Below, piece by piece: positions 1-64,000 of a DNA stretch of 64,000 nucleotides. This stretch comes from Dehalococcoidia bacterium (GTDB taxonomy: Bacteria > Chloroflexota > Dehalococcoidia > Lucifugimonadales > UBA3495). The stretch is taken from contig DAOUJY010000047.1 in NCBI GenBank assembly GCA_034421995.1, positions 39,125-103,124 of the forward strand. Reading direction: 5' to 3'. The first letter of the stretch is position 1. The number at the start of each line of letters is the position of its first letter. The notes under the pieces are model-generated. The model saw only the letters and a program-made list of their open reading frames with translations. It did not search any database and was not told the origin of the DNA. The position numbers and the translations under genes were made by a program.

Positions 1-41
1 CAACGGCGACCCGGATGCCGACGGTGGTCCGGAGGCATAAC

Positions 42-69
42 GTAGGGGCGACCGGCCGGTCGCCCCTAC
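42..69. repeat. REP-like palindrome, family P2 variant (gtaggggcg-N10-cgcccctac)
   Basis: Perfect 9-bp stems read directly. Lies just 3' of the rho stop. Same stem as six other copies in the window. Confidence 0.7.
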
Positions 70-96
70 AATTTGCCGGGAACCGTCGATTTGACG

Positions 97-1539
<1,443 letters not shown>

Positions 1540-1543
1540 ATTG

Positions 1544-2203
1544 TCAGCCTCCGGATGCTTGCTGCCAGTCGCGCAGGAAACTCGCTAAACCGGCGTCGGT
1601 CAGGGGGTGTTTTATCATCTGGGTCAGTACGTTGTAGGGAATGGTGGAGATGTGCGCTCCGGCCTGGGCGGCGGTGACGCAGTGGCGGGCGCCGCGGATG
1701 CTGGCGGCCATCACGTGGGTTTCCACCGATTGCTGCCGGTACACGTCAACTATATCGCGCACCAGCGCCATCCCGTCCTGGCCGATGTCGTCCAGACGGC
1801 CCACGAAGGGACTGACCACAGTGCTGCCGGCGTTGGCGCCCAACAGCGCCTGATTCACGGTGAAAACCAGGGTCTGGTTGACCTGGATGCCGTCGCGGGC
1901 CAGGACGCTGATGGCCTTGAATCCTTCTTCGGTGCTGGGAATTTTGACCCAGGGGTTGGGGATCCACTCCGCGATGTCACGGCCTTCGGCAATCATGCCG
2001 GCGGCGTCGGTACTCACCACCTCCACCGATATGGGGCCGTCGATGATGTCGGCGATCTCCTGCACCGCCGCGCGATAGCCGGCCGCGCCGCCGATGCCTT
2101 CCTTGGCCGCCAGCGACGGGTTGGTGGTAACGCCGGAGATGACGCCCAGTTCGGCGCCCTGGCGAATCTCGTCAATATTGGCAGTATCCAGAAACAGCTT
2201 CAC
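1544..2203 (-). CDS. tal: Transaldolase / fructose-6-phosphate aldolase (short type)
   Basis: N-terminus KLFLDTANIDEI...GVTTNPSL. Start placed at GTG 2203, 7 nt after a GGAGGA SD. The ORF track extends to 2218. Confidence 0.88.
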   Translation of the reverse strand: MKLFLDTANIDEIRQGAELGVISGVTTNPSLAAKEGIGGAAGYRAAVQEIADIIDGPISVEVVSTDAAGMIAEGRDIAEWIPNPWVKIPSTEEGFKAISVLARDGIQVNQTLVFTVNQALLGANAGSTVVSPFVGRLDDIGQDGMALVRDIVDVYRQQSVETHVMAASIRGARHCVTAAQAGAHISTIPYNVLTQMIKHPLTDAGLASFLRDWQQASGG

Positions 2204-2326
2204 TGCTTCATCCTCCATTGGCGCGGACGCCCGCTTGCGTTCCGAGCGAATCGGAGCGCCGGGCGGCTCGCCTACGATATTGGTGCACTCCCGCGGGGGA
2301 TGACGGGGAGTTGCTGGGTAAAACGA

Positions 2327-3982
2327 TTAGTCGGAAGAGAAAGACCATCCGCCGGCGCGCCGGAAGGGTATCTGCTTCCCTTCGCGCACGGTCTGCTGCG
2401 CCTGTCCGATGAGGGCGCGGAAAAGGGGATGGGGGCGGTTGGGTCGAGATTGAAACTCGGGGTGGAACTGGACGCCAACCATGAATGGGTGGTCGGGGAC
2501 TTCCGCCGCCTCCACCAATTCGCCATCGGGCGACAACCCGCTCATCACCATTCCCGAGGCTTCCAGGGTTTCGCGGTACTGGTTGTTGACTTCGTAGCGG
2601 TGACGATGGCGCTCCCTTACTTCAGAGGCGGTATAGGCCGCTGCGGCGCGCGTGTTGTCCTGCGGACGGCAGGGATATTGCCCCAGCCGCATGGTGCCGC
2701 CCAGGTCGGTGACGCCCCGCTGTCCGTGCATGATGTCGATAACGGGGTGCTCGCAGTCCGGGTCCAGTTCCGATGAGTTGGCGTGTTTCAGGCCGGTTAC
2801 GTCCCGCGCCCAGTCAATCACCATCACCTGCATACCCAGGCAGAGGCCCAGGTACGGAACGCCCCGGTCGCGAGCGTACCGGCTGGTGTCCACCATTCCT
2901 TCCACGCCTCGGGAACCGAAGCCGCCCGGCACCACGATGCCGCTGACATCCTTCAGGTAGGCATCCGCGCCGTCCCGCTCCACCGCCTCGGAATGCACCC
3001 ACCTGACATCCGCCCTCAAACCGTGGGATGCGGCGGCGTGGCGCAGCGCTTCCCGCACCGACATATAGGAGTCGGGATATTCGACGTACTTGCCCACCAC
3101 TGCGATAGGCACCGAGTTCTCCGCGGCGTTCATCCGGTCAACCAGGCCGCTCCACTCTTCCAGCTGGCATTGCCCGTCCAGCCCCAGCGATTCGGACAAG
3201 CACCGGCTCACGCCGAAGTGCTCCATAATCAGCGGGACTTCGTACACGTTGCCGACGGTGGGCATGGGGAAAACCGCTTCGGAATCGACGTCGCAGAACA
3301 GGGAAAGCTTCTCGCGGATTGACAGCGTAACCTCGGTGTCGCTGCGGCAGATGAGCGCGTCGGGCTGGATGCCGATGCTTCGCAGTTCCTTCACGCTGTG
3401 CTGTGTGGGCTTGGTTTTCAATTCCTCGGACGCTGATATGTAAGGGAGCAGTGTCAGGTGCATGTAAAAAACGTTGTTGCGGCCCACCGTGTTGCGCATC
3501 TGGCGGATGGCCTCCAGGAAAGGCAAGCCTTCAATGTCGCCCACGGTGCCGCCCACTTCCACCACCACCACGTCGGCCGCGGACTTGGCGGCCAGTCCGG
3601 TCAGCCGGTCCTTGATTTCGTTGGTCAGATGAGGCACGGTTTGGATCGTCCCGCCGAGGAAATCCCCCCGGCGCTCGCGGGTAATCAGCTCCAGATACGT
3701 CTGTCCGGCGGTGACGTTGCTGTCCCGGGTGAGTTCAACGTCAATGAAACGCTCATAATGGCCCAGGTCCAAGTCGGTCTCGCCACCGTCTTTAGTGACG
3801 AAAACCTCGCCGTGTTGATAGGGAGACATGGTGCCCGGATCCACGTTGAGGTAGGGATCCAGCTTGATGACGGTTACAGCTAGCCCCTGGCTTTTCAGGA
3901 TGCGGCCGATGGAGGCGACGCAGATGCCCTTGCCGATGGAGCTGACCACGCCCCCGGTCACGAAAATGTACTTAGTGGCCAT
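2327..3982 (-). CDS. pyrG: CTP synthase
   Basis: 551 aa. KYIFVTGGVVSSIGKG N-terminus and a C-terminal glutamine amidotransferase motif (GLCLGMQ). Confidence 0.97.
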   Translation of the reverse strand: MATKYIFVTGGVVSSIGKGICVASIGRILKSQGLAVTVIKLDPYLNVDPGTMSPYQHGEVFVTKDGGETDLDLGHYERFIDVELTRDSNVTAGQTYLELITRERRGDFLGGTIQTVPHLTNEIKDRLTGLAAKSAADVVVVEVGGTVGDIEGLPFLEAIRQMRNTVGRNNVFYMHLTLLPYISASEELKTKPTQHSVKELRSIGIQPDALICRSDTEVTLSIREKLSLFCDVDSEAVFPMPTVGNVYEVPLIMEHFGVSRCLSESLGLDGQCQLEEWSGLVDRMNAAENSVPIAVVGKYVEYPDSYMSVREALRHAAASHGLRADVRWVHSEAVERDGADAYLKDVSGIVVPGGFGSRGVEGMVDTSRYARDRGVPYLGLCLGMQVMVIDWARDVTGLKHANSSELDPDCEHPVIDIMHGQRGVTDLGGTMRLGQYPCRPQDNTRAAAAYTASEVRERHRHRYEVNNQYRETLEASGMVMSGLSPDGELVEAAEVPDHPFMVGVQFHPEFQSRPNRPHPLFRALIGQAQQTVREGKQIPFRRAGGWSFSSD

Positions 3983-4199
3983 AGGGATCGATTGGATCTA
4001 ACCGCGGCGTCCAAGCCGGAGAGACTTCCCCACACCGCTTCGCCACCCGTCGGGCCGCCCTTTAGTCGTAACTACTATGGCCCACGTATCTTGGCCTTCT
4101 GCGACGTAATGTAACACCGCGCAGCCGGCCGCGTCAAGCATAAGATGGCGCTGTCGAGACTGACCTTCGCGTTGCCGCTCGGTTCGCCGCCGTGCTACC

Positions 4200-6065
4200 A
4201 TGATCCTCGTTATGGAACAACAAAGCATACGCAACTTCTGCATCATCGCCCACATCGACCACGGCAAGTCCACCCTGGCCGACCGCTTTCTGGAGATCAC
4301 CGGCGCCGTCCGGCCCCAGGACATGAAAGCGCAGTTCCTGGACCAGATGGAACTGGAGCGGGAACGGGGCATCACCATCAAGGGCAAGGCGGTGACGATG
4401 ACTCATCGCACGCCCGATGGCGCCGAGTACCAGCTCAACCTCATCGACACGCCGGGCCACGTGGACTTCTCCTACGAGGTTTCCCGCGCCCTGGCCGCCT
4501 GCGAGGGCGCGCTGTTGGTGGTGGACGCCACCCAGGGCGTGGAGGCCCAGACCATCGCCAACACCCTGCTGGCCCTGGAGTACGACCTGGAGATGATCCC
4601 CGTCATCAACAAGGTCGATCTCCCCTCCGCCGAGCCGGAGCGGGTCGCCGCCGAACTGGAGCAGATCTTCGGCTTCCGCCGCGATGAGGTGGTGTTCGTT
4701 TCGGCGAAGGACGGCCTGGGCTGCCGCGAACTGCTGGACGCCATCGTGAAGCGCGTGCCGTCGCCCCATGGCGGCGCCGCGGATCCCTTCCGCGCCCTGG
4801 TGTTCGATTCTACCTACAACACCTACAAGGGCATCATCGCCTACGTGCGCGTCGCCGACGGCAGCATCTCGCGCCACGACCGCCTGCGGGTAATGTCCTC
4901 CGGCAAGTCGGTGGAAATCATGGAGGTGGGCGTCTTCGCGCCGGAGCCTACATCCACGGACGCGCTGTACGCGGGCCAGGTGGGCTACGTGGCCACCGGA
5001 TTCAAGGACGTGCAGGAATGCGCGGTGGGCGACACGTTGACCAGCAACGCCGCCCCCGCCGAGGACCCTCTGCCCGGCTACGTGGAACTGAAGTCCATGG
5101 TTTTCGCCGGCCTCTATCCCTCGGACGGCGAGGACTACACGAGGCTGCGCGCCGCATTGGAAAAGCTCAAGCTCAACGACGCCTCTCTGACCATCGAGCC
5201 GGAGAACAGCGGCGCGCTGGGCTTCGGGTTCCGGTGCGGCTTCCTGGGATTGGTGCACCTGGAGATCGTGCAGGAACGCCTGGAGCGTGAGTACGATCTG
5301 GACCTCATCGTCACCGCGCCCAGCGTGGCCTACGAGGTGCTGCTGACCGACGGCGAGGTGATGCGGGTGGACAACCCGTCCCTGCTGCCCCAGCCCAACA
5401 GCATCTCGGAAATCCGGGAGCCCATCCTGGGCGTCACCATCGTCGCTCCCAGCCGCTCCGTGGGCGCGGTGATGGAGCTGATGCACGCCCGCCGCTCCGA
5501 GTTCCGCCGCATGGAATACATCCAGGGCGTGGGCGGGAAGAACGCCAACGACGGGAGTTCAGGGGAATCCGACCAGAACCGGGTGGTGATGGAATACACC
5601 ATGCCCCTGGGGGAAATGCTGGCCGACTTCTACAACCAGCTGAAATCCCGCACCCAGGGCTACGCCTCTCTCGACTACACTTTCGAGGGCTACCGGGCCG
5701 CTCCGCTGGTGCGCATCGACATCCTGGTGAACCAGACGCCGGTGGAAGCATTGAGCATGATCAGCCACCGGGACAACGCCGTGGTCCAGGGCCGCAGCAT
5801 CGTGGAAAAGCTGCGCGCCACCATCCCCCGCCAGATGTTCGAGGTGCCCATCCAGGCCGCCATCGGCAGCCGCATCGTAGCCCGCGAAACCGTCCGCGCC
5901 ATGCGCAAGGACGTCCTCTCCAAGTGCTACGGTGGCGACATAACCCGCAAACGCAAACTTCTCGAAAAGCAGAAGGAAGGCAAGAAGCGCATGAAGCGCG
6001 TCGGCCGGGTGGAGGTTCCGCAGGAGGCGTTTTTGAGCCTGCTGAAGATTGGGGAAGAAGGCTAG
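4200..6065 (+). CDS. lepA: Elongation factor 4 (LepA)
   Basis: G motifs [17 protein letters not shown] and NKVD. C-terminal LepA tail ([23 protein letters not shown]). Confidence 0.97.
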
Positions 6066-6068
6066 CGG

Positions 6069-6470
6069 ATGTTACTGCGCTGGCCGGAGGATTTTCCCGA
6101 GGATTGCCCGCCGGAAGAGGCCGACCTGGCCAACGGAGTGTTTTACTACATCGTCAAAGCCAACCCACCGAGATCTGGCGATTTTATCCCGCTGTATCAT
6201 CGGAACCGGGGACTGGCCATGAGAAGGGTCAGGAACGGTATCGTAACGGAATGTCAAACGATGGGATTGTCAATCTTTGCCGACCAATCTGATGCTTTGG
6301 CACGGGCGCGGCAGTACCCCGAAATTGGGGATCGGATCGCTCAACTGGCGCTTGGCCCAGATGCGGGTAAAATACTCTCTACGCCGAGGGACGGCGATTC
6401 ACACCATACTTGGTGGAAAGCTGAAGGTTATGACCCGGCCGCGGTAGCCACTGTTGTACTCGACCTGTAG
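6069..6470 (+). CDS. Hypothetical protein (no family recognised)
   Basis: 133-aa ORF with an ATG 3 nt after the lepA stop. Region is visibly more AT-rich than its flanks. Confidence 0.5.
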   Translation: MLLRWPEDFPEDCPPEEADLANGVFYYIVKANPPRSGDFIPLYHRNRGLAMRRVRNGIVTECQTMGLSIFADQSDALARARQYPEIGDRIAQLALGPDAGKILSTPRDGDSHHTWWKAEGYDPAAVATVVLDL

Positions 6471-6490
6471 AGCAGTGTGGAGAAAGGATT

Positions 6491-6889
6491 ATGCTGTCCG
6501 CAATCAAAGGAACACCTTTGCCGAACTTGCCATGGGGCGAGATTTCGTATGATGAAGTGCTCGACCATTATGAGCAAGCCTGTATCACACTGCAACGCGG
6601 CCAAACCGGAGAACTGTATCTGACTTGGTGGAGCGACGCGGATGACGACGTTGAGCGGTGGGTTTGCCTGCCGCTCAGCAAAACGCGCCTCCGCGACATC
6701 CTTTCCGGAAAAACGGCGCCCCGATATGCTATGGACCACCCCGAGAACGGCTACGTGCTCGCGGTTGATATTGACTTGGCAACCGACGTGGTAGTTCGCA
6801 CCGTCAAAACTACCACTGCCGCCTTACCCCAGGACGCGCTGCCCCGACCCGAAGCCGAGCTGAAGATGCCGATGCCCGCAACGCTGTAA
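6491..6889 (+). CDS. Hypothetical protein (no family recognised)
   Basis: 132-aa ORF, 20 nt downstream of the previous ORF on the same strand. Confidence 0.5.
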   Translation: MLSAIKGTPLPNLPWGEISYDEVLDHYEQACITLQRGQTGELYLTWWSDADDDVERWVCLPLSKTRLRDILSGKTAPRYAMDHPENGYVLAVDIDLATDVVVRTVKTTTAALPQDALPRPEAELKMPMPATL

Positions 6890-6900
6890 AGGTTGGCGCT

Positions 6901-7425
6901 ATGTCAACGTTCAAGATTGATATAGCCGTCGGCCACCCGGATGGCGGCGACCTGTCCCCTGTAGGGCCAGTGGTTGACGAGACGGCGGCCCACTCCGTGT
7001 TGCCGGAGTCGCTGCTGACCAAGTTGGGTATTGCACCCCGTCGCCAGGTGGAACTCACTCGCTTTGACGGCAGCACGGCAAAGTACGGCTATGGCCTGGC
7101 CCGCTTCAGCATCGACGGCGAGGAATGGCCCTGCCCGGTGGTATTCGGGCCGGAGGACGATTGCCGGCTGGGCGCGTCGGCCCTGGAGATTTTCAACTTG
7201 GAGATTGACCGTGCCGGCGAAAAACTGCGACCGGCGAAGCGTCGTTTTCTGGGCCGGAAGGCACAAGGCCCGGACCGGGACGCGCCGCAAGGCGCTGCTG
7301 CAATCCTGCAGATGTTTAAGGAAATTCACGAGAGTATGCCGGAGGGAGCTCTGGATGAACTCCCGACCGATCTTTCGGTGAATTTTAAGCACTATCTCTA
7401 CGGCCGGCCGAAGGAAGGAGAATAG
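6901..7425 (+). CDS. Retropepsin-like domain protein (DTG replaced by DET) with a C-terminal antitoxin-like tail
   Basis: The first ~115 aa align by eye with the proteins at 10866 and 15938 (M.TF...VG...VVD[ET]AAHSVLP.SLL). The catalytic triplet reads D-E-T. An extra ~55-aa tail ends HYLYGRPKEGE. Confidence 0.6.
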   Translation: MSTFKIDIAVGHPDGGDLSPVGPVVDETAAHSVLPESLLTKLGIAPRRQVELTRFDGSTAKYGYGLARFSIDGEEWPCPVVFGPEDDCRLGASALEIFNLEIDRAGEKLRPAKRRFLGRKAQGPDRDAPQGAAAILQMFKEIHESMPEGALDELPTDLSVNFKHYLYGRPKEGE

Positions 7426-7433
7426 AGACTGAG

Positions 7434-7840
7434 GTATATGGGGATTCCGGCTACTGGATAGCTATGTTGAATCCAAGAGATCAATGGCATCAAAAAGCAA
7501 TGCAAATTACAGAGCGCATCGGCAACAGGCCCATTGTAACCAGCGAACTGGTCATACCGAATTTCTGAACGGCATGGCGCGACACGGCCCGCGAAGCCGT
7601 CGTGAAGGCGCGGATACCGCGCAAAAACTTTACGTCAACCCAGATATAACCGTCGTTCTGCTCCAGGATTTTCCGCTGGCAAATGCTATTGAACGATATG
7701 CCAGCCGCCTCGACCAGCGCTGGAGCGTGGTTGACTGCCACAGCTTTCTCATCATGGAGGAACGCGGCATAACCGATGCGCTGGCTTACGACCGAGACTT
7801 CGAGCAGGCTGGGTTTCGCGCCCTATTGCGGGAAGATTAG
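7434..7840 (+). pseudogene. PIN-domain (VapC-like) toxin remnant, frameshifted and without a canonical start
   Basis: One frame (7434-7568) reads VYGDSGYWIAMLNPRDQWHQKAMQITERIGNRPIVTSELV then a stop. A second frame continues EFLNGMAR...WSVVDCHSFLIMEERGITDALAYDRDFEQAGFRALL to 7840. Confidence 0.6.
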
Positions 7841-7975
7841 CGCACCTCTACCATCCGCGAAATCCACTTTTTACAAATAGTTAACCGCCCCGCAACAACG
7901 TTGTGGCATTCTATTCCCGACTATACCGCGCACTTGACGGCCAGCGAATCGTTTTCGCCGAAAGTTGGGAATCCA

Positions 7976-9355
7976 ATGCTCACCGATGTCATCACCGCCA
8001 GGCACTACCTGAACGAATGCTTTGACCCCGACGGATTCACCAGGCCCGCCTACCAGAGCCTGATGGACAACTTGGACCGCTTGGGCGTGCCCGAATTGCA
8101 GGGCCGCTGGCGCGAGGCCAAGCATCGCGCCGGACTGGACGCCTTCACCTTCATGCTGGACCCGCGGGAGTTCCGCACTGTGCCCACCGACTGGGTGCCG
8201 CGCATCATTCCCGCCGACGAATGGGATACCATCTCTCGCGGCGTGGAACAGCGTCTCAAGGCCATCAACCGTTTCCTGCTGGACCTCTACTGCGGCGAGC
8301 AGCAGGTGGTCCCGCCCGACGTGATGTATTCCTGCCAGTATTACAATCCGGAGTTGCAGGACTACCGCCCAGCTCAGAACGTGTTCGTCCACATCTACGG
8401 CATCGACCTGGTACACATGGGCGACGGCCGCTACGTCATTCTGGAAGATAACCTGCGCATACCATCGGGCATCAGTTACCAGTTGAAGACCGCCGAGCTC
8501 GGGCTGAACGTGATGCCGGAACTGGCCCAGGGCTACGACATCGTCCCCTACGACATTCGCGCCGGCTACCACGATATGTTTGCGTCGCTATGCGATACCG
8601 ATGATCCGGTATGCGTCCTGCTCACCGACAGCAAGTTCGGCTCGGCATTCTTTGAGCATCGCTACCTTTCGGAGTTGCTGGGCATTCCGCTGGTGGAAGG
8701 CTCCGACCTCTACATTGGCGCCAACGGTCGCGTGTGGGGTCGCGCCATCGACGGCGACTTCGAGGTTGATCTCATTTACCGCCGGGTGGAAGACCTGGAG
8801 CTTTTCGTGCCCGGCCTGACCGAAGCCTACCTCAACCACAAGGTCGTGCTGGTCAACGCCATGGGAACCGGCGCCGGCGATGACAAGCTGGTGTTCCTCT
8901 GGGCGCCCGATATGATAAAAACGTACCTGGGGGAAGAGGCCATTCTGGAACAGGCGACCAGCTATGATCTGCGTTCGCCGGCCAACAGGCAGTACGTATT
9001 GCAGAACCTCGATAGCCTGGTGTTGAAAACGCGCCAGGGCTACGGTGGGTTGGGCGTGTTCATCATGCCCGACTTGGACAAGGGCTATCGCAGCCGCCTG
9101 TCCCAACAGCTGATTGAACAGCCCCAGGTGTTCATCGCCCAGGAAACCCTGGACTTCTCCCAACATCTTGTCTTTGACGAGTCCGGTGGCGAATTTGAGG
9201 AGCGCTACGTTGACCTGCGCGTGTTCGCCGTGCAGAACGGTCGGGGAGAGGTCACCGTTTTCCCCGGCGGACTGACCCGCGTGTCCGAGGCCAACAGCCG
9301 GGTGACCAACAACTCGTCAGGAGGGTCATGCAAACCGACCTGGGTAGTCCGCTGA
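7976..9355 (+). CDS. Circularly permuted ATP-grasp type 2 protein
   Basis: Clear paralog of the ORF at 18634-20094 (shared blocks FxLDPxPR..., EDNLR(I/V)PSG(I/V)SY, NA(M/P)GTG(A/V)(G/A)DDK). Start taken at ATG 7976; the track ORF begins at TTG 7901. Confidence 0.88.
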   Translation: MLTDVITARHYLNECFDPDGFTRPAYQSLMDNLDRLGVPELQGRWREAKHRAGLDAFTFMLDPREFRTVPTDWVPRIIPADEWDTISRGVEQRLKAINRFLLDLYCGEQQVVPPDVMYSCQYYNPELQDYRPAQNVFVHIYGIDLVHMGDGRYVILEDNLRIPSGISYQLKTAELGLNVMPELAQGYDIVPYDIRAGYHDMFASLCDTDDPVCVLLTDSKFGSAFFEHRYLSELLGIPLVEGSDLYIGANGRVWGRAIDGDFEVDLIYRRVEDLELFVPGLTEAYLNHKVVLVNAMGTGAGDDKLVFLWAPDMIKTYLGEEAILEQATSYDLRSPANRQYVLQNLDSLVLKTRQGYGGLGVFIMPDLDKGYRSRLSQQLIEQPQVFIAQETLDFSQHLVFDESGGEFEERYVDLRVFAVQNGRGEVTVFPGGLTRVSEANSRVTNNSSGGSCKPTWVVR

Positions 9356-10227
9356 TACGCGAGACGGTCCCGGTGCATTACGCCTACATTGCCAGATATA
9401 CCTACTCCGATGTAGTGGTGCAGAACGATAACTTCCTCCGGCTGTCGGCATACTCCGATCTCTACCAGAAACCGGGCGCCGGCGAGGTGGCCACAACCCC
9501 GCCGGGCCGCCAGATCGTTTATACCGACCGCCTGGGCAACACTGTCCATCGGGTTCGCATATCCGCGCCGCACCAGGAACTGATCATTGCCGCCGCCGGG
9601 CACGTTTGCCTGAGCGACCTGTCGCCGGATGTAGGCGACGTCCCACTGGCCGGCCTCGAATACGGGCTGGAAGCGCAGGAGTTCCTCACCGCGTCCCACC
9701 TGGCCGATCCGGCCGCCGTCGTGGAAACCGCTCTGGTCGCCGCCGGCGGGGCATCCACATTGCTGGATACGGTGAGCAACGTGGTGCGGTGGATCTACGA
9801 AAACGTGCGTTACCAGCGCGGCCACACGTCGGTGAACACCACCGCGGCGGACGTGCTGGAGTCCATGAGCGGCGTTTGCCAGGACATGACCCACCTGGGC
9901 CTCGCCATGCTGCGCTCCCTGGGCATCCCGGCCCGCTACGTCAGCGGCCTGCTCACCCGGCAGCCGGGCGAGACCCACGCCTGGCTGGAGTTCATGCATC
10001 CCCAGCAGGGCTGGCTGCCCGCCGACCCCACTCGTGGCCTCGTCAGCAACACCGGAACCGATTACCTGAAGTTCGGCGTGGGCCGCGACTACTCCGAAGT
10101 GCCGCCCGTGTCCGGCTCCTTTGTGTCAAAAGGCTCCGGCCAACTGGATATGGCCGCTGCCGAAGTCTTTTTCGACCGCGACACGATTTCAATGGAAGAT
10201 GCCTTCGGGCTGCTGGGACGCTTGTAG
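9328..10227 (+). CDS. Transglutaminase-family protein (N-terminal Bact_transglu_N-like plus Cys-His-Asp core)
   Basis: Core motifs GVCQDMTHL, HAWLEF and ADPT. Confidence 0.88.
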   Translation: MQTDLGSPLIRETVPVHYAYIARYTYSDVVVQNDNFLRLSAYSDLYQKPGAGEVATTPPGRQIVYTDRLGNTVHRVRISAPHQELIIAAAGHVCLSDLSPDVGDVPLAGLEYGLEAQEFLTASHLADPAAVVETALVAAGGASTLLDTVSNVVRWIYENVRYQRGHTSVNTTAADVLESMSGVCQDMTHLGLAMLRSLGIPARYVSGLLTRQPGETHAWLEFMHPQQGWLPADPTRGLVSNTGTDYLKFGVGRDYSEVPPVSGSFVSKGSGQLDMAAAEVFFDRDTISMEDAFGLLGRL

Positions 10228-10251
10228 GGGCGAATAATTATTCGCCCCTAC
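10224..10251. repeat. REP-like palindrome family P2 (gtaggggcgaataattattcgcccctac)
   Basis: Perfect palindrome. It also supplies the TAG stop of the transglutaminase gene. Confidence 0.8.
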
Positions 10252-10297
10252 GCCTACACGCTTGAACCCCGCTGACGCAGAGGAGCATGGTCAGACG

Positions 10298-10834
10298 ATG
10301 GTAGAACCCAGGTCAATCACTTACCGCAGCGACCGTTGGCTTACCGACTCCCGGGTGTACAACCTCATCTGGATGGGACGGTGGCTGGAACGGGCGGACA
10401 ACATCGCCCGCGTGGTGAACACCTTCGCTCGCATGGCGGTGGAAAACGGCAGCGATATGCTCACCCTGCAGCAGTCCCTGGAAACAGCCGCCGCCATTCG
10501 CGGCATCAGCATCGACGACCCCGGCCAGTCCCTCGCCATGCTCATCAAACAGCACGAAGCCTCTTCCATCTACCACAGCCTCGCCACCGCCCGCAGCAAC
10601 GCCACCCACGTCGGCACCGTGGAACTCATCCGCGCCATGTCCGAAGCCGTGCTGACACTGGAGGACGATGCGGCGATGCCGGACACGCCGCTGAACGCCC
10701 TGCTGCTCACCAACGAGGTCCTGGAACGCCTCAACGCCGTGTACAAGATCATCGACGACAACTGGTTCCACCAGGAAGCGCTATCGGAAGAAGAGGTGTA
10801 CCGCCGCTTCGTCCAGCAGCAGCAGCAGCAATAG
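10298..10834 (+). CDS. Alpha-E domain protein, short form
   Basis: YNLIWMGRWLERADNIARVVN matches the N-terminal signature of the 17642 paralog (GLYWMGRYLERTDHLCRLL). Only ~178 aa; poly-Gln C-terminus. Confidence 0.72.
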   Translation: MVEPRSITYRSDRWLTDSRVYNLIWMGRWLERADNIARVVNTFARMAVENGSDMLTLQQSLETAAAIRGISIDDPGQSLAMLIKQHEASSIYHSLATARSNATHVGTVELIRAMSEAVLTLEDDAAMPDTPLNALLLTNEVLERLNAVYKIIDDNWFHQEALSEEEVYRRFVQQQQQQ

Positions 10835-10865
10835 TTGCCTGGCACGCTTGAACCGGCCTGCTTTT

Positions 10866-11225
10866 TCAGAGGCGCACCCTTGTGGTCGGTTCCAATACCT
10901 CACGAACCGGGTCAACTTTGAACATCAGCATCTGTAGCGTGGTCGCCCCAACGATGTTGACGTCATTACCTTCCGGCCCAAATATCGCCGGGCAAATTTC
11001 TTCGCGGTCGTCAATCCCAATCAGTGCCCGACCGCGCCAGTAAGATACCTCACTGCCGTCGGCCAGTGTCGCATCAACTTGGGAACTTCGGCTTATGCGC
11101 AGCCCGTCCAGCAACGACGCGGGAAACATGGCGAAGGAGGCGCCGGTATCAACCAACGCCTCAACCTCTATCATGTCGCCGCCGTCAGGATTGCCGACCC
11201 GAACCATTGTTGAGAACGTGCCCAT
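10866..11225 (-). CDS. Retropepsin-like (clan AA) aspartic protease, single domain
   Basis: ALVDTGASFAMFP catalytic motif. ATG 11225 lies 7 nt after GGAGGA. Paralog of the proteins at 6901 and 15938. Confidence 0.75.
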   Translation of the reverse strand: MGTFSTMVRVGNPDGGDMIEVEALVDTGASFAMFPASLLDGLRISRSSQVDATLADGSEVSYWRGRALIGIDDREEICPAIFGPEGNDVNIVGATTLQMLMFKVDPVREVLEPTTRVRL

Positions 11226-11259
11226 TGATGTTTCCTCCACAGGTTAGGCGACAACGATT

Positions 11260-12090
11260 TTATGCGATGATTGACACCGTGTCCAAAACCTTCAGCCCCA
11301 ATTCCCGGTCCCCTTCCAGCGCCGTCCTCGACTGCACAATGCCCTTATCGATGCTTTTGGTGAACAGCTTCCAGGCATCGATCGCGTCTATGGTGACCTG
11401 AGCGGCGGGCGTGTTGGCTTCGTGTTCATACAGTGCCCAGCCCGAAGCGCTGCGTACTACCAGCCAAGTCCCGCCCGCAGCGCCGGAAATCGCGACACGG
11501 ATCATCGTTCCCGTTGGGACTTCCACGCCGGAGTACGCACGCGGCAGCCCGTGCGCGAAAGTCGCCAGAACCGGCGCGAACCAATGCGGACCGGTCAGCA
11601 AGGGACGTCCCACCGCCTCTCGGATCTGCTGTTGATGATGCCAATACTCTGTGTATTCGCGGGCGAGGTGCAGCCAAACCGGGACCGGATCCGGGCCGGC
11701 CCAACTCACCACCGGGCCAATGTCGTGCGGATCCAGGGACTGCAAATACTGGTTCACGAGATAGCCCATGGACTGCAATAAGTCGATCATGAGGCGTGGG
11801 CTCATCCTCCCCATGGCCCTGACCCATTGCTCGTTCAGGTTGTTGAGTTCCCTCACGAGATCGTCCCACTCATCCGTGACGATCCATGATGCCTGGTAAC
11901 CGTCGCGGCCAATGGACAGCTGGCCGACGTTATCACCCAGGATGTGCGCCGCCACGTCGTGCACCGACCAGCCGGGACACGCCGTAGGCGCATCCCATTC
12001 CTCCGGTTGCAGGGAGTCCAATACCTCTACGAGATGTTGCAGCAGCCCGGGTAGCAAGTGTGCGGTCAATACAGGTTCCGGTGGGTGCAT
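11260..12090 (-). CDS. DinB/MDMPI_N-like family protein (maleylpyruvate isomerase N-terminal domain type)
   Basis: TACPGWSVHDVAAHILG motif near the N-terminus. Start taken at ATG 12090 after a GAGGGTG SD. Confidence 0.7.
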   Translation of the reverse strand: MHPPEPVLTAHLLPGLLQHLVEVLDSLQPEEWDAPTACPGWSVHDVAAHILGDNVGQLSIGRDGYQASWIVTDEWDDLVRELNNLNEQWVRAMGRMSPRLMIDLLQSMGYLVNQYLQSLDPHDIGPVVSWAGPDPVPVWLHLAREYTEYWHHQQQIREAVGRPLLTGPHWFAPVLATFAHGLPRAYSGVEVPTGTMIRVAISGAAGGTWLVVRSASGWALYEHEANTPAAQVTIDAIDAWKLFTKSIDKGIVQSRTALEGDRELGLKVLDTVSIIA

Positions 12091-12215
12091 GGTCGTCACC
12101 CTCGCACTTAGCCAGGCAAATATCCCCCGCGGGCACGCGGCGGGGATATGCGCAGGGGAAGGTTTCACGACCTGCCCCTGCCGGCGTCAGCGCCGATTGG
12201 CGCAACGGATCTCGA

Positions 12216-13331
12216 TTACTTGAAGTGCGGGATCACGTCCTCGGAGATGCACTTCAGGGTGTCCATGACCACCTCTCGGGGGACGGAGGAGGTCCAGTTG
12301 CACTCGAACATGATCTCGTCGGTGGTGAACTGCTCGCGGAACATATGGATCTTCTCAACCACCTCTTCCGGCGTGCCGAAGAGGTTGACCTCTTGGGTGG
12401 CCTCGGGGCCGGCGCTGCCCGCGTCGGTGCTTCCGATGGCGAGCCGACCGGCGTAATAGATCCGCGCCAGGTTCATCAGGTCTTCGACCCGGCGGTCCGC
12501 CTTCTCCTGAGTGTCCGCCACCAGCGTGGGCACGCGCACCACCGTGCTCGGCTCGCCCTCGTGACCGGCGTCGTACCAGGCCTTGCGGTAATCCTGCACG
12601 TCCTGCCTCAGGATGGCGGAACCGCGCAGGTTGTGGGGCGAGCTGCCGGCGCCGATGGCGATGCGATAGCCATGCTCGCCCATGGGAACGAAGCTCTCCT
12701 GGCTGTCCACGGGGAGCAGCATGGGCATCGGCTTCTGCACCGGCTTGGGGATGCTCATGTATTCTTCGTAGAAGGCGGGATAGTTGAAGTACTTGCCCTC
12801 AAACCCGGAGAACCTGTCCTCGTTCCAGAGCTGCTTGAGCAGCTCCAGGTACTCGTAGAAGTATTCCCGGCGTTGGTCGGAGCCCCGCGTGCGGGCGCCC
12901 GGGCCGTAAATGAACCGGCCTTCGCTGACCTGGTCCACTATGGCGACCTGTTCCGCCACCTGGAAGGGGTCCTCCAGCTGGAGGTTGTCAAAGGCGTAGC
13001 GTTCGTGGGGCAGCGCCCGCTCCGATACCGTCTCCCCGGGCAGCCGCAGGGTCGGGCGGTGGATGGAGGTGCCGATCCTGATGTTCTCGGTGTGGTTGGC
13101 CAGGACGGCCGACAGCATGAGCGACTGGGGGTCCATGCTGCCCTGGGTGGAGAAGTGGCCGCCGCCCAGCCAGACGTAATCCCATCCCGCGTCTTCGACG
13201 AGTTCGATTTCCTTGAAGTTCATCTTGTAGGCTGCGGCCTCAAGGAGCTTGCCGCCCTGATAGTCTGGATCCCAGGGAACCTTGCCGCCCTCGTAAACGG
13301 CGTTCCAGGTTGTGAAAAGTCCAAAGTCCAT
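12216..13331 (-). CDS. LLM-class (luciferase-like) flavin-dependent oxidoreductase
   Basis: 371 aa. TIM-barrel LLM-type sequence (MDFGLF..., IRIGTSI, AEQVAIVDQVSEGRF). Confidence 0.88.
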   Translation of the reverse strand: MDFGLFTTWNAVYEGGKVPWDPDYQGGKLLEAAAYKMNFKEIELVEDAGWDYVWLGGGHFSTQGSMDPQSLMLSAVLANHTENIRIGTSIHRPTLRLPGETVSERALPHERYAFDNLQLEDPFQVAEQVAIVDQVSEGRFIYGPGARTRGSDQRREYFYEYLELLKQLWNEDRFSGFEGKYFNYPAFYEEYMSIPKPVQKPMPMLLPVDSQESFVPMGEHGYRIAIGAGSSPHNLRGSAILRQDVQDYRKAWYDAGHEGEPSTVVRVPTLVADTQEKADRRVEDLMNLARIYYAGRLAIGSTDAGSAGPEATQEVNLFGTPEEVVEKIHMFREQFTTDEIMFECNWTSSVPREVVMDTLKCISEDVIPHFK

Positions 13332-13445
13332 GATTGACCCTCCATTCCGTGCGGGCGATACATTCCATCATTGCAGCCGATGTTAACACCGGCGGCAGAG
13401 AGCGTCAACGCTGGCACCGGAATAGGCAGCGCTAGCGGCGCAGCG

Positions 13446-14426
13446 CTACTCCATCAGCTCTGCTAGATGAGGCTCGAACACCCGCTTGAACGCAACCAAT
13501 CGTGTTTCCACCCATTGCTGCAATTCTCGTAACCGCTCCGGGTTGTCCTCGGCCAAGCTTCCCTCGCGCACTGTCAGAATGCGAGATGCTGGCCGGTTGT
13601 TTTGGCGCAACCACTCCAGCGGCTCTGAAAGTTCGCTTTCAATCAGGTCTTTTTGCTCAGCCAACTTGTCGAACAAGGCTTCGTTCTGCATTTTGTCGTC
13701 AGAGTTGATATAAAGCTGAACCCAGATTTTCCCCGGGAATAGGTTTAGGGATTCATCACTGGCGCCATAATATATGCGGTCTCGCCAAGGAGAGTCCGGG
13801 CGGAACCTTCGCCATCTCCAACGAGGATGGTTCCCGCCAGGAGTGAGTCTGTGCTCATCTAACAATTCCCGGTCCAGTCCCTCGAAAAACCGGCGGCGGC
13901 GCTCTGTCGCACCGGCATTGTCTCTGGCTCGCCTGTCCCGCAGCGCACTAGCCATATTTTTCTGCCAATCATTAGGCATTGCCACCACTTTGAAATGCGG
14001 CGCCGGCCTAGAGTTGTCAATGCGCCACGCTTCAACAACCACGCCAAAAAACTGGGTATCCTCCCCAGTCCGCTGGTTGAGCCAGTCCAGCGCCTGCCGA
14101 TGTTCTGGCTGAAATTCGCTGGTGAGCCAGACGATAATGCCCGCTTCGAAACCCGCAGCGTAAGTAAGCAATTGTCCCAGATGTCTGTGGTCAGTAGACG
14201 CCAATTGGTTTTCTATCACCACAGGCGTATCGGTCCCTTGAACGTGGGCAAGTACATCCAATTCAAAGGAACCCACCCGGGCTTCCCGCTCTCGGAATTC
14301 CAATTCCAGCCCCAGTTCCTCGCCCAGCTTGTCCAGATTGTCCGCCAGCCACCTCGAAAAGTTGAACTCTTCATGGGGCCAAACCGTGCGCAGACCAACC
14401 CGCTCAATCACTCCCAAATCAACCAT
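13446..14426 (-). CDS. DUF4268-type protein with an N-terminal PD-(D/E)XK-like module
   Basis: Motifs FELDVLA...VVIENQL..TDHRHLGQLLTYAA...DWLN. ATG 14426 is preceded by AAGGAG. Paralog of 22785-23767. Confidence 0.7.
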   Translation of the reverse strand: MVDLGVIERVGLRTVWPHEEFNFSRWLADNLDKLGEELGLELEFREREARVGSFELDVLAHVQGTDTPVVIENQLASTDHRHLGQLLTYAAGFEAGIIVWLTSEFQPEHRQALDWLNQRTGEDTQFFGVVVEAWRIDNSRPAPHFKVVAMPNDWQKNMASALRDRRARDNAGATERRRRFFEGLDRELLDEHRLTPGGNHPRWRWRRFRPDSPWRDRIYYGASDESLNLFPGKIWVQLYINSDDKMQNEALFDKLAEQKDLIESELSEPLEWLRQNNRPASRILTVREGSLAEDNPERLRELQQWVETRLVAFKRVFEPHLAELME

Positions 14427-14506
14427 CGCAAAACTCCTTGTCGCGCCGTCGCCTACTGTCACTCCGCCGGCGGCATTCGTTCCTCAATAATAACGCCACC
14501 GCCGTC

Positions 14507-14857
14507 CTACCAGTCGATGGTGAGGCGGCAGTTCGCCAGCAAGGCCGTGCCTATCATGGGATAGCTTCCCAAGGTCTGTACCCGCACGTCCAAAGGCTGC
14601 CCGTGCCAAAGTATGCGCCCAGCGTGAACGTTGGCGCGGATGCTCCGCCCGTCTGCAAGGGTTACTCGTTCCGCTCTTGCGCTGCTCAATCCCAGCTCAT
14701 GCGCTGCTGATTCCGGCAGCGATAGCGCCCCGGTGAACCCGGTATCGATTAATACCTCGACCGACCGGAAAATCCGGTCATCGCCGGCAATGTCAATAGT
14801 GATCCGCGCTTCCAGTTGGGACGCATCTCGCCGAATGCTCACCTGCCCACTAATCAT
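14507..14857 (-). CDS. Clan AA aspartic protease (AF_0612/DTGF-like), module A
   Basis: MISG... LIDTGFTGALSLP ... TIDW. Its start overlaps the stop of the upstream small ORF (ATGATTAG). Confidence 0.75.
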   Translation of the reverse strand: MISGQVSIRRDASQLEARITIDIAGDDRIFRSVEVLIDTGFTGALSLPESAAHELGLSSARAERVTLADGRSIRANVHAGRILWHGQPLDVRVQTLGSYPMIGTALLANCRLTIDW

Positions 14858-15158
14858 GAATTTGCCTTTGTCGATCAGCCAGAATCTCCATGGTTCCCCG
14901 CCAACCCAATCTCACCGGCGAGTACGGCTTGTCGCTGCCCACCAGTTCGGCCCAGGTGAATGCGTTCGGATGTCGTTCCCGCAGACGCTTGGTTAGCTCC
15001 ACGTCGCTGTGCTCACCTCGGTACTCGCCAACCTCATAGTCGCCACTGTGAATGTCGATGACCACCAGTTTGCCCCAATGCTTGGCTTCCATTTCCTCAC
15101 GGATGCCCGCGTAGATTTTCTGGCCCATGGCGGCCGCTTCATCCGGCGTGAGTTCCAT
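14850..15158 (-). CDS. Small partner protein of protease A (DUF5678-like by recollection)
   Basis: About two-thirds identical by eye to 15618-15941 over ~73 aa. ATG 15158 lies 6 nt after GGAGGG. The longer track ORF (to 15344) is rejected. Confidence 0.6.
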   Translation of the reverse strand: MELTPDEAAAMGQKIYAGIREEMEAKHWGKLVVIDIHSGDYEVGEYRGEHSDVELTKRLRERHPNAFTWAELVGSDKPYSPVRLGWRGTMEILADRQRQIHD

Positions 15159-15222
15159 AATCATCCCTCCCGTCAAAGGCCACCGCCAAGTCCAGTCCGC
15201 CTCCGGCGCATGGCCCCGGACG

Positions 15223-15621
15223 TTACTCCTCCGGCAGCATTCGTTCTTCAATGATAACGTCGCCGCCGTCCCACCAGTCGATGATGAGGCGGCTGTCGGC
15301 CAGCAGGTCGGTGCCGATGAGCGTGTCATTGCCGGACTCGGCAAATACCCGCCTCATCCGTCCGTGCCACAATATCCACACGGCATAAACGTTAACTTGC
15401 ACTGTTGGGCCATGAGCCTGGCGCACATACCGCCTTGACGTGAAACGCAAGCCAAGCTCCTGCACAACGGGTTCCGGCAGGGTTAGCCAATCCGTAGCCC
15501 CGGTATCTACCACAGCCGCCAGTGTCCGGAAAGCCAGATCATCGCCAGCTACTGCGATGTCAACCCAAGCCTCCAAGCCGGCGCCGTCTGTCGCGCTTGG
15601 CCGGACTATTCCACTAATCAT
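15223..15621 (-). CDS. Clan AA aspartic protease (AF_0612-like), module B
   Basis: MISG... VVDTGATDWLTLP ... IIDW. ATGA overlap with the upstream small ORF. Confidence 0.75.
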   Translation of the reverse strand: MISGIVRPSATDGAGLEAWVDIAVAGDDLAFRTLAAVVDTGATDWLTLPEPVVQELGLRFTSRRYVRQAHGPTVQVNVYAVWILWHGRMRRVFAESGNDTLIGTDLLADSRLIIDWWDGGDVIIEERMLPEE

Positions 15622-15941
15622 GGGTCAACCTTCTGTTCAGGCCGTACCGGAAACAACCCGCGCCTTCCCGGTTTCCTGTAATACGGTGCCGGGTAGCCCA
15701 CCAGCACTGCCCAAGTTTGGGCGTCGGGCCACCGCTCGAGCAAACGACTCGTCATTTCCTCATCGCTGCGGCGGCTTACGAATGCACCCACTTCATAGTC
15801 ACCACTGTGAACGTCGATGACCACCAGCTCGCCCCAGTGGTTAGCTTCCATTTCCTCGCGGATGCTCTCGTAGATTTTCTGGCCGGCGGCGGCAGCTTCC
15901 TCGCCGGTGAATTCGGTTGTTTCCTTGTCGCCGTATTTCAT
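15618..15941 (-). CDS. Small partner protein of protease B
   Basis: Core AAAAGQKIYESIREEMEANHWGELVVIDVHSGDYEVG. ATGA overlaps at both ends. Confidence 0.65.
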   Translation of the reverse strand: MKYGDKETTEFTGEEAAAAGQKIYESIREEMEANHWGELVVIDVHSGDYEVGAFVSRRSDEEMTSRLLERWPDAQTWAVLVGYPAPYYRKPGRRGLFPVRPEQKVDP

Positions 15942-16306
15942 AGTGTTCCCCCTTGCATCAGCAAGTCTTCCTGGACCACCAGCCGCTGGTCCACCGGGTC
16001 AACCGCCAAGCCCATATCCTCCAGCGTGGTCGCTCCCATCAGGTACACCCCTTCCGACCCGAAAGACACGCGGGCCACTGCGTTGCGGCCTGCTGCGGAG
16101 AACCTTGCCCAGGCAGTTTGCAACTCCATTCTGCTGCCGTCGGCAATCCTGGATATTCTGGTTTCAACCGGCTCAATCCCCAGCTCGCGCAATATGCTGG
16201 CTGGAATCATCGAGTGCGTGGCTCCGGTATCGACCAATGCCGAAACCGTAGCGCCGGCGCCGGTGAAAATGTTGCCCACCCACAAATCAACGCTGAAAGT
16301 ACCCAT
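15938..16306 (-). CDS. Retropepsin-like (clan AA) aspartic protease, single domain
   Basis: MGTFSVDLWVG... ALVDTGATHSMIPASIL. Same subtype as the proteins at 10866 and 6901. Confidence 0.75.
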   Translation of the reverse strand: MGTFSVDLWVGNIFTGAGATVSALVDTGATHSMIPASILRELGIEPVETRISRIADGSRMELQTAWARFSAAGRNAVARVSFGSEGVYLMGATTLEDMGLAVDPVDQRLVVQEDLLMQGGTL

Positions 16307-16307
16307 G

Positions 16308-16340
16308 CTCTGCGTCCTTGCGTCTCCGCGCCTTTGCGTT
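16308..16340. repeat. Short dispersed repeat P6 (ctctgcgtccttgcgtctccgcgcctttgcgtt)
   Basis: A near-identical 22-nt core, tgcgtctccgcgcctttgcgtt, recurs at 63740-63772. Confidence 0.6.
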
Positions 16341-16342
16341 CC

Positions 16343-17446
16343 CTAATAAACCTTGTATTCCTCCAGCACCGCCGCGTCCAGGTGCAGGCCCATGCCCGGC
16401 TCGGTGGGGGCGATTATCTCCCCGTTGTCCCACTGGGGCAGAACGCTGTTGAGCTGGTAGTACACCGGGTCGCGTTCCTCCTCGAACACCTCTACGAAGA
16501 GGCCGTGGGCGTGGGCCGGGAGCAGTTGCACCGCCAGCTGCGGCTCCTCGTGGTGGGCCATCTTGATGCCGCGCATCTGGGCTGCGCCGGCCACCCGCCG
16601 CCATTCCGATATGCCCCCGCAGATGGCCGCGTCGATGTTGAGGATGTCCACCGCCTCGGTGTCCATCAGGCGTTGCCCGCCCCAGGAGCTGCTCTCGCCC
16701 TGGCCGGCGGCCACCGGGATGCCCGTGCGCAGCCGCACCTGCCGCATATCGTTGTCGGCGTCCTGCCAGCGGCAGGATTCCTCCAGCCAGGCCAGGCCCA
16801 TCTCCTTCGCCGGCCCGGCGAACTCCAAAGCCTCATCCAGCGTCCACGCCTGGTTGGCGTCGCACACGATTATGAAGTCGTCACCCAGGGTGTCGCGGAT
16901 GGCCCGCACCCGCAGCAGGTCGTCGGCTACCGCGACGCCGCCCACCTTCAGCTTCACGCCGCCGATACCCCGCTCGCGCTGGTGCAGCAGGTCCTCCACC
17001 ATGTAAGCCGTATCCCGGCCCTGCACGTAATATGCGAACCGCACCACCGGGGCGCGGTCGGCGTATCCGCCCAACAGCGTTCGCACCGGAACGCCCAGGG
17101 CCTTGCCGGTAATGTCCCACAGCGCGATGTCGATAGCGGCGATGGCCCGCATCGCAACGGCCTTGTTGCCGATGTGCGGCGTCAGCGCAAACATCTTCTG
17201 CCAGCACCGCTCGATGGCCATGGGATCTTCGCCGTTCACCGCCTCGGCCATGGGCCCAACCACCAGGTCTTTCAGCAGTTCATAACCCGTGCGCTCGTCG
17301 CCGGAGTAGATTTCGCTGACCAGTCCCTCGTCGGTATGCACCCTGACGACGATGGTGCAACGGGATTCAATCTGGTAAACGCTGCCGCTGAAACGGGTGC
17401 TCAGGGGAATGCGAACGATGTCCGCTTCCACGTTGGTAATACGCAT
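16343..17446 (-). CDS. Enolase-superfamily enzyme (mandelate racemase/muconate lactonizing family)
   Basis: 367 aa. MRITNVEADIVRIPL N-terminal capping domain and a barrel domain with the usual acidic ligand positions. Confidence 0.88.
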   Translation of the reverse strand: MRITNVEADIVRIPLSTRFSGSVYQIESRCTIVVRVHTDEGLVSEIYSGDERTGYELLKDLVVGPMAEAVNGEDPMAIERCWQKMFALTPHIGNKAVAMRAIAAIDIALWDITGKALGVPVRTLLGGYADRAPVVRFAYYVQGRDTAYMVEDLLHQRERGIGGVKLKVGGVAVADDLLRVRAIRDTLGDDFIIVCDANQAWTLDEALEFAGPAKEMGLAWLEESCRWQDADNDMRQVRLRTGIPVAAGQGESSSWGGQRLMDTEAVDILNIDAAICGGISEWRRVAGAAQMRGIKMAHHEEPQLAVQLLPAHAHGLFVEVFEEERDPVYYQLNSVLPQWDNGEIIAPTEPGMGLHLDAAVLEEYKVY

Positions 17447-17588
17447 GGTCGCGCCGCCTCCAATCCATCCAAACTGCCCCGATTATACCTGCCGGCAAAA
17501 GCGGCAGGCGGCGCAGGCAACGTAGCAAAGACGAGAGGTAGCGCGTCGTTTTTGGTGACTGATTCGGGTGCCGGTTTGCGTGGGGTGT

Positions 17589-17616
17589 GTAGGGGCGAAT
17601 AATCATTCGCCCCTAC
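17589..17616. repeat. REP-like palindrome family P2
   Basis: gtaggggcgaataatcattcgcccctac, located 3' of the alpha-E gene. Confidence 0.8.
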
Positions 17617-17641
17617 CAATCGGATCCACCCAATTTCCGCG

Positions 17642-18628
17642 TTACGTTGCCGGTACACCCACCGCCGGATAGTCGAAATAGGTGGCCGTTATCAGGTTGT
17701 GCAACTCCAGGCAGAATGCTGCCACCAGTTCCAGCACACTCTCGCGGTTGTCGCTGTCCGGCCATTCGTAATGTAGCATCGCGCTGGCCCGGCCGGCCAG
17801 CCGTCGCATCGCCGCGCTGGCGTCCGCGTCCTGCCCGGCGCCGAGTACTGCGAGCTCTGCGGTCACGGCATCCAGGGCGTGGCACACTGAGTGCGGTAGG
17901 AGGGGGTCGGTAACGAGCAAATTCAGAACCTGCTCCGGGATCACTTCAACTCTGTACGCGCGTTGGTAAGCCTCGAAGGCGTGGTACACCCGCAGCAGGG
18001 AGGCCCAATCCGACTCGAAGCGTTGTTCGTCCGGACCGTCCATCTCCAGTTGGGTCAGCAACAGGCCGCCCATCTGTTGCGCTCGCTCGATGTTCCTGCC
18101 CAGCCGCATGAAATGCCAGCCTTCGTCCCGGTACATCGTCGTCGCCGCCACCCCCATGAAGGTGTCTATGTCTTCCGAGACCGAGGCATAGAAACTCTCC
18201 GGCGAGTTGGTCCAAATATCCAGAAGCCTGATCTGTTGGACACGCAGGTAGGCCAGGTTCAACGCCCGCCACATCTCGCCGCTGATGCAGTGGCGCATCT
18301 GGCGGGCGTTTTCTCGCCCGGCGGCAAAACAGCTCCATAGCGACACCGGATTCACCCGCTCGAAGGTCAGGTCGTCGGCCAGGGTGTATGAATCCGCCAG
18401 GGTGAATTCTTCCGCGCCGGCGAAGTTTCCGCTGAGCTCGAAGGTCAGGCCGGCCGCCGGCGGCTGCCGGTCCAGGCTGCGGTAGATGCGGTTCCACCCG
18501 GCGTAGATCTCCTCAACGGGTCGGTCAACCAGCGCCTCCGTTTGCAGTTGCAGCAGACGGCACAGGTGGTCCGTCCGCTCCAGGTAGCGGCCCATCCAGT
18601 ACAATCCCTGCGCGCTGCGGGCCAGCAT
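17642..18628 (-). CDS. Alpha-E domain protein (full length)
   Basis: MLARSAQGLYWMGRYLERTDH N-terminus. ATG 18628 lies 9 nt after GGAGGA and 5 nt after the upstream stop. Confidence 0.85.
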   Translation of the reverse strand: MLARSAQGLYWMGRYLERTDHLCRLLQLQTEALVDRPVEEIYAGWNRIYRSLDRQPPAAGLTFELSGNFAGAEEFTLADSYTLADDLTFERVNPVSLWSCFAAGRENARQMRHCISGEMWRALNLAYLRVQQIRLLDIWTNSPESFYASVSEDIDTFMGVAATTMYRDEGWHFMRLGRNIERAQQMGGLLLTQLEMDGPDEQRFESDWASLLRVYHAFEAYQRAYRVEVIPEQVLNLLVTDPLLPHSVCHALDAVTAELAVLGAGQDADASAAMRRLAGRASAMLHYEWPDSDNRESVLELVAAFCLELHNLITATYFDYPAVGVPAT

Positions 18629-18633
18629 CGGCG

Positions 18634-20094
18634 TCAGTCCTCCAGCACCCACACGTCCTTGCCGCCGCCGCCCTGGCTGGAGTTGACCACCAGGCTGCCC
18701 CGGCGCAACGCCACGCGGCAGAAGGCTCCGGGAACGATGCGCGTGGTCTGGCCGGTCAGTATGAACGGCCTCAGGTCAACGTGGCGCGGCTCGAACTTGC
18801 CGTCAATCAGGCAGGGAGCGCGGGATAGCGCCAGCGTGGGCTGGGCGATGAAGTCTTTGGGGTCCGCGCGCACGGCTTTGGCGTATTCCTCCCGCTCCGC
18901 CGGCGTGGCGTGGGGGCCAACCAGCATCCCGTAACCGCCTGATTCGCCAACCCGCTTCACCACCAGCTTGTCCAGGTTGTCCAGAGTGTATTCCAGTTCT
19001 TCCGGGCGCCGGCACAGGTAGGTCTCGACGTTCTGCAACAGTGGTTCTTCGCTGAGGTAGTAGCGGATTAGGTCGGGCACATAGGCGTACACGCCCTTGT
19101 CGTCGGCCACCCCAGTTCCCGGCGCGTTGGCCAGCGCGACGTTGCCCCGTAGATAGGCGTCCAGCAAGCCGGGGACGCCCAGCACCGAGTCGGAGCGGAA
19201 TGCCAGCGGGTCGATGAAGTCATCGTCAACCCGCCGGTAGATCACGTCGATCCGTTCCAGGCCGGTGGTGGTGTGCATGTACACGTAGCCGTCCTGCACC
19301 AGCAGGTCGCGGCCCTCCACCAGCTCCGCGCCGATTTCCCCCGCCAGGAACATATGCTCGTAAAACGCCGAGTTATAAACGCCCGGAGTCAGCAGCGCAA
19401 TCCGCGGGTTGGGTCGGTCGCCCGGCGCCAGTTCCCGCAGAGTTTCGCCCAGCAACTGACCGTACTGTTCCACTTCCAGGACCTGGGAACTGCGATAGAG
19501 ACGTCGGAAACTGGCCTTTACCGCCTTGCGGTTGGCCACCATGTACGACACGCCCGACGGCACGCGCAGGTTGTCCTCCAGGACCCGGTAGCCGTCGTTG
19601 GTGCGGACCAGGTCGGTGCCGCAGATTGCCACCCACGTTCCCTCCGGCGGGGTGAAGCCTTTCATCTGGGCGCGGTATTGCGGGCACTCGTACACCATAT
19701 CCGGCGGTATCACGCCGTCAGCAATAGCGCGTCCGCCTCCGGCGGATCCATACACATCCTGGATAAACCGGTTCAACGCCCGGATCCGTTGCGTCAGGCC
19801 GGCTTCCAGCTGCCGCCATTCCCGTTCCGCCAGCAGACGTGGCACGCAGTCAATGGGGATGATCCGTTCGGTGGCTTCCTCGTCGCCGTACACCGTGAAC
19901 GTGATGCCCTCGTTGGAGAACGACCGGGTCACCCGCTCCTGGATGGCGGCCAGTTCTTCGGCGGACAGCGCATCGAGGGTTCGGCGCAGGGCGGCCCAGC
20001 CGTCCCGCGTTCGTCCGTCGGCGAGAAACATCTCGTCAAAGACGTTGGCATCCAGTTCGTAGTCCCGAAAACGGTCTTCAACATTCGCTTGCAT
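18634..20094 (-). CDS. Circularly permuted ATP-grasp type 2 protein
   Basis: Paralog of 7976-9355. ATG 20094 sits 1 nt after the lhgO stop. Confidence 0.88.
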   Translation of the reverse strand: MQANVEDRFRDYELDANVFDEMFLADGRTRDGWAALRRTLDALSAEELAAIQERVTRSFSNEGITFTVYGDEEATERIIPIDCVPRLLAEREWRQLEAGLTQRIRALNRFIQDVYGSAGGGRAIADGVIPPDMVYECPQYRAQMKGFTPPEGTWVAICGTDLVRTNDGYRVLEDNLRVPSGVSYMVANRKAVKASFRRLYRSSQVLEVEQYGQLLGETLRELAPGDRPNPRIALLTPGVYNSAFYEHMFLAGEIGAELVEGRDLLVQDGYVYMHTTTGLERIDVIYRRVDDDFIDPLAFRSDSVLGVPGLLDAYLRGNVALANAPGTGVADDKGVYAYVPDLIRYYLSEEPLLQNVETYLCRRPEELEYTLDNLDKLVVKRVGESGGYGMLVGPHATPAEREEYAKAVRADPKDFIAQPTLALSRAPCLIDGKFEPRHVDLRPFILTGQTTRIVPGAFCRVALRRGSLVVNSSQGGGGKDVWVLED

Positions 20095-20095
20095 T

Positions 20096-21346
20096 TCACA
20101 CAGCCGGCAGTCCAAAGTCCTGTATCGCCAGGTCCGACAGGTATTCGCCGATGGCCAGCGAGGAGGTCGCCCCCGGCGACGGCGCGTTGAGCACGTGGAG
20201 CGCGTGCTGGCCCCGCAGGATGTGAAAGTCGTCCAGTATGGCCCCCGACTTAGACACCGCCTGGGCGCGGACGCCGCTGCCGCCCGGTTCCAGGTCCTCC
20301 GGGCGTATCTCCGGTATCAGCTTCTTGAGGTCGTTGACGAACACCGACTTGCGGTAGGAGCGGTTCATCTCCTGCATACCGGTCTTCCAGTGCTTCGCCG
20401 TCATCTTCCAGAAGCCGGGGAAGGTCAGCGCGCCGGCCGTTTCGCCCAGATTGATGTTGCTCTTCTGATAGCCTTCCCGCGCCCACGCCAGCACCGCGTT
20501 GGGGCCGGCCTCAACGTAGCCGTGGATGTTCCGGGTGTAATGCACCCCCAGGAACGGGAAGCGTGGGTCGGGCACCGGATAGATCAGTCCCTTCACCAGG
20601 CCCTCGCTGGACTCGGCCAGCTTGTAGTACTCGCCGCGGAAGGGGATGATGCGCACGTCGGTCTGCTCGCCCATCATGGCGGCGAGGCGGTCGGCGTAAA
20701 GGCCGCCGCAGTTGACCACGTGCCTGGCCTGCAACGCGCCCCGCTGGGTTTCCAGCGCGGTGCCGGTGGCGGTCTGGCGCGCGCCGGTCACCGCCGCGCC
20801 GGTGAAGATATCGCCGCCGGCGGATTGGAACTTGCCGGCATAGGCGTTGGCGACGCGCACGTAATCGACAATGCCGGTGTGGGGCGCCCACAAGGCCCGC
20901 ACTCCGTAGGTGTGCGGCTCAATCTCCGCCAACCGTTCCGGTCCCACCATCTCCAGGTCGGGAACGCCGTTGGCCGTGCCGCGCTCATACAGATCATCCA
21001 GCCGCCCCAGCTCGCTCTCGTCGGTGGCGACGATCACCTTGCCGCACGGATCGTACTCGATCTCGTTCTCGTCGCAGAACTCAATCAGCCGCTGCTTGCC
21101 GCCCACGCAGAACGTGGATTTCCAAGAGCCGGGCCGGTAGTAGATGCCAGAGTGGATCACGCCGCTGTTGTGCCCGGTCTGGTGCTGGGCCAGCTGCTCC
21201 TCTTTCTCGATGACCGCGATGCTCAAATCCGGCGAGCGTTCCAGCAACTGCATCGCCGTGGACAGCCCGATGATGCCGCCGCCCACGATAGCCACGTCGT
21301 ACTGCCGCGTTTCCACCGAAGTGGAGCCGTTTCCCGGTGCCGACAT
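20096..21346 (-). CDS. lhgO: FAD-dependent L-2-hydroxyglutarate oxidase-like oxidoreductase
   Basis: YDVAIVGGGIIGLSTA dinucleotide fold and LhgO-like length. ATG 21346 follows GGAAGG. Confidence 0.8.
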   Translation of the reverse strand: MSAPGNGSTSVETRQYDVAIVGGGIIGLSTAMQLLERSPDLSIAVIEKEEQLAQHQTGHNSGVIHSGIYYRPGSWKSTFCVGGKQRLIEFCDENEIEYDPCGKVIVATDESELGRLDDLYERGTANGVPDLEMVGPERLAEIEPHTYGVRALWAPHTGIVDYVRVANAYAGKFQSAGGDIFTGAAVTGARQTATGTALETQRGALQARHVVNCGGLYADRLAAMMGEQTDVRIIPFRGEYYKLAESSEGLVKGLIYPVPDPRFPFLGVHYTRNIHGYVEAGPNAVLAWAREGYQKSNINLGETAGALTFPGFWKMTAKHWKTGMQEMNRSYRKSVFVNDLKKLIPEIRPEDLEPGGSGVRAQAVSKSGAILDDFHILRGQHALHVLNAPSPGATSSLAIGEYLSDLAIQDFGLPAV

Positions 21347-21369
21347 ATCTCTACCTTCCTGCAAATCAG

Positions 21370-22125
21370 TCAGTTCGCCGGCATCGCCGCCGAATCCTGC
21401 TCCCATTCCGGCGCCGTCTCTCGCAAGCGTTCCGGCAGAGCCTCAACCACGATCAGGGCGATGGCGCCTGCTGCGTCGGGATGGGCCAACACTGCATCTG
21501 CTGAACTCGGCGATGGTACGTGCTCTCCGCCGGTTGCCTTGCCTTCCAGATGGAGGGCTAGGACTTCGCGAGCCATCTCACCGGCTTTCTCAAAAGTACT
21601 GCCGGTGGCGATGCAGCCGGGCAGGTCGGGAAAGCGCACGCCGAAACCGTCGTCGGCTCCTTGGCGTACTAGGGCAGCGTAAGTCCGTTCCGCACTGGTC
21701 GTCGGTATGGGCTTTAGCCCGACGCCGGGGTTGGAGGGTTCCTCCGGCGTCTCATATAACGTCAGCCGTTCCTCCTCGGTAAGAGGATGGCCATATATCT
21801 CGTGGTATTCTTCCGAGGCCAAAAAAGCTTCAAGCTCGGCCTGCGCCTCTTCCTCGGTACGTTCGGGCAGAGCTTCTACTACGATCAGGGCGGTGGCATA
21901 AGAAGCGTCTTCGTAGGCCAACGCTTCATCGGCAGAGCATGGCGACGGGATGTACTCCCCACCGGCGGCCATTCCCTCTAGGTGCAGGGCCAGAGCCTCC
22001 CGCGCCATCTCGCGCGCTTCCTCAAATGTAGTCCCCGCTGTGATGCAGCCGGGCAGGTCGGGAAAGAATACCCCATAATCACTGGTTGCATCCTTCTCAA
22101 CCAGAGCGATGTAAGTTCGTTCCAT
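21370..22125 (-). CDS. hicB: HicB-family antitoxin with two tandem HicB N-terminal domains
   Basis: Two copies of the block ERTY.ALV....D.G..FPDLPGCI..G.TFE.A.EMAREALALHLEG...GGE..PSP.SAD...A......A.ALIVVEALPER. No RHH or HTH segment recognised. Confidence 0.8.
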   Translation of the reverse strand: MERTYIALVEKDATSDYGVFFPDLPGCITAGTTFEEAREMAREALALHLEGMAAGGEYIPSPCSADEALAYEDASYATALIVVEALPERTEEEAQAELEAFLASEEYHEIYGHPLTEEERLTLYETPEEPSNPGVGLKPIPTTSAERTYAALVRQGADDGFGVRFPDLPGCIATGSTFEKAGEMAREVLALHLEGKATGGEHVPSPSSADAVLAHPDAAGAIALIVVEALPERLRETAPEWEQDSAAMPAN

Positions 22126-22136
22126 GGTAGTCTCCC

Positions 22137-22328
22137 CTACCGTCGCAACCTGACGCCGGATTGCTTCTCGATGCTGATTATCGTTCCTATTTTGAGGTCT
22201 TTTTGCGGGTGCTGCACCGTCGTAGTCCTCGGCTTTGTAGGATGCTTCATCTGATGATGTGAGCCAGCGATTCGATCAACATACCAACCGTCATCTTGCA
22301 GCCTCCGCAAAACCTCCCTGCTGTCCAT
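22137..22328 (-). CDS. hicA: HicA-family mRNA interferase toxin
   Basis: MDSREVLRRLQDDGWYVDRIAGSHHQMKHP... matches the HicA signature. Start could instead be GTG 22343. Confidence 0.85.
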   Translation of the reverse strand: MDSREVLRRLQDDGWYVDRIAGSHHQMKHPTKPRTTTVQHPQKDLKIGTIISIEKQSGVRLRR

Positions 22329-22362
22329 GCCGGCATTATACACGGAGGTTGAGAGGCAGTTG

Positions 22363-22788
22363 TCATGTGGATAAAGCTAGATCTGCGTCATCTCCCGACG
22401 CTTCCTGCCGCTGCCACCAGGGCGGCGCCGGATAATCCTCCCGCCGTCCGGTGTCGCCGTACTGGATGTAGAAATCGCGGCGGTCGTGATAAAGCTGCGC
22501 CCGGTTCAGCACCACCTCCCGGTCGTCATCCTCGTCGTCCAGGACGCCCTTGATGGTGTCGGCATCCGCCATAAACCAGTACTTGTAATCACCGACAAAC
22601 AGGTAAACAGTCGGCCGCCGGAAGAAATACCCGTTGAAAGCCTCCCCGTCGAGCATCCGCTGGCACACCGCCTGCATCAGCCCCCGCTCGCCGTCCTTCT
22701 ACAGCAACACGTACTCGTGTGGCCAGGTATCGCGGTAGGTTACGGCCTCACGCCAGGGAGCGGCGGCGATTAGTTCGGTGAGTTTCAT
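22363..22788 (-). pseudogene. Conserved-looking ORF interrupted by an in-frame TAG (codon 30)
   Basis: MKLTELIAAAPWREAVTYRDTWPHEYVLL*KDGERGLMQAVCQRMLDG.... The TAG is at 22699-22701. ATGA overlap with the upstream ORF stop. Confidence 0.55.
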
Positions 22789-23767
22789 TCGGTCGCCTCC
22801 GGGTCATGGTCAGGCGTTTCGGCATCGTCATCGGAAATTTCCGCGGGCCGCGCTTCAGTCATTATCCGCTCTAGGTGAGGCTGGATGACTTCCTTGAGCC
22901 TGAGCAGATTGCTGGCCATCCACTCTCTGGTTTCCTCGTGCTGTTCTTCGGTATCGTCCAGCGATGCTTTCGTTTTCAGGGCGATCCAGTGCTGCCCATC
23001 GTGCCACTCAATAGTTGCATCTCTCAACTCACGATCAATTTCCGCACGCTGTTTGTGCAACGCATCATAGACAGTTTGAGCATCTTCGCCGAAAGCTCCA
23101 AAGTACGCCCGCGCTTCACCTACATCTTCGAGTCCCAGCGAGTAGATATGAGGCGGATGCCCCGTCTGAAATGCCTCCACCTGCCTCGCCATCCTCCTCT
23201 GCTTACCGGAGGCAAACCGGCTCTCCGCAATTGCTCAACCACAGGTCGGTAAAAATTGGCGTATGCCGTATTCGCGCTGACGGGTCCATCACCAACACGC
23301 CGGGATGCTGAAGAAGGCTTTGCCACGCATCGCCAATCAGTCGCCCTGGAATCGCCAATACGCCAAACGGTCAGTTTCACGCCGTAGGCTTCAATGCCTT
23401 TTTCTTCATTGAGCCAGTCAAGCATTCGTCGGTGCCATTTTGAGAACCCGCTTGCCACCCAAATCAGAACACGAGCTTCACGGCTTGCCGCGTAACCTAT
23501 CAACCTTGCAAAATGATCATCGTCTGATCTTTCCAGTTGGTTCTCAATGATCACCTTTGCGTCGTTCTCTTTGTCTTTTGCCAAGATATCTACGCGTCCG
23601 GCGTCCCGAAGGATCGATTCAATTTCAATCAACTCCAAGTCCATGCCCACAACTTCGCTCAGCAGATGCAAGTTCTCTGCCAGCCAAGGCGTAAAGTTCC
23701 TCTCTTCATGCGCCCAAACCTTCCGTAGCGGCTCTTGCTCCAGTTTCCCAAGTTCCGGTATCGTCAT
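22785..23767 (-). pseudogene. DUF4268/PD-(D/E)XK-like paralog split by a frameshift
   Basis: The N-terminal part (23767-23120) and the C-terminal part (23192-22785) are in different frames. Together they are collinear with the intact 13446-14426 paralog. Confidence 0.65.
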
Positions 23768-23787
23768 TTTGCAATCTCCTTCTTGGG

Positions 23788-24135
23788 TCAAGCTAGCAGC
23801 GCATCCAGCACCCGCTGGCATTGGCGGAAGCTGTTTCTAACCAAGTGGTCAGCGAGGTGGACGCGGTAGAAGTACCGATGCAACGCCTCGCCATTACCGA
23901 AAAGCCGCCCCAAGTTCGCGCTTGGAATATGCGAGTCTAATACCGGCACCACCCGTTTTATCTCAAAGTGCGAATTCAGACTTGCTGACGTGTACCGCGG
24001 CGCGATGTGTTTGATGGCGTGTACTACGGCTCCCCACATCATTTCGGCGGCGGTCAGAAGGTCGTTTCGCCCAAGCTCCTGTTCTGCTTTGCGTCGGCAG
24101 CGCAGAGAAAGCGCATAGTGGTCGGGCGGGCTCAT
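23788..24135 (-). CDS. Helical protein, PaREP1/HEPN-like (tentative)
   Basis: Pattern A..MMWGAVVHAIK ... SH ... LHRYFYRVH. An R-x5-H is present. ATGA overlap with the upstream paralog-like ORF. Confidence 0.45.
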   Translation of the reverse strand: MSPPDHYALSLRCRRKAEQELGRNDLLTAAEMMWGAVVHAIKHIAPRYTSASLNSHFEIKRVVPVLDSHIPSANLGRLFGNGEALHRYFYRVHLADHLVRNSFRQCQRVLDALLA

Positions 24136-24497
24136 TCTGTCGTCGCCAGCAGGTCGATTATGAACGAGTGTATCACCGGCGTATAGAACGCCACGTCATC
24201 CAAGTCCAACAGGTCCCCATCACTGTTGGCCTGAAATTCCAGGGTGATTAGGTAGCCTCCCATGAGTCCGTGGCCGGGGTCGATCTGCTCGTCCAATCTG
24301 TCGATGAACGGTTCCACATCCTCGTATTCGGAGGACGCCAGCTTGTGCCCATGCGCCAGCGCAGCCTGCCGGATTGCCGCCTCGGTAGCCTTCCATAGGA
24401 ACGTTGACGCCTCGCCATGCTTGCCCCGCAGCAGGCTCAGGTCGGCGCGGTCCAGCAGCGACTGGATGTTTTCGGGGATGATGCTTTTGGCGGTCAT
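24132..24497 (-). CDS. Helical protein, PaREP1/HEPN-like (tentative)
   Basis: Pattern GKHGEASTFLWKATEAAIRQAALAHGHK. Similar helix layout to the downstream ORF. Confidence 0.4.
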   Translation of the reverse strand: MTAKSIIPENIQSLLDRADLSLLRGKHGEASTFLWKATEAAIRQAALAHGHKLASSEYEDVEPFIDRLDEQIDPGHGLMGGYLITLEFQANSDGDLLDLDDVAFYTPVIHSFIIDLLATTE

Positions 24498-24503
24498 GGT
24501 TAT

Positions 24504-25349
24504 CTAATCCTCCGGCGCGGCCACCGCAATGACGGCAACGCCGGCCCGCGTCGCCCGCTCCCGTTCCGCGTCCGGGATTTCGCCGCCCACCACGATGGCA
24601 TTGCATTGGGCGCCGGTTGCCGTTGCCAAAGTCCGGGCGCGGCGGGCGGCGCGATTCACGTCGGTGTTGCTTACCGTGACACCGATTTCAATGACTGCGT
24701 AGGCGTTTTGCCCCGCCGCGTTCCGGCCGGCCAGGATGATGTCGGAAGCCAGCAGGTCTTCGTATTCATCATCGGTGATAGTGTCAGCATCGCTCAATAA
24801 AGTCAGGAACGCGGCGTCCGTTTCGTCCCAATCGGTATGCAACACTTGTGCCTGCGACAATCCGATGGTGCGGCTGGGCCGGCGGCGGATTATCCTGGCA
24901 ACCCGGCGTTCGTAGCGAGTTCCGGCGATGTTGCCCACCCGACTGTTGGTTTCGTTGAGGGTTCTTGACATGGCGTCAGTGCGGTCAACCAGCATTGCCA
25001 GCATTTCTTTTATGGCGGAGATTTCGCCGTTGATGCCAGCGATTTCGCCGTTGATGCTAGCGATTTCGCGGTCGGTGTTGGCTTGCGCTTCGGCTTGAGC
25101 GTCCAGCCTCTCGGTGTGGTTGTTCAGTATGTCCGTGTGAGTATCCAGCCTCCCGTTAATAGCCCGCAACTCTTGGGCTATGTTGTCGCGGGTTGCGGTC
25201 AACTCGGCAACGACGTTTTCCAGGAGCGCGCGCGTGGACTCATCGGACTCGAGCATCCGCTGCTTGATGCGCTCCAAATCTTCCTCATGGCGCGCCAGCG
25301 TCGCCTGCATCGCGGCAATTTCGTCGTGGGGTGATTGCATCGTGGACAT
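24504..25349 (-). CDS. Coiled-coil protein with a C-terminal globular domain (possibly restriction-endonuclease-like)
   Basis: Heptad-type repeats (REIASINGEIAGINGEISAI). C-terminus ...SDIILAGR...YAVIEIGVT.... Start taken at ATG 25349; the upstream MIIRPY comes from a REP. Confidence 0.55.
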   Translation of the reverse strand: MSTMQSPHDEIAAMQATLARHEEDLERIKQRMLESDESTRALLENVVAELTATRDNIAQELRAINGRLDTHTDILNNHTERLDAQAEAQANTDREIASINGEIAGINGEISAIKEMLAMLVDRTDAMSRTLNETNSRVGNIAGTRYERRVARIIRRRPSRTIGLSQAQVLHTDWDETDAAFLTLLSDADTITDDEYEDLLASDIILAGRNAAGQNAYAVIEIGVTVSNTDVNRAARRARTLATATGAQCNAIVVGGEIPDAERERATRAGVAVIAVAAPED

Positions 25350-25379
25350 CAAGCATTTCCTGATCGCGGGGTCAACGGC

Positions 25380-25407
25380 GTAGGGGCGAATAATCATTCG
25401 CCCCTAC
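25380..25407. repeat. REP-like palindrome family P2
   Basis: gtaggggcgaataatcattcgcccctac, between two minus-strand genes. Confidence 0.8.
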
Positions 25408-25433
25408 ATTTTACCAACCGCTTTGCAGCGGGA

Positions 25434-27767
25434 TTACCCGCCGTTCTGTTCCCACAGCGCTTCCAGCACCGCGCCGGGGTTCATGGGCAGGTTCTGCATT
25501 CGCACGCCGGTGGCATCGTGGATGGCGTTGGCGATGGCGGCCATGGGCGGGACGATGGGAACTTCGCCGACGCCGCGCACGCCGTAGGGATGCCCGGGAT
25601 TGGGCACTTCCACCACCACGGTGTCGATCATCGGCAGGTCCAGCGCCGTGGGCATCCGGTAGTCCAGGAAGCTGGAGTTCTGCAACTGGGCGTCGTCGTT
25701 GAAGTAGTACTCTTCGTTCAGCGCCCAGCCAATGCCCTGGACGGCGCCGCCCTGGATCTGCCCTTCCACGTAGGAAGGATGGATGGCGGTGCCAGCGTCC
25801 TGGAGGGCGGTGTAGCGCAGGATGTCCACCTTGCCGGTCTCCTCGTCCACCGCCACGTCGGCGATGTGCAGCGCGTAAGCGCCGCCGACGCCGGTGGGCG
25901 ACACGTTGGCCCGCCCGACGATGGGGCCGCCGGTGCCGTTGAGCCGGGACGCCAGTTCCCGGAAGGTGAACCGCAGTTCCGGCTCCGACTTGTGCTGGAT
26001 CACGCCGTTGTCGAATTCCACGTTCTCGGGGTCGATGTCCCAGATGCGGGCGGCGCGGTTGATCATCTGCTGCTTCACGTCCTGGGCCGCCTCATAAGAA
26101 GCCCAGCCGGTCTTGAAGGCGACGCCGCTGCCGCCGGTCATGGAAGTCCAGCCGATGGAGTTGGTGTCGCCCACCGCCGGCGCAACGTCCTCGGCAGCGA
26201 TGCCCAGCACCTCGGCCACGTGCATGGCGGCCACGGCGCGGGTGCCGCCGATGTCCGGCGAACCCTCCACCAGGCTCACGGTGCCGTCGGCCAACACGCT
26301 GACGATGGCGCTGGCCGGGCCGGTGCCGTTGAACCAGAAACCGCCGGCGACGCCGCGACCAACCTTTTTGCCCTCGGCCTCCGGCGAACGGTCGATGGGG
26401 GAGTTCCAGTGGTCATGTTCCCGCAATGCCTGCACCGTTTCCAGCCAGCCGATGCTGCCGAACTGCGGCCCGGTGACGCGGCGGTCCCCTTGCTTGGCGC
26501 CGTTGAGCGTGCGGAAGTCCAGCTTGTCCATCCCGATCCGTTCGCAGATTTCGTCCACCACGGTCTCAACGGCGAAGCACGCCGCCGGCGAGCCGGGGGC
26601 GCGGTAGGCCGCCGTCTTGGGGTGGTTCAGCACCACGTCGGCTGCCTCGACCTTCCCGTTGGTGATGTTGTAGCAGGAGAGAGCGCACTGCGCGCCGGGG
26701 TTGACTGGCGAACCGGGATACGCGCCGGCTTCGTAGTACAGGGCCACGTCGGCGGCGGTGATCCTGCCGTCGTTGGTGGCGCCCATCTTCACCCTCATGT
26801 ACCCGCCGGAGGTGGGGCCGGTGCCCTCGAACACCTCGATGCGAGACATCTGGATCTTCACCGGGCGACCCGTCTTGCGGGACAATACCGCCGCCACCGG
26901 CTCCAGATAGACCAAAGTCTTGCCGCCGAACCCACCGCCGATCTCCAGCTGGGTCACCAGCACCTTGGACACCGGAATGCCCATGATGGTCGAGGTCTGG
27001 TCGCGGACGTTGAAGTGTCCCTGGCTGCTGCACCAGAGATGCAACGTGTCGTCGGCGTTCCACAGGGCGGTGGCCGCGTGGGGTTCAATGTAGCCCTGGT
27101 GGACGGCCTTGGTGCGGAACTCGCGCTCGATCACCACGTCGGCGGCGGCGAAGCCGGCCTCAATGTCGCCGATCTCGTAGAAATAGCGGTTGGGCACGTT
27201 GCCCACCTTGCCGGCATCGTCTGCTCCCAGCAGCCCGCCGGGCCGGACGTTGGGGTCGTTCACATTGGCCAGGCGCTCGTGAACCAGGGGCGCGTCGTCG
27301 CGCATGGCCTCCAGCACGTCGGTTACCGGCTCCAGAACCTCGTAATCAACGTCGATGAGGGCCAGAGCCAGCTCGGCTTCGTGAGGGCTGTCGGCGGCGA
27401 CGGCGGCGATGGCGTGGCCCTTGTAGAGGGCTTTCTCCGCGGCGAGACAGTTGTTGCTGAGGAACTTGGGGTTGATCATCGCCCCTTCGCCCAGGTCAAG
27501 CAACCGTCCGCCCGACTGGGGCAGGTCGGCGGAGGTCACGACGGCATGAACGCCGGGCATGGCCTCGGCCTTGCTGGTGTCGATACCCCTGATGCGGGCG
27601 TGAGCGTGGGGACTGCGCAGGATCTTGGCGTGGAGCATCCCCGGCAGGTGAATGTCGGCCCCGTACTGCGCCCGTCCGGTGACCTTGTCGGTCCCGTCGT
27701 GGCGTATGGGGCGGCTGCCGATGACGCTGTAGCCTTGAGTAGCGGCGGATTGCTGAGTGGTGGTCAT
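25434..27767 (-). CDS. Molybdopterin-binding large subunit of the xanthine dehydrogenase / aldehyde oxidase / CoxL family
   Basis: ~777 aa. N-terminus IGSRPIRHDGTDKVTGRAQYGAD. ATG 27767 lies 5 nt after GAGGTG. Confidence 0.9.
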   Translation of the reverse strand: MTTTQQSAATQGYSVIGSRPIRHDGTDKVTGRAQYGADIHLPGMLHAKILRSPHAHARIRGIDTSKAEAMPGVHAVVTSADLPQSGGRLLDLGEGAMINPKFLSNNCLAAEKALYKGHAIAAVAADSPHEAELALALIDVDYEVLEPVTDVLEAMRDDAPLVHERLANVNDPNVRPGGLLGADDAGKVGNVPNRYFYEIGDIEAGFAAADVVIEREFRTKAVHQGYIEPHAATALWNADDTLHLWCSSQGHFNVRDQTSTIMGIPVSKVLVTQLEIGGGFGGKTLVYLEPVAAVLSRKTGRPVKIQMSRIEVFEGTGPTSGGYMRVKMGATNDGRITAADVALYYEAGAYPGSPVNPGAQCALSCYNITNGKVEAADVVLNHPKTAAYRAPGSPAACFAVETVVDEICERIGMDKLDFRTLNGAKQGDRRVTGPQFGSIGWLETVQALREHDHWNSPIDRSPEAEGKKVGRGVAGGFWFNGTGPASAIVSVLADGTVSLVEGSPDIGGTRAVAAMHVAEVLGIAAEDVAPAVGDTNSIGWTSMTGGSGVAFKTGWASYEAAQDVKQQMINRAARIWDIDPENVEFDNGVIQHKSEPELRFTFRELASRLNGTGGPIVGRANVSPTGVGGAYALHIADVAVDEETGKVDILRYTALQDAGTAIHPSYVEGQIQGGAVQGIGWALNEEYYFNDDAQLQNSSFLDYRMPTALDLPMIDTVVVEVPNPGHPYGVRGVGEVPIVPPMAAIANAIHDATGVRMQNLPMNPGAVLEALWEQNGG

Positions 27768-27919
27768 GGGTTCACCTCGCAATGGTAGCGGCGGGCATGG
27801 CGTGATGCGTCATATTACCATATGGGCAGCAGACAGTTGCGATCGCTAGTTGATAAATGAGAACGTCAAGGGCGACGGCGAACCGCCCTTGCCGTCACCG
27901 CCATGACTTCCTGCATCCC

Positions 27920-28534
27920 TCATGGGCGTTGGCTCAAATCCAGGGCCACGGCGTAGCGTGGGTCAGCGATTGGCCGGCCCGGGGCCGGCACCTCAAGAAA
28001 GGTGATGCTGTCGTAGAAATCGTCTAGGGCGATGAACTTGCCATTTTCCTCCGCCCATTCCCGCATTCGGCGGCTGCAACTGTGTCGCCAGGACAGGATC
28101 TCAATGCGCCAGCCTCGCCGATGCATCCGCTCAAGATCGGCGTGGAAACCTACGCCGTCGTCAAATCCAGCTCCGTCTCCAGTGAGCAAGACCACGATAC
28201 CCGGTGTCCCGTTGTAGTCCACCGTATCGCGGAGCATGGCGGTCTGCAAGGCTTGATCGACACCGATCTCACGGCCATGCAAAGCGCCTCGTTCCTGCAA
28301 CTGCACCGTGACGCCTTCGTTTTCAATCCTATTCCAAACGTGACGCAATTCCGGAGGCACGGAGCCCACAGCGATAGCTCGCTGAATCTCGCGCCCTCCA
28401 TGAGCCAGCTCCATGAGGTTGGGGAAATGGATTCGCGCCCGCGAGCGGGCTTCCTCACCTTCCGTATCCGCTGCCACCTGCTGTGCGCTAATAAAAATGT
28501 TGGAGTTGTCCCAATAGATGAAAACCTTATCCAT
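27920..28534 (-). CDS. NYN (LabA/PIN-like) domain protein
   Basis: IYWDNSNI... and VLLTGDGAGF acidic motifs typical of NYN domains. Confidence 0.75.
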   Translation of the reverse strand: MDKVFIYWDNSNIFISAQQVAADTEGEEARSRARIHFPNLMELAHGGREIQRAIAVGSVPPELRHVWNRIENEGVTVQLQERGALHGREIGVDQALQTAMLRDTVDYNGTPGIVVLLTGDGAGFDDGVGFHADLERMHRRGWRIEILSWRHSCSRRMREWAEENGKFIALDDFYDSITFLEVPAPGRPIADPRYAVALDLSQRP

Positions 28535-28743
28535 CGCGATGTTGCCTTCCGTTCATTGTTTTCTATTCATTCTATCACTCCCCTTTCCAACCAGAGGGGC
28601 ACCGGCACGTCTCGCGCTTCGTCTTTCGTGGATTCTGATTTCAACCAATTTCCGTTGCCTTATGGAAACCTGCGCTATAATAGGCGCCGCAATCGTGTAT
28701 ATGCTATGTAGTTGAGACGGAGAGACTGGAGGAAGCACCACCC

Positions 28744-29949
28744 ATGAAACCCCTGGACGGCATCAAGGTACTCGACCTGACCCGCGCCCTGGCCGGCCCA
28801 TTCTGCGCCACGATGCTGGGCGATTACGGCGCCGACGTGATCAAAATCGAGCGGCCCGGCGTGGGCGATGACACCCGCAAATGGGGTCCGCCGTTCATCG
28901 GCGAGGAGTCGGCCTACTTCCTCTCGGTCAATCGCAACAAACGCAGCCTGACCCTGAACCTCCGGGACGAGAAGGCGCAGCAGGTCTTCCTGAAGCTCGC
29001 CGCCGACGCCGACGTTGTCGTGGAGAACTTCACTCCCGACGTTATGACTAACTTCAACCTGGGCTACCAGGACGTGAAGAACGTCAACCCCGCCATCGTT
29101 TATTGCTCCATCTCCGGTTTCGGCGCCACGGGTCCCTATCGCGACCGACCGGCCTACGACCAGATCATGCAGGGCGTCAGCGGCCTGATGAGCATAACCG
29201 GCGATCTGGGCGGAGATCCCCAGAAGGTCGGCATCGCCGTGTCCGACATCGGCGCCGGTATGTGGGCCGCCTTCGCCATTATGTCTGCCCTGTATCACCG
29301 ATCCGCCGGCGGCGGACCGGAAGGGAAAGGCGAAGGGCAATACATCGACCTTTCCATGCTGGACGCCCAGGTGGCGTGGATGACCTACCAGGCCGGTTAC
29401 TACTTCGCCACCGGAGAGGCCCCGCAGCGGCTGGGCGCAGCCCACCCCACGCTGGTTCCCTACCAGGCTTTCATGGGCAAGGACGGCAAGTATTTCAACG
29501 TGGCAGTGGGATCCGACCGCCTCTGGGACCGGTTCTGCGAAGGCATCAACCGCATGGACCTCCACGAGCACCCGGACTACTCCAACAACGGCGTCCGTGT
29601 GAATAATCGTTCTAAGCTGGTGCCCCTGCTGCAGGAATACTTCCTGAACAAGGACGCCGACGATTGGGTAGCTGACCTGCAGGCCGTCAGCGTGCCCGCC
29701 GGCCCCATCAACGACCTGACCGACGTTTTCAACGACCCCCAGGTGCTGCACCGCGATATGCTATTGGAGATGCCGCACCCGACGCTGGGATCGGTCAAGC
29801 AGACCGGGCTGCCCATCAAGTTCTCCGAAACTCCCGGCGGGCTGGACAAGCATCCCCCGTTGTTGGGAGAACACAACCGCGAAATCCTGACCGGACTGGG
29901 ATATTCCGACGCCGAAGTCGAGCAGATGGAGACTTCCGGCGTCATCTAA
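28744..29949 (+). CDS. Family III CoA-transferase (CaiB/BaiF)
   Basis: MKPLDGIKVLDLTRALAGPFCATMLGDYGADVIKIE signature. Confidence 0.92.
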   Translation: MKPLDGIKVLDLTRALAGPFCATMLGDYGADVIKIERPGVGDDTRKWGPPFIGEESAYFLSVNRNKRSLTLNLRDEKAQQVFLKLAADADVVVENFTPDVMTNFNLGYQDVKNVNPAIVYCSISGFGATGPYRDRPAYDQIMQGVSGLMSITGDLGGDPQKVGIAVSDIGAGMWAAFAIMSALYHRSAGGGPEGKGEGQYIDLSMLDAQVAWMTYQAGYYFATGEAPQRLGAAHPTLVPYQAFMGKDGKYFNVAVGSDRLWDRFCEGINRMDLHEHPDYSNNGVRVNNRSKLVPLLQEYFLNKDADDWVADLQAVSVPAGPINDLTDVFNDPQVLHRDMLLEMPHPTLGSVKQTGLPIKFSETPGGLDKHPPLLGEHNREILTGLGYSDAEVEQMETSGVI

Positions 29950-29984
29950 CGCCAGATCACCAGCAGGGTCGGGAGGAAGCCGAG

Positions 29985-30812
29985 ATGGACCTGGGACTGC
30001 AAGATACCGTTGCGCTGGTGGTCGATTCGCATCTGGAGATCGCCACCGCCGCCGCCGCCGCGCTGGGCAAAGAGGGGGCGGTTCTGTCGTTGACCGCGCC
30101 CGACAGCTACCATATGCGCCAGGTCGAGCTCTCCCTGGCGCGTATGCATATTCCGCAAGACCGTTTTCGAGCCGTCATTGCCGACCTGGGCAAGGAGCAG
30201 GACATCCATCGGCTGGTCCGTGAAACCCTGCACCGGCAGGGTCAGGTCGGCGTTCTCATTACCACTATCCAGGAACACGACGCCCCACCGGCCAGCGAAC
30301 TGGAGGATGAACAGATCGAGCCGGCCCTGGCACGGAATTTCATGTCCGCCGTGCACCTGACGCGGGAAGTGCTTCCCCACATGAAACGGTTCGGCACCGG
30401 GCGCATCATCAACCTGGTGCCCTTCTCCGCCATGGAGGTCTCGCCCCAAAATACTCTGTCCTCCTTGAGCCTGGCCCCGGTGCTGGCGTACTTCAAGGGT
30501 CTGGCATCCGAGTTGGCCCCGTACAACATCACAGTGAACAACGTGATCTACGCGGGGGTTCATTCGGAGGAGGCCGAAACCGCCATCAGGGAGCAGGCCA
30601 CCCTGGAACTGGATAATTCGGACGATGAGGCAGAAATCCAGGTTCGTACCCAGGCCAAGCTCCAGGAAATTGCCGCCGCCGCTCCCATGCAGCGCATGGG
30701 CAAACCCCACGAAATCGGCGACATAGTGTGCATGGTCGCCTCTGCCCGGGCCTCCTACCTCACCGGCGAAAACATCCTCGTGGACGGCGGCATCCACCAC
30801 AACTACGCCTGA
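29985..30812 (+). CDS. SDR-fold protein with degenerate cofactor and catalytic motifs
   Basis: SDR-like length and C-terminal block (ASYLTGENILVDGG). TGxxxGIG is replaced by VDSHLEIA and there is no clear YxxxK. Confidence 0.7.
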   Translation: MDLGLQDTVALVVDSHLEIATAAAAALGKEGAVLSLTAPDSYHMRQVELSLARMHIPQDRFRAVIADLGKEQDIHRLVRETLHRQGQVGVLITTIQEHDAPPASELEDEQIEPALARNFMSAVHLTREVLPHMKRFGTGRIINLVPFSAMEVSPQNTLSSLSLAPVLAYFKGLASELAPYNITVNNVIYAGVHSEEAETAIREQATLELDNSDDEAEIQVRTQAKLQEIAAAAPMQRMGKPHEIGDIVCMVASARASYLTGENILVDGGIHHNYA

Positions 30813-30858
30813 CCATCCGGTCCGGCGGCTCAGGCGCTTCCCCCAGGAGGGCGATCTC

Positions 30859-32040
30859 ATGGCCAATACGACAATGTTGCAGGATGCTCAGGAATTCATG
30901 CGCCGGGAAAATCTCCCCGCGTGGTTGATTTACGATTACCTCGGTTGCAACCCGGTGCTGGCCCAGGTCGCCACTCCCTCCGGCCATGTGACCCGGCCCG
31001 TTTTCCTGCTGGTGCCGGCCGACGGGTCCCCCCTCCTGTTGACCCATCACGTGGACGCGGGGAAGTTCGCCGATAGTGGCGTTGATACGGTGGTGTACCG
31101 CAGCCGGGTCATGCTGGAAAGCGCCCTGCGGGATGCTCTGGCTCAATGTAACCGTGTGGCCATGGAATACTCGCCGCGCAACGGGCTGCCCCGGGTGTCC
31201 CGCGTGGACGCCGGCACCGTCGAATTGGTCCGCAGCATGGGGCCGGAGGTGGTGTCATCCGCGGACCTGATGCAATATGCCACGCAGCGCTGGTCGCCGG
31301 AGCAGCTGGCCGGCCACCGTCGCGCCGCCGATACCCTGGGCCGCATCGTCAACGAAGCATTTGCCCGCGTCGGCCAGCGCCTCAACCAGCCGGGATCCGG
31401 CGGCCCCACCGAATTTGAAATCGCGGAGTTCATCCGCCACCGGTTCCGGGAAGAGGGCCTCACCACCGCCGACGGCCCCATCGTGTCCGCCAACGCCCAC
31501 TGCTCGGACCCTCATTACGAACCCGCCCCGGAGGGCAGCAGCGTCATCGCCCCCGGCGACTGGCTGCTCATCGACCTGTGGGCGCGGGAGGATACCCCCG
31601 GCAGCGTGTACGCCGACATCACCTGGACGGCCTACGTGGGCGACGACCCGCCGGAGCGTCACCGGCAAATATTCGACATCGTCCTCGGCGCCCGGGACGC
31701 CGCGCTGTCCTTCCTCCAGGATGCTCATGCCAGCGGCGACGCCGTTCAGGGCTGGCAGGCCGACGACGTGGCCCGCCGCTACATCACCGAGGCCGGCTAC
31801 GGCGACTACTTCACCCACCGCTTGGGGCACAGCATCTACCACACCGTCCACGGCGAAGGCGTCAACCTGGACAACTTCGAGACCCACGACACCCGCCGGA
31901 TCATCCCCGGCGTGGGGTTCTCCATCGAGCCGGGCATCTACCTACCCGAGTTCGGCGTCCGCTCCGAGATCGACGCCTACATGAGCGAGGACGGCCCCTA
32001 CGCCTCGTCCCCGGTCCAGCGGGAAATCGTGCTCATCTAA
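30859..32040 (+). CDS. M24-family metallopeptidase (Xaa-Pro aminopeptidase/creatinase-like)
   Basis: Pita-bread fold ligand blocks: DLWA...ADITWT, HRLGHSI, FSIEPGIY, RSEID. Confidence 0.85.
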   Translation: MANTTMLQDAQEFMRRENLPAWLIYDYLGCNPVLAQVATPSGHVTRPVFLLVPADGSPLLLTHHVDAGKFADSGVDTVVYRSRVMLESALRDALAQCNRVAMEYSPRNGLPRVSRVDAGTVELVRSMGPEVVSSADLMQYATQRWSPEQLAGHRRAADTLGRIVNEAFARVGQRLNQPGSGGPTEFEIAEFIRHRFREEGLTTADGPIVSANAHCSDPHYEPAPEGSSVIAPGDWLLIDLWAREDTPGSVYADITWTAYVGDDPPERHRQIFDIVLGARDAALSFLQDAHASGDAVQGWQADDVARRYITEAGYGDYFTHRLGHSIYHTVHGEGVNLDNFETHDTRRIIPGVGFSIEPGIYLPEFGVRSEIDAYMSEDGPYASSPVQREIVLI

Positions 32041-32054
32041 CCATGGCAACCATC

Positions 32055-32083
32055 GTAAGGGCGGGTTTCAAACCCGCCCCTAC
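32055..32083. repeat. REP-like palindrome, P2 variant (gtaagggcgggtttcaaacccgcccctac)
   Basis: Hairpin read directly, in a convergent intergenic region. Confidence 0.7.
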
Positions 32084-32102
32084 ACTATCCACGCAACCCA
32101 CC

Positions 32103-32130
32103 GTAAGGGCGAATAATTATTCGCCCTTAC
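32103..32130. repeat. REP-like palindrome family P2 (gtaagggcgaataattattcgcccttac)
   Basis: Perfect palindrome, in a convergent intergenic region. Confidence 0.8.
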
Positions 32131-32144
32131 ATCGTTGATGATTA

Positions 32145-33005
32145 TCATGGCTGGGCGATAGCCATCGTCCCCACGAAGTCCAATTCCAGCAGGATGGTGT
32201 CCTCCACGCTCACCACGATGGCAACCCGGGGCTTGTCCATCCCGAAGTCATCGAAGGTGAATTCGACGCTGGCCAAGCCGGTGACGGTCCCGTCCCCGGC
32301 GAATTCGGCGGCGGCGTCCCAGGTCACTTCCCGCGTCTGATCGCGCACCGTCAAATCCCCGGTGATGGTGAACTCCGCCGGCCCGCTGGCATCGCTGATA
32401 GGCGCGGGCAGCCCGTCAAAGGCCCTGGGCACGAACACCACCTCAGGCCAGGTATCCGTCTCCAGGGTGCGGTTCCGCACGTAGCCGTCCCGCCGGTTGC
32501 TATCGGTCCGCAGCGTGGCCGCCTGCACCGCGATGCGGCTCTCGTCGGCCACGACGCTACCGTCGGCGTCAAAAACAACCGTGCCCGATACGTCGGTGGT
32601 TTCTCCGGTGGCTATCTTGAACCCGGTGCTCGCCAGCACTTCCTCAACCTTGTAGCGGGCGATGGTGCCCCCTCCGAGCGTGAAAACCGTCCCGCTGGCG
32701 TTGTCGGAAGCGCCGGGCGGCGTTGCCGTTGGTGGCTCCAGGGTGTCGGTGGGTTCGGGAGCAGCGGTAGCCTCTGCCGGCGCTTGGGCCGGAGGAGCCG
32801 GCGTATAGGTGGGCGGAGGCGGGACGAGAGTGTTGGTTGCCGGCGGCGCGGACGTGGCCGCGGGCATTGCTGTTGCCGGGGCGGCCGGTTCGGGCGCTGC
32901 CGGCTCCGCAGAGGGTCCGGCGCAGGCCATGGCGGCAACCGCCACGAAAGCAAAAACAGCAATGGTAAATATGGTGTGTCGGTGAAGTACACGCATTGGG
33001 AACAT
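32145..33005 (-). CDS. YceI-like domain lipoprotein with a Pro/Ala/Thr-rich linker
   Basis: Signal peptide with a lipobox-like AAMAC, a low-complexity linker, then a C-terminal YceI-type block (FTITGDLTVRDQTREV). Confidence 0.75.
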   Translation of the reverse strand: MFPMRVLHRHTIFTIAVFAFVAVAAMACAGPSAEPAAPEPAAPATAMPAATSAPPATNTLVPPPPTYTPAPPAQAPAEATAAPEPTDTLEPPTATPPGASDNASGTVFTLGGGTIARYKVEEVLASTGFKIATGETTDVSGTVVFDADGSVVADESRIAVQAATLRTDSNRRDGYVRNRTLETDTWPEVVFVPRAFDGLPAPISDASGPAEFTITGDLTVRDQTREVTWDAAAEFAGDGTVTGLASVEFTFDDFGMDKPRVAIVVSVEDTILLELDFVGTMAIAQP

Positions 33006-33102
33006 TCTCCGTAAGTCGGTCAGGGCAGTATATCAGGCGTTCTTGAATCGTCGATAAGCGTATTGGATTCGTTGCACGTAGGCGCGCCGGCCAGCGATAA
33101 CC

Positions 33103-33131
33103 TTGACATATTCAAGCCCGGCAGGTAGCAT
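33103..33131 (+). promoter_or_regulatory. Putative sigma-70 promoter (TTGACA-17 nt-TAGCAT) for the riboswitch leader
   Basis: Exact -35 hexamer, 17-nt spacer and a TAnnnT -10, about 30 nt upstream of the riboswitch P1. Confidence 0.45.
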
Positions 33132-33165
33132 AAATAGCAGTTAAAAACTGGATACGCTGCTGGAA

Positions 33166-33308
33166 CCCTTATTCAGACAGGCGGAGGGAACGGCCCTGTG
33201 AAGCCTGGCAACCTGTCCCGCTCACCCCGCGGGATGAGGTGCTAAATCCGGCGTCCCGCGAACCGGCGCAACGACGCGCCACATCGGCGGTGTGACGAAA
33301 GATGAGGG
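33166..33308 (+). promoter_or_regulatory. SAM-I (S-box) riboswitch
   Basis: cuuauuCAGAcAGGCGGAGGGAacGGCCCugUGAAGCCugGCAACC ... GGUGCUAAAUCCggc ... GAUGAG. The P1 strands CUUAUU and GAUGAG pair. Confidence 0.8.
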
Positions 33309-33324
33309 GAGGACTGTGTTGTTG

Positions 33325-33359
33325 GGCTCTCCCAATATCGGGTGAGCCTTCCTTTTTTG
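33325..33359 (+). terminator. Intrinsic terminator (riboswitch expression platform)
   Basis: Hairpin GGCUCUCCC-loop-GGGUGAGCC followed by UUCCUUUUUUG. Lies 90 nt upstream of the mtnA ATG. Confidence 0.6.
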
Positions 33360-33448
33360 CCCCAACTCAACCCGGAATAGCCGCCCCCCGCGTCTGTAAG
33401 CAGCGTCAACCGTCCGCTCCGGCGGGCCTCCAAAGTTGCGGCTTGTTT

Positions 33449-34492
33449 ATGACCGAAATTCGTCCAATCAACTGGACCGGCGCCCGGCTGGAGTTGCTTG
33501 ACCAGACGCTCCTGCCCCACGAGCACACCACCGTCAGCATCACTGACTATCGCGTTGCCGCCGCCGCCATCACCGATATGCGGGTTCGCGGCGCGCCGGC
33601 CATCGGCGTCACCGCTGCTTACGCCATGGTGCTGGCCGCCGCCGAACTGCAATCCCGGGAGCGGGACCACTTCATCGGCGCGTTGCGCCAGGCCGGGATG
33701 CACATCGCTGCCGCCCGCCCCACCGCCGTCAACCTGGGCTGGGCCGTGCGGCGCATGATGCGCGTCGCCGAGGCGGAACCCGACCCCGGCAGCATCCTGC
33801 CCCGCCTGGAGGCCGAAGCCCGGCGCATCCAGGAAGAGGACGAGGCCATCAACCGCCGCATCGGCGAGCACGGCCGCGCCCTGATGCCGCCCGATGGCCA
33901 GGGCGTGCTGACCCACTGCAACACCGGCGCGCTGGCCACGTCGGCCTTCGGCACCGCCCTGGGCGTTATTCGCGCCGGCTGGGAGGCCGGGGGACGGTTC
34001 AACGTCTTTAACACCGAGACGCGGCCCTGGCTGCAGGGCGCGCGATTGACGTCCTGGGAATTCCAGCAGTTGGGCATACCGGCCACCCTCATCGCCGACT
34101 CCGCCGCCGGCGTGCTGATGCGCCAGGGCGCGGTGTCCTGCGTCATCACCGGCGCGGACCGCGTCGCCGCCAACGGGGACACCGCCAACAAGATCGGCAC
34201 CTACACCCTGGCCGTGCTGGCCCACGAGAACGGCATACCATTCTACATCGCCGCGCCCACCAGCACCGTTGACCTGGCCATTGCCCACGGCGACAACATC
34301 GCAATAGAAGAGCGTCCCCAGCACGAGGTAACCGGCTACGGCGGCCTGCCGACCGCGCCAGAAGGGACGCCCGCCTACAACCCGGCCTTTGACGTTACGC
34401 CCCACCGCTACATCGCCGGCATCATCACCGAAACCATGGTCTGCCGCCCGCCCTACACCGAGTCGCTGCAGCAAGCGGTGGACGCCGCGTAA
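33449..34492 (+). CDS. mtnA: S-methyl-5-thioribose-1-phosphate isomerase
   Basis: MTEIRPINWTGARLELLDQTLLP... eIF-2B/MtnA family. The track ORF start (33302) overlaps the riboswitch and is rejected. Confidence 0.9.
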   Translation: MTEIRPINWTGARLELLDQTLLPHEHTTVSITDYRVAAAAITDMRVRGAPAIGVTAAYAMVLAAAELQSRERDHFIGALRQAGMHIAAARPTAVNLGWAVRRMMRVAEAEPDPGSILPRLEAEARRIQEEDEAINRRIGEHGRALMPPDGQGVLTHCNTGALATSAFGTALGVIRAGWEAGGRFNVFNTETRPWLQGARLTSWEFQQLGIPATLIADSAAGVLMRQGAVSCVITGADRVAANGDTANKIGTYTLAVLAHENGIPFYIAAPTSTVDLAIAHGDNIAIEERPQHEVTGYGGLPTAPEGTPAYNPAFDVTPHRYIAGIITETMVCRPPYTESLQQAVDAA

Positions 34493-34540
34493 CATCATCA
34501 AGCCCAAATCAAAAATCCTGTTCATCTATGTGAATAAATT

Positions 34541-35632
34541 ATGACCATCGACCAACAAACCCGCCGCCGCATCGCCCGAACCGGCCTCACCGCCGGCGAC
34601 CCGGAGCGGGCCTGCCCCGGCTATACGCTATATGCCCCACTGTCCGGCAACGGCGAGGTGTACCTGCTGGACATCAACGGTCAGGTGGCCCACCAATGGC
34701 AGATGCCTTATCCGCCGGGCCTGTACGGCTACCTGCTGCCCAACGGCAACCTGTTCTACGGCGGCAAGGTGCGCGATGACGGCGGTTGGGACATCTTTGA
34801 GGCGATGAAGCGGTTCAAGGGCGGCATCATGCTGGAAGCCGACTGGGACGGCAACATCCTCTGGGAACACCGGGACCCGTACCACCACCACGACGCCCGG
34901 CGCACCGAAGCCGGCGGCTGCCTGTATATGACGGTAGAACGGATGGACGACGCCCAGGCCGCCCGGATCAAGGGCGGACAGCCCGGCACCGACGCCGGCG
35001 GGATGTGGGCCGACGTCCTGGTGGAAGTGGACGCTAGCGGCAACCGCATCTGGGAGTGGCACGCCGCCGAGCATCTGGACGAGAACGCCCACGTCATCAC
35101 CTTCAATGACCTGCGCGACGAGTGGAGCCACGGCAACACCGTTGTTCCTTTGCCCGATAACCGAGTGATGTTCAGCTTCCGCAACATCTCCACCGTCGGC
35201 ATCATCGACAAGGCCAGCGGCGAAATCGCATGGCAAATCAGCGACGACGTCCTGGCCCAGCAGCACGACCCCTCGTTGCTGGACAACGGCAACATCCTGA
35301 TTTACGACAACGGCTCTCACAGCCGCCACAACCCCCTGCCGGCCTCCCGCGTCATCGAGGTTGACCCGTCCACCAACGCAATCGTCTGGGAGTACCGGGA
35401 CAACCCGCCCTTCAATTTCTTCAGCGCCTACATCTCCGGCGCGCGTCGCCTGCCCAACGGCAACACGCTGATCACCGAGGGCCAGCCCGGGCGCATCTTC
35501 CAGGTAACCCCGGACGGAGAGGTGGTTTGGGAGTACATCAACCCCCACTTCGCGCCCAACGAGCAGGGTTACTTGGTCAACAGCGTCTTCCGCTCCACCC
35601 ACTACCTGCCGGAGCAGATTCCGTCGAGGTGA
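34541..35632 (+). CDS. Arylsulfotransferase (ASST)-like beta-propeller protein
   Basis: Repeated blade motifs (HHHDA, NGNILIYDNGS, LPNGNTLITEG). No obvious signal peptide. Confidence 0.7.
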   Translation: MTIDQQTRRRIARTGLTAGDPERACPGYTLYAPLSGNGEVYLLDINGQVAHQWQMPYPPGLYGYLLPNGNLFYGGKVRDDGGWDIFEAMKRFKGGIMLEADWDGNILWEHRDPYHHHDARRTEAGGCLYMTVERMDDAQAARIKGGQPGTDAGGMWADVLVEVDASGNRIWEWHAAEHLDENAHVITFNDLRDEWSHGNTVVPLPDNRVMFSFRNISTVGIIDKASGEIAWQISDDVLAQQHDPSLLDNGNILIYDNGSHSRHNPLPASRVIEVDPSTNAIVWEYRDNPPFNFFSAYISGARRLPNGNTLITEGQPGRIFQVTPDGEVVWEYINPHFAPNEQGYLVNSVFRSTHYLPEQIPSR

Positions 35633-35635
35633 AGA

Positions 35636-36274
35636 ATGGCTGCGCAGAACAATAATCCGTCGTCAGAAGGGGATTTTGGCAGCGCCATTCCACAGCCGGG
35701 ATATGGATGTCACATTGCTCTGGCGCGCATCGCCCTGCTAACCGTGCTCAGTTTCGGATTTTATGCTCTATATTGGACGTATGTTACTTGGAAACAATAC
35801 CGGGACCATACCGGTGAAACTGCCTATCCAGTGTGGCACGCATTGGCTCAATTCGTACCGATATATGGATGGTTCCGATTCTACGCCCACGTCATAGCCT
35901 ACAAAGATCTGATCGAAAAACAGGGGATGCGCAATAGCCTGCGGATAATGCCGATAATGGGTATCGTTGTATGGGTCACACTGCTGGGGATGGTTGAAGG
36001 AGCCAACTTATTTGGGTCGGTTATGGTCGCCTTGATCAGGATCATCATGGCCATAGTCGTCCTCTGCTGGATACAGTTCAACGTGAATCGTTACTGGAAG
36101 AGGTTGGAAAGCGCGGAACTCTGGTACGGAAATGACTATGTATTGTCGCGACACGCTCGGATTGGCAAGGGAGAAATTCTGATTGCGACAATTGGCGCGA
36201 TTTGGTGGGCCCTCATTATCTTGGCTTACCTGAACCTGTTCCCAGAATACATTGCACCAAGGAATCCCGACTAA
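35636..36274 (+). CDS. Integral membrane protein, DUF4234-like
   Basis: SFGFYALYWTYVTWKQY motif and several hydrophobic helices. Markedly AT-richer than its flanks. Confidence 0.6.
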   Translation: MAAQNNNPSSEGDFGSAIPQPGYGCHIALARIALLTVLSFGFYALYWTYVTWKQYRDHTGETAYPVWHALAQFVPIYGWFRFYAHVIAYKDLIEKQGMRNSLRIMPIMGIVVWVTLLGMVEGANLFGSVMVALIRIIMAIVVLCWIQFNVNRYWKRLESAELWYGNDYVLSRHARIGKGEILIATIGAIWWALIILAYLNLFPEYIAPRNPD

Positions 36275-36285
36275 GGAAACTGTCC

Positions 36286-37170
36286 ATGCCAAATCATCCC
36301 CAAGCCGAAATCGCCATCATCGGCGGCAGCGGCCTCTACGAAATACAGGGCTTTGCAGAAACTGCCGTGGCGGATATTGACACCCCCTACGGCAAGCCCA
36401 GCGACGTCATCACCGTGGGCGAGCTGCTGGGAGTGCCGGTAGCCTTCCTGCCCCGCCACGGCCGGGGGCACCGCGTGAACCCGACGGAGCTGCCCTTCCG
36501 GGCCAACATCTACGCGCTGAAGACCCTCGGGGTGAAGCAAATCGTGTCGGTGAGCGCGGTGGGAAGCCTGCAAGCGGACTACGAGCCGCAGCACATGGTG
36601 GTGCCCGACCAACTCATCGACCGGACGCGGCGGCGCGACAGCACGTTCTTCGAGGACGGCGTGGTGGCGCACATCTCCTTCGCCGACCCCTTCTGCCCGG
36701 AGATGAGCGCCGTGCTCGTTGACGGCGCGACGGGACAGGGCATCCCCACGCACCAGGGTGGCACGCTGGTGGTGATGGAAGGGCCGGCCTTCTCCACCCG
36801 CGCCGAGTCGAACATGTACCGTGCCTGGGGCGGCGACATCATCGGCATGACCACGCTGCCCGAGGCCAAGCTGGCCCGGGAGGCCGAGATCTGCTACGCG
36901 GTCATGGCGTGGGTCACCGACTACGACTGCTGGCATCCCGACCACGACGACGTGACCGTGGAGATGGTGGTGGAGAACCTGGTGGCCAACGTCGCCAACA
37001 GCCGGATCATCCTGCGCCACATCATGCCCGAGCTGGCCGCGCTGGGTCCGTGCGACTGCCAGACGGCGCTGACCAACGCCATCATCACTGACCGCAAACG
37101 AATTTCCGAAGCGGCCTACCGCCGGCTGCACCCCATCGCCGGCTCCCACCTTGACCCGATGCCAAATTGA
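36286..37170 (+). CDS. mtnP: S-methyl-5'-thioadenosine phosphorylase
   Basis: MPNHPQAEIAIIGGSGLYE...PRHGRGH..., PNP/MTAP family. AAGGAA SD before ATG 36286. Confidence 0.9.
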   Translation: MPNHPQAEIAIIGGSGLYEIQGFAETAVADIDTPYGKPSDVITVGELLGVPVAFLPRHGRGHRVNPTELPFRANIYALKTLGVKQIVSVSAVGSLQADYEPQHMVVPDQLIDRTRRRDSTFFEDGVVAHISFADPFCPEMSAVLVDGATGQGIPTHQGGTLVVMEGPAFSTRAESNMYRAWGGDIIGMTTLPEAKLAREAEICYAVMAWVTDYDCWHPDHDDVTVEMVVENLVANVANSRIILRHIMPELAALGPCDCQTALTNAIITDRKRISEAAYRRLHPIAGSHLDPMPN

Positions 37171-37185
37171 CACAAGGGATGCGTC

Positions 37186-37731
37186 ATGCCTAGACAGCGG
37201 ACAGACAAAGTCGGACGAGCTGGTGAGCACTACGTTGCTGCCGAGCTTAATCGTCGTGGAGCGTACGCTTCACCCTTTTCGGGCAATGTTCCTGGTATAG
37301 ATATCGTCGCCACCGATGATGACATGAAGCGCATGGCGTACATCCAGGTAAAAACCAAGCGTGGCCACGGCAACTGGCATATGAATCTCGGGCACGGATG
37401 GGCGAAAATTACGCTTTCCGGGTGCCCTGGCAACGGCAACTGTCCGAAAACCTGTACTCCCTATCTGGACGAACCTATTCCGGGAAAACCTGACCATTTT
37501 TGGATTTTCGTCACCTTGAGCCAAGACGGCGGGCAACGGTATTACGTTGTCCCCGATGACCGAGTCCGTCATGACGTGCGAGAACGCCATTCGGCCTATT
37601 TGAAGGAACGTGGAGGCCAGCGGCCCGGTAAGAAGCATGATTCATTGCACCACAGTTTGACAGACAAAGACCTCCAGGACTGGGAGGATAAATGGGAAGT
37701 CCTTGGTCTTTGGCCCTTATTCGAGGCGTGA
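37186..37731 (+). CDS. PD-(D/E)XK-fold nuclease-like protein
   Basis: GEHYVAAELNRRG ... GIDIVA ... IQVKTK (E / D / Q-x-K arrangement). Lies in an AT-richer segment. Confidence 0.55.
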   Translation: MPRQRTDKVGRAGEHYVAAELNRRGAYASPFSGNVPGIDIVATDDDMKRMAYIQVKTKRGHGNWHMNLGHGWAKITLSGCPGNGNCPKTCTPYLDEPIPGKPDHFWIFVTLSQDGGQRYYVVPDDRVRHDVRERHSAYLKERGGQRPGKKHDSLHHSLTDKDLQDWEDKWEVLGLWPLFEA

Positions 37732-37883
37732 GACACAATGATTGAGTTCTCGCAGTCTTTAGTGGGACTATGCTCTTCGTAGGTTTCGATCGCACTTCTT
37801 TATTGACCAACTACGGATTTCCAGTGCAATCACCCCAATCATCTTGAGTATCTATGCTGAAGAGAAGGCAAGGAGGTAACCAA

Positions 37884-38243
37884 ATGCCACGCCAAAACCC
37901 CGGAGAACCCTACTACCGGGTCGATTCCCCGGAAGCTCTGCAAATTCTGCAAGCCGATCCGGAAAATACGGTGGTGGTGGACGTGCGCCGCGATGACGAA
38001 TGGGTCACCGGACACGCCACCGGCGCCATCCATATCAACGTTGACGACCTGGCCGGACGCATGGACGAGGTGCCCGAGGACAAGAAACTCCTCTTCATCT
38101 GCGCCGCCGGCGTCCGCAGCGGACTGGCCTGCGAACTGGCCGCCGCCATGGGCTACGACTCCGAGATGCTCTACAACGTTGACGACGGCACTCCGTCCTG
38201 GATCGCCGCCGGCAACCCCACGTCCTACGGCGACGATCCGTAA
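37884..38243 (+). CDS. Rhodanese-domain sulfurtransferase
   Basis: VVVDVRRDDEW...GHATGAIHI and active-site loop CAAGVRS. AAGGAGG SD 7 nt before ATG 37884. Confidence 0.85.
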   Translation: MPRQNPGEPYYRVDSPEALQILQADPENTVVVDVRRDDEWVTGHATGAIHINVDDLAGRMDEVPEDKKLLFICAAGVRSGLACELAAAMGYDSEMLYNVDDGTPSWIAAGNPTSYGDDP

Positions 38244-38247
38244 CTGA

Positions 38248-39657
<1,410 letters not shown>

Positions 39658-39677
39658 CCCTCGGCAAACGATTGCGC

Positions 39678-39705
39678 GTAGGGGCGAATAATCATTCGCC
39701 CCTAC
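39678..39705. repeat. REP-like palindrome family P2
   Basis: gtaggggcgaataatcattcgcccctac, between ahcY and metK. Confidence 0.8.
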
Positions 39706-39742
39706 ACACCCCAACCGGGCAACATCAGGAGGAAAATCACCA

Positions 39743-40987
39743 ATGCCAATCCAATTCATGACCTCGCCCAAGTACCTGCTCACTTCCGAGTCGGTTACTG
39801 AAGGGCACCCCGACAAGGTGTGCGACCAGATTTCCGACGCCGTACTGGACGCCGCCTTCACCGTTGACCCCATGAGCCGCGTCGCCTGCGAAACCGTCGC
39901 CGGCAAGAACCTGGTCATGGTCACCGGCGAAATCACCACCCAGGCCGAACTGGACTTCGACGCCATCACCCGCCGGACCCTGCTGGAAATCGGCTACACC
40001 GACCTGAAATACGGCATCGACGGCCATTCCTGCGGCATCATCGCCAACGCCAGCCAGCAGTCGCCCGACATCAACGCCGGCGTCAGCACCGCGCTGGAAG
40101 CCCGCGCCAACGGCGCCGCCGCTGCCGACGCCCGCCGCGCCACCGGCGCCGGCGACCAGGGCATGATGGTCGGCTTCGCCTGCAACGAGACCGACGGCCT
40201 CATGCCCCTCACCGTTGACCTCTCCCACCGCCTGGTGGAACGCCTGGCCGCCGTCCGCAAAGACGGCACGATCCCCTACCTCGGCCCCGACGGCAAGTCC
40301 CAAGTCACCGTGGAATACCGCTATGGCAAGCCCCACCGCGTGGATGCCGTCGTGGTCAGCAGCCAGCACGACGACACCGACGACCGCGCCGCTTTCAGAG
40401 AAAGGATCCATGGCGACGTTCTCGAGCACGTGATAAAGCCCATCGTTCCCGCCGACCTTCTGGACGAAGACACCAAGATCTTCGTCAACCCCAGCGGCTG
40501 GTTCGTCGTCGGCGGTCCCCAGGGCGACACCGGCCTCACCGGCCGGAAGATCCTGGTGGACACCTACGGCGGCATCGCCCGGCACGGCGGCGGCGCTTTC
40601 TCCGGCAAGGACCCGACCAAGGTTGACCGCTCCGGCGCTTACGCCGCCCGTTACGTGGCCAAGAACCTGGTCGCCGCCGGTTTCGCCGACCGCCTGGAGG
40701 TGCTCGTCTCCTACGCCATCGGCGTGGCTGAACCCACTTCCGTTGCCATCGAGACCTTCGACACCAACCACATCCCCAACGAGCGCATCGAGGAACTGGT
40801 CCGCGAGCACTTCGACCTGCGCCCCGGCGCAATCATCGAAGACCTGGACCTGCGCCGTCCCATCTACCGCAAGACCGCCGCCTACGGCCACTTCGGTCGG
40901 GCCGACCTCGACCTCCCCTGGGAGCGCACCGACAAGGCCGAAACGCTGAAACAGGCGGCCGGCGCGCTGGCCGCCGCCGGCGACTAA
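39743..40987 (+). CDS. metK: S-adenosylmethionine synthetase
   Basis: [29 protein letters not shown] and [16 protein letters not shown] signatures. Confidence 0.97.
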
Positions 40988-41014
40988 CCGCAATCGCATC
41001 GCTTGCATTCAGAT

Positions 41015-41056
41015 ATGCGCTCCCCGTCTCGCCGATGGGGAGCGCATTTCCATTTA
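41015..41056 (+). terminator. Intrinsic terminator after metK
   Basis: 11-bp stem (atgcgctcccc / ggggagcgcat) followed by a T-containing tail, ttccattta. Confidence 0.55.
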
Positions 41057-41065
41057 CGGGGGATC

Positions 41066-41156
41066 GTCAGAATCAGGATTTACCGGATTTTAAGATTTTC
41101 GGGATTACGTGCCCCAATCCTGTCAATCCGATAATCTTGAAAATCCTGATTCTGAC
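41066..41156. mobile_element. MITE-like inverted-repeat element (gtcagaatcaggatt...aatcctgattctgac), family M3
   Basis: Terminal inverted repeats read directly. Its right half is nearly identical to the element at 49964-50068. Confidence 0.6.
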
Positions 41157-41264
41157 AATCCCCGCAATGCGGCAATCCTGTTTATCCCGCTTATCCTGTG
41201 CATCCCGGTAAAATCACTCCAACGCTGGAATCGATAAGCGCAAGCCGGAGTGTAAGCATTGCCT

Positions 41265-41705
41265 ATGGACACGATTGTTCCCCTGCGCCGGTTCGCTTCC
41301 TGGCTCATTGACCGGCTGCTGTTCCTGGGCGCCGGCGCCGGCGTTCTGTTTGTCGTCGGGATGCTCGGTTCCCCCGGCCCGGAGCTAATCAGCTTTGACG
41401 TGTACAATTTCTTCGCCATACAGATGCCGCTGTCGCTGCTTATCACCTATGTCCTGTGGTTTGCCGTCATCGTCAAGTTCGGACCGCCGGGCCGCCGCCT
41501 TACCGGAACCGACGTGCGCCGGCGACGGGGCGGCGAGGCCAGCCTGCGGATGAAATCCACCCGCGCCGTGGCCAAGTTTCTGTTGCACCACACTCTGATC
41601 GGTTTCGTTATCGACGCCCTGTTCATCCTGCGGGACCGCGCGGAGCGCCGTTCCGTCTCCGACCGCATCGCCGGCACCGTGATCGCCCGCCGCCGCTGGC
41701 GGTGA
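41265..41705 (+). CDS. RDD-family membrane protein
   Basis: RRFASWLIDRLLF..., three hydrophobic helices, and a ...SDRIAGTVI C-terminal motif. Confidence 0.72.
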   Translation: MDTIVPLRRFASWLIDRLLFLGAGAGVLFVVGMLGSPGPELISFDVYNFFAIQMPLSLLITYVLWFAVIVKFGPPGRRLTGTDVRRRRGGEASLRMKSTRAVAKFLLHHTLIGFVIDALFILRDRAERRSVSDRIAGTVIARRRWR

Positions 41706-41746
41706 CTCCTAAATAGCATCCCTGGCGCCGGTGCTATAATCGGAGC

Positions 41747-43159
41747 ATGACTGCTCCTATAAAGTTCGGCACCGACGGCTGGCGCGGCATCATCGCCGGC
41801 GATTTCACCTTCGCCAACGTGGCCCGCTGCTCCCAGGGGCTGGCCGATTATCTTCGCGCCGAGGGATCGGCGAGCGGCGGGCTGGTGGTGGGCTACGACA
41901 CCCGGTTCGCCTCCCGCGAGTTTGCCGAAACGGTGGCCTCGGTCATCGCCGGCAACGGCATTGCGGTGCATCTCTGCGCGGAGCCGGCTCCCACCCCCGT
42001 CGTCAGCCACCAGGTGGTGCAGCAGGGCGCGGCCGGCGGAGTGGTCATCACCTCCAGCCACAATCCCGCCGCCTGGAGCGGCTTCAAGTTCAAATCGGCC
42101 CAGGGCGGCAGCGCCAGCCAGGCCGTTACCGATATGCTGGAGCTCTGTATCGAGTCGGCGCGGCCACCGAGAACCCTGCCTCTGGATGAAGGCCGCGCCG
42201 CCGGGCTGATCCATGACATCGACCCGGTGCCGGCTTACCGAGAGTCCATCACCCAACTGGTCAACCTGGATGCCATCCGCGCCGGCGGCTTGAACGTTCT
42301 GGTGGACGCCATGCACGGGGCGGGCGCGGGGTACATTCCCGGCCTTCTGAAGGGCGGAACCACCTTCGTCACGGAATTGCGGTCCGAAGTTAACCCGGCG
42401 TTTCCCGGCATGGCACAGCCCGAGCCGATTGCCCACAACCTGACCGAGCTTTGCCGTCGCGTTCCGGCGGAGGGAGCGTATGTGGGCCTCGCCCTGGACG
42501 GCGACGCCGACCGCATCGGCCTGGTGGACGAGACCGGTCGCTTCGTCAGCACACTTGAGGTTTTTTCCCTGCTGGCCCTGTACCTGCTGGAGCGCGGTGA
42601 CCGGGGCGCGTTGGTGAAGGGCGTCACCGCGTCGGTTATGCTCAACAAGCTGGCCCAACGCTACAGCGTGGCCATCGCCGAGATGCCGGTGGGCTTCAAG
42701 AACATCGGGCCTCGTTTCGTGGCTGACGACGCATTGCTGGGCGGCGAGGAAAGCGGCGGCTACGCTTTTCGCGGCCATATCCCCGAGCGCGACGGCATCC
42801 TCAGCGGCCTCTACCTGCTGGAATACATGGCGGTCGCCGGGCTGACCGCATCGGGGATGGTGAAACGGCTGTTTGATGCAGTGGGCGAGCATCATTACCA
42901 GCGCCGGGACGTGGCTTTCGACCCGGCAGAACGCGCGGCAATTACGGAGCGGCTGGCAGGTTCCCCGCTATCGGAACTGGGAGGAATGGCCGTGCGCGAT
43001 ATGGACGAAATCGACGGCCGGCGCTGGATGCTCGATGCCGGCTGGGTGGCGGCGCGCTTCTCCGGCACGGAACCCCTGCTCCGCATCTATTGCGAGGCGG
43101 ACACCGAAGCCAACGTAACCCGCTTGCTGGACGCCATGCAGGCGCATCTGGGGGTTTAG
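41747..43159 (+). CDS. Alpha-D-phosphohexomutase (phosphoglucomutase/phosphomannomutase family)
   Basis: Phosphoserine loop TSSHNPAAWSGFK, Mg loop DGDADR and sugar loop GGEESGG. Confidence 0.9.
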   Translation: MTAPIKFGTDGWRGIIAGDFTFANVARCSQGLADYLRAEGSASGGLVVGYDTRFASREFAETVASVIAGNGIAVHLCAEPAPTPVVSHQVVQQGAAGGVVITSSHNPAAWSGFKFKSAQGGSASQAVTDMLELCIESARPPRTLPLDEGRAAGLIHDIDPVPAYRESITQLVNLDAIRAGGLNVLVDAMHGAGAGYIPGLLKGGTTFVTELRSEVNPAFPGMAQPEPIAHNLTELCRRVPAEGAYVGLALDGDADRIGLVDETGRFVSTLEVFSLLALYLLERGDRGALVKGVTASVMLNKLAQRYSVAIAEMPVGFKNIGPRFVADDALLGGEESGGYAFRGHIPERDGILSGLYLLEYMAVAGLTASGMVKRLFDAVGEHHYQRRDVAFDPAERAAITERLAGSPLSELGGMAVRDMDEIDGRRWMLDAGWVAARFSGTEPLLRIYCEADTEANVTRLLDAMQAHLGV

Positions 43160-43206
43160 CCAAAACCGAACGCCGCCGACCAACGTATCAGTAAGGAGGA
43201 GCGAAA

Positions 43207-43554
43207 GTGGAGTACGCAACCCCGATCCGTCGGCTCATGGCCCATATCCTGGACGGCATCCTGTTCTTCCTCACCCTCATCATCGGCTATATCATCTGGT
43301 GGCTGATCGTAATCGGCAGAGGCCAAACGCCCGGCAAGCAACTCCTGGGCATCCGGGCCATGCGCCGCGACGGTTCTCCTTCGGGCTGGGGAAACACTTT
43401 CGTCCGCGAAATCGTCAAGATGGTGGCTCACAGCTTTGTCATCGGTTTCTTCGCCGACATTATCCTGCTGCTGATGGATGAGGAAGAGCATCGCTCCCTG
43501 GCCGACCGGGTTGCGAATACCGTGGTGGTGCGCAACCAACCCGGCGCGATATAG
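43207..43554 (+). CDS. RDD-family membrane protein
   Basis: IRRLMAHILDGILF..., GQTPGKQLLGIR and LADRVANTVVV. GTG start 7 nt after AAGGAGG. Confidence 0.78.
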   Translation: MEYATPIRRLMAHILDGILFFLTLIIGYIIWWLIVIGRGQTPGKQLLGIRAMRRDGSPSGWGNTFVREIVKMVAHSFVIGFFADIILLLMDEEEHRSLADRVANTVVVRNQPGAI

Positions 43555-43582
43555 CCTTGCCGTCACGCAAGGAGAAGCGAAT

Positions 43583-43897
43583 ATGCTTACGGACATACAG
43601 CAGCGGCAAATCACTGACTTTTGCCGCAAGCATCACATCATCAAATTCTGGCTGGTGGACGAGGCTTTCGACGCGCCGCTGCCCGACCAACTGGAAACCG
43701 GGAATACGCCCACGGCAATCGTCACATTCCGGCCCGGCAAAGTTCCTGACTTCTTCCGTTTCCTGGACATGGAAGAGGAACTCAGGAAAACTACCGGACC
43801 AGGAACCAGCCTCTATACTTATGATGGAATGAACCAACGGGAAATGGCTTTGGCCCGAGAAACTGCCGAGTTTCACTATGCCGAGCCTACATCCTGA
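43583..43897 (+). CDS. Nucleotidyltransferase (MNT)-like small protein with degenerate catalytic motifs (tentative)
   Basis: The layout I..FCRKHHI.KFWL...(linker)...VTF...F..FLDMEEELRK resembles minimal NTases. However GS and DxD are absent. AAGGAG SD. Confidence 0.4.
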   Translation: MLTDIQQRQITDFCRKHHIIKFWLVDEAFDAPLPDQLETGNTPTAIVTFRPGKVPDFFRFLDMEEELRKTTGPGTSLYTYDGMNQREMALARETAEFHYAEPTS

Positions 43898-43921
43898 ATC
43901 TCAATCGCATTCTGGGCATAG

Positions 43922-44866
43922 ATGACTACGGTGGTGACTAGTATGACTACTCCAGCAGAATCCCCAACCTCCAACGTCTCCCTACTCGACCGCCTGCCTA
44001 TCAGCCGCAGCATCCTAATCGCCGCCGGCATCGCAGCGGTTGCCTACGCTATTGCCGTCGTCGGCGCGCTGCTGTTACGCAGCAGCGAGGGCATCGACGG
44101 TGTCAATCGTTTCGTAGAACTTCTCTCCGGGTCTTCAGGCACCGGGATCAGCAACGTGGGCATCAAACTCGGTTTCGCCTATGCGGTGGGAGCAGCCTCT
44201 GCGGTCAATCCCTGCGGTTTCGCCATGCTGCCCGCCTACCTGGGCCTGTACGTCAGCGGCGGCAACCGAGATCAGGACCGACAAAACCCTGTCCTCCTGG
44301 TGGCGCGGGCCATTATGGTCGGCCTGACGGTTTCGGTCGGGTTCGTCATCCTCTTCGGTTTGGTGGGACTGATCCTCGGGTTAGGCTCCCAGGCCATCGT
44401 GGTGGCGGCGTTGCCCTACGTGGGCCTGGCGATAGGCGTGCTGCTCATCGGGGCCGGCGCATTCATGGCCGGCGGCGGCAAGATTTACACCAGCCTGGCC
44501 CAACGGGCGGCGTCACGCATCGGTGACCCAGGGCAGATGAACCTGCCCGGTTATGTGCTGTTTGGCGTGAGCTACGGCCTGGCATCGTTGAGTTGCACCC
44601 TGCCGCTGTTCCTGGCCGTGTTGGGAGTTGGCGCCGGCCTCTCGTCCGGGTGGCTGGACACCTTGGGCAAGTTCGTGCTCTACGCCGCCGGCATGGGCAG
44701 CGTGATCCTGGCGCTCACGCTCGGGATGGCCGTGGCCCGCTCCGTGATGGTGCGGTGGCTGCGGGCCGTTCTGCCCTACGTGGGCATTGTCGGCGCCTGG
44801 CTGATGGTGGTGGCCGGCGTGTACATCATGTTCTACTGGCTGACCATCGGCCGGGACCTGTTCTGA
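43922..44866 (+). CDS. CcdA/DsbD-type cytochrome c biogenesis (thiol:disulfide transfer) membrane protein
   Basis: Multiple TM helices. Cys motifs: NPCGFAMLPAY and a second SLSCTLP. Confidence 0.78.
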   Translation: MTTVVTSMTTPAESPTSNVSLLDRLPISRSILIAAGIAAVAYAIAVVGALLLRSSEGIDGVNRFVELLSGSSGTGISNVGIKLGFAYAVGAASAVNPCGFAMLPAYLGLYVSGGNRDQDRQNPVLLVARAIMVGLTVSVGFVILFGLVGLILGLGSQAIVVAALPYVGLAIGVLLIGAGAFMAGGGKIYTSLAQRAASRIGDPGQMNLPGYVLFGVSYGLASLSCTLPLFLAVLGVGAGLSSGWLDTLGKFVLYAAGMGSVILALTLGMAVARSVMVRWLRAVLPYVGIVGAWLMVVAGVYIMFYWLTIGRDLF

Positions 44867-44899
44867 AAAAACAAAGCCCCTCGGCCAGACACCGAGGGG
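44865..44899 (-). terminator. Intrinsic terminator (convergent gene ends)
   Basis: 9-bp stem gcccctcgg/ccgaggggc. On the minus strand it is followed by TTTGTTTTTT. Confidence 0.6.
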
Positions 44900-44914
44900 C
44901 GTCGCTCGGCCCCG

Positions 44915-45322
44915 TTACGACGGGATGGTAAAGACGGTTCGCCCGTCAGCGTCGTGGGTATGGTTCGCCAGCCCGACCAATATCCGGTTGGTCTGCTGAA
45001 TATCAGCCCGCAACTCGTTGATAGCAGCGGTCAGGGCGTCAAACCTGGCGTCATATTTGGCTTCCAAGGTGTCAAACCTGTTTTCCAGGGCGTCAAACCT
45101 GTTTTCCAAGGTGTCGAACCTGTTTTCCAAGGTGTCGAACCTGGCGTCGTATTTGGTTTCCAGGGCGTCGACTTTGACGCTTAGCCCGTTGATGCTGGCG
45201 TCCTGCGTGTTGACCTGATTGACCAACTTACCCAGTTGGAAAGCGCCTCTGAGCAACACCGCAATCACCGTGACGCCGAGGCTGATTCCAGCTATGATGG
45301 CTATGATGACTGGGGGACTCAT
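44915..45322 (-). CDS. Membrane-anchored coiled-coil protein with heptad tandem repeats
   Basis: N-terminal TM helix, then (RFDTLEN)n and KYDARFD repeats encoded by 21-nt DNA repeats at 45033-45172. Confidence 0.6.
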   Translation of the reverse strand: MSPPVIIAIIAGISLGVTVIAVLLRGAFQLGKLVNQVNTQDASINGLSVKVDALETKYDARFDTLENRFDTLENRFDALENRFDTLEAKYDARFDALTAAINELRADIQQTNRILVGLANHTHDADGRTVFTIPS

Positions 45323-45355
45323 TGTCGGCCTCCAACTAATAGTGCCGGCGCGGCT

Positions 45356-45769
45356 TCACCGCTTGGTGTACTGTGGGGCGCGGCGGGCGCGCTTGAGGCC
45401 GTACTTCTTGCTTTCCTTGACCCGGGCGTCGCGGGTGATGAAGCCGGCCCGGCGCAGGTTGGCCTTGAGGTTGGGATCGAAGACCACCAGCGCCCGGGAT
45501 ATGCCGTGTCGGATGGCCTCGGCCTGGGCGTTGACACCGCCGCCGGTCACCTGGGCCTGCACCCGGAACCGGCCCACCGTGCCGGAGGTCGCGAAGGGTT
45601 CGCGCACGGTGGACTGCCAGGGCAGCCAGTTGAAATACTCTTCCATGGGTTTGTCGTTGACGATGATGGCCGTGCCGTCGTCGGGAAAAAGGCGCACCTT
45701 GGCGATGGCCCGCTTGCGTCGTCCCGTTCCATAGAAGTACTGCTGCTGAGGTTCTGCTTGCGCCACCAT
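45356..45769 (-). CDS. rpsI: 30S ribosomal protein S9
   Basis: YFYGTGRRKRAIAKVRL ... ends KKYGLKRARRAPQYTKR. Confidence 0.95.
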   Translation of the reverse strand: MVAQAEPQQQYFYGTGRRKRAIAKVRLFPDDGTAIIVNDKPMEEYFNWLPWQSTVREPFATSGTVGRFRVQAQVTGGGVNAQAEAIRHGISRALVVFDPNLKANLRRAGFITRDARVKESKKYGLKRARRAPQYTKR

Positions 45770-45796
45770 TGGATACCTGCCTGTCAATATTTGAGT

Positions 45797-45903
45797 CGTC
45801 GTTTCGGCATTTTAATCATCATTCTGGCATTTTAGCCGTCATTCTGGCATTTTAATCGTCATTCCGGCATTTTATCGTCATTCCGGCGAAAGCCGGAATC
45901 CAG
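45797..45903 (+). repeat. Stutter array (~20-nt units tcattc(t/c)ggcatttta...) ending in REP hairpin P1 (gtcattccggcgaaagccggaatcc)
   Basis: Four to five tandem units read directly in the rplM-rpsI spacer. Confidence 0.8.
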
Positions 45904-45959
45904 GAACCGGCCTGGCAAAATTTCAGGATGAAAAAATGCGCGCGATGTTTCCAGCGTGC

Positions 45960-46391
45960 TTACCCTTCGCTGCCGACCTGCGCCTCGTGGGGATGCTGGT
46001 CGCCAGCGTACACGCGCAGCCGCCGCAGCATCTGCCGGCCCTGCTTGTTGGACGGGAGCATCCCCTTGACCGCCAGGCGCACGACCCGCTCGGGCCGCTG
46101 CTCCATCATGTCCCGCATCAGGAAGGATTTGAGGTTGCCCACGTATCCGCTGTGTCGGTAGTACATCTTCTGCGTCAACTTTCGGCCCGTGATGCGAACC
46201 TTGTCGGCGTTGATGACCACCACGTGGCAGCCGGTGATGACGTGCGGCGTGTAGGTGGGCTGGTCCTTGCCCTGGAGGGCCACGGCGACCTGTCGGGCCA
46301 GCCGGCCCAAGCTGATGCCGGTGGCGTCGATGACGCGCCAGCGGTCCGGCACGTCGCCGGCTTTGGCGAAATAAGTGCTGGTTCGTTTCAT
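45960..46391 (-). CDS. rplM: 50S ribosomal protein L13
   Basis: DRWRVIDATGISLGRLA... ATG 46391 is 1 nt after the truA stop. Confidence 0.95.
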   Translation of the reverse strand: MKRTSTYFAKAGDVPDRWRVIDATGISLGRLARQVAVALQGKDQPTYTPHVITGCHVVVINADKVRITGRKLTQKMYYRHSGYVGNLKSFLMRDMMEQRPERVVRLAVKGMLPSNKQGRQMLRRLRVYAGDQHPHEAQVGSEG

Positions 46392-46392
46392 G

Positions 46393-47178
46393 TCAGTTGG
46401 CAACCTTTAGCAAGTGATCGTGTTCCGGGTAGTGTACCGACTGCAAGCACAGTCCTTTGGCCGGAAGTGTGGGAATCTGGTGTTGTAGTTGGGTGCGTCC
46501 GGCCAGGGTTTCCGACATGGCGTGAACGGGAAGTCTGCCTTTGCCTATTTCCACCAGTACCCCGTTGGCTCGCCTGATTTGATGACGCAGGAACCCGTTG
46601 GCAGCGCAGTCGATGATGATGACATCCTCATTTTCCGAGCTGCGTTCCACGTTCCAGTCGAACACCTGTCGCACCGCGCTTTGATCGTCCGGGTGTCCGG
46701 TGGCGATTGCCCGGAAATCCCTGATGCCCAGAAGGCTCGCGGCGGCCTGTCGCATCGCGGCAAGGTCCAGGGGGACCCTTTCCTGATGGTGCGTGCGGCG
46801 CAACAGCGGAGACGGAACCGGCCGGTTGAGGATACTGTATCGATAACGGCGTTTCCTCGCGCTGCGACGGGCATTGAAACCGGGTGGCATATCGCTGGCA
46901 ACCATAACGCGGATCGCGTCAGGCAAGTAGTGGTTCATCGCGGCGATGATCACGTCCGTCCGGTGTACGCTGCAAGTGACCAAGTCCACCACTTGCCCCA
47001 GGGCGTGCGCCCCCGAGTCGGTGCGGCTGGCCCCTCTGATCCTGACGGTCTCGCCGGTGAGTTTGGCGAAGGCTTGTTCCAGCTCGCCCTGTATGGTGGC
47101 TGCGCCGGCTTGCCACTGGAAGCCGGCGTACTCGGTGCCTTCGTACGCCACCACCAGGGCGATGCGACGTCCCTTCAT
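46393..47178 (-). CDS. truA: tRNA pseudouridine(38-40) synthase
   Basis: RIALVVAYEGTEYAGFQWQ and catalytic RTDSGAHA. Start is uncertain: 47178 or 47202. The track start at 47280 runs into a REP. Confidence 0.88.
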   Translation of the reverse strand: MKGRRIALVVAYEGTEYAGFQWQAGAATIQGELEQAFAKLTGETVRIRGASRTDSGAHALGQVVDLVTCSVHRTDVIIAAMNHYLPDAIRVMVASDMPPGFNARRSARKRRYRYSILNRPVPSPLLRRTHHQERVPLDLAAMRQAAASLLGIRDFRAIATGHPDDQSAVRQVFDWNVERSSENEDVIIIDCAANGFLRHQIRRANGVLVEIGKGRLPVHAMSETLAGRTQLQHQIPTLPAKGLCLQSVHYPEHDHLLKVAN

Positions 47179-47256
47179 TTCGGCAGTGCGCTGGGATGTC
47201 ATGCGGTAATTCGGGTGATGGCAATTCCTCTCTGGGTTGGGATGAACACTCATCTC

Positions 47257-47308
47257 GTCATTCCGGCGAAAGAACGGCACCCCGTACTTGATACGGAGCC
47301 GGAATCCA
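47257..47308 (+). repeat. REP P1 copy with a ~25-nt nested insertion in the loop
   Basis: gtcattccggcgaaag[aacggcaccccgtacttgatacgga]gccggaatccag. Confidence 0.7.
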
Positions 47309-47318
47309 GAACGGCTAT

Positions 47319-47672
47319 TTAAACCAGTTCAATAACGGCCATGTATGCGCCGTCGCCCTGCCGCGGACCCAACTTGACGATGCGGGTGTATCCGCCGGGG
47401 CGTTCCGCGTAGCGGGGGCCGAGTTCGTCAAAGATCTTGGCGACCACCGCCTTGTTGGGCAACTGGCTCAGGGCAGTGCGGCGGTTGTGGAGCGTACCCT
47501 TCTTGCCGTGGGTGATGAGCTTCTCGACCATCACGCGGGTCTCCTTGGCCTTGGCCAGGGTGGTGGTGATGCGCTCATGTCTGATCAGATCCGCCGTCAG
47601 GCCACGGAGGAGAGCTTTGCGCTGGTCCTTATACCGGCTGAGTTTGCGGCCGGCGACGCGGTGGGAAGGCAT
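47319..47672 (-). CDS. rplQ: 50S ribosomal protein L17
   Basis: L17 signature [15 protein letters not shown]...TTLAKAKE. Confidence 0.95.
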
Positions 47673-47674
47673 TG

Positions 47675-48757
47675 CTAGTCTCCGTCTTCATCGTAATCGA
47701 GGTCGTAATCATCGTCCGGTTCGGGGTCGAATACCAAGTTGCCGCCGGACTGGCTGAGATAGTCATCCCCGAGATCCCCTTCGGCCGGGCGCGATGCGGC
47801 GACGCCCAGCTCGGCCAGCTTGCCCTGGAGTTCCTCCAGCGATTTCTGGCCGAAATTCCGGATATTCAAAAGGTCGTCAGCGCTCAAGTCCAGGACCTGT
47901 CCGACCCGGTCCAGCTTGGCGCGCTTCAGGCAGTTGAGCGTGCGGGAAGAGAGGTCCAGACGCTCGATGGGCATGAGGTACACTTCCGATCCCACGGTAA
48001 GATTGGTCGTGTCCAGGGGAGCATCGGTGGGACGGCTCAACTGGTTGAACATGAAGAAGTGCTCCACCAGCTTGTCCGAGGCCTCCTGGATGGCCGCCAG
48101 GGGGCTGACCGCTCCATCGGTCCACACCTGTAGGATCAGGCGTTCCCAGTCGGTCTGCGCCCCTACCATCATGGGCTGTACCGCATATTCAACCTTGCGA
48201 ACCGGGTTGTAGATGGCGTCCACTGGCAGCACGCCCACTGGCAAGCCGCTCATGGTGTCGTTCTGCTCGGCTCGCTGGTATCCTTTGCCCGCCTCGACGT
48301 TGAATTCGATTGACAGGCTTACGTCCGGGTTGTCCAGCGTGGCCAGGTGCAGCTCCGGGTTGACGATCTGGTAGTCGCTGGCGGTGGAAATATCGCCGGC
48401 GCAGACGCGCCCTTCGCCGCTCACGTCTAGGCGCATCTTGCCGGTGCGCTTGGTCAACGCGTGGATGCGGATACGCTTGATGCTCAGGAGGAGGTCCATA
48501 ACCTCTTCCTTGACGCCGGGGATCACGGTGTATTCGTGGGGAACCCCGTCGATTTTCACCCAGGTCACCGCTGTGCCCTGGATGGAGCTGAGCAGCAGTC
48601 GCCGCAGCGGGTTCCCCACCGTGGTGGCGAAACCTCGTTCCAACGGCTCCAGGGCCACGCGGGCGTAGGTATCGTTGTTTTCGATCACCCGGATGGTGGG
48701 TGGCGGTATTTCCGGTTCGGGTTCCCGCAAGGGCGGGAGTATCTGAGGATCTAACAT
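47675..48757 (-). CDS. rpoA: DNA-directed RNA polymerase subunit alpha
   Basis: NTD ([17 protein letters not shown]) and CTD ([14 protein letters not shown]). Acidic C-terminal tail. Confidence 0.96.
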
Positions 48758-48765
48758 TCCGCTGC

Positions 48766-49392
48766 TTACCTTGAGTAGTACTCGACGATCAGGCGGGAGT
48801 TGATAGTCTCGGGCAGTTCATTGTCGGCCGGCAGGGAAATCACGTGGCCGGCCATCTCGGTCAGGTCCAGGGTAATCCAGCTGGGCAGGGTCCGCTTGGG
48901 CAAGCCGTCGGTTCGGTCGGCGAAGAATTCCCGGCGCCTGGAGGTTTCGGTCCACGCGATGGTCTGCCCGGGCTTCACCAGGAAAGACGGGATATCCGTC
49001 TTGCGCCCGTTGACGGTGAAGTGGCCGTGTTGCACCATCTGGCGGGCCTGCTTGCGCGAGTCGGCAAACCCCAGCAGGTAGATGACGTTGTCCAGCCGCC
49101 GCTCCAGCGTGCGGAGCAGGTTGTTGCCGGAGATGCCCGGGGTGTTGAAGGCGTCGTTCATGTACTTGCGAAACTGGCCTTCCATGATGCCGTACATCTG
49201 GCGGGCCTTCTGCTTTTCCCGCAGGTGAACGCCGTAATCCGAGACGCGACGCCGGCGGTTGCCTGCGCCTCCCGGCGGGACGTGGCGGCGCTCAATGGCG
49301 CAGCGCGGCGAGAAGCAGCGGTCGCCCTTCAGGAAGAGTTTCTCCCCGGCGCGGCGGCACAGGCGGCAAGAAGGTCCGGTATATCTGCCCAT
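48766..49392 (-). CDS. rpsD: 30S ribosomal protein S4
   Basis: MGRYTGPSCRLCRRAGEKLFLKGDRC... Confidence 0.96.
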   Translation of the reverse strand: MGRYTGPSCRLCRRAGEKLFLKGDRCFSPRCAIERRHVPPGGAGNRRRRVSDYGVHLREKQKARQMYGIMEGQFRKYMNDAFNTPGISGNNLLRTLERRLDNVIYLLGFADSRKQARQMVQHGHFTVNGRKTDIPSFLVKPGQTIAWTETSRRREFFADRTDGLPKRTLPSWITLDLTEMAGHVISLPADNELPETINSRLIVEYYSR

Positions 49393-49430
49393 GTTTTTCT
49401 GTCCGTTGGTGGTGTGAAGGGTTACAAGTT

Positions 49431-49457
49431 GTCATTTCGAGCGTAGCGAGGAATCTC
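49431..49457 (+). repeat. REP hairpin family P5 (gtcatttcgagcgtagcgaggaatctc)
   Basis: Read directly in the rpsK-rpsD spacer. Confidence 0.65.
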
Positions 49458-49502
49458 GTCGCAGCAACGCGCTGTTTGCCAAACTGACGTCACTAACGGA
49501 AT

Positions 49503-49530
49503 GGGATTGCCGCGCTGCGCTCGCAATGAC
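49503..49530 (-). repeat. REP hairpin family P5, inverted copy (gggattgccgcgctgcgctcgcaatgac)
   Basis: Reverse complement closely matches the copy at 60370-60396. Confidence 0.7.
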
Positions 49531-49552
49531 ATTTTCGTACCGGGTCGGCTGG

Positions 49553-49936
49553 TTACACCCGCCGGCGTTTCGGTGGCCGCACGCCGTTGTGGGGGATGGG
49601 CGTCACGTCCCGGATGCTGTTGACGTTGAGACCGGCGCCCTGGAGCGCCCGGATGGCGGGTTCGCGTCCGGAGCCGGGACCCTTGATGTACACGTCGATG
49701 TTGCGCATACCCATGTCCACGCCCCGCCGGGCAACCTGTTCGGCGGCCCGTTGCGCGGCGAAGGCAGTGCCCTTGCGGGAGCCACGGAAGCCGGCGGTGC
49801 CGGAACTGCCCGAGGCCACCACGTTGCCGTCCGGGTCGGTCAGGCTGACCAGGGTGTTGTTGAAGGTCGAGTAGATGTAGGCGCGGCCCTGGGGTATGGA
49901 CCGGCGCTCACGGCGACGGGCACGTGGACGGGGCAT
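49553..49936 (-). CDS. rpsK: 30S ribosomal protein S11
   Basis: [12 protein letters not shown]...GFRGSRKGT...[13 protein letters not shown]. Confidence 0.96.
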
Positions 49937-49963
49937 TGAACTTCCTCTCTATAGGGTGGTTTC

Positions 49964-50068
49964 GTCAGAATCGGATTTACGGGATTATCGGATTTTCAGG
50001 ATGGTGTAATCGTTGCCGAAGCCTTGTGATCCTGTCAATCCTATAATCTTGAAAATCCTGATTCTGAC
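49964..50068. mobile_element. MITE-like inverted-repeat element, family M3
   Basis: gtcagaatcggattt...atcctgtcaatcctataatcttgaaaatcctgattctgac. Shares its right arm with 41066-41156. Confidence 0.6.
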
Positions 50069-50083
50069 AAACTCCAGCAGCGA

Positions 50084-50476
50084 TTACTTCTTCCCGCCGG
50101 TGCGGCGGCCGCGGCCGGCAACGGTGCGCCGGGCGCCCTTGCGGGAGCGGGCGTTGGTCCGGGTGCGCTGGCCGTGCACGGGCAGGTTGCGGCGGTGTCG
50201 CAGGCCGCGATAGCTGCCGATGTCGATCAGCCGGCGGATGTTCTCGTTGTTCTCGCGCCGCAGGTCCCCCTCGGTAAGGTAATCCTGGTCAACGATGACG
50301 CGGATGCGGTCAACTTCCGTCTCCGAAAGCTCGTTCATCCGCGGCGGCATATCCGTGTCCAGATTGGCCTTGCCGACGATTTCCAAGGCTTTGGCGGGAC
50401 CAATTCCGTAGATGCTGCGCAGGGCGATGTGTGCGCGCTTGCGGTCGGGTACGTCAACTCCGGCGATACGAACCAT
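50084..50476 (-). CDS. rpsM: 30S ribosomal protein S13
   Basis: MVRIAGVDVPDRKR...YRGLRHRRNLPVHGQRTRTNAR. Confidence 0.96.
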   Translation of the reverse strand: MVRIAGVDVPDRKRAHIALRSIYGIGPAKALEIVGKANLDTDMPPRMNELSETEVDRIRVIVDQDYLTEGDLRRENNENIRRLIDIGSYRGLRHRRNLPVHGQRTRTNARSRKGARRTVAGRGRRTGGKK

Positions 50477-50501
50477 GGTGATTGCTCCTGAAATTCTTTC
50501 T

Positions 50502-50742
50502 CGTCAGTCCAACTTCTACTCGTCAGTCCAACTTCTACTCGTCAGTCCAACTTCTACTCGTCAGTCCAACTTCTACTCGTCAGTCCAACTTCTACTCGTC
50601 AGTCCAACCTCTACCCGTCAGTCCACCTTTCTACTCGTCAGTCCAACCTCTACCCGTCAGTCCACCTTTCTACTCGTCAGTCCAACCTCTACCCGTCAGT
50701 CCACCTTTCTACTCGTCATTCCGGCGAAAGCCGGAATCCAGG
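50502..50742 (+). repeat. Eleven tandem 19-20-nt units (cgtcagtcc...) ending in REP hairpin P1
   Basis: 5x cgtcagtccaacttctact, then 3x [cgtcagtccaacctctacc + cgtcagtccacctttctact], then cgtcattccggcgaaagccggaatccagg. Confidence 0.9.
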
Positions 50743-50788
50743 GACCGCCAGGTGCCTGATTCCTCGACCGTAGTTTCACATTCCAGCG

Positions 50789-50816
50789 CTGGATTCCCGC
50801 GAAAGCGGGAATGACG
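50789..50816 (-). repeat. REP P1-like hairpin, inverted, stem variant (ctggattcccgcgaaagcgggaatgacg)
   Basis: Read directly. Compensated stem change (ccggc to cccgc). Confidence 0.7.
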
Positions 50817-50834
50817 GCGGAACAAGAACTCGGC

Positions 50835-50948
50835 CTAGCCTTGGCGCTGGGCGTGCTTGCTGTTGACGCAGATGATGCGCACCACGCCCTTGCGCCGGAT
50901 GACCCGGCAACGGTCACAGCGTGGTTTCACGGATGCTGACACTTTCAT
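50835..50948 (-). CDS. rpmJ: 50S ribosomal protein L36
   Basis: Not in the ORF track (37 aa). Hand translation: [37 protein letters not shown]. Confidence 0.9.
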
Positions 50949-50969
50949 CGGGTTTCTCCGTAGCCTTCG

Positions 50970-51188
50970 CTACTTGAAGCGATAGGTGATGCGGCCGCGA
51001 CTCAGGTCGTAGGGGGACAACTCCACCAGGACCCGGTCGCCGGGCAGCACTCGAATGAAGTGCATCCGGATCTTGCCCGAGATATGGGCCAGCACCTGGT
51101 GGTCGTTGGGCAGTTCCACCCGGAACATCCCGTTGGGGAGAGCTTCAGTTACCTGAGCCTCAACCTCTATCGCTTCTTTTTTAGCCAT
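50970..51188 (-). CDS. infA: Translation initiation factor IF-1
   Basis: 72 aa; ...[34 protein letters not shown]. Confidence 0.96.
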
Positions 51189-51248
51189 AAATCAGCCCGC
51201 TTTAGGCGTGCCATCCCCGGCGGCTGGCGCCGATGGGCACGAGCCTCG

Positions 51249-52058
51249 TCAGTCGTGTACGGAAAGTATTTTCGGCCCATCTTTGGTGATGGCCAGGGTA
51301 TGCTCAAAGTGGGCGGAAAGCGCGCGGTCAGCGGTCACCACCGTCCAGTCGTCGTCCAGGATTTCGGTGGCCTCGGTGCCCAGGTTCAGCATCGGTTCGA
51401 TGCAGATGCACATGCCGGGCCGGAGCAGAACACCCTTGCCCGGTTCGCCGTAGTTGGGAACCTGGGGGTCTTCGTGCAGGTGCCGGCCCACGCCGTGGCC
51501 GACAAACTGGCGCACCACGCCGTACCCCCGCGGGGCGGCGTACCCTTCCACCGCCGCGCCGATGTCCCCGACGCGGTTGCCCGGCTGGGCAGCGGCGATG
51601 CCGGCGTACAGGCTCGCCCTGGTGTCGTCCATCAACTGCTGGGCCTCTTCACTGATCTCACCCACCGCCACCGAGATGGCGGCGTCGCCGATGAAGCCGT
51701 CGATGATGGCGCCCACGTCCATCTTGATGATGTCGCCCTCTTTGAGGACACGCTTGCCGGGGATGCCGTGGACGATCTCCTCGTTCACCGAAGCACAGAT
51801 GGTCCCAGGGAAGCCCTGGTAGCCGAGGAAGGCGGGCACCGCGCCCATGCTGCGGATGTTCTTCTCCGCGATCCGGTTGAGCTCGCCGGTGGTTATGCCA
51901 GGCTCAACTGACTCCCGGAGCAGGGCAAGGGTAGCGCCGACGATGCCGCCGGCCCTTTCCATCGCCTCCATCTCACGACGGGACTTGATGGTTACCCCCC
52001 CAGTGTAGGCTGAGGGGGAGTTGGAGGCTGTTTTTCGCTTGGAACTGTTTCCCACCAT
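51249..52058 (-). CDS. map: Type I methionine aminopeptidase
   Basis: Metal-ligand blocks DIIKMDVGA..DGF.GD, HGVGR, CIEPM and EHT. Confidence 0.93.
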   Translation of the reverse strand: MVGNSSKRKTASNSPSAYTGGVTIKSRREMEAMERAGGIVGATLALLRESVEPGITTGELNRIAEKNIRSMGAVPAFLGYQGFPGTICASVNEEIVHGIPGKRVLKEGDIIKMDVGAIIDGFIGDAAISVAVGEISEEAQQLMDDTRASLYAGIAAAQPGNRVGDIGAAVEGYAAPRGYGVVRQFVGHGVGRHLHEDPQVPNYGEPGKGVLLRPGMCICIEPMLNLGTEATEILDDDWTVVTADRALSAHFEHTLAITKDGPKILSVHD

Positions 52059-52150
52059 TGCTATTGTACCTCACTTCCCTCCGGATTGCCACTTTGCTTT
52101 GACGCTTCACGTAACTGTTCAGGCTTGTGCTGCCGTCGCAACGCCAAATT

Positions 52151-52177
52151 CGTCATACCGGCGAAAGCCGGTATCCA
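52151..52177 (+). repeat. REP P1 variant (cgtcataccggcgaaagccggtatccag)
   Basis: Compensated stem variant, in the adk-map spacer. Confidence 0.7.
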
Positions 52178-52218
52178 GAAATCTTTGCCCTGTTCATGTT
52201 GACTGATGCGCGGCGTTT

Positions 52219-52246
52219 CTGGATTCCTGCTGGCGCAGGAATGACG
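52219..52246 (-). repeat. REP P1-like hairpin, inverted variant (ctggattcctgctggcgcaggaatgacg)
   Basis: Read directly in the adk-map spacer. Confidence 0.65.
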
Positions 52247-52286
52247 AGTTCCTGACTGCTGTTCCCGTCAAATCTGAACGGTTGCC

Positions 52287-52979
52287 TTATTCGTCGCCTG
52301 TCTCCAGTGTCTGCAACACCGAAGCGTTGACGGCTTCCACGGAGCCTTCCCCGGCGACGTCAGCCAACAGGCCCCGTTCCCGGTAGAAGTCCAGCACCGG
52401 CGCCGTCTCCTGGTGATACACCGTAAGACGGTTGGCCACCGCTTCCGGCGTGTCGTCGTCCCGCTGGTAGATGTCGCCTCCGTCGGAGCAGTACTCGCAT
52501 CGTTTCGGCGGCGCGCCGGTGGCGTCGTCGCGGGCGTAGGGCCGCTGGCAGGCCCGGCAGATGTAGCGGTTGCTGAGCCGGCGGATCAGCTCGTCGTCGG
52601 CCACCCGGATGTGAATTACCCGGTCGATGCCCTGGCCCCTTTCTCCCAACGCCGATTCCAGAGCCTGCGCCTGGTTGGTGTTGCGGGGGAAACCGTCCAG
52701 CATGAACCCTTCACCGCCGCCAATCTGACCGATCCGGTCAATCACCATGCCGATGGTCACTTCATCGGGAACCAGCGCGCCCCGGTTCATGTAACCCCGC
52801 GCCAGCTCTCCCAGCTCGGTGCCGTTGGACAGGTGGTGCCGGAACAGATCTCCCGAGGCGACGTGCTCAATGCCCAATCGCTCCTGGAGCAGTTGGGCCT
52901 GCGTGCCCTTGCCGGCTCCAGGCGGGCCGAAGAGCACCAGTTTGAGGCCGCCGGATTTTTGACCGGAAACCGTCGTCAT
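52287..52979 (-). CDS. adk: Adenylate kinase (Cys4 zinc lid)
   Basis: LVLFGPPGAGKGTQ. The lid has CRAC...CEYC. ATG 52979 overlaps the secY stop (ATGA). The 545-aa track ORF is an out-of-frame extension. Confidence 0.93.
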   Translation of the reverse strand: MTTVSGQKSGGLKLVLFGPPGAGKGTQAQLLQERLGIEHVASGDLFRHHLSNGTELGELARGYMNRGALVPDEVTIGMVIDRIGQIGGGEGFMLDGFPRNTNQAQALESALGERGQGIDRVIHIRVADDELIRRLSNRYICRACQRPYARDDATGAPPKRCEYCSDGGDIYQRDDDTPEAVANRLTVYHQETAPVLDFYRERGLLADVAGEGSVEAVNASVLQTLETGDE

Positions 52980-54307
52980 CTCAAGAATCCCTCGTAGTTG
53001 CGCATCATCAGTTGCGCTTCCAGCTGGCGCAGGGTGTCCAGACCCACGCCCACCATGATGAGCAGGCTGGTGCTGCTGAGGGCGATGGCCTCCACGTTGG
53101 TGACCAGTGACGCCAGGTACGGCACGATGGAGATGAACCCCAGGAACAGCGCCCCGCCCATGGTGAGGCGAATGATGACCCGGTTCAGATATTCCTGGGT
53201 GGGCCGCCCCGGTCGTATGCCCAGCACGAAACCGCCGTTGCGTTGCAGGTTTTCCGCAATGTTCTGCTGCTGGAACACCACCAGCGTGTAGAAGAAGGTG
53301 AACGCCACCACCAGGAAGAAGGCCAGCACCCAGTAGATGGGACCGCTGGGGCTGAGGGCTACCTGCATATTGCCCGCCAGGTTCCCGACGAAACCGCCCG
53401 TGGCGCTGAGGTACTGCGCCACCGTGCCGGGCAGGATCACGATGGAAAAGGCGAAGATCAGGGGGATCATCCCGGCGGAGTTGATGCGCAGCGGTATGTA
53501 GGTGGAGCCCGATTGCCGGTACATCTGCCCGCCGCGGAAGATGCTGCGCCCGTACTGCACTGGAATGCGCCGGTGGGCTTCGTTGAACACCACGATCAGC
53601 GCGATGATGAGCAGCCCGATCAGCGCGAAGAAGAACACCCCGATGATGTTGTCCCGGTCCAGGAAGCCGGTTGCCAGCAGGCCGGGGAAACCTACCACGA
53701 TACCGGCGAAGATGATCAGCGAGATGCCGTTGCCAATGCCCCGCTCGGTAATCAGTTCGCCCAGCCACACCAGGAACATGGTTCCGGCGGTCAGCGAGAA
53801 AATCATCGCCATGGTCGGCAGCAGCGCATCCCCGGTGAAGCCCACGTTGGTCAGCACGTTGGCCTGCTGCAACAGCACCAGTTGGGCGAAGGCTTGCGCG
53901 ATGGCGATGGGCACCGTACCCCAATGGGTGATGCGGTTCATCTTGATGCGCCCGGCTTCACCCTCCCGCGAAAGGGCCTGCAATTGAGGTATCACCGGCG
54001 TTAGCAGCTGCATGATGATGGACGCGGTAATGTAGGGAAACACCCCCAGGGCCACGATGCTCATGCGGCTCAGAGCGCCGCCGGAGAAGAGGTCCAGGAA
54101 GCCCAGCAACTGGTTGTTCTGGAACAGTTGCTCCAGGTTGGCCACATCCAGGCCGGGTATGGGTATGTGGGCCACCAGCCGGTAGAGGGCCAGCATGGCC
54201 AGGGTGAACAGGATCTTGGCCCGCAGGTCGGGCAGGCTGAACGCGTCGATGGCCGCCTGCAACAGGCGCGGCCAACGACCGCCTCCCTGTACCTCTGACT
54301 GGATCAT
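52976..54307 (-). CDS. secY: Preprotein translocase subunit SecY
   Basis: 443 aa, ten hydrophobic segments, at the canonical position between rplO and adk. Confidence 0.95.
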   Translation of the reverse strand: MIQSEVQGGGRWPRLLQAAIDAFSLPDLRAKILFTLAMLALYRLVAHIPIPGLDVANLEQLFQNNQLLGFLDLFSGGALSRMSIVALGVFPYITASIIMQLLTPVIPQLQALSREGEAGRIKMNRITHWGTVPIAIAQAFAQLVLLQQANVLTNVGFTGDALLPTMAMIFSLTAGTMFLVWLGELITERGIGNGISLIIFAGIVVGFPGLLATGFLDRDNIIGVFFFALIGLLIIALIVVFNEAHRRIPVQYGRSIFRGGQMYRQSGSTYIPLRINSAGMIPLIFAFSIVILPGTVAQYLSATGGFVGNLAGNMQVALSPSGPIYWVLAFFLVVAFTFFYTLVVFQQQNIAENLQRNGGFVLGIRPGRPTQEYLNRVIIRLTMGGALFLGFISIVPYLASLVTNVEAIALSSTSLLIMVGVGLDTLRQLEAQLMMRNYEGFLR

Positions 54308-54346
54308 GCTTCGTCGGGCCTCAATTCTATCGACCGGATCACGCGG

Positions 54347-54829
54347 CTACAGTTCTTCCACCGCGCCGCCGGCTGCTTCGATCTTGGCGCGGGCGGAAGC
54401 GGTGAACTTGTGCGCCGCCACGGTCAGCGGACGGTCCAGTTCGCCGTCGCCCACCACCTTGACCGGCCGGCGCGTGCGCCGGATGACGCCCAGGCGATGC
54501 AGCATTTCGGGGGTAACCCGTGTGTTCGCTTCAAAGCGTTCCTGAAGGGTCTCCAGGTCCACCAGCGCGTAGTAGGTCTTGTAGCGGTTGTTGAAACCCC
54601 GCTTCATGGGGAGACCTTTGATCAACGGCATCTGGCCGCCTTCAAACCCGGGACGCACCCCCGGACCGGAGCGGGACTTCTGCCCCTTCAGGCCGCGCCC
54701 GGCGTAGCTGCCGCCGCCGGCGGCGTCGCCGCGGCCCACGCGCTTACGCGCTCGCCGCGCGCCCTTAGGCGGGGATACTTCGTGCTCCATCATGGTTGTT
54801 CGTGTCTCCGTGTATTGCGTCAGGGTCAT
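54347..54829 (-). CDS. rplO: 50S ribosomal protein L15
   Basis: [13 protein letters not shown]...[12 protein letters not shown]. Start may be 54829 (ATGA overlap with rpmD) or 54793. Confidence 0.92.
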
Positions 54830-55008
54830 TCGACGGGTTCCACCACTACCAAATGCCGCACCTTGTTGACCATCCCCATTATCGTGGGGCTGTCCTCGTG
54901 GACGACCGAGTGGTTCAACCGTTTCAGACCCAAAGATTCAACGATGCGCCGCTGATTGGACGGACGCCCAATGCAGCTTTTCTTCCAGGTGATTTTGATC
55001 TGCGCCAT
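54826..55008 (-). CDS. rpmD: 50S ribosomal protein L30
   Basis: [32 protein letters not shown]... Confidence 0.93.
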
Positions 55009-55063
55009 TGTGGTTCGTTCCTGCAATCGGCTATCTGGAGCGTGAAGTGGTCATCCCCGGTGT

Positions 55064-55984
55064 TCAGGCCGACCCTTCGGCGGCGTCGGTCCCGATTTCG
55101 GCTGATGTGTCGGCTGGGGCCTCGGCCGGAGCGTCGGCCTCAGCGGTCACCTCGGCAGCGGCCACCGGCTCCGCTTCTACCGCCGCGCTGTCGGCCTCAA
55201 CAGCAGCCGGAGCGTCCTCCGCCGCAGGGGCAACTGGTTCCGCCACGGCTTCAGCGACGGGTGCGGGTTCCGGCGTGGCTTCAGGCGCAGCGGTTTCGGC
55301 CGGCGGTGTAGTCGTCACGGCGTCTGCTTCAGGTGCCGTTGCCGATGCTCCGTTTGCGCCCGGCGGAGTCAGGCCCAGGCGAGCGGCGCGTTCCGTTTCC
55401 GGATCACGGAGCTGGCCCAGGGCTTCCAACGTGGCCTGGACGATGTTGATGGGGTTGCGGGAACCCAGGGACTTTCCCACCACGTCCTGCACGCCGCCCA
55501 ATTCCAGCATGGCCCGCATTGCGCCGGCGGCAATGACGCCGGTGCCCAGCGGGGCCGGCTTGATGATGACGATGGACGCGCCCTTGCGCACCGAGATTTC
55601 GTGGGGGATGGTGCTCCCCTTGATGGGGATCTGGATGGTGCTGCGCCGGGCCACCGCGGTTCCCTTGCGAACCGCATCGGGGATCGCCAGCGCCTTCCCC
55701 ATGCCGGCGCCCACGCGCCCCTGCCCGTCGCCCACCACGACCAGGGCGTTGAAGCGCAACCGGCGGCCGCCCTTGACGACCTTGGCAATGCGACGGGTGT
55801 GGACCACCCGCTCGTTCATGCCGCCGCTGTCGTCTTCGCGTTGGCGCTGTTCCCGGTCGCGGCCTCGACCGCCGCGTCCACCGCGACGTTCACCGCCGCC
55901 TTCGCCGCCGCCCCGGTTGCCCGGGCCGCCGCCTCGATTACCTGGGCCGCCTCTTGGCCCTCTGCGGGATGCGGGAGATACCAT
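55064..55984 (-). CDS. rpsE: 30S ribosomal protein S5 with a Gly/Arg-rich N-terminal and an Ala/Glu/Pro/Thr-rich C-terminal extension
   Basis: The core RIAKVVKGGRRLRFNALVVVGDGQGRVG...GTGVIAGGAMRA is flanked by low-complexity tails. 306 aa in total. Confidence 0.93.
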   Translation of the reverse strand: MVSPASRRGPRGGPGNRGGGPGNRGGGEGGGERRGGRGGRGRDREQRQREDDSGGMNERVVHTRRIAKVVKGGRRLRFNALVVVGDGQGRVGAGMGKALAIPDAVRKGTAVARRSTIQIPIKGSTIPHEISVRKGASIVIIKPAPLGTGVIAAGAMRAMLELGGVQDVVGKSLGSRNPINIVQATLEALGQLRDPETERAARLGLTPPGANGASATAPEADAVTTTPPAETAAPEATPEPAPVAEAVAEPVAPAAEDAPAAVEADSAAVEAEPVAAAEVTAEADAPAEAPADTSAEIGTDAAEGSA

Positions 55985-56343
55985 CAGAAAACAAGCCCTC
56001 CTTCCCGGGCGGCGTCGGCCAGGGCCTTGACCCGACCGTGGAAACGGTAGCCGCCCCGGTCAAACACCACCGAGCTCACGCCGGCAGCGATGGCTCTTTC
56101 GGCCACCAGCTTGCCGACGGCTTCCGATGCCGCCGTTTTTGGCGTGGCATCGTCGCTGCCGATTTCGTGGCTGGAGGCATAGGCCAGGGTATGGCCGCGA
56201 GCGTCGTCGATCACCTGGGCATAGATACTCTTCAGGCTGCGAAAGACGCACAGGCGCGGCCTCTGGGCAGTACCTATGACCTTGTTGCGAACCCGGCGGT
56301 GCCGGACGACGCGCAATTTTCGGGAGTCTTTATCGCGTGGCAT
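55984..56343 (-). CDS. rplR: 50S ribosomal protein L18
   Basis: [20 protein letters not shown]...[24 protein letters not shown]. Confidence 0.95.
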
Positions 56344-56373
56344 TTTTCTCTTGCTCTCAAATTACCCTGATGT

Positions 56374-56401
56374 CGTCATTCCGGCGAAAGCCGGAATCCA
56401 G
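56374..56401 (+). repeat. REP hairpin P1
   Basis: cgtcattccggcgaaagccggaatccag in the rplR-rplF spacer. Confidence 0.8.
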
Positions 56402-56410
56402 CGTCCTGTT

Positions 56411-57025
56411 CTAAACGGCCCGCCGCGCCGCGGCTTTGCCGGGTTTGAGACGGAGCACCTCGCCCTGGTAGCGGATGCCCTTCTCTTTGTAACGATTCGG
56501 GGGGCGGACCTTGCGGACTTTGGCCGCCAACTCGCCCACTTTTTGCTTGTCCACGCCACTGATGTGGACCCGGTTGTTGCCCTCAACCTGCATGGTCAGC
56601 CCTTCTTGCGGGAACACGTCCACGGTATGGCTGTAACCTACGCTGAGGGTAATGCCCTCCCCATTTTGCTGGACACGATAACCCACGCCCATGAGCTCCA
56701 GGGTCCGGTTGTAACCTTCAGTGACCCCGATGATGGCGTTGGCAATCAGCGAGCGGGTCAGGCCGTGCAGGGAATGGTGGAACTTGCGCTCCGTCAGCCG
56801 CTCCACGACCACCTGGCCGTCTGCAACCGTCACGTTGACTTCGGGATGATACTTCTGCGTGACCTGTCCCCGCGGCCCCGTCACTATGACGCCGCCGTAG
56901 ATGACCTCCACCTGCACGCCGTCGGGGATCGGGATAGGCTGCCGACCGATGCGGGACAGTGGCTTCTCTGTGGGCGGAACTCGCTGGGCCACGCCCTCGC
57001 TTACCATGACTTCGTTACCAGACAT
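56411..57025 (-). CDS. rplF: 50S ribosomal protein L6 (with N-terminal extension)
   Basis: LSRIGRQPIPIPDGVQV... Start is ambiguous: 57025, 57007 or 57067. Confidence 0.9.
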   Translation of the reverse strand: MSGNEVMVSEGVAQRVPPTEKPLSRIGRQPIPIPDGVQVEVIYGGVIVTGPRGQVTQKYHPEVNVTVADGQVVVERLTERKFHHSLHGLTRSLIANAIIGVTEGYNRTLELMGVGYRVQQNGEGITLSVGYSHTVDVFPQEGLTMQVEGNNRVHISGVDKQKVGELAAKVRKVRPPNRYKEKGIRYQGEVLRLKPGKAAARRAV

Positions 57026-57413
57026 AACAGACCAACTCTCCTCCGATACCCTTGCGCCAGGCTTCATAGCCGGTCATCATCCCCTGGGATGTGGAAACGA
57101 TGGCGATGCCCAGGCCGCCGTACACCCGCGGGATTTCACCCTTGCCGACGTGTACGCGCAGGCCAGGCTTGCTGATGCGCCTCAGGCCGCGAATGGCGTT
57201 CTGATCGTCGTCGCGGTACTTCAAGTGCACCCGCATGGTGGGGAACTTCTGGTTCCGCGCCAGGTCCCAATCCCGGATGTAGCCCTGGTCCTTCAGAATG
57301 TCGGCGATGGCGGTTTTCAACTTGGACTGGGGCACCAGCACCGTCTGGTGCCGGGCCTGGATGGCGTTGCGAATGCGGGTCAGCATATCGGCAACCGGGT
57401 CGTTAACGGGCAT
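57015..57413 (-). CDS. rpsH: 30S ribosomal protein S8
   Basis: MPVNDPVADMLTRIRNA... Confidence 0.96.
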   Translation of the reverse strand: MPVNDPVADMLTRIRNAIQARHQTVLVPQSKLKTAIADILKDQGYIRDWDLARNQKFPTMRVHLKYRDDDQNAIRGLRRISKPGLRVHVGKGEIPRVYGGLGIAIVSTSQGMMTGYEAWRKGIGGELVCYVW

Positions 57414-57442
57414 TGCGGCGATGCTCCTTGTTACTTGGTGAT

Positions 57443-57532
57443 GTCATCCCAATAACTCCTGCCATTCCGGCCAATAACTCCGGTCATTCCGGCCAATAAC
57501 TCCCGTCATTCCGGCGAAAGCCGGAATCCAGG
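57443..57532 (+). repeat. Stutter array (~20-nt units gtcattccggccaataactcc) ending in REP hairpin P1
   Basis: Three degenerate tandem units plus a complete hairpin, in the rpsN-rpsH spacer. Confidence 0.8.
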
Positions 57533-57550
57533 AATTTCACCACTACCGTC

Positions 57551-57856
57551 CTACAAACTCGCCTTGCGGACGCCGGGCAGGAATCCCTCCAACGCCATCT
57601 CGCGGAAGGAAATGCGAGACAGTCCGAAGTGTCGGATGTAGCCACGGGGCCGTCCGGTGGCGCCGTCCCGGTTGCGGATGCGGTTGGGATTAGCGTCGTG
57701 GGGCAGCAGGGCCAGTTTTTGGCGAGCCTCAAAGCGCTGGCGCGGGGTACTCGTCATGTCCCGCGCCTCCGCCAGCAGGGCGGCGCGCTGGGCGGCGTAC
57801 TGGGTGACCGTGCGCTTGCGCCGCTCGTTTTTGGCGATGGAGGATTTCTTGGCCAA
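57551..57856 (-). CDS. rpsN: 30S ribosomal protein S14 (long, non-zinc form)
   Basis: 101 aa. MAKKSSIAKNERRK...RNRDGATGRPRGY. No CxxC pairs. Confidence 0.94.
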   Translation of the reverse strand: MAKKSSIAKNERRKRTVTQYAAQRAALLAEARDMTSTPRQRFEARQKLALLPHDANPNRIRNRDGATGRPRGYIRHFGLSRISFREMALEGFLPGVRKASL

Positions 57857-57870
57857 GATTCATTTCTCCT

Positions 57871-58533
57871 CTACTGCCGGATGAACGGCATATCGAAGTG
57901 CTCCAGCAATCGGGTCGCCTCGGCGTCGTTGCGGGCGTTGGTGGTGATAGTGACCTGGAGGCCGCGCAGCCGGTCGATGCTGTTGTAGTCAATCTCCGGG
58001 AACACGATCTGTTCCCGCAGGCCCAGCGAATAGTTGCCGCGCCCGTCGAACCCGTTGCGGGAAATCCCCCGAAAGTCGCGGATACGCGGCAGCGCCGTAT
58101 AGATCAAACGCTCCAGGAAGTAATACATCCGGTCGCCGCGCAGGGTCACGGCGGTTCCAATGGGGTTGCCCTGGCGCACCTTGAAACCGGCGATGGAGCG
58201 GCGGGCCCGGGTGATGACCGGCTTCTGACCCGATATGGTGGTCAGGTCCCGCACCGCGCTTTCCATCGCCCGTCCGTTGGTCAGGGCCTCGCCCAGGCCG
58301 ATGTTCAGGTTGACCTTGGTGACCCGGGGAACCTGCATCGGGCTGGAGTATTCGAACTCCTGCATCATTGCCGGGATGATTTCCTCGCGGAACTTGATCT
58401 TGAAGGCCGGCGGCGGCAACTCGTTGGGTTGGGCGCCGTTGCTCTCGGCTTCTTCCTGCCGTTGCCGCTGGCGGCGGCCTTCGCCCTGGTTGGCCCGTTC
58501 TTCGTTAGATCTTACCTGCTGGTCAGTAGCCAT
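57871..58533 (-). CDS. rplE: 50S ribosomal protein L5 (with a charged N-terminal extension)
   Basis: Core [23 protein letters not shown]...[16 protein letters not shown]. About 40 extra N-terminal residues. Confidence 0.93.
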
Positions 58534-58551
58534 GATGCTCACTCGCCCGCG

Positions 58552-58827
58552 CTACTCGTCCCGATTGCGGAACTGGCTGGCGGGTTCGGTGTAGTTGCTC
58601 TGGATGAGCTTGACGTTGGAGATGTGTATGGACGCTTCCTGCTGAACGCGTCCGCCCTGTCGGATACCGGGCCGGGGTTTGTAGTGCTTGGTGACGACGT
58701 TCACGCCCTCGACCACGACGCGATTCTTTTCGGGGATCATTCCCAGCACACGGCCGGTCCGGCCCTTGTCCTTGCCAGCGATGACGAGGACGTCGTCGCC
58801 CCGGCGGATCTTGGTCTTCGCCATCAC
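58552..58827 (-). CDS. rplX: 50S ribosomal protein L24
   Basis: [22 protein letters not shown] (KOW motif). Confidence 0.95.
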
Positions 58828-59192
58828 ACCACCTCCGGAGCCAGGGACACGATGCGCATGAAGCCCTTGTCCCGCAGTTCCCGCGCCACCGGGCCGAAAA
58901 TGCGGGTGCCCCGGGGCAGCTGGTTGTCGTTGATGAGCACCGCGGCGTTGTCGTCAAACTTGATGTAGGTGCCGTCGGGACGCAGCAGGGGCGCCGCCTG
59001 CCGGACCACCACCGCCTTGACCACCGTTCCCTTCCGCACCGGCGAATTGGGGATCGCCTCCCGCACCGTGCAGACCACGATGTCCCCCACCGACGCGTAC
59101 TTGCGTCGGCTGGAACCCGGTATGTTGATGAGACGGATGCGTCGGGCGCCGCTGTTGTCGGCCACGTGCAGCCTGGTGTAACTCTGAATCAT
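58824..59192 (-). CDS. rplN: 50S ribosomal protein L14
   Basis: [18 protein letters not shown]... Confidence 0.97.
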
Positions 59193-59585
59193 CTACGCAT
59201 CCTCGTCGTCATCGGTATCGTCAACGGCAACGGCAAAGTCATTCGCCAGTTCAGGGCTGATGTAGTCGGATTCCCCGGCGATGGGTTCGATCACCGCGTC
59301 GCCTTCCAGGTCAATGGCCCGCACCTCGGCAACTTCCCGCCGGGCCAGGACTTCCAGCAGCCGCCAGTGCTTGGTGCGGGAGATGGGCCGGGTTTCCTGG
59401 ATTCGCACGGTATCGCCAATCCGGCACAGCTGGTTCGGGTCATGGACGTAGAAACGGGTCACCCGGCGCATCTGCTTGCGATAGATGCGATGGCGCTGTT
59501 TCCACACCAATTCCACCACGGCGGTTTTGTCCATCCGGGTGCTCACCACGGCGCCCACCCGAACTTTGCGCATTGCTTTGGCCAT
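59193..59585 (-). CDS. rpsQ: 30S ribosomal protein S17 (with an acidic C-terminal extension)
   Basis: GAVVSTRMDKTAVVEL...YVHDPNQLCRIGDTVRIQETRPISRTKHW plus a ~45-aa tail. Confidence 0.94.
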   Translation of the reverse strand: MAKAMRKVRVGAVVSTRMDKTAVVELVWKQRHRIYRKQMRRVTRFYVHDPNQLCRIGDTVRIQETRPISRTKHWRLLEVLARREVAEVRAIDLEGDAVIEPIAGESDYISPELANDFAVAVDDTDDDEDA

Positions 59586-59618
59586 TGTCTGATTCCTAAA
59601 TCAAAAGTCCTCAAAGAA

Positions 59619-59680
59619 CCGCTCATGGTGAGCTTGTCGAACCACAGGGAGCCATCCTTCAACAGGCTCAGGACGAGCGG
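59619..59680. repeat. REP-like inverted-repeat element family P4 (ccgctcatggtgagc...gctcaggacgagcgg)
   Basis: Terminal inverted repeats read directly in the 120-nt rpmC-rpsQ spacer. Confidence 0.6.
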
Positions 59681-59705
59681 TAGGGTCAACTTTGCGATTT
59701 CCCGG

Positions 59706-59897
59706 CTACTCCAACTCCCGCTCCCGCAAGCAGGTCAGCATACGAGCGATGTCCTTGCGGGTCTTGCGGGGCTGGTTGGTGTCCGTGAGTTGGTTGGTGG
59801 CGTCCCGAAAGCGCAGGTTCATCAGCTCTTTGCGGGATTTCTCCAACTCTTCCAGGATCTGATCGTCGGTCAGCGCGCGGATTTCGTACATCTCCAT
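59706..59897 (-). CDS. rpmC: 50S ribosomal protein L29
   Basis: 63 aa; EIRALTDDQILEELEKSRKELMNLRF. Confidence 0.93.
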   Translation of the reverse strand: MEMYEIRALTDDQILEELEKSRKELMNLRFRDATNQLTDTNQPRKTRKDIARMLTCLRERELE

Positions 59898-59902
59898 GAC
59901 GG

Positions 59903-60346
59903 CTAGCCTCCGGCGGTGCCAGTGAGCAGGGAGTTGACCCGGTCCCGGTACACCACCTTGGTCGGAATGGGCAGCTTGTGGGCGGCCCGCTGGAGGGCCT
60001 CTTCAGCCTGGTGGATCGGCACTCCGCCCACCTCGAACATGATCCGGCCCGGCTTGACCACGGCCACCCAGTGGTCGTTGGCCGCCTTGCCGCCGCCCAT
60101 GCGGACTTCCGCCGGCTTCTTGGACACCGGCTTGTCGGGGAAAATGCGGATCCAGGTGCGCCCGCCCCGTTGCAGGTGGCGGGAGATGGCGATACGGGCC
60201 GACTCGATCTGCCGGGCCGTGATCCACTCCGGGCTCATCGCCTTCAGGCCAATCTCGCCGAACTCCACCGTGTTTCCGGTGGTGGCGTTTCCCCGGCGCT
60301 TGCCCCGACCCATCTTCCGGTATTTCGTCCTCTTGGGCTGCAGCAT
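59903..60346 (-). CDS. rplP: 50S ribosomal protein L16
   Basis: [19 protein letters not shown]... Confidence 0.97.
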
Positions 60347-60369
60347 GATGTCAGTCTCCGTTTCTCTCT

Positions 60370-60396
60370 GTCATTGCGAGCGCAGCGCGGCAATCT
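60370..60396 (+). repeat. REP hairpin family P5 (gtcattgcgagcgcagcgcggcaatctc)
   Basis: In the rpsC-rplP spacer. Matches the inverted copy at 49503-49530. Confidence 0.7.
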
Positions 60397-60415
60397 CGTT
60401 ACTGCGCGGCCCGGG

Positions 60416-61153
60416 TCAGATGTCCAATTCCGCCGCCGCCAGATCCGCCTCGGCGTCCTGGCTGGTGACGCGAAACTCGATGCTTTCCAGCTCGCCGTCC
60501 TCTTCCGCCGCCGACGGCATGATCTGGCCCTTGTAGATCCAGACCTTGATGCCGATGCGCCCCATGGCGGTGTGCGCCTCGGCCAGGGCGTAGTCAATGT
60601 CGGCGCGCAGGGTATGGAGGGGAACCTGCCCCATCATCAGTTTTTCAGTGCGGGCGATTTCGGCGCCGGAGATGCGTCCCTTGGTGATGATCTTGATGCC
60701 TTCCGCGCCGGCCTGCATGGTGCGCAGGGCCGCCTGGCGCATGGCGCGGCGATAGGCGACGCGGCGGCTGAGCTGGTCCGCGATGTTCCGCCCCACCAGG
60801 TACGGGTCCATTTCGGGCTGGTCGATCTCGATGATGTTGAGCCGGAGCAGACCGCTGTTCATGGTCTCCAGCCGAGAGCGCAGACCCTTTACCCGGTCGC
60901 CGTCCCGGCCGATGAGAATGCCGGGGCGGGCCGAATGGATGTTGACGATGGTTTCCTGGGCGGTGCGGTCGATCTCAATCTTGGCAATGCCGGCATCGGA
61001 GAAGGCGCGGTATTCATCGTGAATGGCCCGGCGCAGCCCAAGGTCCTGCTGCACGCCGTTCCGGTATTGCGACCCGCTGTTGGCGTACCAGTGGGTTTTC
61101 CAGTCCTTGATAATGCCCAGCCGGAAGCCGAAGGGGTGGGTTTTGTGTCCCAT
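60416..61153 (-). CDS. rpsC: 30S ribosomal protein S3
   Basis: MGHKTHPFGFRLGIIKDWKTHWYA... with KH domain. Confidence 0.97.
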   Translation of the reverse strand: MGHKTHPFGFRLGIIKDWKTHWYANSGSQYRNGVQQDLGLRRAIHDEYRAFSDAGIAKIEIDRTAQETIVNIHSARPGILIGRDGDRVKGLRSRLETMNSGLLRLNIIEIDQPEMDPYLVGRNIADQLSRRVAYRRAMRQAALRTMQAGAEGIKIITKGRISGAEIARTEKLMMGQVPLHTLRADIDYALAEAHTAMGRIGIKVWIYKGQIMPSAAEEDGELESIEFRVTSQDAEADLAAAELDI

Positions 61154-61157
61154 AGGA

Positions 61158-61502
61158 TTAGTCCTCCTCTACCTCGTCCACTTCGATGATGATGTGGCTG
61201 GAGCGGCGGGTAACCCGGCCAATCCGGCCCCTGGCGCGCGCCCGAAAACGTTTGAGCGGAGTCGCCTGGTCTGCGGAGATGCGCGTGATGCGCAGGTCGT
61301 TGCGGTTCATGAACTCGTTGTTTTCGGCGTTGGAGGCCGCCGACTGCACCACCTTGGCCACCGAGCGCGCCCAGGGCGACGTCATCAGGCTGAGGTGATC
61401 CAGGGCGTCGTTGACCATCATGCCGCGCACGGCGTCCATGATGGGCTTGAGCCGTTTGGGAGACGCCCCCACCCCTTTGGCCTTTGCTCTCACTGCTGGC
61501 AT
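61158..61502 (-). CDS. rplV: 50S ribosomal protein L22
   Basis: MPAVRAKAKGVGASPKRLKPIMDAVRG... ATG 61502 follows GAGGTGA. The track ORF start is rejected. Confidence 0.94.
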   Translation of the reverse strand: MPAVRAKAKGVGASPKRLKPIMDAVRGMMVNDALDHLSLMTSPWARSVAKVVQSAASNAENNEFMNRNDLRITRISADQATPLKRFRARARGRIGRVTRRSSHIIIEVDEVEED

Positions 61503-61506
61503 GGCG

Positions 61507-61791
61507 TCACCTCGACCGGCTGGAGCGTTCCGACCGGGCCACGTGGCCCCGGTAGGTGCGCGTCGGCGCAAACTCGCCCAGGCGATGGCCCACCATGTTC
61601 TCGGTGATGAACACCGGAACATGACGCCGGCCGTCGTGGACGCCGAAGTTCAGCCCGACCATTTCGGGCATGATCATCGAGTCCCTCGACCAGGTGCGAA
61701 TCACGGTGGCCTCGCCGGATTCGCGAACCCGGTTGACCTTCTTGAGCAGCTTGGGGTGGACGTAGGGTCCCTTCTTTACTGATCTTGACAT
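61507..61791 (-). CDS. rpsS: 30S ribosomal protein S19
   Basis: [19 protein letters not shown]... Confidence 0.96.
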
Positions 61792-61855
61792 GGTGACAAC
61801 GACTGCCTGCAAGTACCCCGGCGGGTACGTGTATGTATTGGATTAGCCAGCCAGC

Positions 61856-62692
61856 CTAACGCCGCGAGCGTCGTCCGCGGATGATGAAACGGCTGGAGGT
61901 CTTCTTCTTGTTGCGGGTCTTGTGGCCCAGGGTGGGTTTGCCCCAGGGCGACTTGGGGCCGGGCATCCCGATGGGGGAGCGTCCCTCGCCGCCGCCGTGG
62001 GGGTGATCCACCGGGTTCTTGGCGACGCCGCGCACGTGGGGACGGCGGCCCAGGTGCCGCTTGGCTCCGGCCTTGCCCAGGCTCTCGTTCTTGTGGTCGG
62101 GATTGGACAACTGGCCTACGCTGGCCCGGCAGTTCAGCAGGATGCGCCGCATCTCGCCGGAGGGCAGGCGGATCAGCACGTAATCGCCTTCCCGGGACAG
62201 CACTTGCGCTCCGGTGCCGGCGCCGCGCACCAGTTGGCCGCCCCGGCCGGGCGTCAGTTCCAGGTTGTGGACCACGGTTCCGGTGGGGATGTTGCGCAGC
62301 GGCAGCGTGTTGCCGGGGCTGATTTCCGCGCTGGGGCCGGATTCGACCCGGTCGCCCACCGACAGGTTCACCGGCGCGAGGATGTAGGACTTCTCGCCGT
62401 CGGCGTAGTGAATCAGCGCGATGCGCGTGGTGCGGTTGGGGTCGTACTCAATGGTCTTGACCGTGGCCGGCACACCGTCCTTCTTCCGTTTGAAGTCAAC
62501 GCGCCGGTACATCTTCCGCGAACCGCCGCCGCGATGATACGCGGTGATGCGGCCCTTGTTGTTCCGACCGCCGCGCTTCTGTAGGGGTTCCAGCAGCGAC
62601 TTCTCCGGCTTCTTGGTGGTGATCTCCTCAAAAGAGGGCCGCACCGCGTTCCGCGTCCCCGGGGTTATTGGTCGCAAGTTCTTCAGAGGCAT
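61856..62692 (-). CDS. rplB: 50S ribosomal protein L2
   Basis: ...[11 protein letters not shown]...GNTLPL.NIP.GT.VHN.EL.PGRGGQ...HPHGGGEG. Confidence 0.97.
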
Positions 62693-62739
62693 AATGTTGG
62701 TCTCGCTTGCTTCTTTTCGTCGTTCCAGCGTCTATTTTT

Positions 62740-62766
62740 CGTCATTCCGGCGAAAGCCGGAATCCA
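62740..62766 (+). repeat. REP hairpin P1
   Basis: cgtcattccggcgaaagccggaatcca in the rplW-rplB spacer. Confidence 0.8.
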
Positions 62767-62782
62767 TATCTTGCCGGATGGC

Positions 62783-63067
62783 TTACAAGCCCTCAATCAG
62801 ATTGATGCGGTCTCCCGGTTCCAACGTCACAACGGCCTTCTTGACATCGGGCCGCTTCTTGAACCGGGGGCCATACCGCTTGCGCTTGCCCCGGTTGACG
62901 GTGATGTTGACGCTGAGCACCTTGACATTGAAGTTCTCTTCAACGGCCTGCTTCACCAGGGTCTTGTTGGCCTTGGGCGCGACCTCGAAAGTGTACTGCC
63001 CGTCCTCCTGGAGGAGGGTGCTTTTTTCAGTGATGGTCGGGCGCAGCAGTACGTCGCTGATGTTCAT
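62783..63067 (-). CDS. rplW: 50S ribosomal protein L23
   Basis: LLRPTITEKSTLL... Confidence 0.95.
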   Translation of the reverse strand: MNISDVLLRPTITEKSTLLQEDGQYTFEVAPKANKTLVKQAVEENFNVKVLSVNITVNRGKRKRYGPRFKKRPDVKKAVVTLEPGDRINLIEGL

Positions 63068-63732
63068 TATTCCGCCTCCTCGCTGGCCGCCCGGCGGGCG
63101 CGGTATCGCGGCGCCGTGCAGAGCGCGGCGATGCGCTGGATCGCGTCGGCGGTAACCAGCACGGTCTGCCGCTTGAGGACATCGTTGGCGTTCACCAGAT
63201 CCGACGGCAGCGTCCAGACCTGTTTCAGGTTGCCGCCGGCCCGGGCCACGTTCTGCTGCGCATCCGCCGTGACCACCAACACCGAGCCGCTAATGTTCAG
63301 ATTTTCCAGCGCCTGCTTCATCGACTTGGTGCGTCCGTCCAGCCCGTCCAGCGTATCAACGCAGATGAGCCGGTCGTTGCGGATCTTCTCGGACAGCACG
63401 CACTGCAAAGCCTTGCGACGCATGGCGCGAGGCAAGGCTTTACGATAGTCGCGGGGTTTGGGACCGAAGGCAATGCCGCCGTGTCGCCATTGTGGGGAGC
63501 GTATGCTGCCCTGGCGGGCGCGGCCGGTATGCTTCTGTATCCAGGGCTTGCGCCCGCCGCCCGACACTTCGGCGCGGGTACGGGTCGAATGGGTGCCCTG
63601 GCGCTGGTTGAGCTGGTAGATGACCATGGCCTGATGAACCAGAGTGGGGTTCATCGGCACGTCGAACACGCCATCGTCAATCTCAACCGATCCGACGGCG
63701 TTGCCCTGAGTATTCAATACGGGGAGTTCCAT
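63067..63732 (-). CDS. rplD: 50S ribosomal protein L4
   Basis: MELPVLNTQGNAVG...QRQGTHSTRTRAEVSGGGRKPW.QKHTGRARQGS. The track start at 63789 lies in a repeat and is rejected. Confidence 0.94.
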   Translation of the reverse strand: MELPVLNTQGNAVGSVEIDDGVFDVPMNPTLVHQAMVIYQLNQRQGTHSTRTRAEVSGGGRKPWIQKHTGRARQGSIRSPQWRHGGIAFGPKPRDYRKALPRAMRRKALQCVLSEKIRNDRLICVDTLDGLDGRTKSMKQALENLNISGSVLVVTADAQQNVARAGGNLKQVWTLPSDLVNANDVLKRQTVLVTADAIQRIAALCTAPRYRARRAASEEAE

Positions 63733-63739
63733 AATCAAT

Positions 63740-63772
63740 CTTTGCGTCTCTGCGTCTCCGCGCCTTTGCGTT
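63740..63772. repeat. Short dispersed repeat P6 (ctttgcgtctctgcgtctccgcgcctttgcgtt)
   Basis: Shares its 22-nt core with 16308-16340. Lies in the rplC-rplD spacer. Confidence 0.6.
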
Positions 63773-63813
63773 GGATTTCCCGTGGCCAACCCAAGCTTGT
63801 CGGCCCCATATGC

Positions 63814-64000
63814 CTATTGTGCCCTGCCCTTGCTCTTGCCCGTCTTGCGTATGGTAACGGGGCTGTTGGGCGCGCCGGGCACGCCGCCCTTGACCATCAG
63901 CAAGTTTCGCTCGGCGTCCACGCGCACGACTTCCAAGCCCTTGGTGGTCACCCGGCGGTTGCCCATGTGCCCGGACATTTTCAGGCCCTTGAACACCTTG
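63814..64000 (-). CDS. rplC: 50S ribosomal protein L3 (C-terminal part; gene continues beyond the window)
   Basis: ...[36 protein letters not shown]... Confidence 0.9.

Follow-up and report, generated by a model that had tools for sequence, protein, structure and literature searches.

A degenerate retropepsin-fold domain fused to a PIN-associated antitoxin-like tail in Dehalococcoidia

[quoted passage not shown] Antitoxins are known to be modular, and a DNA-binding N-domain that autoregulates the operon is common among them, although not obligatory. The locus shares with VapBC modules an antitoxin gene standing upstream and overlapped for 1–4 nt by a PIN gene (nearest to VapC20, PDB 5wzf), a modular antitoxin composed of an N-domain and a C-terminal toxin-associated region, a PIN domain with four acidic residues, and the toxin-first decay of chromosomal copies. 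It deviates from them in its N-domain, which is of the retropepsin fold instead of the RHH, AbrB, PHD or HTH type, acidic and probably non-DNA-binding, in a tail family having neither a Pfam or NCBIfam model nor a solved structure, and in its close packing behind lepA, where it lacks a recognisable promoter. Standalone "HYLYG-tail" antitoxins represent a second point of reference, carrying the same ~45-aa C-terminal module (…IL.MF.EI…PE…LPTD….HYLYG.PK) in cyanobacteria, Chloroflexota, Acidobacteriota and other hosts on N-domains of the AF2212-like/PF01954, HicB-like, RHH, DUF2281/PF10047 and AbrB types. Those of Chloroflexota are 62–79% identical to the tail studied here, and the same PIN subfamily lies downstream of both; the standalone proteins measure 50–105 aa with small conventional N-domains, whereas the N-domain of the fusion is a complete 112-aa protease fold. 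This fold in turn is shared with free prokaryotic retropepsins (PF13650/PF13975; TIGR03698, clan AA "DTGF"; APRc, PDB 5c9b; the RVP domain of DDI1). Retropepsins form a single active site across a dimer and are obligate dimers in active relatives. Taking all evidence together, we consider it likely that the fusion is a VapBC-type (type II) antitoxin in which a PIN-linked tail is mounted on a retropepsin-fold scaffold.

The fusion gene is an intact open reading frame within a 64-kb stretch of Dehalococcoidia DNA, the whole of which is called the window in the following (Table 1). A preliminary description had aligned the N-terminal ~115 aa with active paralogs, and residues 1–114 indeed match two DTG-bearing paralogs of the window, at 10866–11240 (40.5% identity, E 5e-21) and at 15938–16306 (36.4% identity, E 2e-14). 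The replacement of their D-T-G by D-E-T was confirmed as well. With residue 29 included, the catalytic site (residues 26–29) reads D-E-T-A instead of D-[TS]-G-[AS], so that the protein is a homologue of the family and not an active member; protease activity would not be expected of it. The C-terminal part, proposed as a tail of ~55 aa missing from the paralogs, is without counterpart in either paralog alignment and contains the 47-aa tail, ending …LPTDLSVNFKHYLYGRPKE, attached via a basic linker.

Table 1. Coordinates of features at the fusion locus and of two free-standing paralogues in the window
Feature	Position	Strand	Remarks
DUF6575 ORF, 132 aa	6491..6889	+	ends 11 nt before the fusion ATG; PF20215 33.7 bits
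Fusion gene, intact ORF, 174 aa	6901..7425	+	retropepsin-fold pseudo-protease, linker and antitoxin tail
Retropepsin-fold N-domain, residues 1–112	6901..7236	+	AF2 fold, Foldseek, paralog alignments
Degenerate catalytic motif D-E-T (GAC GAG ACG) replacing D-T-G	6976..6984	+	D26-E27-T28
Basic linker KRRFLGRKAQGPDRD	7237..7281	+	recombination breakpoint at 3' end, ~7279–7326
Antitoxin tail module, 47 aa, APQGAAAILQMFKEIHESMPEGALDELPTDLSVNFKHYLYGRPKEGE	7282..7422	+	
Codon CGG = R169	7405..7407	+	within tail motif YG[W/F]PK
PIN (VapC-like) pseudogene, start lost, frame shifted	7425..7840	+	PF01850 on joined reading
Former PIN start codon, now GAG	7425..7427	+	
1-nt deletion site	7556..7557	+	relatives with extra G: ATA GCC GAA = I-A-E
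Terminator-like hairpin after PIN remnant	7890..7906	+	weak evidence
Free-standing paralogue, intact DTGA	10866..11240	-	
Free-standing paralogue, intact DTGA	15938..16306	-	

Assignment of the N-domain to the retropepsins held with respect to paralog and ortholog alignments and to the predicted fold, but not with respect to the Pfam models. Its alignment with DTG-bearing Dehalococcoidia paralogues spans the entire domain (36–68% identity), and the fusion point is marked by what is left of the …LGW… conserved at the C-terminal end of free retropepsins. AF2 models, computed for single chains, gave a pLDDT above 90 over residues 10–110, and Foldseek matched the domain to HIV-1 protease monomers (E ~1e-5, probability 1.00, TM(target) 0.69–0.77) as well as to Rickettsia APRc; its profile also matches DDI1 retropepsin domains, weakly. 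Scores remained below the Pfam gathering cut-offs for PF13975 (18.4 vs 28.2) and PF13650 (15.7 vs 24.3) and below that of TIGR03698 (18.6, cut-off 57.35), with the paralogue at 10866–11240 clearing PF13650 at 26.5. The fusion is distinguished from free retropepsins by its D-E-T, its sub-cut-off scores and its antitoxin tail. The N-domain in the window has a pI of 4.7 and a net charge of -7, within the ranges of pI 4.4 to 5.3 and charge -4 to -11 recorded for the retropepsin-fold N-domain. Due to this acidity, a DNA-binding role was judged unlikely. The "fireman's grip" Thr is missing from the domain, and its dimerisation is assumed.

The preliminary description had further placed a PIN frame close behind the gene end, and this frame in fact begins at the fusion stop codon. 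In relatives, the PIN start GTG overlaps the stop TAG by 1 nt or, in locus L001, a stop TGA by 4 nt (GTGA). Read separately, the two pieces of the PIN (7425–7565 and, after the deletion behind 7556, on to 7840) had no Pfam match, while the joined reading scored 36.1 bits on PF01850 against a cut-off of 23.6. The joined PIN shares 99% identity with the intact PIN (138 aa) found at locus L005, still encodes the four acidic residues, D (GDSGYW), E (TSELV), D (VVDCHS) and D (YDRDF), and has M. tuberculosis VapC20 as its closest solved relative by sequence (E 4.7e-7). The start codon is GTG in L001, L002, L004 and L005 and has changed from GTG to GAG in the window; together with the 1-nt deletion, this leaves no intact translatable ORF. 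An assembly error behind these lesions was rejected: the source run (X1, depth 56) as independently assembled by Logan showed zero differences over 6850–7900, whereas related strains in the runs X2, X4 and X5 have a T at 7426 and an additional G after 7556, X1 having neither. The partner PIN gene in this genome is dead through two lesions, which makes the antitoxin an orphan.

Intact orthologous pairs of fusion and PIN were searched for and found. In nine related loci with the same fusion, originating from sponge and coral metagenomes and, where the source is named, from Dehalococcoidia MAGs, the fusion overlaps a PIN gene by 1–4 nt, and the PIN frame is open in eight of them. A PIN of 138–146 aa follows the fusion at such an overlap in L001–L005 and L009–L012. 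With L007 included, the PIN gene overlaps the fusion stop at every orthologous locus examined (L001–L005, L007, L009–L012). The fusion lies just downstream of lepA wherever this flank is present (the L005 contig starts short of lepA), and a CP_ATPgrasp gene comes after the pair in L001–L005 and L009–L012 with the exception of L002. Orthologues with an intact D-T-G and no PIN neighbour, the pattern that would have contradicted the preliminary description, were not encountered; a PIN was present at all loci, and D-T-G is lost in 11 of the 13 fusion clusters.

Three of ten loci have independently come to carry an impaired PIN next to an intact fusion, through the two lesions in the window, a nonsense codon in L007 and a change of a catalytic D to G in L001. 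As the fusion is intact and constrained there, it may have a role independent of the PIN. The protein would then have parted from its own toxin here, serving either as an orphan "anti-addiction" antitoxin against the PINs of related modules, whether these are encoded at other sites of the genome or arrive on incoming elements, or as a pseudo-protease with a PIN-independent function. This is compatible with a fusion ORF that is always intact at an omega well below 1 and with the existence of orphan tail-bearing antitoxins such as P0056, which is without an adjoining PIN. However, the ~99% identity of the window PIN to an intact one dates its inactivation as very recent, so that the retention of the fusion may merely reflect too little time. 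Residue 169, furthermore, is W in eleven and F in one (P0013) of the other twelve clusters, which are full-length orthologous clusters of 59–84% identity, and T stands at 7405 in the related strains of X2, X4 and X5; the W to R change unique to the window, at a clade-conserved tail position, hints at relaxation. No second PIN of the same subfamily was found within the 64-kb window. Overall, we regard a fusion operating apart from its own toxin as rather improbable, and an antitoxin of the VapBC type that has lately lost its partner is the reading followed below.

The history of the tail is tied to that of the PIN. Rank correlation of sequence identities (Spearman) amounted to 0.08 for N-domain against PIN, 0.10 for N-domain against tail and 0.95 for tail against PIN, the latter value being drawn from 10 loci with only few recombination events and receiving a contribution from linkage, since the tail adjoins the PIN. 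DNA identity between the window and L005 lies at 53–76% up to ~7320 and at 97–100% thereafter, with the jump at ~7280–7326, and in contigs of the runs X4 and X5 the segment 6960–7278 is replaced by 319 unlike bases, rejoining at 7279. Judged from these alignments, the linker/tail junction is a sharp recombination breakpoint and the tail is co-inherited with the PIN, not with its own N-domain.

Extension of the analysis to the tail alone revealed a wide distribution. Its profile matched 2,406 small proteins at E<=1 (best 1e-19) in a database of 5.8 billion sequences and 2,460 clusters at E<=1e-3 among 1.84 billion representatives; for most of the 150 clusters listed of these 2,460, the matched stretch is C-terminal or nearly so. 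N-domains bearing the tail across the ~2,460 clusters are AF2212-like, RHH, HicB-like, DUF2281, AbrB, TPR or DUF6575 (P0177 for the latter), and some carriers are annotated by their sources as HicB-like, "antitoxin family protein" (PF01954), RHH or DUF2281. The top representative match, P0164 (3,172 aa, astacin domain, 16 stretches), was discarded as a repeat artefact (…ATLPTDAPYKVCHFL…) and not a homologue. No model covering the tail was found in Pfam or NCBIfam, and a search of PDB sequences with its profile brought up nothing but designed helical bundles (E>0.8), judged spurious. A word-indexed search with the window tail alone yielded no match, attributable to word sensitivity, as the profile including cyanobacterial tails found thousands.

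Concerning the neighbours of these homologs, tblastn searches run separately for tail and PIN met on adjacent ORFs of three plasmids (Microcystis and two of Stanieria). ORFs upstream of PIN genes end …LPTDGAEEHDHYLYGSPK and similar. The PIN-associated homologs found by tblastn and profile bear out the mention in the preliminary description of ...HYLYG.PK tails on small ORFs ahead of PIN genes: the same PIN subfamily follows directly downstream in six of seven standalone carriers examined. A PIN sharing 59% identity with that of L005, for instance, comes after P0046 (RHH and tail), and a PIN homologue after P0114 (DUF2281 and tail). The tail can be described as a portable C-terminal module of small antitoxin-like proteins with many N-domains. 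The very diversity of these N-domains, including TPR proteins of 200–465 aa, would also fit a tag of general use at the C-terminus, for example a degron or a signal for localisation, that does not bind a toxin. We hold this to be very unlikely in view of the same PIN subfamily directly downstream in six of the seven standalone carriers examined and at every one of the nine orthologous loci, usually overlapping, of the tail–PIN identity correlation, and of members annotated as antitoxins by their sources.

Both halves of the fusion are under constraint, with dN/dS values of 0.14–0.28 for the N-domain and 0.07–0.32 for the tail. Among 29 fused proteins, only 5 have kept a DTG or DSG motif, compared with 66 among 71 free proteins (Fisher p 1.3e-13, ignoring shared ancestry), the basal fusion clusters P0011 and P0013 being among those retaining DTG. 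In the tree, degenerate members are mixed in among those bearing DTG, so that the motif has been lost several times. The N-domain is a pseudo-protease that has lost D-T-G and remains under purifying selection. A mere artefact, either a merger of two genes by sequencing or assembly or a decaying pseudogene, would find some support in the adjoining PIN pseudogene; given that the same single ORF recurs in 13 clusters whose samples and assemblers were independent, that both halves are under purifying selection and that assembling the source run independently gave an identical sequence, its probability is negligible.

Analysis of the sister clade of the window N-domain showed a second type of fusion, in which a retropepsin carries DUF2442 and a DUF4160 gene comes next. 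DUF4160 and DUF2442 are listed as the dhiTA toxin/antitoxin pair of Dickeya dadantii (PMC8198452). Both fusion types share the design of a retropepsin fold plus antitoxin followed by a toxin, with DTG mostly lost. The gene order of the sister-clade fusion is reversed compared with the classical DUF4160-then-DUF2442, the toxin/antitoxin chemistry of the dhiTA type differs from that of the window pair, and the arrangement is not present in the window. The proposed link between the protease family and TA biology is supported by the PIN-associated fusion and extends to the retropepsin–DUF2442 fusions upstream of DUF4160. For free retropepsins, no fixed downstream partner was found, only occasional tandem copies; an AF2212-like ORF adjoining L030 has neither tail nor PIN.

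The immediate upstream neighbour of the fusion varies among the loci between a retropepsin, DUF6575 or nothing: a putative active 124-aa retropepsin precedes it directly in L001, L003 and L007, and the DUF6575 ORF of the window recurs in L005 and L006. This neighbourhood bears on a possible regulatory link of the protease fold to active free retropepsins. Active paralogues, or a DTG-bearing domain itself, might cut the basic linker, freeing the tail and releasing the PIN; alternatively, the dead subunit might pair with active paralogues, poisoning or sensing them, the retropepsin active site being known to span the dimer. Several free paralogues nearby, the active retropepsin directly 5' of the fusion in the three loci, the DTG retained in the basal members P0011 and P0013 and a linker K/RRRFLG conserved in the degenerate clade are in line with such a link. 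The variable upstream partner argues against it, and so does the fact that the same tail works with many N-domains unrelated to proteases. We consider this link unlikely, and the same low probability is assigned to the retropepsin fold acting as a sensor or switch that would couple the release of PIN and DUF4160 toxins to protease biology.

Within the favoured reading as a VapBC-type antitoxin, the tail would bind the PIN and block its RNase site, in analogy to the C-terminal regions of VapB antitoxins; tail–PIN co-inheritance lends this indirect support. The retropepsin fold would most likely serve as a catalysis-independent dimerisation or scaffold domain, taking the place held by RHH, AbrB or AF2212 domains in other tail carriers. 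A scan for promoter-like sites between lepA and the fusion gene found none, using an E. coli-type consensus that may not suit Chloroflexota. Operator binding is unlikely for an acidic N-domain packed behind lepA without such a site, and the gene is probably expressed as part of the lepA transcript. As to its origin, a complete free-standing retropepsin (…LGWGG end) may have been joined to the tail, followed later by exchange of the N-domain through recombination at the linker.

A literature search linking retropepsins or aspartic proteases to antitoxins, VapB or TA retrieved only an unrelated note on a CRISPR-associated retropepsin, and a complete protease fold as N-domain of an antitoxin appears to be previously undescribed. 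The fusions represent a natural experiment in pseudo-enzyme evolution, in which one fold has been combined with two unrelated antitoxins and has repeatedly lost its catalytic motif, the domain itself remaining under purifying selection. In addition, a very common PIN-associated tail (>2,400 clusters) that Pfam and NCBIfam leave uncovered has been defined, and with a model of it, TA genes of cyanobacteria, Chloroflexota and Acidobacteriota would be better annotated. The finding also offers a first way into the function of the free-standing prokaryotic retropepsins, enigmatic proteins that are expanded in these symbionts. Should the sensor or switch role hold true, a family of small prokaryotic retropepsins and two unrelated TA systems would be joined in a single network, serving regulation or defence, in Dehalococcoidia associated with sponges and corals.

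The N-terminal part of the fusion protein aligns over residues 1-114 with two paralogues encoded within the window, and carries V-D-E-T-A where both of these read V-D-T-G-A, in agreement with the preliminary description, which had reported a paralogue-like N-terminus with the D-T-G replaced. In HMM scans with PF13975, PF13650, and TIGR03698, this N-domain did not reach the curated cut-off of any of them. An AlphaFold2 model based on a 46-sequence alignment reached pLDDT >90 across residues ~10-110, and Foldseek matched it to retroviral protease monomers (E ~1e-5, probability 1.00, TM 0.69-0.77 normalised to the 99-residue target), the Rickettsia retropepsin APRc also being among the matches. 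Based on this confident model, the structural matches, a weak match of the sequence profile to the DDI1 retropepsin domain, and D-E-T at the motif position, the N-domain is a retropepsin-fold homologue devoid of the catalytic motif. The window also contains two tandem gene pairs; in each, a second subtype of retropepsin (DTGF/DTGA, MISG… start) comes after a small protein, the genes overlapping.

Coordinates of features in the window and in related loci (L, loci; P, proteins or protein clusters)
Feature	Position	Strand	Remark
133-aa ORF	6069-6470		begins 3 nt past lepA stop
DUF6575 ORF	6491-6889		directly 5' of fusion gene
Fusion ORF	6901-7425	+	174 aa
Degenerate motif D-E-T	6976-6984	+	codons GAC GAG ACG
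Fusion stop TAG	7423-7425	+	PIN remnant starts directly after
First paralogue	10866-11240	-	40.5% identity, E 5e-21
Second paralogue	15938-16306	-	36.4% identity, E 2e-14
Tandem pairs with second retropepsin subtype	14507-15344 and 15223-15941	-	
Retropepsin fold + DUF2442 (PF10387)	L025:94-771, L040, L042, L062, P0023-P0038		directly followed by DUF4160 (PF13711) gene
Active 124-aa retropepsin	L001:3606-3980, L003:2606-2980, L007:2098-2472		between lepA and fusion gene
PIN gene with Asp replacement	L001:4519-4935		
PIN gene with in-frame stop	L007:3008-3424		
PIN gene with triplicated start region	L004:3657-4091		product 144 aa
Homologue of 133-aa ORF	L005:184-587; L006		two ORFs, 52 and 82 aa

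Within a family set of 100 non-identical members, DTG/DSG is kept in 66/71 free-standing forms compared with only 5/29 fused ones (Fisher p 1.3e-13, phylogeny ignored), namely 2/13 with the tail and 3/16 with DUF2442. In the tree, the N-domains fused to the tail and those fused to DUF2442 make up two sister clades, which lie within the DTG-bearing free forms. Degenerate motifs (DET, DER, DSS, DAD, DAN, GTG; DVT, DAS, DAT, DAV, NAV, DIG, DVG, DVW) are interspersed with DTG-bearing members in the tree, which implies that DTG was lost several times independently. The degenerate N-domains show omega values of 0.14-0.28, i.e., purifying selection, and the tail 0.07-0.32. In the DUF2442 fusions, 13/16 of them with degenerate DTG, a DUF4160 gene comes next. 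PMC8198452 lists DUF4160 (toxin) and DUF2442 (antitoxin) as dhiTA, a pair of Dickeya dadantii. As these fusions precede DUF4160 and exist besides the tail/PIN fusions, two unrelated antitoxins have recruited one and the same protease fold as their N-terminal part.

The tail alone retrieved nothing in a word-index search and nothing in Pfam or NCBIfam. In a plasmid collection, two independent tblastn searches were run: that with the tail detected small ORFs annotated as "hypothetical" in three plasmids (one of Microcystis, two of Stanieria), and that with the PIN detected the genes immediately 3' of those same ORFs. The annotated regions encode 75-102-aa proteins, their genes overlapping the PIN gene by 1-4 nt, with the C-termini …ILKIVDKLNLNFPEEELERLPTDGAEEHDHYLYGSPKKRQ (Microcystis), …LPTDGAVQHDHYIYGTPKVD (Stanieria), …SSEHDHYLYGTPK (Nostoc), and …NHDAYLYGT (Salinibacter) and N-domains of HicB/UPF0150-like, AF2212-like, or AbrB/MazE-like type (weak Pfam matches). 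A profile of the tails collected 2,406 small proteins at E<=1 (best ~1e-19), some named HicB-family, "antitoxin family protein" (PF01954), RHH, or DUF2281 at their source; for members from Chloroflexota, identity to the window's tail is 62-79%. Scanning 1.84 billion representatives with the 47-position profile (HMMER) yielded 2,460 clusters at E<=1e-3; most of the 150 listed have the matching part at the C-terminal end or close to it. TPR repeats (200-465 aa), DUF6575, or two tandem tails are present in longer members. The top-scoring protein, P0164 (3,172 aa, astacin domain), was judged a repeat artefact with 16 weak repeat matches (…ATLPTDAPYKVCHFL…) and no homologue. Among three further standalone members checked for their neighbours, P0046 (RHH+tail) is followed by a PIN gene whose product is 59% identical to that of locus L005, P0114 (DUF2281+tail) by a PIN homologue (E 1e-26), and P0056 (AF2212+tail) is an orphan. 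Since both searches converge on adjoining genes and neighbour checks added further pairs, the statement in the preliminary description that small ORFs with "…HYLYG.PK" tails precede PIN genes is verified, marking the tail as an antitoxin module, and the poorly supported reading of the tail as a generic tag is very improbable. These tails delineate a large, new PIN-associated family lacking a Pfam or NCBIfam model and a solved structure.

A protein search revealed 12 further clusters sharing the full-length fusion architecture (59-84% identity). It also returned numerous free-standing retropepsins of ~120 aa, as well as a group of proteins of ~200-250 aa with PF10387/DUF2442. The four fusion loci from named genomes (L009-L012) belong to Dehalococcoidia/Chloroflexota MAGs, as do nearly all 65 retropepsin loci scanned, several from sponge or coral samples. 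The search for intact pairs in relatives, proposed in the preliminary description, was successful: fusion and PIN genes share 1-4 nt in nine different orthologous loci (L004 and L012, being the same record, count once), the PIN frame being open (138-146 aa) in 8/9. That the fusion is an artefact is likewise poorly supported and can practically be dismissed. Upstream lies lepA wherever that flank is present, sometimes with an intervening free retropepsin or DUF6575 gene, and downstream a CP-ATP-grasp/transglutaminase operon, except in L002. In L007, residue 58 of the PIN is followed by an in-frame stop, and in L001 Gly takes the place of its third catalytic Asp (…SLVGCHS…), the fusion gene being intact in both; including the window, the PIN is impaired in 3/10 loci and the fusion ORF intact in 10/10. 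The PIN start region of L004 shows a tandem triplication (VYEVYEVYEVYGD; DNA gaggtatat x3).

The 133-aa ORF of the window has no Pfam or NCBIfam match, and its homologue is split in L005 and L006. At the place occupied by a DUF6575 ORF in the window, a family elsewhere fused to the same tail (P0177, 194 aa), three loci encode an active (DTGA) retropepsin ~55% identical to the fusion N-domain. A regulatory link to active paralogues, via linker cleavage or heterodimerisation, is attractive in view of this partner directly 5' of the fusion gene, but its presence is not constant among loci, and such a link is rather improbable.

In the window, the PIN remnant is distributed over two frames, …ETEVYGDSGYWIAMLNPRDQWHQKA…SELVIPNF and …TEFLNGMARHG…DRDFEQAGFRALLRED, both ending in a stop, the second at 7840. 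Neither piece matches Pfam separately; joined, they score 36.1 bits for PF01850 PIN (cut-off 23.6). Exactly two lesions distinguish it from the intact, 99%-identical PIN gene of L005: T→A at 7426, converting the start GTG (sharing one base with the upstream TAG in relatives) into GAG, and one G missing behind 7556 (ATA GCC GAA to ATA CCG AA). Both are real and recent, because the sponge-metagenome source run, assembled independently (Logan; whole stretch, depth 56), does not differ from the window at any position of 6850-7900, and related strains of three other runs possess the T and the extra G. The antitoxin is now an orphan in this genome. W169R (7405), unique to the window's tail (W in other fusion clusters, F in one), may be a first sign of its relaxation; a PIN-independent or trans-acting role of the orphan is conceivable, albeit unlikely.

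Pairwise comparison across 10 loci gave a Spearman coefficient of 0.95 for tail versus PIN identity, 0.08 for N-domain versus PIN, and 0.10 for N-domain versus tail. The tail thus goes with the PIN and not with the protease fold. Between the window and L005, for instance, identity amounts to 66% for the N-domain, 94% for the tail, and 99% for the PIN; at the DNA level it rises from 53-76% up to ~7320 to 97-100% beyond. Contigs from two other runs have 319 unlike bases in place of 6960-7278 and rejoin at 7279, the first tail codon. The N-domain tree groups the L005 protein with that of L007 (support 100/99), their PINs being just 60% identical. The identity jump, the rejoining point, and this discord mark the linker as a recombination and module boundary. 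Tail-PIN co-inheritance is supportive rather than conclusive for a physical interaction, because few events underlie the numbers and linkage contributes. The islet from lepA to the tail (6000-7320; 53-76% identical to L005) varies much more among close strains than do the tail, PIN, and ATP-grasp operon to its right (7320-9400; 85-100%), and has the appearance of a hypervariable or exchangeable stretch with its right edge inside the fusion gene.

The analysis shows architecture, conservation, adjacency, homology, co-inheritance, motif loss, purifying selection, and PIN death. VapB C-termini bind and block their PIN toxins, and the solved PIN nearest by sequence is VapC20; the tail would likewise bind and block its PIN. 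The retropepsin fold, dimeric in active relatives, would supply dimerisation or scaffolding independent of catalysis. Operator binding seems unlikely, because the N-domain is acidic (pI 4.4-5.3), the module sits tightly behind lepA, where a scan using an E. coli-type consensus, which may not be that of Chloroflexota, showed no promoter-like site, and a terminator-like hairpin occurs only after the PIN (weak evidence for both). The linker starts with a conserved …LGW… that corresponds to the …LGWGG end of free paralogues, which suggests that the fusion arose from a complete retropepsin gene and a tail. Literature searches found no earlier link of retropepsins with antitoxins. The PIN/VapBC framework is established, as is the modularity of antitoxins; new is the retropepsin fold as an antitoxin N-domain, recruited twice and with catalysis lost repeatedly.

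Follow-up and report, generated by a model that had tools for sequence, protein, structure and literature searches.

Why would a bacterium encode small retropepsin-like aspartic proteases directly behind a small gene, twice in a row, and what might the two products do to each other? This question is raised by an array on the minus strand of the window, the whole 64,000-nucleotide stretch of Dehalococcoidia DNA that was analyzed here (Table 1).

The array

A sequence-only reading of this DNA had described five open reading frames with DTG motifs in the proteases and with ATGA or ATGATTAG overlaps at the junctions, all of which were confirmed at their coordinates. Read off the sequence, the overlaps are ATGA at 15938-15941 and again at 15618-15621, and ATGATTAG at 14850-14857, an 8-nt stretch shared with protA within which the S_A stop lies. 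The small frames, here called S, are real and homologous (S_A and S_B share 64% identity across 86 aligned residues) and are translationally coupled to a protease; protA and protB are 48% identical. The same reading had taken the whole array for modules of a small frame plus a protease, a description that stands for two S-P1 units and falls for protC, which belongs to another subfamily and is no partner of S. The array thus contains two copies of the S-P1 unit and an upstream protC. It is not made of three equivalent modules, because the unit is S-P1 only and protC is a P2 neighbor from a separate subfamily (~28% identical to protA and protB, 41-58% to other P2 copies). Scans of the 64-nt spacer and the array interior for consensus promoters and terminators gave none; no promoter of the array's own was detected, and neither a promoter nor an operator was found upstream.

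Table 1 Features of the array and related genes in the window
Feature	Positions	Strand	Remarks
Protease C (protC), P2 subfamily	15938-16306	minus	122 aa, ALVDTGATH; stop overlaps S_B start (ATGA); MGTF...VDTGATH...GATTLE...VDPV
Small protein S_B	15618-15941	minus	107 aa
Protease B (protB), full-length P1 subfamily	15223-15621	minus	132 aa, VVDTGATD; start overlaps S_B stop (ATGA); MISG N-terminus, DTG catalytic motif, LIGTDLL, C-terminal IDWWDGGDVIIEE strand
Spacer separating the S-P1 units	15159-15222	minus	64 nt
Small protein S_A	14850-15158	minus	102 aa counted from its ATG
Protease A (protA), P1 subfamily	14507-14857	minus	116 aa, LIDTGFTG, truncated
C-terminal tail remnant of protA	14459-14506	minus	DGGGVIIEERMPPAE, in frame after premature TAG
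DUF4268 / PADLOC PDC-S11 candidate-defense gene	13446-14426	minus	DUF4268 58.6 bits, PDC-S11 317 bits
Further solo P2-subfamily retropepsin gene	10866-11240	minus	VDTGAS
P2-like retropepsin homologue, probably catalytically inactive	6901-7425	plus	DET replaces DTG; C-terminal extension

The proteases

The TIGR03698 match and the invariant catalytic Asp bear out the earlier assignment of the array's enzymes as retropepsin-like. Specifically, against the curated NCBIfam cut-off of 57.35 bits for TIGR03698, protA passes with 71.2 bits, protB lies 0.55 bits under it at 56.8, and protC fails at 48.4; the Pfam Asp_protease_2 cut-off is passed by protC alone (35 bits), and the Pfam gag-asp_proteas model gives weak matches. 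By these scores, protA makes the P1 subfamily a firm member of TIGR03698, and protC (P2) is a borderline case or no member. DTG is carried by protA, protB and protC alike. Among full-length P1 sequences, 67/68 have the catalytic D and as many the catalytic T, the third motif position is G in 60/68 and A in 7/68, and the Gly of the second retropepsin motif, LIGTxLL (general form LIGxxLL), is kept in 66/68. P1 proteins are ~130 aa long and presumably act as homodimers. Their best PDB sequence matches, both weak, are ApRick and DDI1. A homologue search with protB found at least 46 close relatives, and PADLOC-DB v2 gave P1 and P2 weak matches only, to PDC-M08B (E ~0.003) and PEPT_D (E 0.045).

The two P1 copies of the window differ in their integrity. 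In protA, the codon for the second Trp of the conserved IDWW is replaced by a TAG at 14507-14509, and the tail beyond it can still be read in frame. The missing tail corresponds to the C-terminal strand that is kept in all 26 other sequences, and the counterpart of protA in a sister strain is 133 aa long. In retropepsins, the C-terminal strand contributes to the dimer interface. As far as the sequence can tell, unit B is intact and unit A has a truncated protease, and protA is probably defective, a dead protease.

The small partner

S is a small acidic cytoplasmic protein of ~85-105 aa with a core that is strongly conserved across phyla (in S_B, E32, W36-G37, VVID, GDYE, W77 and G82) and a variable C-terminal tail. 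The search yielded 156 homologues, and a wider set comprises 1947 clusters at 50% identity. Tails fall into classes with the motifs G[LM]xP[VI]xP (x mostly I, F or Y) or T[ML][EA]x[LI]A; the S_B tail is class 1 (...GRRGLFPVRPEQKVDP) and the S_A tail class 2 (...RLGWRGTMEILADRQRQIHD). In many S proteins the tail is very short, and the S of cyanobacteria are altogether different.

No domain was found in S with Pfam, NCBIfam, PADLOC or PHROGs. In PADLOC-DB v2, S_A has no match and S_B matches only REase_II at a non-significant E of 0.032. AF2 models of S (pLDDT 71, later 88) predict a single N-terminal helix ahead of a beta-beta-alpha-beta core. Foldseek searches of the PDB with both models gave no match (best E 0.44 and 0.84), a profile search against PDB sequences found nothing, and the PDB fold search gave no match to RHH, HTH, AbrB or Phd. 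The strand order hinted at a ubiquitin-like (beta-grasp) fold, for which no support was found. In the AF2 monomer model, the class-1 tail (LFPV) is packed onto the core at pLDDT ~90, which argues against a free, floppy pseudo-substrate tail.

DUF5678 (PF18929), named in the earlier reading as a candidate family for the small frames, did not hold up: its Pfam model matches neither S_A nor S_B at E <= 1, nor any of 10 further divergent S (0/10, even at E = 1), and at a threshold of E = 0.01 it matches 1/91 diverse relatives (E = 4.5e-4). With the window's own S unmatched and 1/101 relatives matched, S was rejected as a member of DUF5678, and at best a remote structural likeness remains. In BFVD, the structures that rank closest to the S model belong to two DUF5678 proteins of Pandoravirus (probabilities 0.98 and 0.95), with TM 0.43-0.53 and Foldseek E of only 0.03-0.18. 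A PDB search with the S model returned no solved DUF5678 structure among its matches.

Pairing and translational coupling

The pairing that the earlier reading proposed to look for in other genomes is indeed conserved there. P1 follows S on the same strand in 73/79 genome loci ascertained through S. Conversely, S lies directly upstream of P1 in 48/49 metagenome loci ascertained through P1, where the P1 proteins are only 27-48% identical, and the 49th locus has an S-like remnant. The S-then-P1 adjacency recurs in >120 independent loci, which rules out chance or an annotation artifact, and the pair ranges over Chloroflexota, cyanobacteria and soil bacteria. Pairing is thus close to obligate in both directions. 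An apparent loss of P1 at one locus (L151) proved to be a P1 missed by the gene caller. The earlier reading knew of no characterized system that couples such partners, and searches of Pfam, NCBIfam, PADLOC, PHROGs and the literature turned up none; literature searches on DUF5678, on TIGR03698/COG5550 proteases and on retropepsins with toxin-antitoxin systems brought up no account of the pair.

Start and stop codons of the two genes overlap in 58/77 S/P1 junctions, 41 of them by the 8-nt RTGATTAG/A, and nearly all of the non-overlapping junctions lie within 10 nt. Both 4-nt and 8-nt overlaps occur among close homologues and put P1 in different frames relative to S, so that a programmed frameshift producing an S-P1 polyprotein is unlikely; termination-reinitiation coupling is compatible with both overlap types. 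Natural fusions occur, albeit rarely, as S-S-P1 (P0181) and P1-S (P0265), and one tandem S-S protein is followed by P1.

The two partners are inherited together. Pairwise distances of S and P1 are correlated (r = 0.77), and in cassette loci the partial correlation with P1 is 0.37 for the S tail versus 0.16 for the S core, with mean distances of 0.57 and 0.28, respectively. Simple physical linkage can also produce this co-variation of tail and P1, and the gene overlap limits which residues can end the tail. S and P1 are both acidic, with median pI values of 5.2 and 4.8, respectively.

Genomic neighborhoods and turnover

Genomes carry 3-5 or more S-P1 loci. The pair was found on nine cyanobacterial plasmid records, annotated as 'hypothetical protein' and 'clan AA aspartic protease', and plasmid pCC7120alpha of Nostoc sp. 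PCC 7120 carries two such pairs (WP_044523651/WP_010999818 and WP_010999914/WP_010999913). Its settings are diverse: the pair is inserted in a BREX-1 system, with pglZ and pglX on either side, adjoins RelE/ParE, PIN, ParD or DUF1156 with a helicase, lies downstream of Dcm, HATPase_c_3 and Vsr, or is surrounded by transposases, and some pairs are flanked by housekeeping genes. IMG/VR and INPHARED (2.9 million viral contigs and 50,697 phage records) contain no S-P1 relatives, and a phage origin of the pair was rejected on this ground. PADLOC-DB v2 has no model for the pair, and the neighboring DUF4268 gene alone matches, to PDC-S11. Neither the absence from viruses and phages nor the missing PADLOC model helps or harms a toxin-antitoxin-like reading.

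The window's two units belong to a lineage-specific cassette with the order P2-S-P1-(S-P1)-DUF4268/PDC-S11-P2, whose place on the chromosome is fixed; here it includes two solo P2 retropepsins and the PDC-S11 (DUF4268) candidate defense gene. Upstream of S, a P2 is present in ~25 related loci, and downstream of P1 a DUF4268 gene in ~25 loci. This cassette evolves far faster than its flanks. Between genomes, median identity is 95% for the flanking MR_MLE and 97% for the flanking luciferase gene, versus 62-67% for S, 50% for P1 and 52% for DUF4268, and GC content is 54-60% in the cassette versus 62-70% in the flanks. Between the window and the sister strain, an allele swap begins at about residue 74 inside S_A and exchanges the S tail, P1 and DUF4268 jointly.

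P1 is preferentially lost and S is kept. About 17/85 S genes lack an intact P1, and at most 1/49 P1 genes lack S; a Fisher test on this asymmetry, run with 15/86, gave p = 0.01 on two samples that were ascertained differently. In the array itself, protA carries its nonsense codon, and the sister strain's protB a frameshift. One further P1 is interrupted by a TnpB-like insertion beside an intact S.

Possible function of the pair

The reading that we tentatively favor, and to which we give close to an even chance, is that S-P1 constitutes a toxin-antitoxin-like two-gene module of a protease and its cognate partner. In such a model, S would bind its cognate P1 with the conserved core as docking surface, and the variable C-terminal tail would co-vary with the P1 residues that follow DTG. 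S would hold the protease inactive as a pseudo-substrate or inhibitor and so take the role of the antidote. Once S is depleted or displaced, for instance by loss of the module or by infection stress, P1 could cleave cellular or invader proteins, and this cleavage would result in growth arrest. The resemblance to toxin-antitoxin layouts that was noted from the sequence gains circumstantial support from the plasmids, the BREX, toxin-antitoxin and IS context, the multiple copies, the low-GC island and the decay of P1. It does not extend to a canonical type II system, because S lacks a DNA-binding domain and P1 is acidic like S. Other points count against the favored reading: the array shows no promoter of its own, some pairs stand among housekeeping genes, S is the better conserved partner, and the modeled class-1 tail is packed onto the S core. 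A bolder form of this reading, possible and in our view doubtful, is that S-P1 represents an unrecognized, widespread class of protease-based toxin-antidote or abortive-infection systems, in which a retropepsin dimer would be inactivated by a partner of novel fold, tail and specificity pocket would diversify together, and each genome would hold many mutually insulated pairs.

The same co-variation could arise if S were a dedicated substrate or precursor, from whose leader-like N-terminal domain P1 cuts the hypervariable tail, thereby releasing a peptide or activating S. By analogy, RiPP or bacteriocin precursors with large conserved leaders, or SpoIIGA and pro-sigma-E, might be compared. This explanation would fit the conserved core (0.28) and hypervariable tail (0.57), the co-variation of tail and P1 in cassette loci, and the short hydrophobic motif that each tail class keeps; we take these motifs to resemble the X-Pro and hydrophobic-hydrophobic cleavage sites of retropepsins, and the natural fusions recall self-processing retroviral polyproteins. 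However, no modification enzyme, exporter or immunity gene consistently adjoins S-P1, tails are very short in many S and cyanobacterial S wholly different, and the end of the tail is set by the gene overlap rather than by a peptide function. The ~17/85 S genes without P1 would also be odd if processing were needed. We consider a substrate role unlikely.

Less likely again is that P1 is a housekeeping or stress protease and S its assembly or regulatory subunit, acting as chaperone or activator. S would then be needed for P1 dimerization, stability or substrate delivery, would have no role in addiction or defense, and the clustering with mobile and defense genes would be incidental. Obligate co-occurrence with coupled translation, an S core highly conserved across phyla and the housekeeping surroundings of some pairs agree with this, and S-S proteins and fusions suggest a complex of fixed stoichiometry. 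Yet very divergent paralogues coexist in several copies within one genome, the cassette forms a hypervariable low-GC island with allele swaps between near-identical strains, P1 is frequently pseudogenized, and the pair occurs on plasmids, in BREX and among toxin-antitoxin genes, none of which is how a housekeeping enzyme behaves.

Could the roles be reversed, with S as the harmful effector and P1 as a protease antidote that degrades it, following a type VI or enzymatic-antitoxin logic? In favor of this, conservation is higher in S than in P1, proteases are an obvious way to get rid of a protein, and the tail could be a degron read by the cognate P1. Decay runs the other way, however: S is commonly orphaned or found beside a broken P1 (~17/85, and unit A of the window) and P1 essentially never occurs without S, which is the opposite of what would be expected if S were toxic. 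The S-first gene order, furthermore, is an antidote-first layout, and reversed roles are very improbable. That the array is a functionless relic of a retroelement or virus, a gag-like protein with its protease, is scarcely credible despite the retropepsin-like enzyme with its weak Pfam gag-asp_proteas matches and the Pandoravirus DUF5678 proteins as best structural neighbors of S, since no reverse transcriptase, integrase or capsid gene lies near any locus, no relative was found among 2.9 million viral contigs and 50,697 phage records, and strong purifying conservation is seen at catalytic and core positions across phyla.

Implications

Bacteria and archaea commonly encode free-standing single-domain retropepsins. 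These results show that one large branch of them, P1, is essentially always encoded together with a small partner of its own, and that this pair has the behavior of a selfish or defense-type module. Nostoc sp. PCC 7120 offers a tractable model, so that the pair can be tested beyond the uncultured Dehalococcoidia. If the reading as a toxin-antidote class is true, it would provide the first function for the free-standing prokaryotic retropepsins of TIGR03698, and aspartic proteases would join the effector repertoire of toxin-antitoxin and defense systems. Should S prove to be an inhibitor, it would additionally present a new protein scaffold against retropepsin-type proteases.

Comparison with known systems

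Among known families, P1 (protA and protB) matches the model of the TIGR03698/COG5550 free-standing prokaryotic retropepsins (clan AA 'DTGF', AF_0612 family), with which it shares DTG, a hydrophobic-hydrophobic-Gly second motif and a single domain of ~110-130 aa that implies a homodimer. P2 is a branch distinct from this TIGR03698-type P1. The family exists as an annotation label only, and its obligate upstream partner S is not recorded in the libraries searched.

Type II toxin-antitoxin systems (RelBE, ParDE, VapBC) are similar in having two small co-directional genes with stop/start overlap and the putative antidote first, in their patchy, multi-copy presence on plasmids and in defense- and IS-rich islands, where S-P1 is interleaved with RelE/ParE and PIN modules, and in that the effector gene decays first. 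The differences are equally specific. S carries none of the usual DNA-binding domains (HTH, RHH, AbrB, Phd), and S and P1 are both acidic, whereas the usual pairs combine an acidic antitoxin with a basic toxin and regulate their own transcription. Aspartic protease effectors are absent from the Pfam, NCBIfam and PADLOC toxin-antitoxin models, and conservation is higher in S than in its protease, contrary to what is common among toxin-antitoxin pairs.

ImmA/IrrE-ImmR (COG2856-Xre) and CapP-CapH likewise are two-gene units, found in mobile elements and defense islands, whose dedicated protease targets the product of an adjacent small gene or is regulated by it, but they pair zinc metalloproteases with HTH repressors, whereas S-P1 combines a retropepsin with a partner that has no DNA-binding fold. 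Of the traits expected for a RiPP precursor with its leader peptidase, S shows a conserved core and a variable tail, and modification or export genes do not consistently adjoin S-P1. DUF5678 (PF18929) resembles S in comprising small proteins of similar size. Finally, eukaryotic Ddi1, which joins a UBL to a retropepsin domain, and yeast IA3 with proteinase A exemplify retropepsin- or pepsin-type proteases that work with, or are inhibited by, a small dedicated domain. S resembles neither ubiquitin-like domains nor IA3 in sequence or structure; by analogy, a complex of S and P1, or inhibition of the protease by S, would have a possible precedent in these systems.

An S-P1 two-gene unit within a retropepsin array

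It is firmly established that S, a family of small proteins, and P1, the protease subfamily of protA and protB, form a real, ancient and co-translated two-gene module, whose products are an apparently active retropepsin and its dedicated partner, a protein without a recognised fold. The five minus-strand ORFs described in the sequence-only reading, with their coordinates, 64-nt spacer and three junction overlaps (ATGA at 15938-15941 and 15618-15621; ATGATTAG at 14850-14857), were all confirmed exactly. S_A and S_B are 64% identical across 86 residues, and protA and protB 48% identical. Against NCBIfam TIGR03698 (clan AA 'DTGF'; cut-off 57.35 bits), protA scored 71.2 bits, protB 56.8 and protC 48.4; protC alone reached the Pfam Asp_protease_2 threshold.

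Two protease subfamilies are present, with S-P1 as the one true unit. P1 begins with M-I-x-G-x-V, carries DTG[FAY] and LIGTxLL, and has IDWWDGGDVIIEE as its C-terminal strand; P2, to which protC belongs, shows MGTF..., VDTGA[TS], GATTLE and VDPV and is only ~28% identical to P1. Five retropepsin-like genes fall inside 10 kb of the window. protA stops at a TAG standing for the second Trp of IDWW, which removes a strand kept in 26 of 26 other aligned P1 sequences.

Features of the array and its surroundings in the window
Feature	Position	Strand	Remarks
ORF	6069-6470	+	no family match; upstream of DUF6575 gene
DUF6575 gene	6491-6889	+	Pfam 33.7 bits
P2-like gene	6901-7425	+	12 nt beyond DUF6575 gene; DET for catalytic DTG and C-terminal extension (~55 aa), hence probably an inactive paralogue
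ATP-grasp / Alpha-E / transglutaminase set	7901-10834	+	circularly permuted
Alpha-E copy	10262-10834		short, 190 aa
P2-like gene	10866-11240	-	further, solo copy, after MDMPI/DinB gene
MDMPI_N/DinB-family gene	11260-12168	-	302 aa; absent from otherwise collinear sister-strain locus L080
DUF4268 gene	13446-14426	-	PADLOC PDC-S11 candidate system, 317 bits; weak YhcG-like PD-(D/E)xK N-terminus
protA (P1)	14507-14857	-	
S_A	14850-15158	-	
protB (P1)	15223-15621	-	
S_B	15618-15941	-	
protC (P2)	15938-16306	-	
ATP-grasp / Alpha-E / transglutaminase set	17642-18652 and beyond	-	circularly permuted

Conservation and coupling

An S profile built on 30 homologues recovered 158 relatives in one-genome-per-species contigs. 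HMM mapping placed P1 directly after S, and on its strand, in 73 of the best 79 loci, all from Dehalococcoidia or other Chloroflexota MAGs and frequently several per genome; every P1 within the 79 comes after an S, and P2 genes do not. A P1-based metagenome scan gave 58 loci merely 27-48% identical to protB, with S immediately upstream in 48 of the 49 that had sufficient upstream sequence and an S-like remnant in the remaining one, so that the pairing noticed in the sequence-only reading is kept both ways. Overlapping P1 genes also come after the distant S representatives P0216 and P0243, and P1 can come after a tandem S-S gene. Exhaustive profile searching (E <= 1e-3) gave 1947 S clusters at 50% identity, including many S-S tandems along with P0181 (S-S-P1) and P0265 (P1-S), in which the two proteins are naturally fused. 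Nine cyanobacterial plasmid records, from hosts including Nostoc, Trichormus, Tolypothrix and Microchaete, carry the pair as 'hypothetical protein' and 'clan AA aspartic protease', with two copies on pCC7120alpha of Nostoc PCC 7120. Viral contigs and phage genomes yielded no relatives. The 941-aa protein P0241, with surface-protein-like repeats, matched the S profile (E = 6e-14) through eight short 'GKLVINDLKPGDYQLVE' repeats and was judged a false positive caused by a VVIDxxxGDYE-like hairpin motif.

S and P1 overlap at 58 of 77 junctions, by 8 nt (RTGATTAG/A; n=41), 4 nt (n=12), 1 nt (n=3) or 11 nt (n=2), and nearly all others lie at most 10 nt apart. Close relatives use both 4-nt and 8-nt overlaps, and with them the reading frame of P1 relative to that of S differs, so that termination-reinitiation fits better than programmed frameshifting. 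The enzyme appears intact: of the 68 partner proteases of full length, 67 have the catalytic Asp and 67 the catalytic Thr, at the third motif position 60 have Gly and 7 have Ala, and the second retropepsin motif and C-terminal strand are conserved, cyanobacteria included. Against PDB sequences, the P1 profile matched only weakly, though it did so with the expected proteins (Rickettsia retropepsin ApRick, E = 0.2; human DDI1, E = 0.85).

The small partner

S_A and S_B have no match in Pfam, NCBIfam, PADLOC or PHROGs, and RefSeq labels S 'hypothetical protein'. Its alignment holds an invariant core (E32, W36-G37, VVID40-43, GDYE47-50, W77, G82), and both S and P1 are acidic (median pI 5.2 and 4.8). 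The AF2 model (106 sequences; pLDDT 88, pTM 0.77) predicts a long N-terminal helix followed by a beta-hairpin, a helix and further strands. Foldseek, run on this and an earlier model, found no PDB relative for either (best E = 0.84 for the present one); its top matches among predicted viral structures were a pair of Pandoravirus proteins annotated 'DUF5678 domain-containing' (probability 0.98 and 0.95, TM 0.43-0.53, E = 0.03-0.18). For DUF5678, which the sequence-only reading had named as a candidate family, the Pfam model matches neither S_A nor S_B; of 91 relatives it matches one (E = 4.5e-4), and another 10 divergent S proteins gave no match, so the relationship is remote at best.

A variable cassette

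The array forms part of a P2-S-P1-(S-P1)-DUF4268-P2 cassette that in ~27-30 genomes lies immediately downstream of one and the same MR_MLE gene. Compared with the window, the median amino-acid identity is 95% for MR_MLE and 97% for the luciferase-like gene in the flanks, 76% for P2, 62-67% for S, 50% for P1 and 52% for DUF4268. GC content is 54-60% over the cassette (13200-16300) versus 62-70% in flanking genes, consistent with foreign or fast-evolving DNA. In L080, flanking DNA is 94-98% identical to the window and the cassette interior differs: protB is frameshifted, protA is full length (133 aa), one extra P2 gene is present, and from S_A residue ~74 onward the S tail (78% identity), P1 (53%) and DUF4268 (51%) are a different allele. 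The MDMPI_N/DinB gene, absent from L080, is an insertion or deletion polymorphism adjoining the cassette.

Unrelated genes have a solo P2 gene at their 3' end: MDMPI/DinB in the window and, in L080, DUF4268 and luciferase (P2 at 8532-8927 and 10173-10532). The presence of these P2 genes varies between the two ~95% identical strains. The variable region is bracketed by the two oppositely oriented ATP-grasp / Alpha-E / transglutaminase gene sets.

Discussion

In the reading that we tentatively favour, S would bind its cognate P1 and hold the protease in check, and the module would act as a toxin-antitoxin-like (TA-like) or defence-island element. Pairwise distances of S and P1 correlate (r = 0.77). 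Across the cassette loci, mean distance is low for the conserved S core (0.28) and higher for the variable S tail (0.57) and P1 (0.48); partial r with P1 is 0.37 for the tail versus 0.16 for the core, a correlation that could arise from physical linkage alone. Tail classes consistently match P1 residues after DTG, and each retains a short hydrophobic motif: G[LM]xP[VI]xP in class 1 (S_B, GLFPVRP) and T[ML][EA]x[LI]A in class 2 (S_A, TMEILA). These resemble retropepsin cleavage sites (X-Pro and hydrophobic-hydrophobic), a likeness that offers no more than a lead; in the AF2 model, LFPV of the tail is packed against the S core with high confidence. That S is a substrate or precursor processed by P1 is unlikely.

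Slightly less likely still, a non-selfish protease might have S as a subunit that serves its assembly or regulation. Some S-P1 copies sit between housekeeping genes; others adjoin RelE/ParE, PIN, ParD, or DUF1156 and helicase genes, one comes after Dcm, HATPase_c_3 and Vsr, one lies within an IS cluster, and one P1 is interrupted by a TnpB-like insertion. On Nostoc sp. MS1 plasmid pNSMS101 (250823-251460), the pair lies on the opposite strand between BREX-1 pglZ and pglX, next to an IS630 transposase. A reversal of the roles of S and P1 is improbable. In S-ascertained loci, P1 is intact for 66 S genes, disrupted for ~10 and missing for ~7, and at most one of 49 P1-ascertained metagenome loci lacks S (15/86 versus 1/49 across these differently ascertained sets; Fisher test, p = 0.01). 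A retroelement relic is the most far-fetched account of the module.

The S-P1 pairing is absent from the family models, defence-system models and papers searched. We rate the module as of the two-gene TA-like or defence kind, in which its class of effector is unprecedented and the fold of the partner unrecognised. A DNA-binding antitoxin domain is among the features that define canonical type II TA systems; S lacks one, and S-P1 is therefore described as working like a TA system rather than counted as a member.

Follow-up and report, generated by a model that had tools for sequence, protein, structure and literature searches.

Hairpin repeats in the ribosomal-protein cluster of a sponge- or coral-associated bacterium probably belong to the Ssn-related motif (CGTC-1 REP) family

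We propose that the hairpins found in the ribosomal-protein cluster of this 64,000-nt window (the whole stretch of DNA analysed) are Ssn-related motifs (SRM), alias CGTC-1 REPs and, in Neisseria, dRS3/NTS, and that they represent a recent and dispensable spread into ribosomal spacers. We put the probability of this reading at about 0.72. An apparent regulatory element of ribosomal operons would thereby be placed in a repeat family with an enzyme partner described only in 2025. SRMs are single-stranded-DNA hairpins bound by small GIY-YIG nucleases, the Ssn proteins (Chenal et al. 2025, Nat Commun 16:2388, PMC11893778). In the characterised cases Ssn is a single-domain protein of ~94 aa that binds the CGTC-sense hairpin and cleaves the strand a few nucleotides 5' of the tag, leaving double-stranded DNA, RNA and the reverse strand untouched (PMC11893778). 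CGTC-1 REPs, which include dRS3 and Rickettsia RPE-6, were defined by Di Nocera, De Gregorio and Rocco (2013, BMC Genomics 14:522, PMC3733652) by a CGTC tag, an 8-bp stem starting with AT, a 4-nt loop and a CCA tail.

The sequence-only reading had listed nine hairpin copies, and all of them are real. A search with CGTCATTCCGGCGAAAGCCGGAATCCAG, allowing up to 3 mismatches, returned six plus-strand matches (45876, 50714, 52151, 56374, 57504 and 62740) and none in 100 of 100 dinucleotide shuffles. An ATTCC-N10-GGAAT search added two inverted partners, at 50793 and 52223. When the entire window was scanned by structure (GTCAT, a stem of 8–9 bp and a loop of 3–6 nt), the copies came up again, and the first 45 kb gave none. 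All nine copies lie, as claimed, in spacers of the S10-spc-alpha cluster, whose gene identities are backed by Pfam, and the spacer lengths given for it (358, 228, 172 and 137 nt) are correct. Six copies match both CGTCATTCCGGCGAAAGCCGGAATCCAG and the published SRM pattern on the plus strand: 45876..45903 in the rplM-rpsI spacer (an exact match, with a DNA hairpin of -9 kcal/mol), 50714..50741 in rpmJ-rpsM, 52151..52178 in adk-map (stem ATACCGGC), 56374..56401 in rplF-rplR, 57504..57531 in rpsN-rpsH and 62740..62767 in rplW-rplB. The rpmJ-rpsM and adk-map copies are each the first member of an inverted pair with the tags pointing outward. Their minus-strand partners, detected by the ATTCC-N10-GGAAT and structure-aware scans and by folding, lie at 50789..50816 (stem ATTCCCGC, that of the Neisseria NTS, with loop TTTC) and 52219..52246 (stem ATTCCTGC, loop GCCA), and when the whole adk-map spacer is folded the tags of the two hairpins pair together. 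The ninth copy, identified from its sequence in the rplQ-truA spacer (47256..47308, plus strand), carries a 25-nt insert in its loop; a contig from run X2 spans it without gaps, so the coral-sample strain shares the split-loop copy.

Every copy lies after a stop codon and ahead of the following ribosome-binding site, and the evidence supports the view that they form one REP-like family concentrated locally in the ribosomal cluster. The ribosomal part of the window contains all seven sites, within 18 kb, against none in 45 kb, with a post-hoc p of ~1e-3 to 5e-6 depending on the null. This local density is real, but it is lineage-specific. The five single copies all share one orientation relative to transcription, for which the odds are 1 in 16, and this could reflect selection. 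Within the window the density clearly exceeds chance, and the spread of SRMs does not account for it.

The GAAA loop is present as described when the DNA is read on the plus strand; because the ribosomal genes are encoded on the minus strand, their mRNA has the complementary hairpin, in which the loop reads UUUC. In mRNA sense, AAUGACG directly follows the hairpin. We considered intrinsic terminators and rejected them: there is no T run after the hairpins, and a terminator scan called none of the copies. The stem variants CCGGC/GCCGG, CCCGC/GCGGG, CCTGC/GCAGG and ACCGG/CCGGT are fully complementary, as had been stated. Selection on RNA is not needed to explain such compensation in a DNA palindrome, and the stem types have already been catalogued (PMC3733652).

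The assignment to the SRM family is based on tag, stem, loop and tail, all four of which the window family shares with CGTC-1 REPs. The hairpin is directional: the tag (C)GTC precedes the palindrome and CC(A) directly follows it in 9/9 copies. The published SRM search pattern, HGTCWYN(0-2)YYVSBRHN(0-5)WNVSBRGN(0-2)RNCYNB (PMC11893778), is matched by 6/9 copies, whereas shuffles give on average 0.58 matches and at most 3. The split copy and the two inverted partners fail it solely at the loop, the partners because their loops differ, and the SRM loop is reported to be non-essential (PMC11893778). The resemblance to NTS, the target of the nuclease SsnA (PMC11893778), extends to the CGTC tag, the ATTCC...GGAAT stem, a GMAV-type loop (GAAA here), a C after the palindrome, a clustered, non-random intergenic placement and a symbiont host. 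One compensated stem pair separates the window hairpin from the Neisseria NTS (CCGGC here, CCCGC in NTS), and the 50789 partner has the NTS stem itself. The differences concern context: the window cluster sits inside ribosomal-protein operons, whereas NTS surround surface-protein genes (PMC11893778), and the host is a sponge associate that probably belongs to Chloroflexota, class Dehalococcoidia. With CGTC-1 REPs the window family further shares several stem types per genome, the lack of an adjacent transposase (PMC3733652) and inverted dimers, which are typical of that family, are represented here by the two tag-outward pairs and are common in other genomes. In contrast to CGTC-1 REPs, the window copies are mostly singles with half-unit arrays rather than dimers, and the range reported in 2013 covered five phyla, Chloroflexi not among them (PMC3733652).

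Comparisons with relatives and strains show that the hairpins are recent and dispensable in ribosomal spacers. None of 80 related ribosomal clusters (SecY identity 48–92%) contains a copy, and SRM-pattern matches in the relatives' clusters stay at chance level (7 in 809 kb). In the strain sampled by DNA run X2 and RNA run X8, a 190-nt block holding the adk-map pair (52096..52285) is replaced by ACTA: position 52095 is joined to 52286 in one 950-nt X2 contig and in one 646-nt X8 RNA contig. The RNA contig crosses the empty junction; adk and map are co-transcribed there without the hairpin pair. Between rplW and rplB, other strains have only GA; this empty allele occurs in X2, X6 and X8, and the filled allele is found at lower depth in X2 and X3. 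Strains with the empty alleles differ by ~1–2% in the flanking genes. Neither of the two clean empty sites corresponds to a precise excision of the hairpins, and the 190-nt adk-map block shows no target duplication. Since the hairpins arrived recently and close relatives lack them, they probably do not serve to regulate ribosomal genes. Filled and empty alleles occur naturally here, in operons more conserved than any others in the cell, and lend themselves to a comparison of effects on expression or recombination.

Nor is the family specific to ribosomal operons. The exact 25-mer occurs in more than 118 genome stretches, which by their record titles come from about a dozen phyla or phylum-level groups, and in 28 viral contigs. 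Such identity argues for a common recognition constraint or for horizontal spread, and the range of the family now takes in, with identical sequence, bacteria associated with sponges and corals that are probably Chloroflexota. Each sponge or coral metagenome or metatranscriptome run, its whole community pooled, has 187–833 contigs with the core. In X1, 529 contigs share the core of 56374..56401; several are at the depth of the window organism, and contigs of other community members are included. Core-bearing loose ends and pieces sampled from the runs have unrelated flanks, and one contig runs into the window's GTAG repeat. The candidate enzyme partner also appears beside the repeat. Two GIY-YIG genes of 96–98 aa directly adjoin the identical 25-mer: in one locus (L047) the exact hairpin lies 10 nt upstream of a 96-aa gene (PF01541, E = 4.5e-17), and in another (L100) a homologue of that protein (phmmer E = 1.6e-44) has the repeat on both sides. 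For the spread of the family, an IS-like SRM-ssn-SRM unit has been suggested in the literature. Among the loci listed, the only other protein families seen repeatedly next to the repeat are very large ones such as SDR and ABC, and no GIY-YIG gene was found within the 64-kb window.

In this bacterium, then, the SRM family has recently invaded the spacers of the ribosomal-protein cluster, as have two sister repeat families. They occupy gaps between stop codon and ribosome-binding site, which tolerate insertions, and they are not needed there. The hairpins would ride passively in the polycistronic mRNA and act at the level of single-stranded DNA, as in the characterised cases with Ssn.

The sequence-only reading instead suggested mRNA processing, stability punctuation or translational decoupling, that is, selected RNA elements that act in the polycistron as 3'-5' exonuclease barriers, processing sites or translation decouplers. 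Placement between stop codon and ribosome-binding site, the shared direction of the five single copies, the local density and the stability of hairpins that are present in RNA (here, contigs assembled from RNA runs) would all suit such elements, and E. coli REP/BIME mRNA stabilisers are likewise transcribed in operons downstream of stop codons. However, the window elements differ from REP/BIME in being dispensable between strains, and an RNA effect is unsupported: the same spacers lack the hairpin in all 80 relatives, including one at 92% SecY identity, near-identical strains differ in its presence, adk-map is co-transcribed without its pair, and the dispersed 25-mer occurs in hundreds of contigs elsewhere. 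In same-direction spacers of other genomes, the repeat lies 24 times sense and 24 times antisense. The UUUC loop of the mRNA is not GNRA, and the sole characterised partner, Ssn, acts on single-stranded DNA and does not bind RNA (PMC11893778). We therefore regard an RNA role as unlikely. We give similarly low odds to the idea, drawn by analogy from Neisseria meningitidis, that the SRM cluster is kept as a shield, Ssn cutting incoming motif-bearing single strands and so blocking foreign replacement of ribosomal genes. In that species, NTS copies cluster around particular genes, NTS-flanked genes are guarded from replacement by Ssn cutting incoming strands, and transformation by NTS-bearing DNA is ~5-fold lower with Ssn (PMC11893778). 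Symbionts are over-represented among genomes that carry more than 300 SRMs, and the window organism is a sponge or coral associate; the significant local density is a further point in favour of the idea. Yet the relatives manage without the motifs, the polymorphic copies fit drift as well as selection, and at Chloroflexota loci the bias of the CGTC-sense strand with respect to GC skew is weak and not significant (15/22, p = 0.13).

It is very improbable that a RAYT, an IS200/IS605-type tyrosine transposase, mobilises these hairpins as classical REP/REPIN elements. They resemble GTAG REPs/REPINs as short extragenic palindromes in same-direction spacers, often in inverted pairs, and GTAG-tagged palindromes, a type linked to RAYTs, coexist in the window. 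But the tag is CGTC in all copies, CGTC repeats have been reported as flanking no transposase gene (PMC3733652), no transposase-like family recurs among the 118 repeat-bearing loci listed, and the adjacent gene encodes a nuclease of the GIY-YIG fold, not HUH. The least credible explanation is an artefact in which metagenome assembly or binning wrongly joined repeats to the ribosomal genes. Short-read contigs do break at every copy; against this, gene order is canonical across all junctions, in independent runs each flanking gene is linked to the hairpin by contigs that show 0–2 differences, and one X2 contig covers a whole inverted pair (50716-50817).

One feature that we did not find described for SRM/NTS in the available part of PMC11893778 is the presence of arrays of left-arm half units on the Ssn-cut side of the hairpins; such arrays also recur in Chloroflexota. 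Directly 5' of the rplM-rpsI hairpin are ~4 half units of 20 nt, TCGTCATTCCGGC plus ATTTTAA (45796..45875, plus strand; TRF period 20, 4.7 copies), of which the hairpin-proximal ones equal the left arm of the hairpin and the distal ones are degenerate. In rpmJ-rpsM, ~11 units of 19–20 nt (CTCGTCAGTCCAACTTCTA) run into the hairpin (50500..50713, plus strand; TRF periods 19 and 39, 11.6 copies), and an X3 contig (depth 46.8) omits 192 nt of them, so that the array may be shorter in the X3 strain. Another ~3 units of 22 nt, GTCATTCCGGC plus CAATAACTCCC, lie 5' of the rpsN-rpsH hairpin (57443..57503, plus strand; TRF period 22, 3 copies), and the sequence 5' of the rplW-rplB hairpin has one degenerate unit, TCGTCGTTCCAGC plus filler (62717..62739, plus strand). 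The arrays may be by-products of break repair or of slippage at the hairpin; that they are scars of Ssn action is a tentative idea that we consider doubtful. A break at the hairpin-proximal unit followed by out-of-register repair could add or remove units beside the hairpin, which would yield the polarity from intact to decayed units, the 19–22-nt period and the possible difference in array length between strains. Pairing of each added left arm with the one right arm could create another cut site. If so, half-site arrays on the cleavage side may record nuclease action in vivo, and SRMs would behave as fragile sites that renew themselves. Their accumulation among the ribosomal genes would then indicate the most exposed single-stranded DNA or policed recombination.

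The window also contains other palindromes. Three further GTC-tagged hairpins of a sister type lie at 49431, 49503 and 60370. The sequence of the first two forms an inverted pair (GTCATTTCGAGCG... and ...CGCTCGCAATGAC) in the rpsK-rpsD spacer (49431..49530) that folds into a single long hairpin (-26 kcal/mol, z = -3), and its high summed contig depth indicates that it is dispersed. The third is a single plus-strand copy in rpsC-rplP (60370..60396), marked by a depth peak and many loose contig ends. A separate family of GTAG-tagged palindromes is located within 1-40 kb of the window.

The 28-nt core of the hairpin, CGTCATTCCGGCGAAAGCCGGAATCCAG, has six plus-strand matches with no more than three mismatches in the window and none in 100 dinucleotide shuffles. 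The looser pattern ATTCC-N10-GGAAT adds two further inverted partners, and a copy at 47256-47308 is of the identical hairpin type, its loop enlarged by a 25-nt insert. A structure-aware scan of the 64 kb recovered all known copies and found none before 45 kb. Pfam searches confirmed the ribosomal-protein cluster (rpsI, rplM ... rpoA, secY, rplB ... rplD), with all genes on the minus strand. The spacer lengths quoted by the sequence-only reading were correct when re-measured, and its observation therefore stands. One point needs correcting: the mRNA is the complement of the quoted core and has a UUUC loop rather than GAAA. Every copy lies after a stop codon and before the next ribosome-binding site. 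Tag-outward inverted pairs occur at two sites, the stems differing within each pair, and in the predicted fold of the adk-map spacer the tags of the two hairpins pair together. Three sister hairpins with a GTC tag (49431, 49503 and 60370) occupy further spacers.

The CGTC-1 family of repeats is defined by a CGTC tag, an 8-bp stem starting with AT, a 4-nt loop and a CCA tail; it takes in Neisseria dRS3, and no transposase was found for it (Di Nocera et al. 2013, PMC3733652). The window hairpins show the CGTC tag, the AT-initial 8-bp stem, the 4-nt loop and the CCA tail, and on these sequence features we assign them to CGTC-1. Chenal et al. (2025, PMC11893778) describe NTS as an oriented dRS3, CGTCATTCCCGCGMAVGCGGGAATCYRG, and give the name SRM (Ssn-related motif) to its relatives, which are sites of SsnA, a 94-aa single-domain GIY-YIG nuclease. 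According to their account, SsnA binds the hairpin in single-stranded DNA only and makes its cut upstream of the tag, a few nucleotides away; it tolerates loop changes or extensions, does not act on double-stranded DNA, on RNA or on the reverse strand, and reduces transformation by NTS-bearing DNA (PMC11893778). Six window copies match the published degenerate SRM pattern, against 0.58 expected. The window core differs from the Neisseria NTS in one compensated stem pair, whereas the partner at 50789 carries the NTS stem itself.

The association with GIY-YIG genes is reproduced with the exact window hairpin in two other genomes. In a Syntrophobacteraceae genome (locus L047, 4230-4554), a 96-aa GIY-YIG ORF (PF01541, E = 4.5e-17) has an identical hairpin 10 nt upstream, on one side only. 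In a Propionivibrio genome (locus L100, 6018-6447), a 98-codon open frame encoding a GIY-YIG homologue (E = 1.6e-44) has an identical hairpin on both sides, in direct orientation. Among the matches listed, the only other families found repeatedly next to the hairpin are very large ones (SDR, ABC ATPase, luciferase-like and hydrolase families), and these recurrent neighbours include no transposase. The window repeats belong to a known kind of element, here with a new host and at an unusual location.

Over 118 genome stretches contain the exact 25-mer. By record title, and among the matches listed, its hosts include Chloroflexota, Alpha-, Beta-, Gamma- and Deltaproteobacteria, Thermodesulfobacteriota, Binatia, Bacteroidota, Verrucomicrobiia, Gemmatimonadales, Acidobacteriota, Nitrospinota, Elusimicrobiota, Spirochaetia and Bipolaricaulota. 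Spread by phage is disfavoured, the 25-mer being found in only 28 viral contigs with one or two copies per stretch. Sponge and coral metagenomes gave the best matches for the window sequence; the nearest SecY relatives are L119, a metagenome record (92%), and then a group of metagenome contigs (73-78%), and among the named loci a Dehalococcoidia genome gives the best protein match (62%). On these matches, the host is probably a symbiont from the Chloroflexota.

The sequence-only reading had named as possible roles of the hairpins the punctuation of mRNA processing or stability, or translational decoupling within the ribosomal operons. The RNA-punctuation idea is not supported, in data where every RNA run consists of assembled contigs and breaks at repeats arise from assembly. 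Separately, no copy has a T run 3' of the hairpin or is called by the terminator scan, and the Rfam search placed no family over the hairpins. In the best run, 529 contigs fall on 150 nt surrounding one copy. Just two are local; of the rest, several are at the organism's own depth and one enters the GTAG repeat of the window. The same count in other runs gave 187-833 contigs. On these contig counts, which pool the organism with other community members, the motif is not a specific feature of ribosomal operons. Across the 118 other-genome loci among the matches listed, homologues of the cluster genes appear beside the repeat at about the chance rate (6 matches in 4 loci).

The local density, with seven sites over 18 kb as against none over 45 kb, is unlikely to be due to chance (post-hoc p between 1e-3 and 5e-6). 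NTS is reported to cluster around particular genes in Neisseria (PMC11893778); in contrast, relatives of the window organism lack such a cluster. Orientation gave no rule with respect to transcription in other genomes (24 to 24 among the matches listed), nor a significant bias with respect to GC skew (15/22 Chloroflexota loci, p = 0.13, and 36/67 elsewhere, among the matches listed). Within the window, the strand that reads CGTC is the C-rich one and presumably the leading-strand template; the trend in other Chloroflexota loci goes the same way without reaching significance. The first 45 kb instead carries a GTAG-tagged palindrome family, GTAGGGGCGAATAATCATTCGCCCCTAC, of the RAYT-type REP superfamily, with seven copies (42-69, 10224-10251, 17589-17616, 25380-25407, 32055-32083, 32103-32130 and 39678-39705), all outside the ribosomal cluster; the GTAG and CGTC superfamilies do not overlap in the window.

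The CGTC-1 hairpin is absent from every spacer of 80 related ribosomal clusters (SecY identity 48-92%), in which matches to the SRM pattern are at chance level. In the closest relative, L119, the adk-map spacer measures 8 nt against 228 nt in the window, and the rplM-rpsI spacer 28 nt against 172 nt. Strains differing by ~1-2% in flanking genes are polymorphic for the insertions. A 950-nt DNA contig and a 646-nt RNA contig both show an empty adk-map allele, with ACTA instead of the 190-nt block containing the pair, and no target-site duplication was seen at this insertion. Between rplW and rplB, GA alone separates the genes in three runs, and filled alleles are found at lower depth in two runs. 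In one contig of run X3 (depth 46.8), 192 nt of the rpmJ-rpsM array are missing, perhaps because the array is shorter in that strain. The coral-sample strain also has the copies at 47256, 50714/50789, 56374 and 57504. Given hairpin-free relatives and polymorphic strains, we conclude that the insertions are dispensable and that they arose recently and at different times. The idea of a larger mobile unit conserved around the pairs was rejected: the two inter-hairpin spacers, of 47 and 40 nt, are unrelated, as are their flanks, and the fold predicted for the entire rpmJ-rpsM spacer is no better than those of its shuffles (z = 0.31).

Four copies carry on their tag side tandem half units composed of the left arm and 7-11 nt of filler, with a period of 19-22 nt: ~4 units at 45796, ~11 at 50500, ~3 at 57443 and one at 62717. 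At 45796 and 57443, the array units closest to the hairpin are identical to its left arm, and those farther away have decayed. Among the matches listed, a left-arm copy lies upstream of the hairpin in 9/28 Chloroflexota copies vs 7/108 elsewhere, and clear arrays are present in three other-genome loci (L055, L076 and L089). The arrays sit on the Ssn-cut side of the hairpin and could, hypothetically, be linked to Ssn cutting and misaligned repair. L089, from a Dehalococcoidia genome, also has a higher-order array on its minus strand (~900-1150 of the reverse complement), in which two left-arm half units and then a full hairpin form a three-part block that is repeated three times.

Further repeats were noted in the ribosomal spacers and elsewhere in the window. 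At 50029-50070, the rpsM-rpsK spacer holds another dispersed repeat, ATCCTGTCAATCCTATAATCTTGAAAATCCTGATTCTGACAA, on either side of which many metagenome contigs terminate; the coral-sample strain has 17 nt in place of this entire 146-nt spacer. The rpmC-rpsQ spacer is filled by a 62-nt long inverted repeat (CCGCTC...GAGCGG, 59619-59680), with a 7-nt internal deletion in one run. Just past rpsI, a 21-nt tandem repeat (TTCCAAGGTGTCAAACCTGTT, 3.9 copies) spans 45062-45143. A common motif, CT(C/T)TGCGTC...CCGCGCCTTTGCGTT with GCGTC(T/C) stutters, lies directly upstream of two unrelated genes (16308-16340 and 63740-63772), one site being in the rplC-rplD spacer. The sole Rfam match in the window is a SAM riboswitch (RF00162, 67 bits) at 33166-33308 (+), directly upstream of an ORF at 33302-34492. 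Finally, the rpsE reading frame (55064-55984, minus strand) encodes 306 aa, with S5 domains in residues 57-198 only and 12- and 21-nt tandem repeats at its two ends (55110-55145 and 55868-55951), which suggests low-complexity extensions or a later start.
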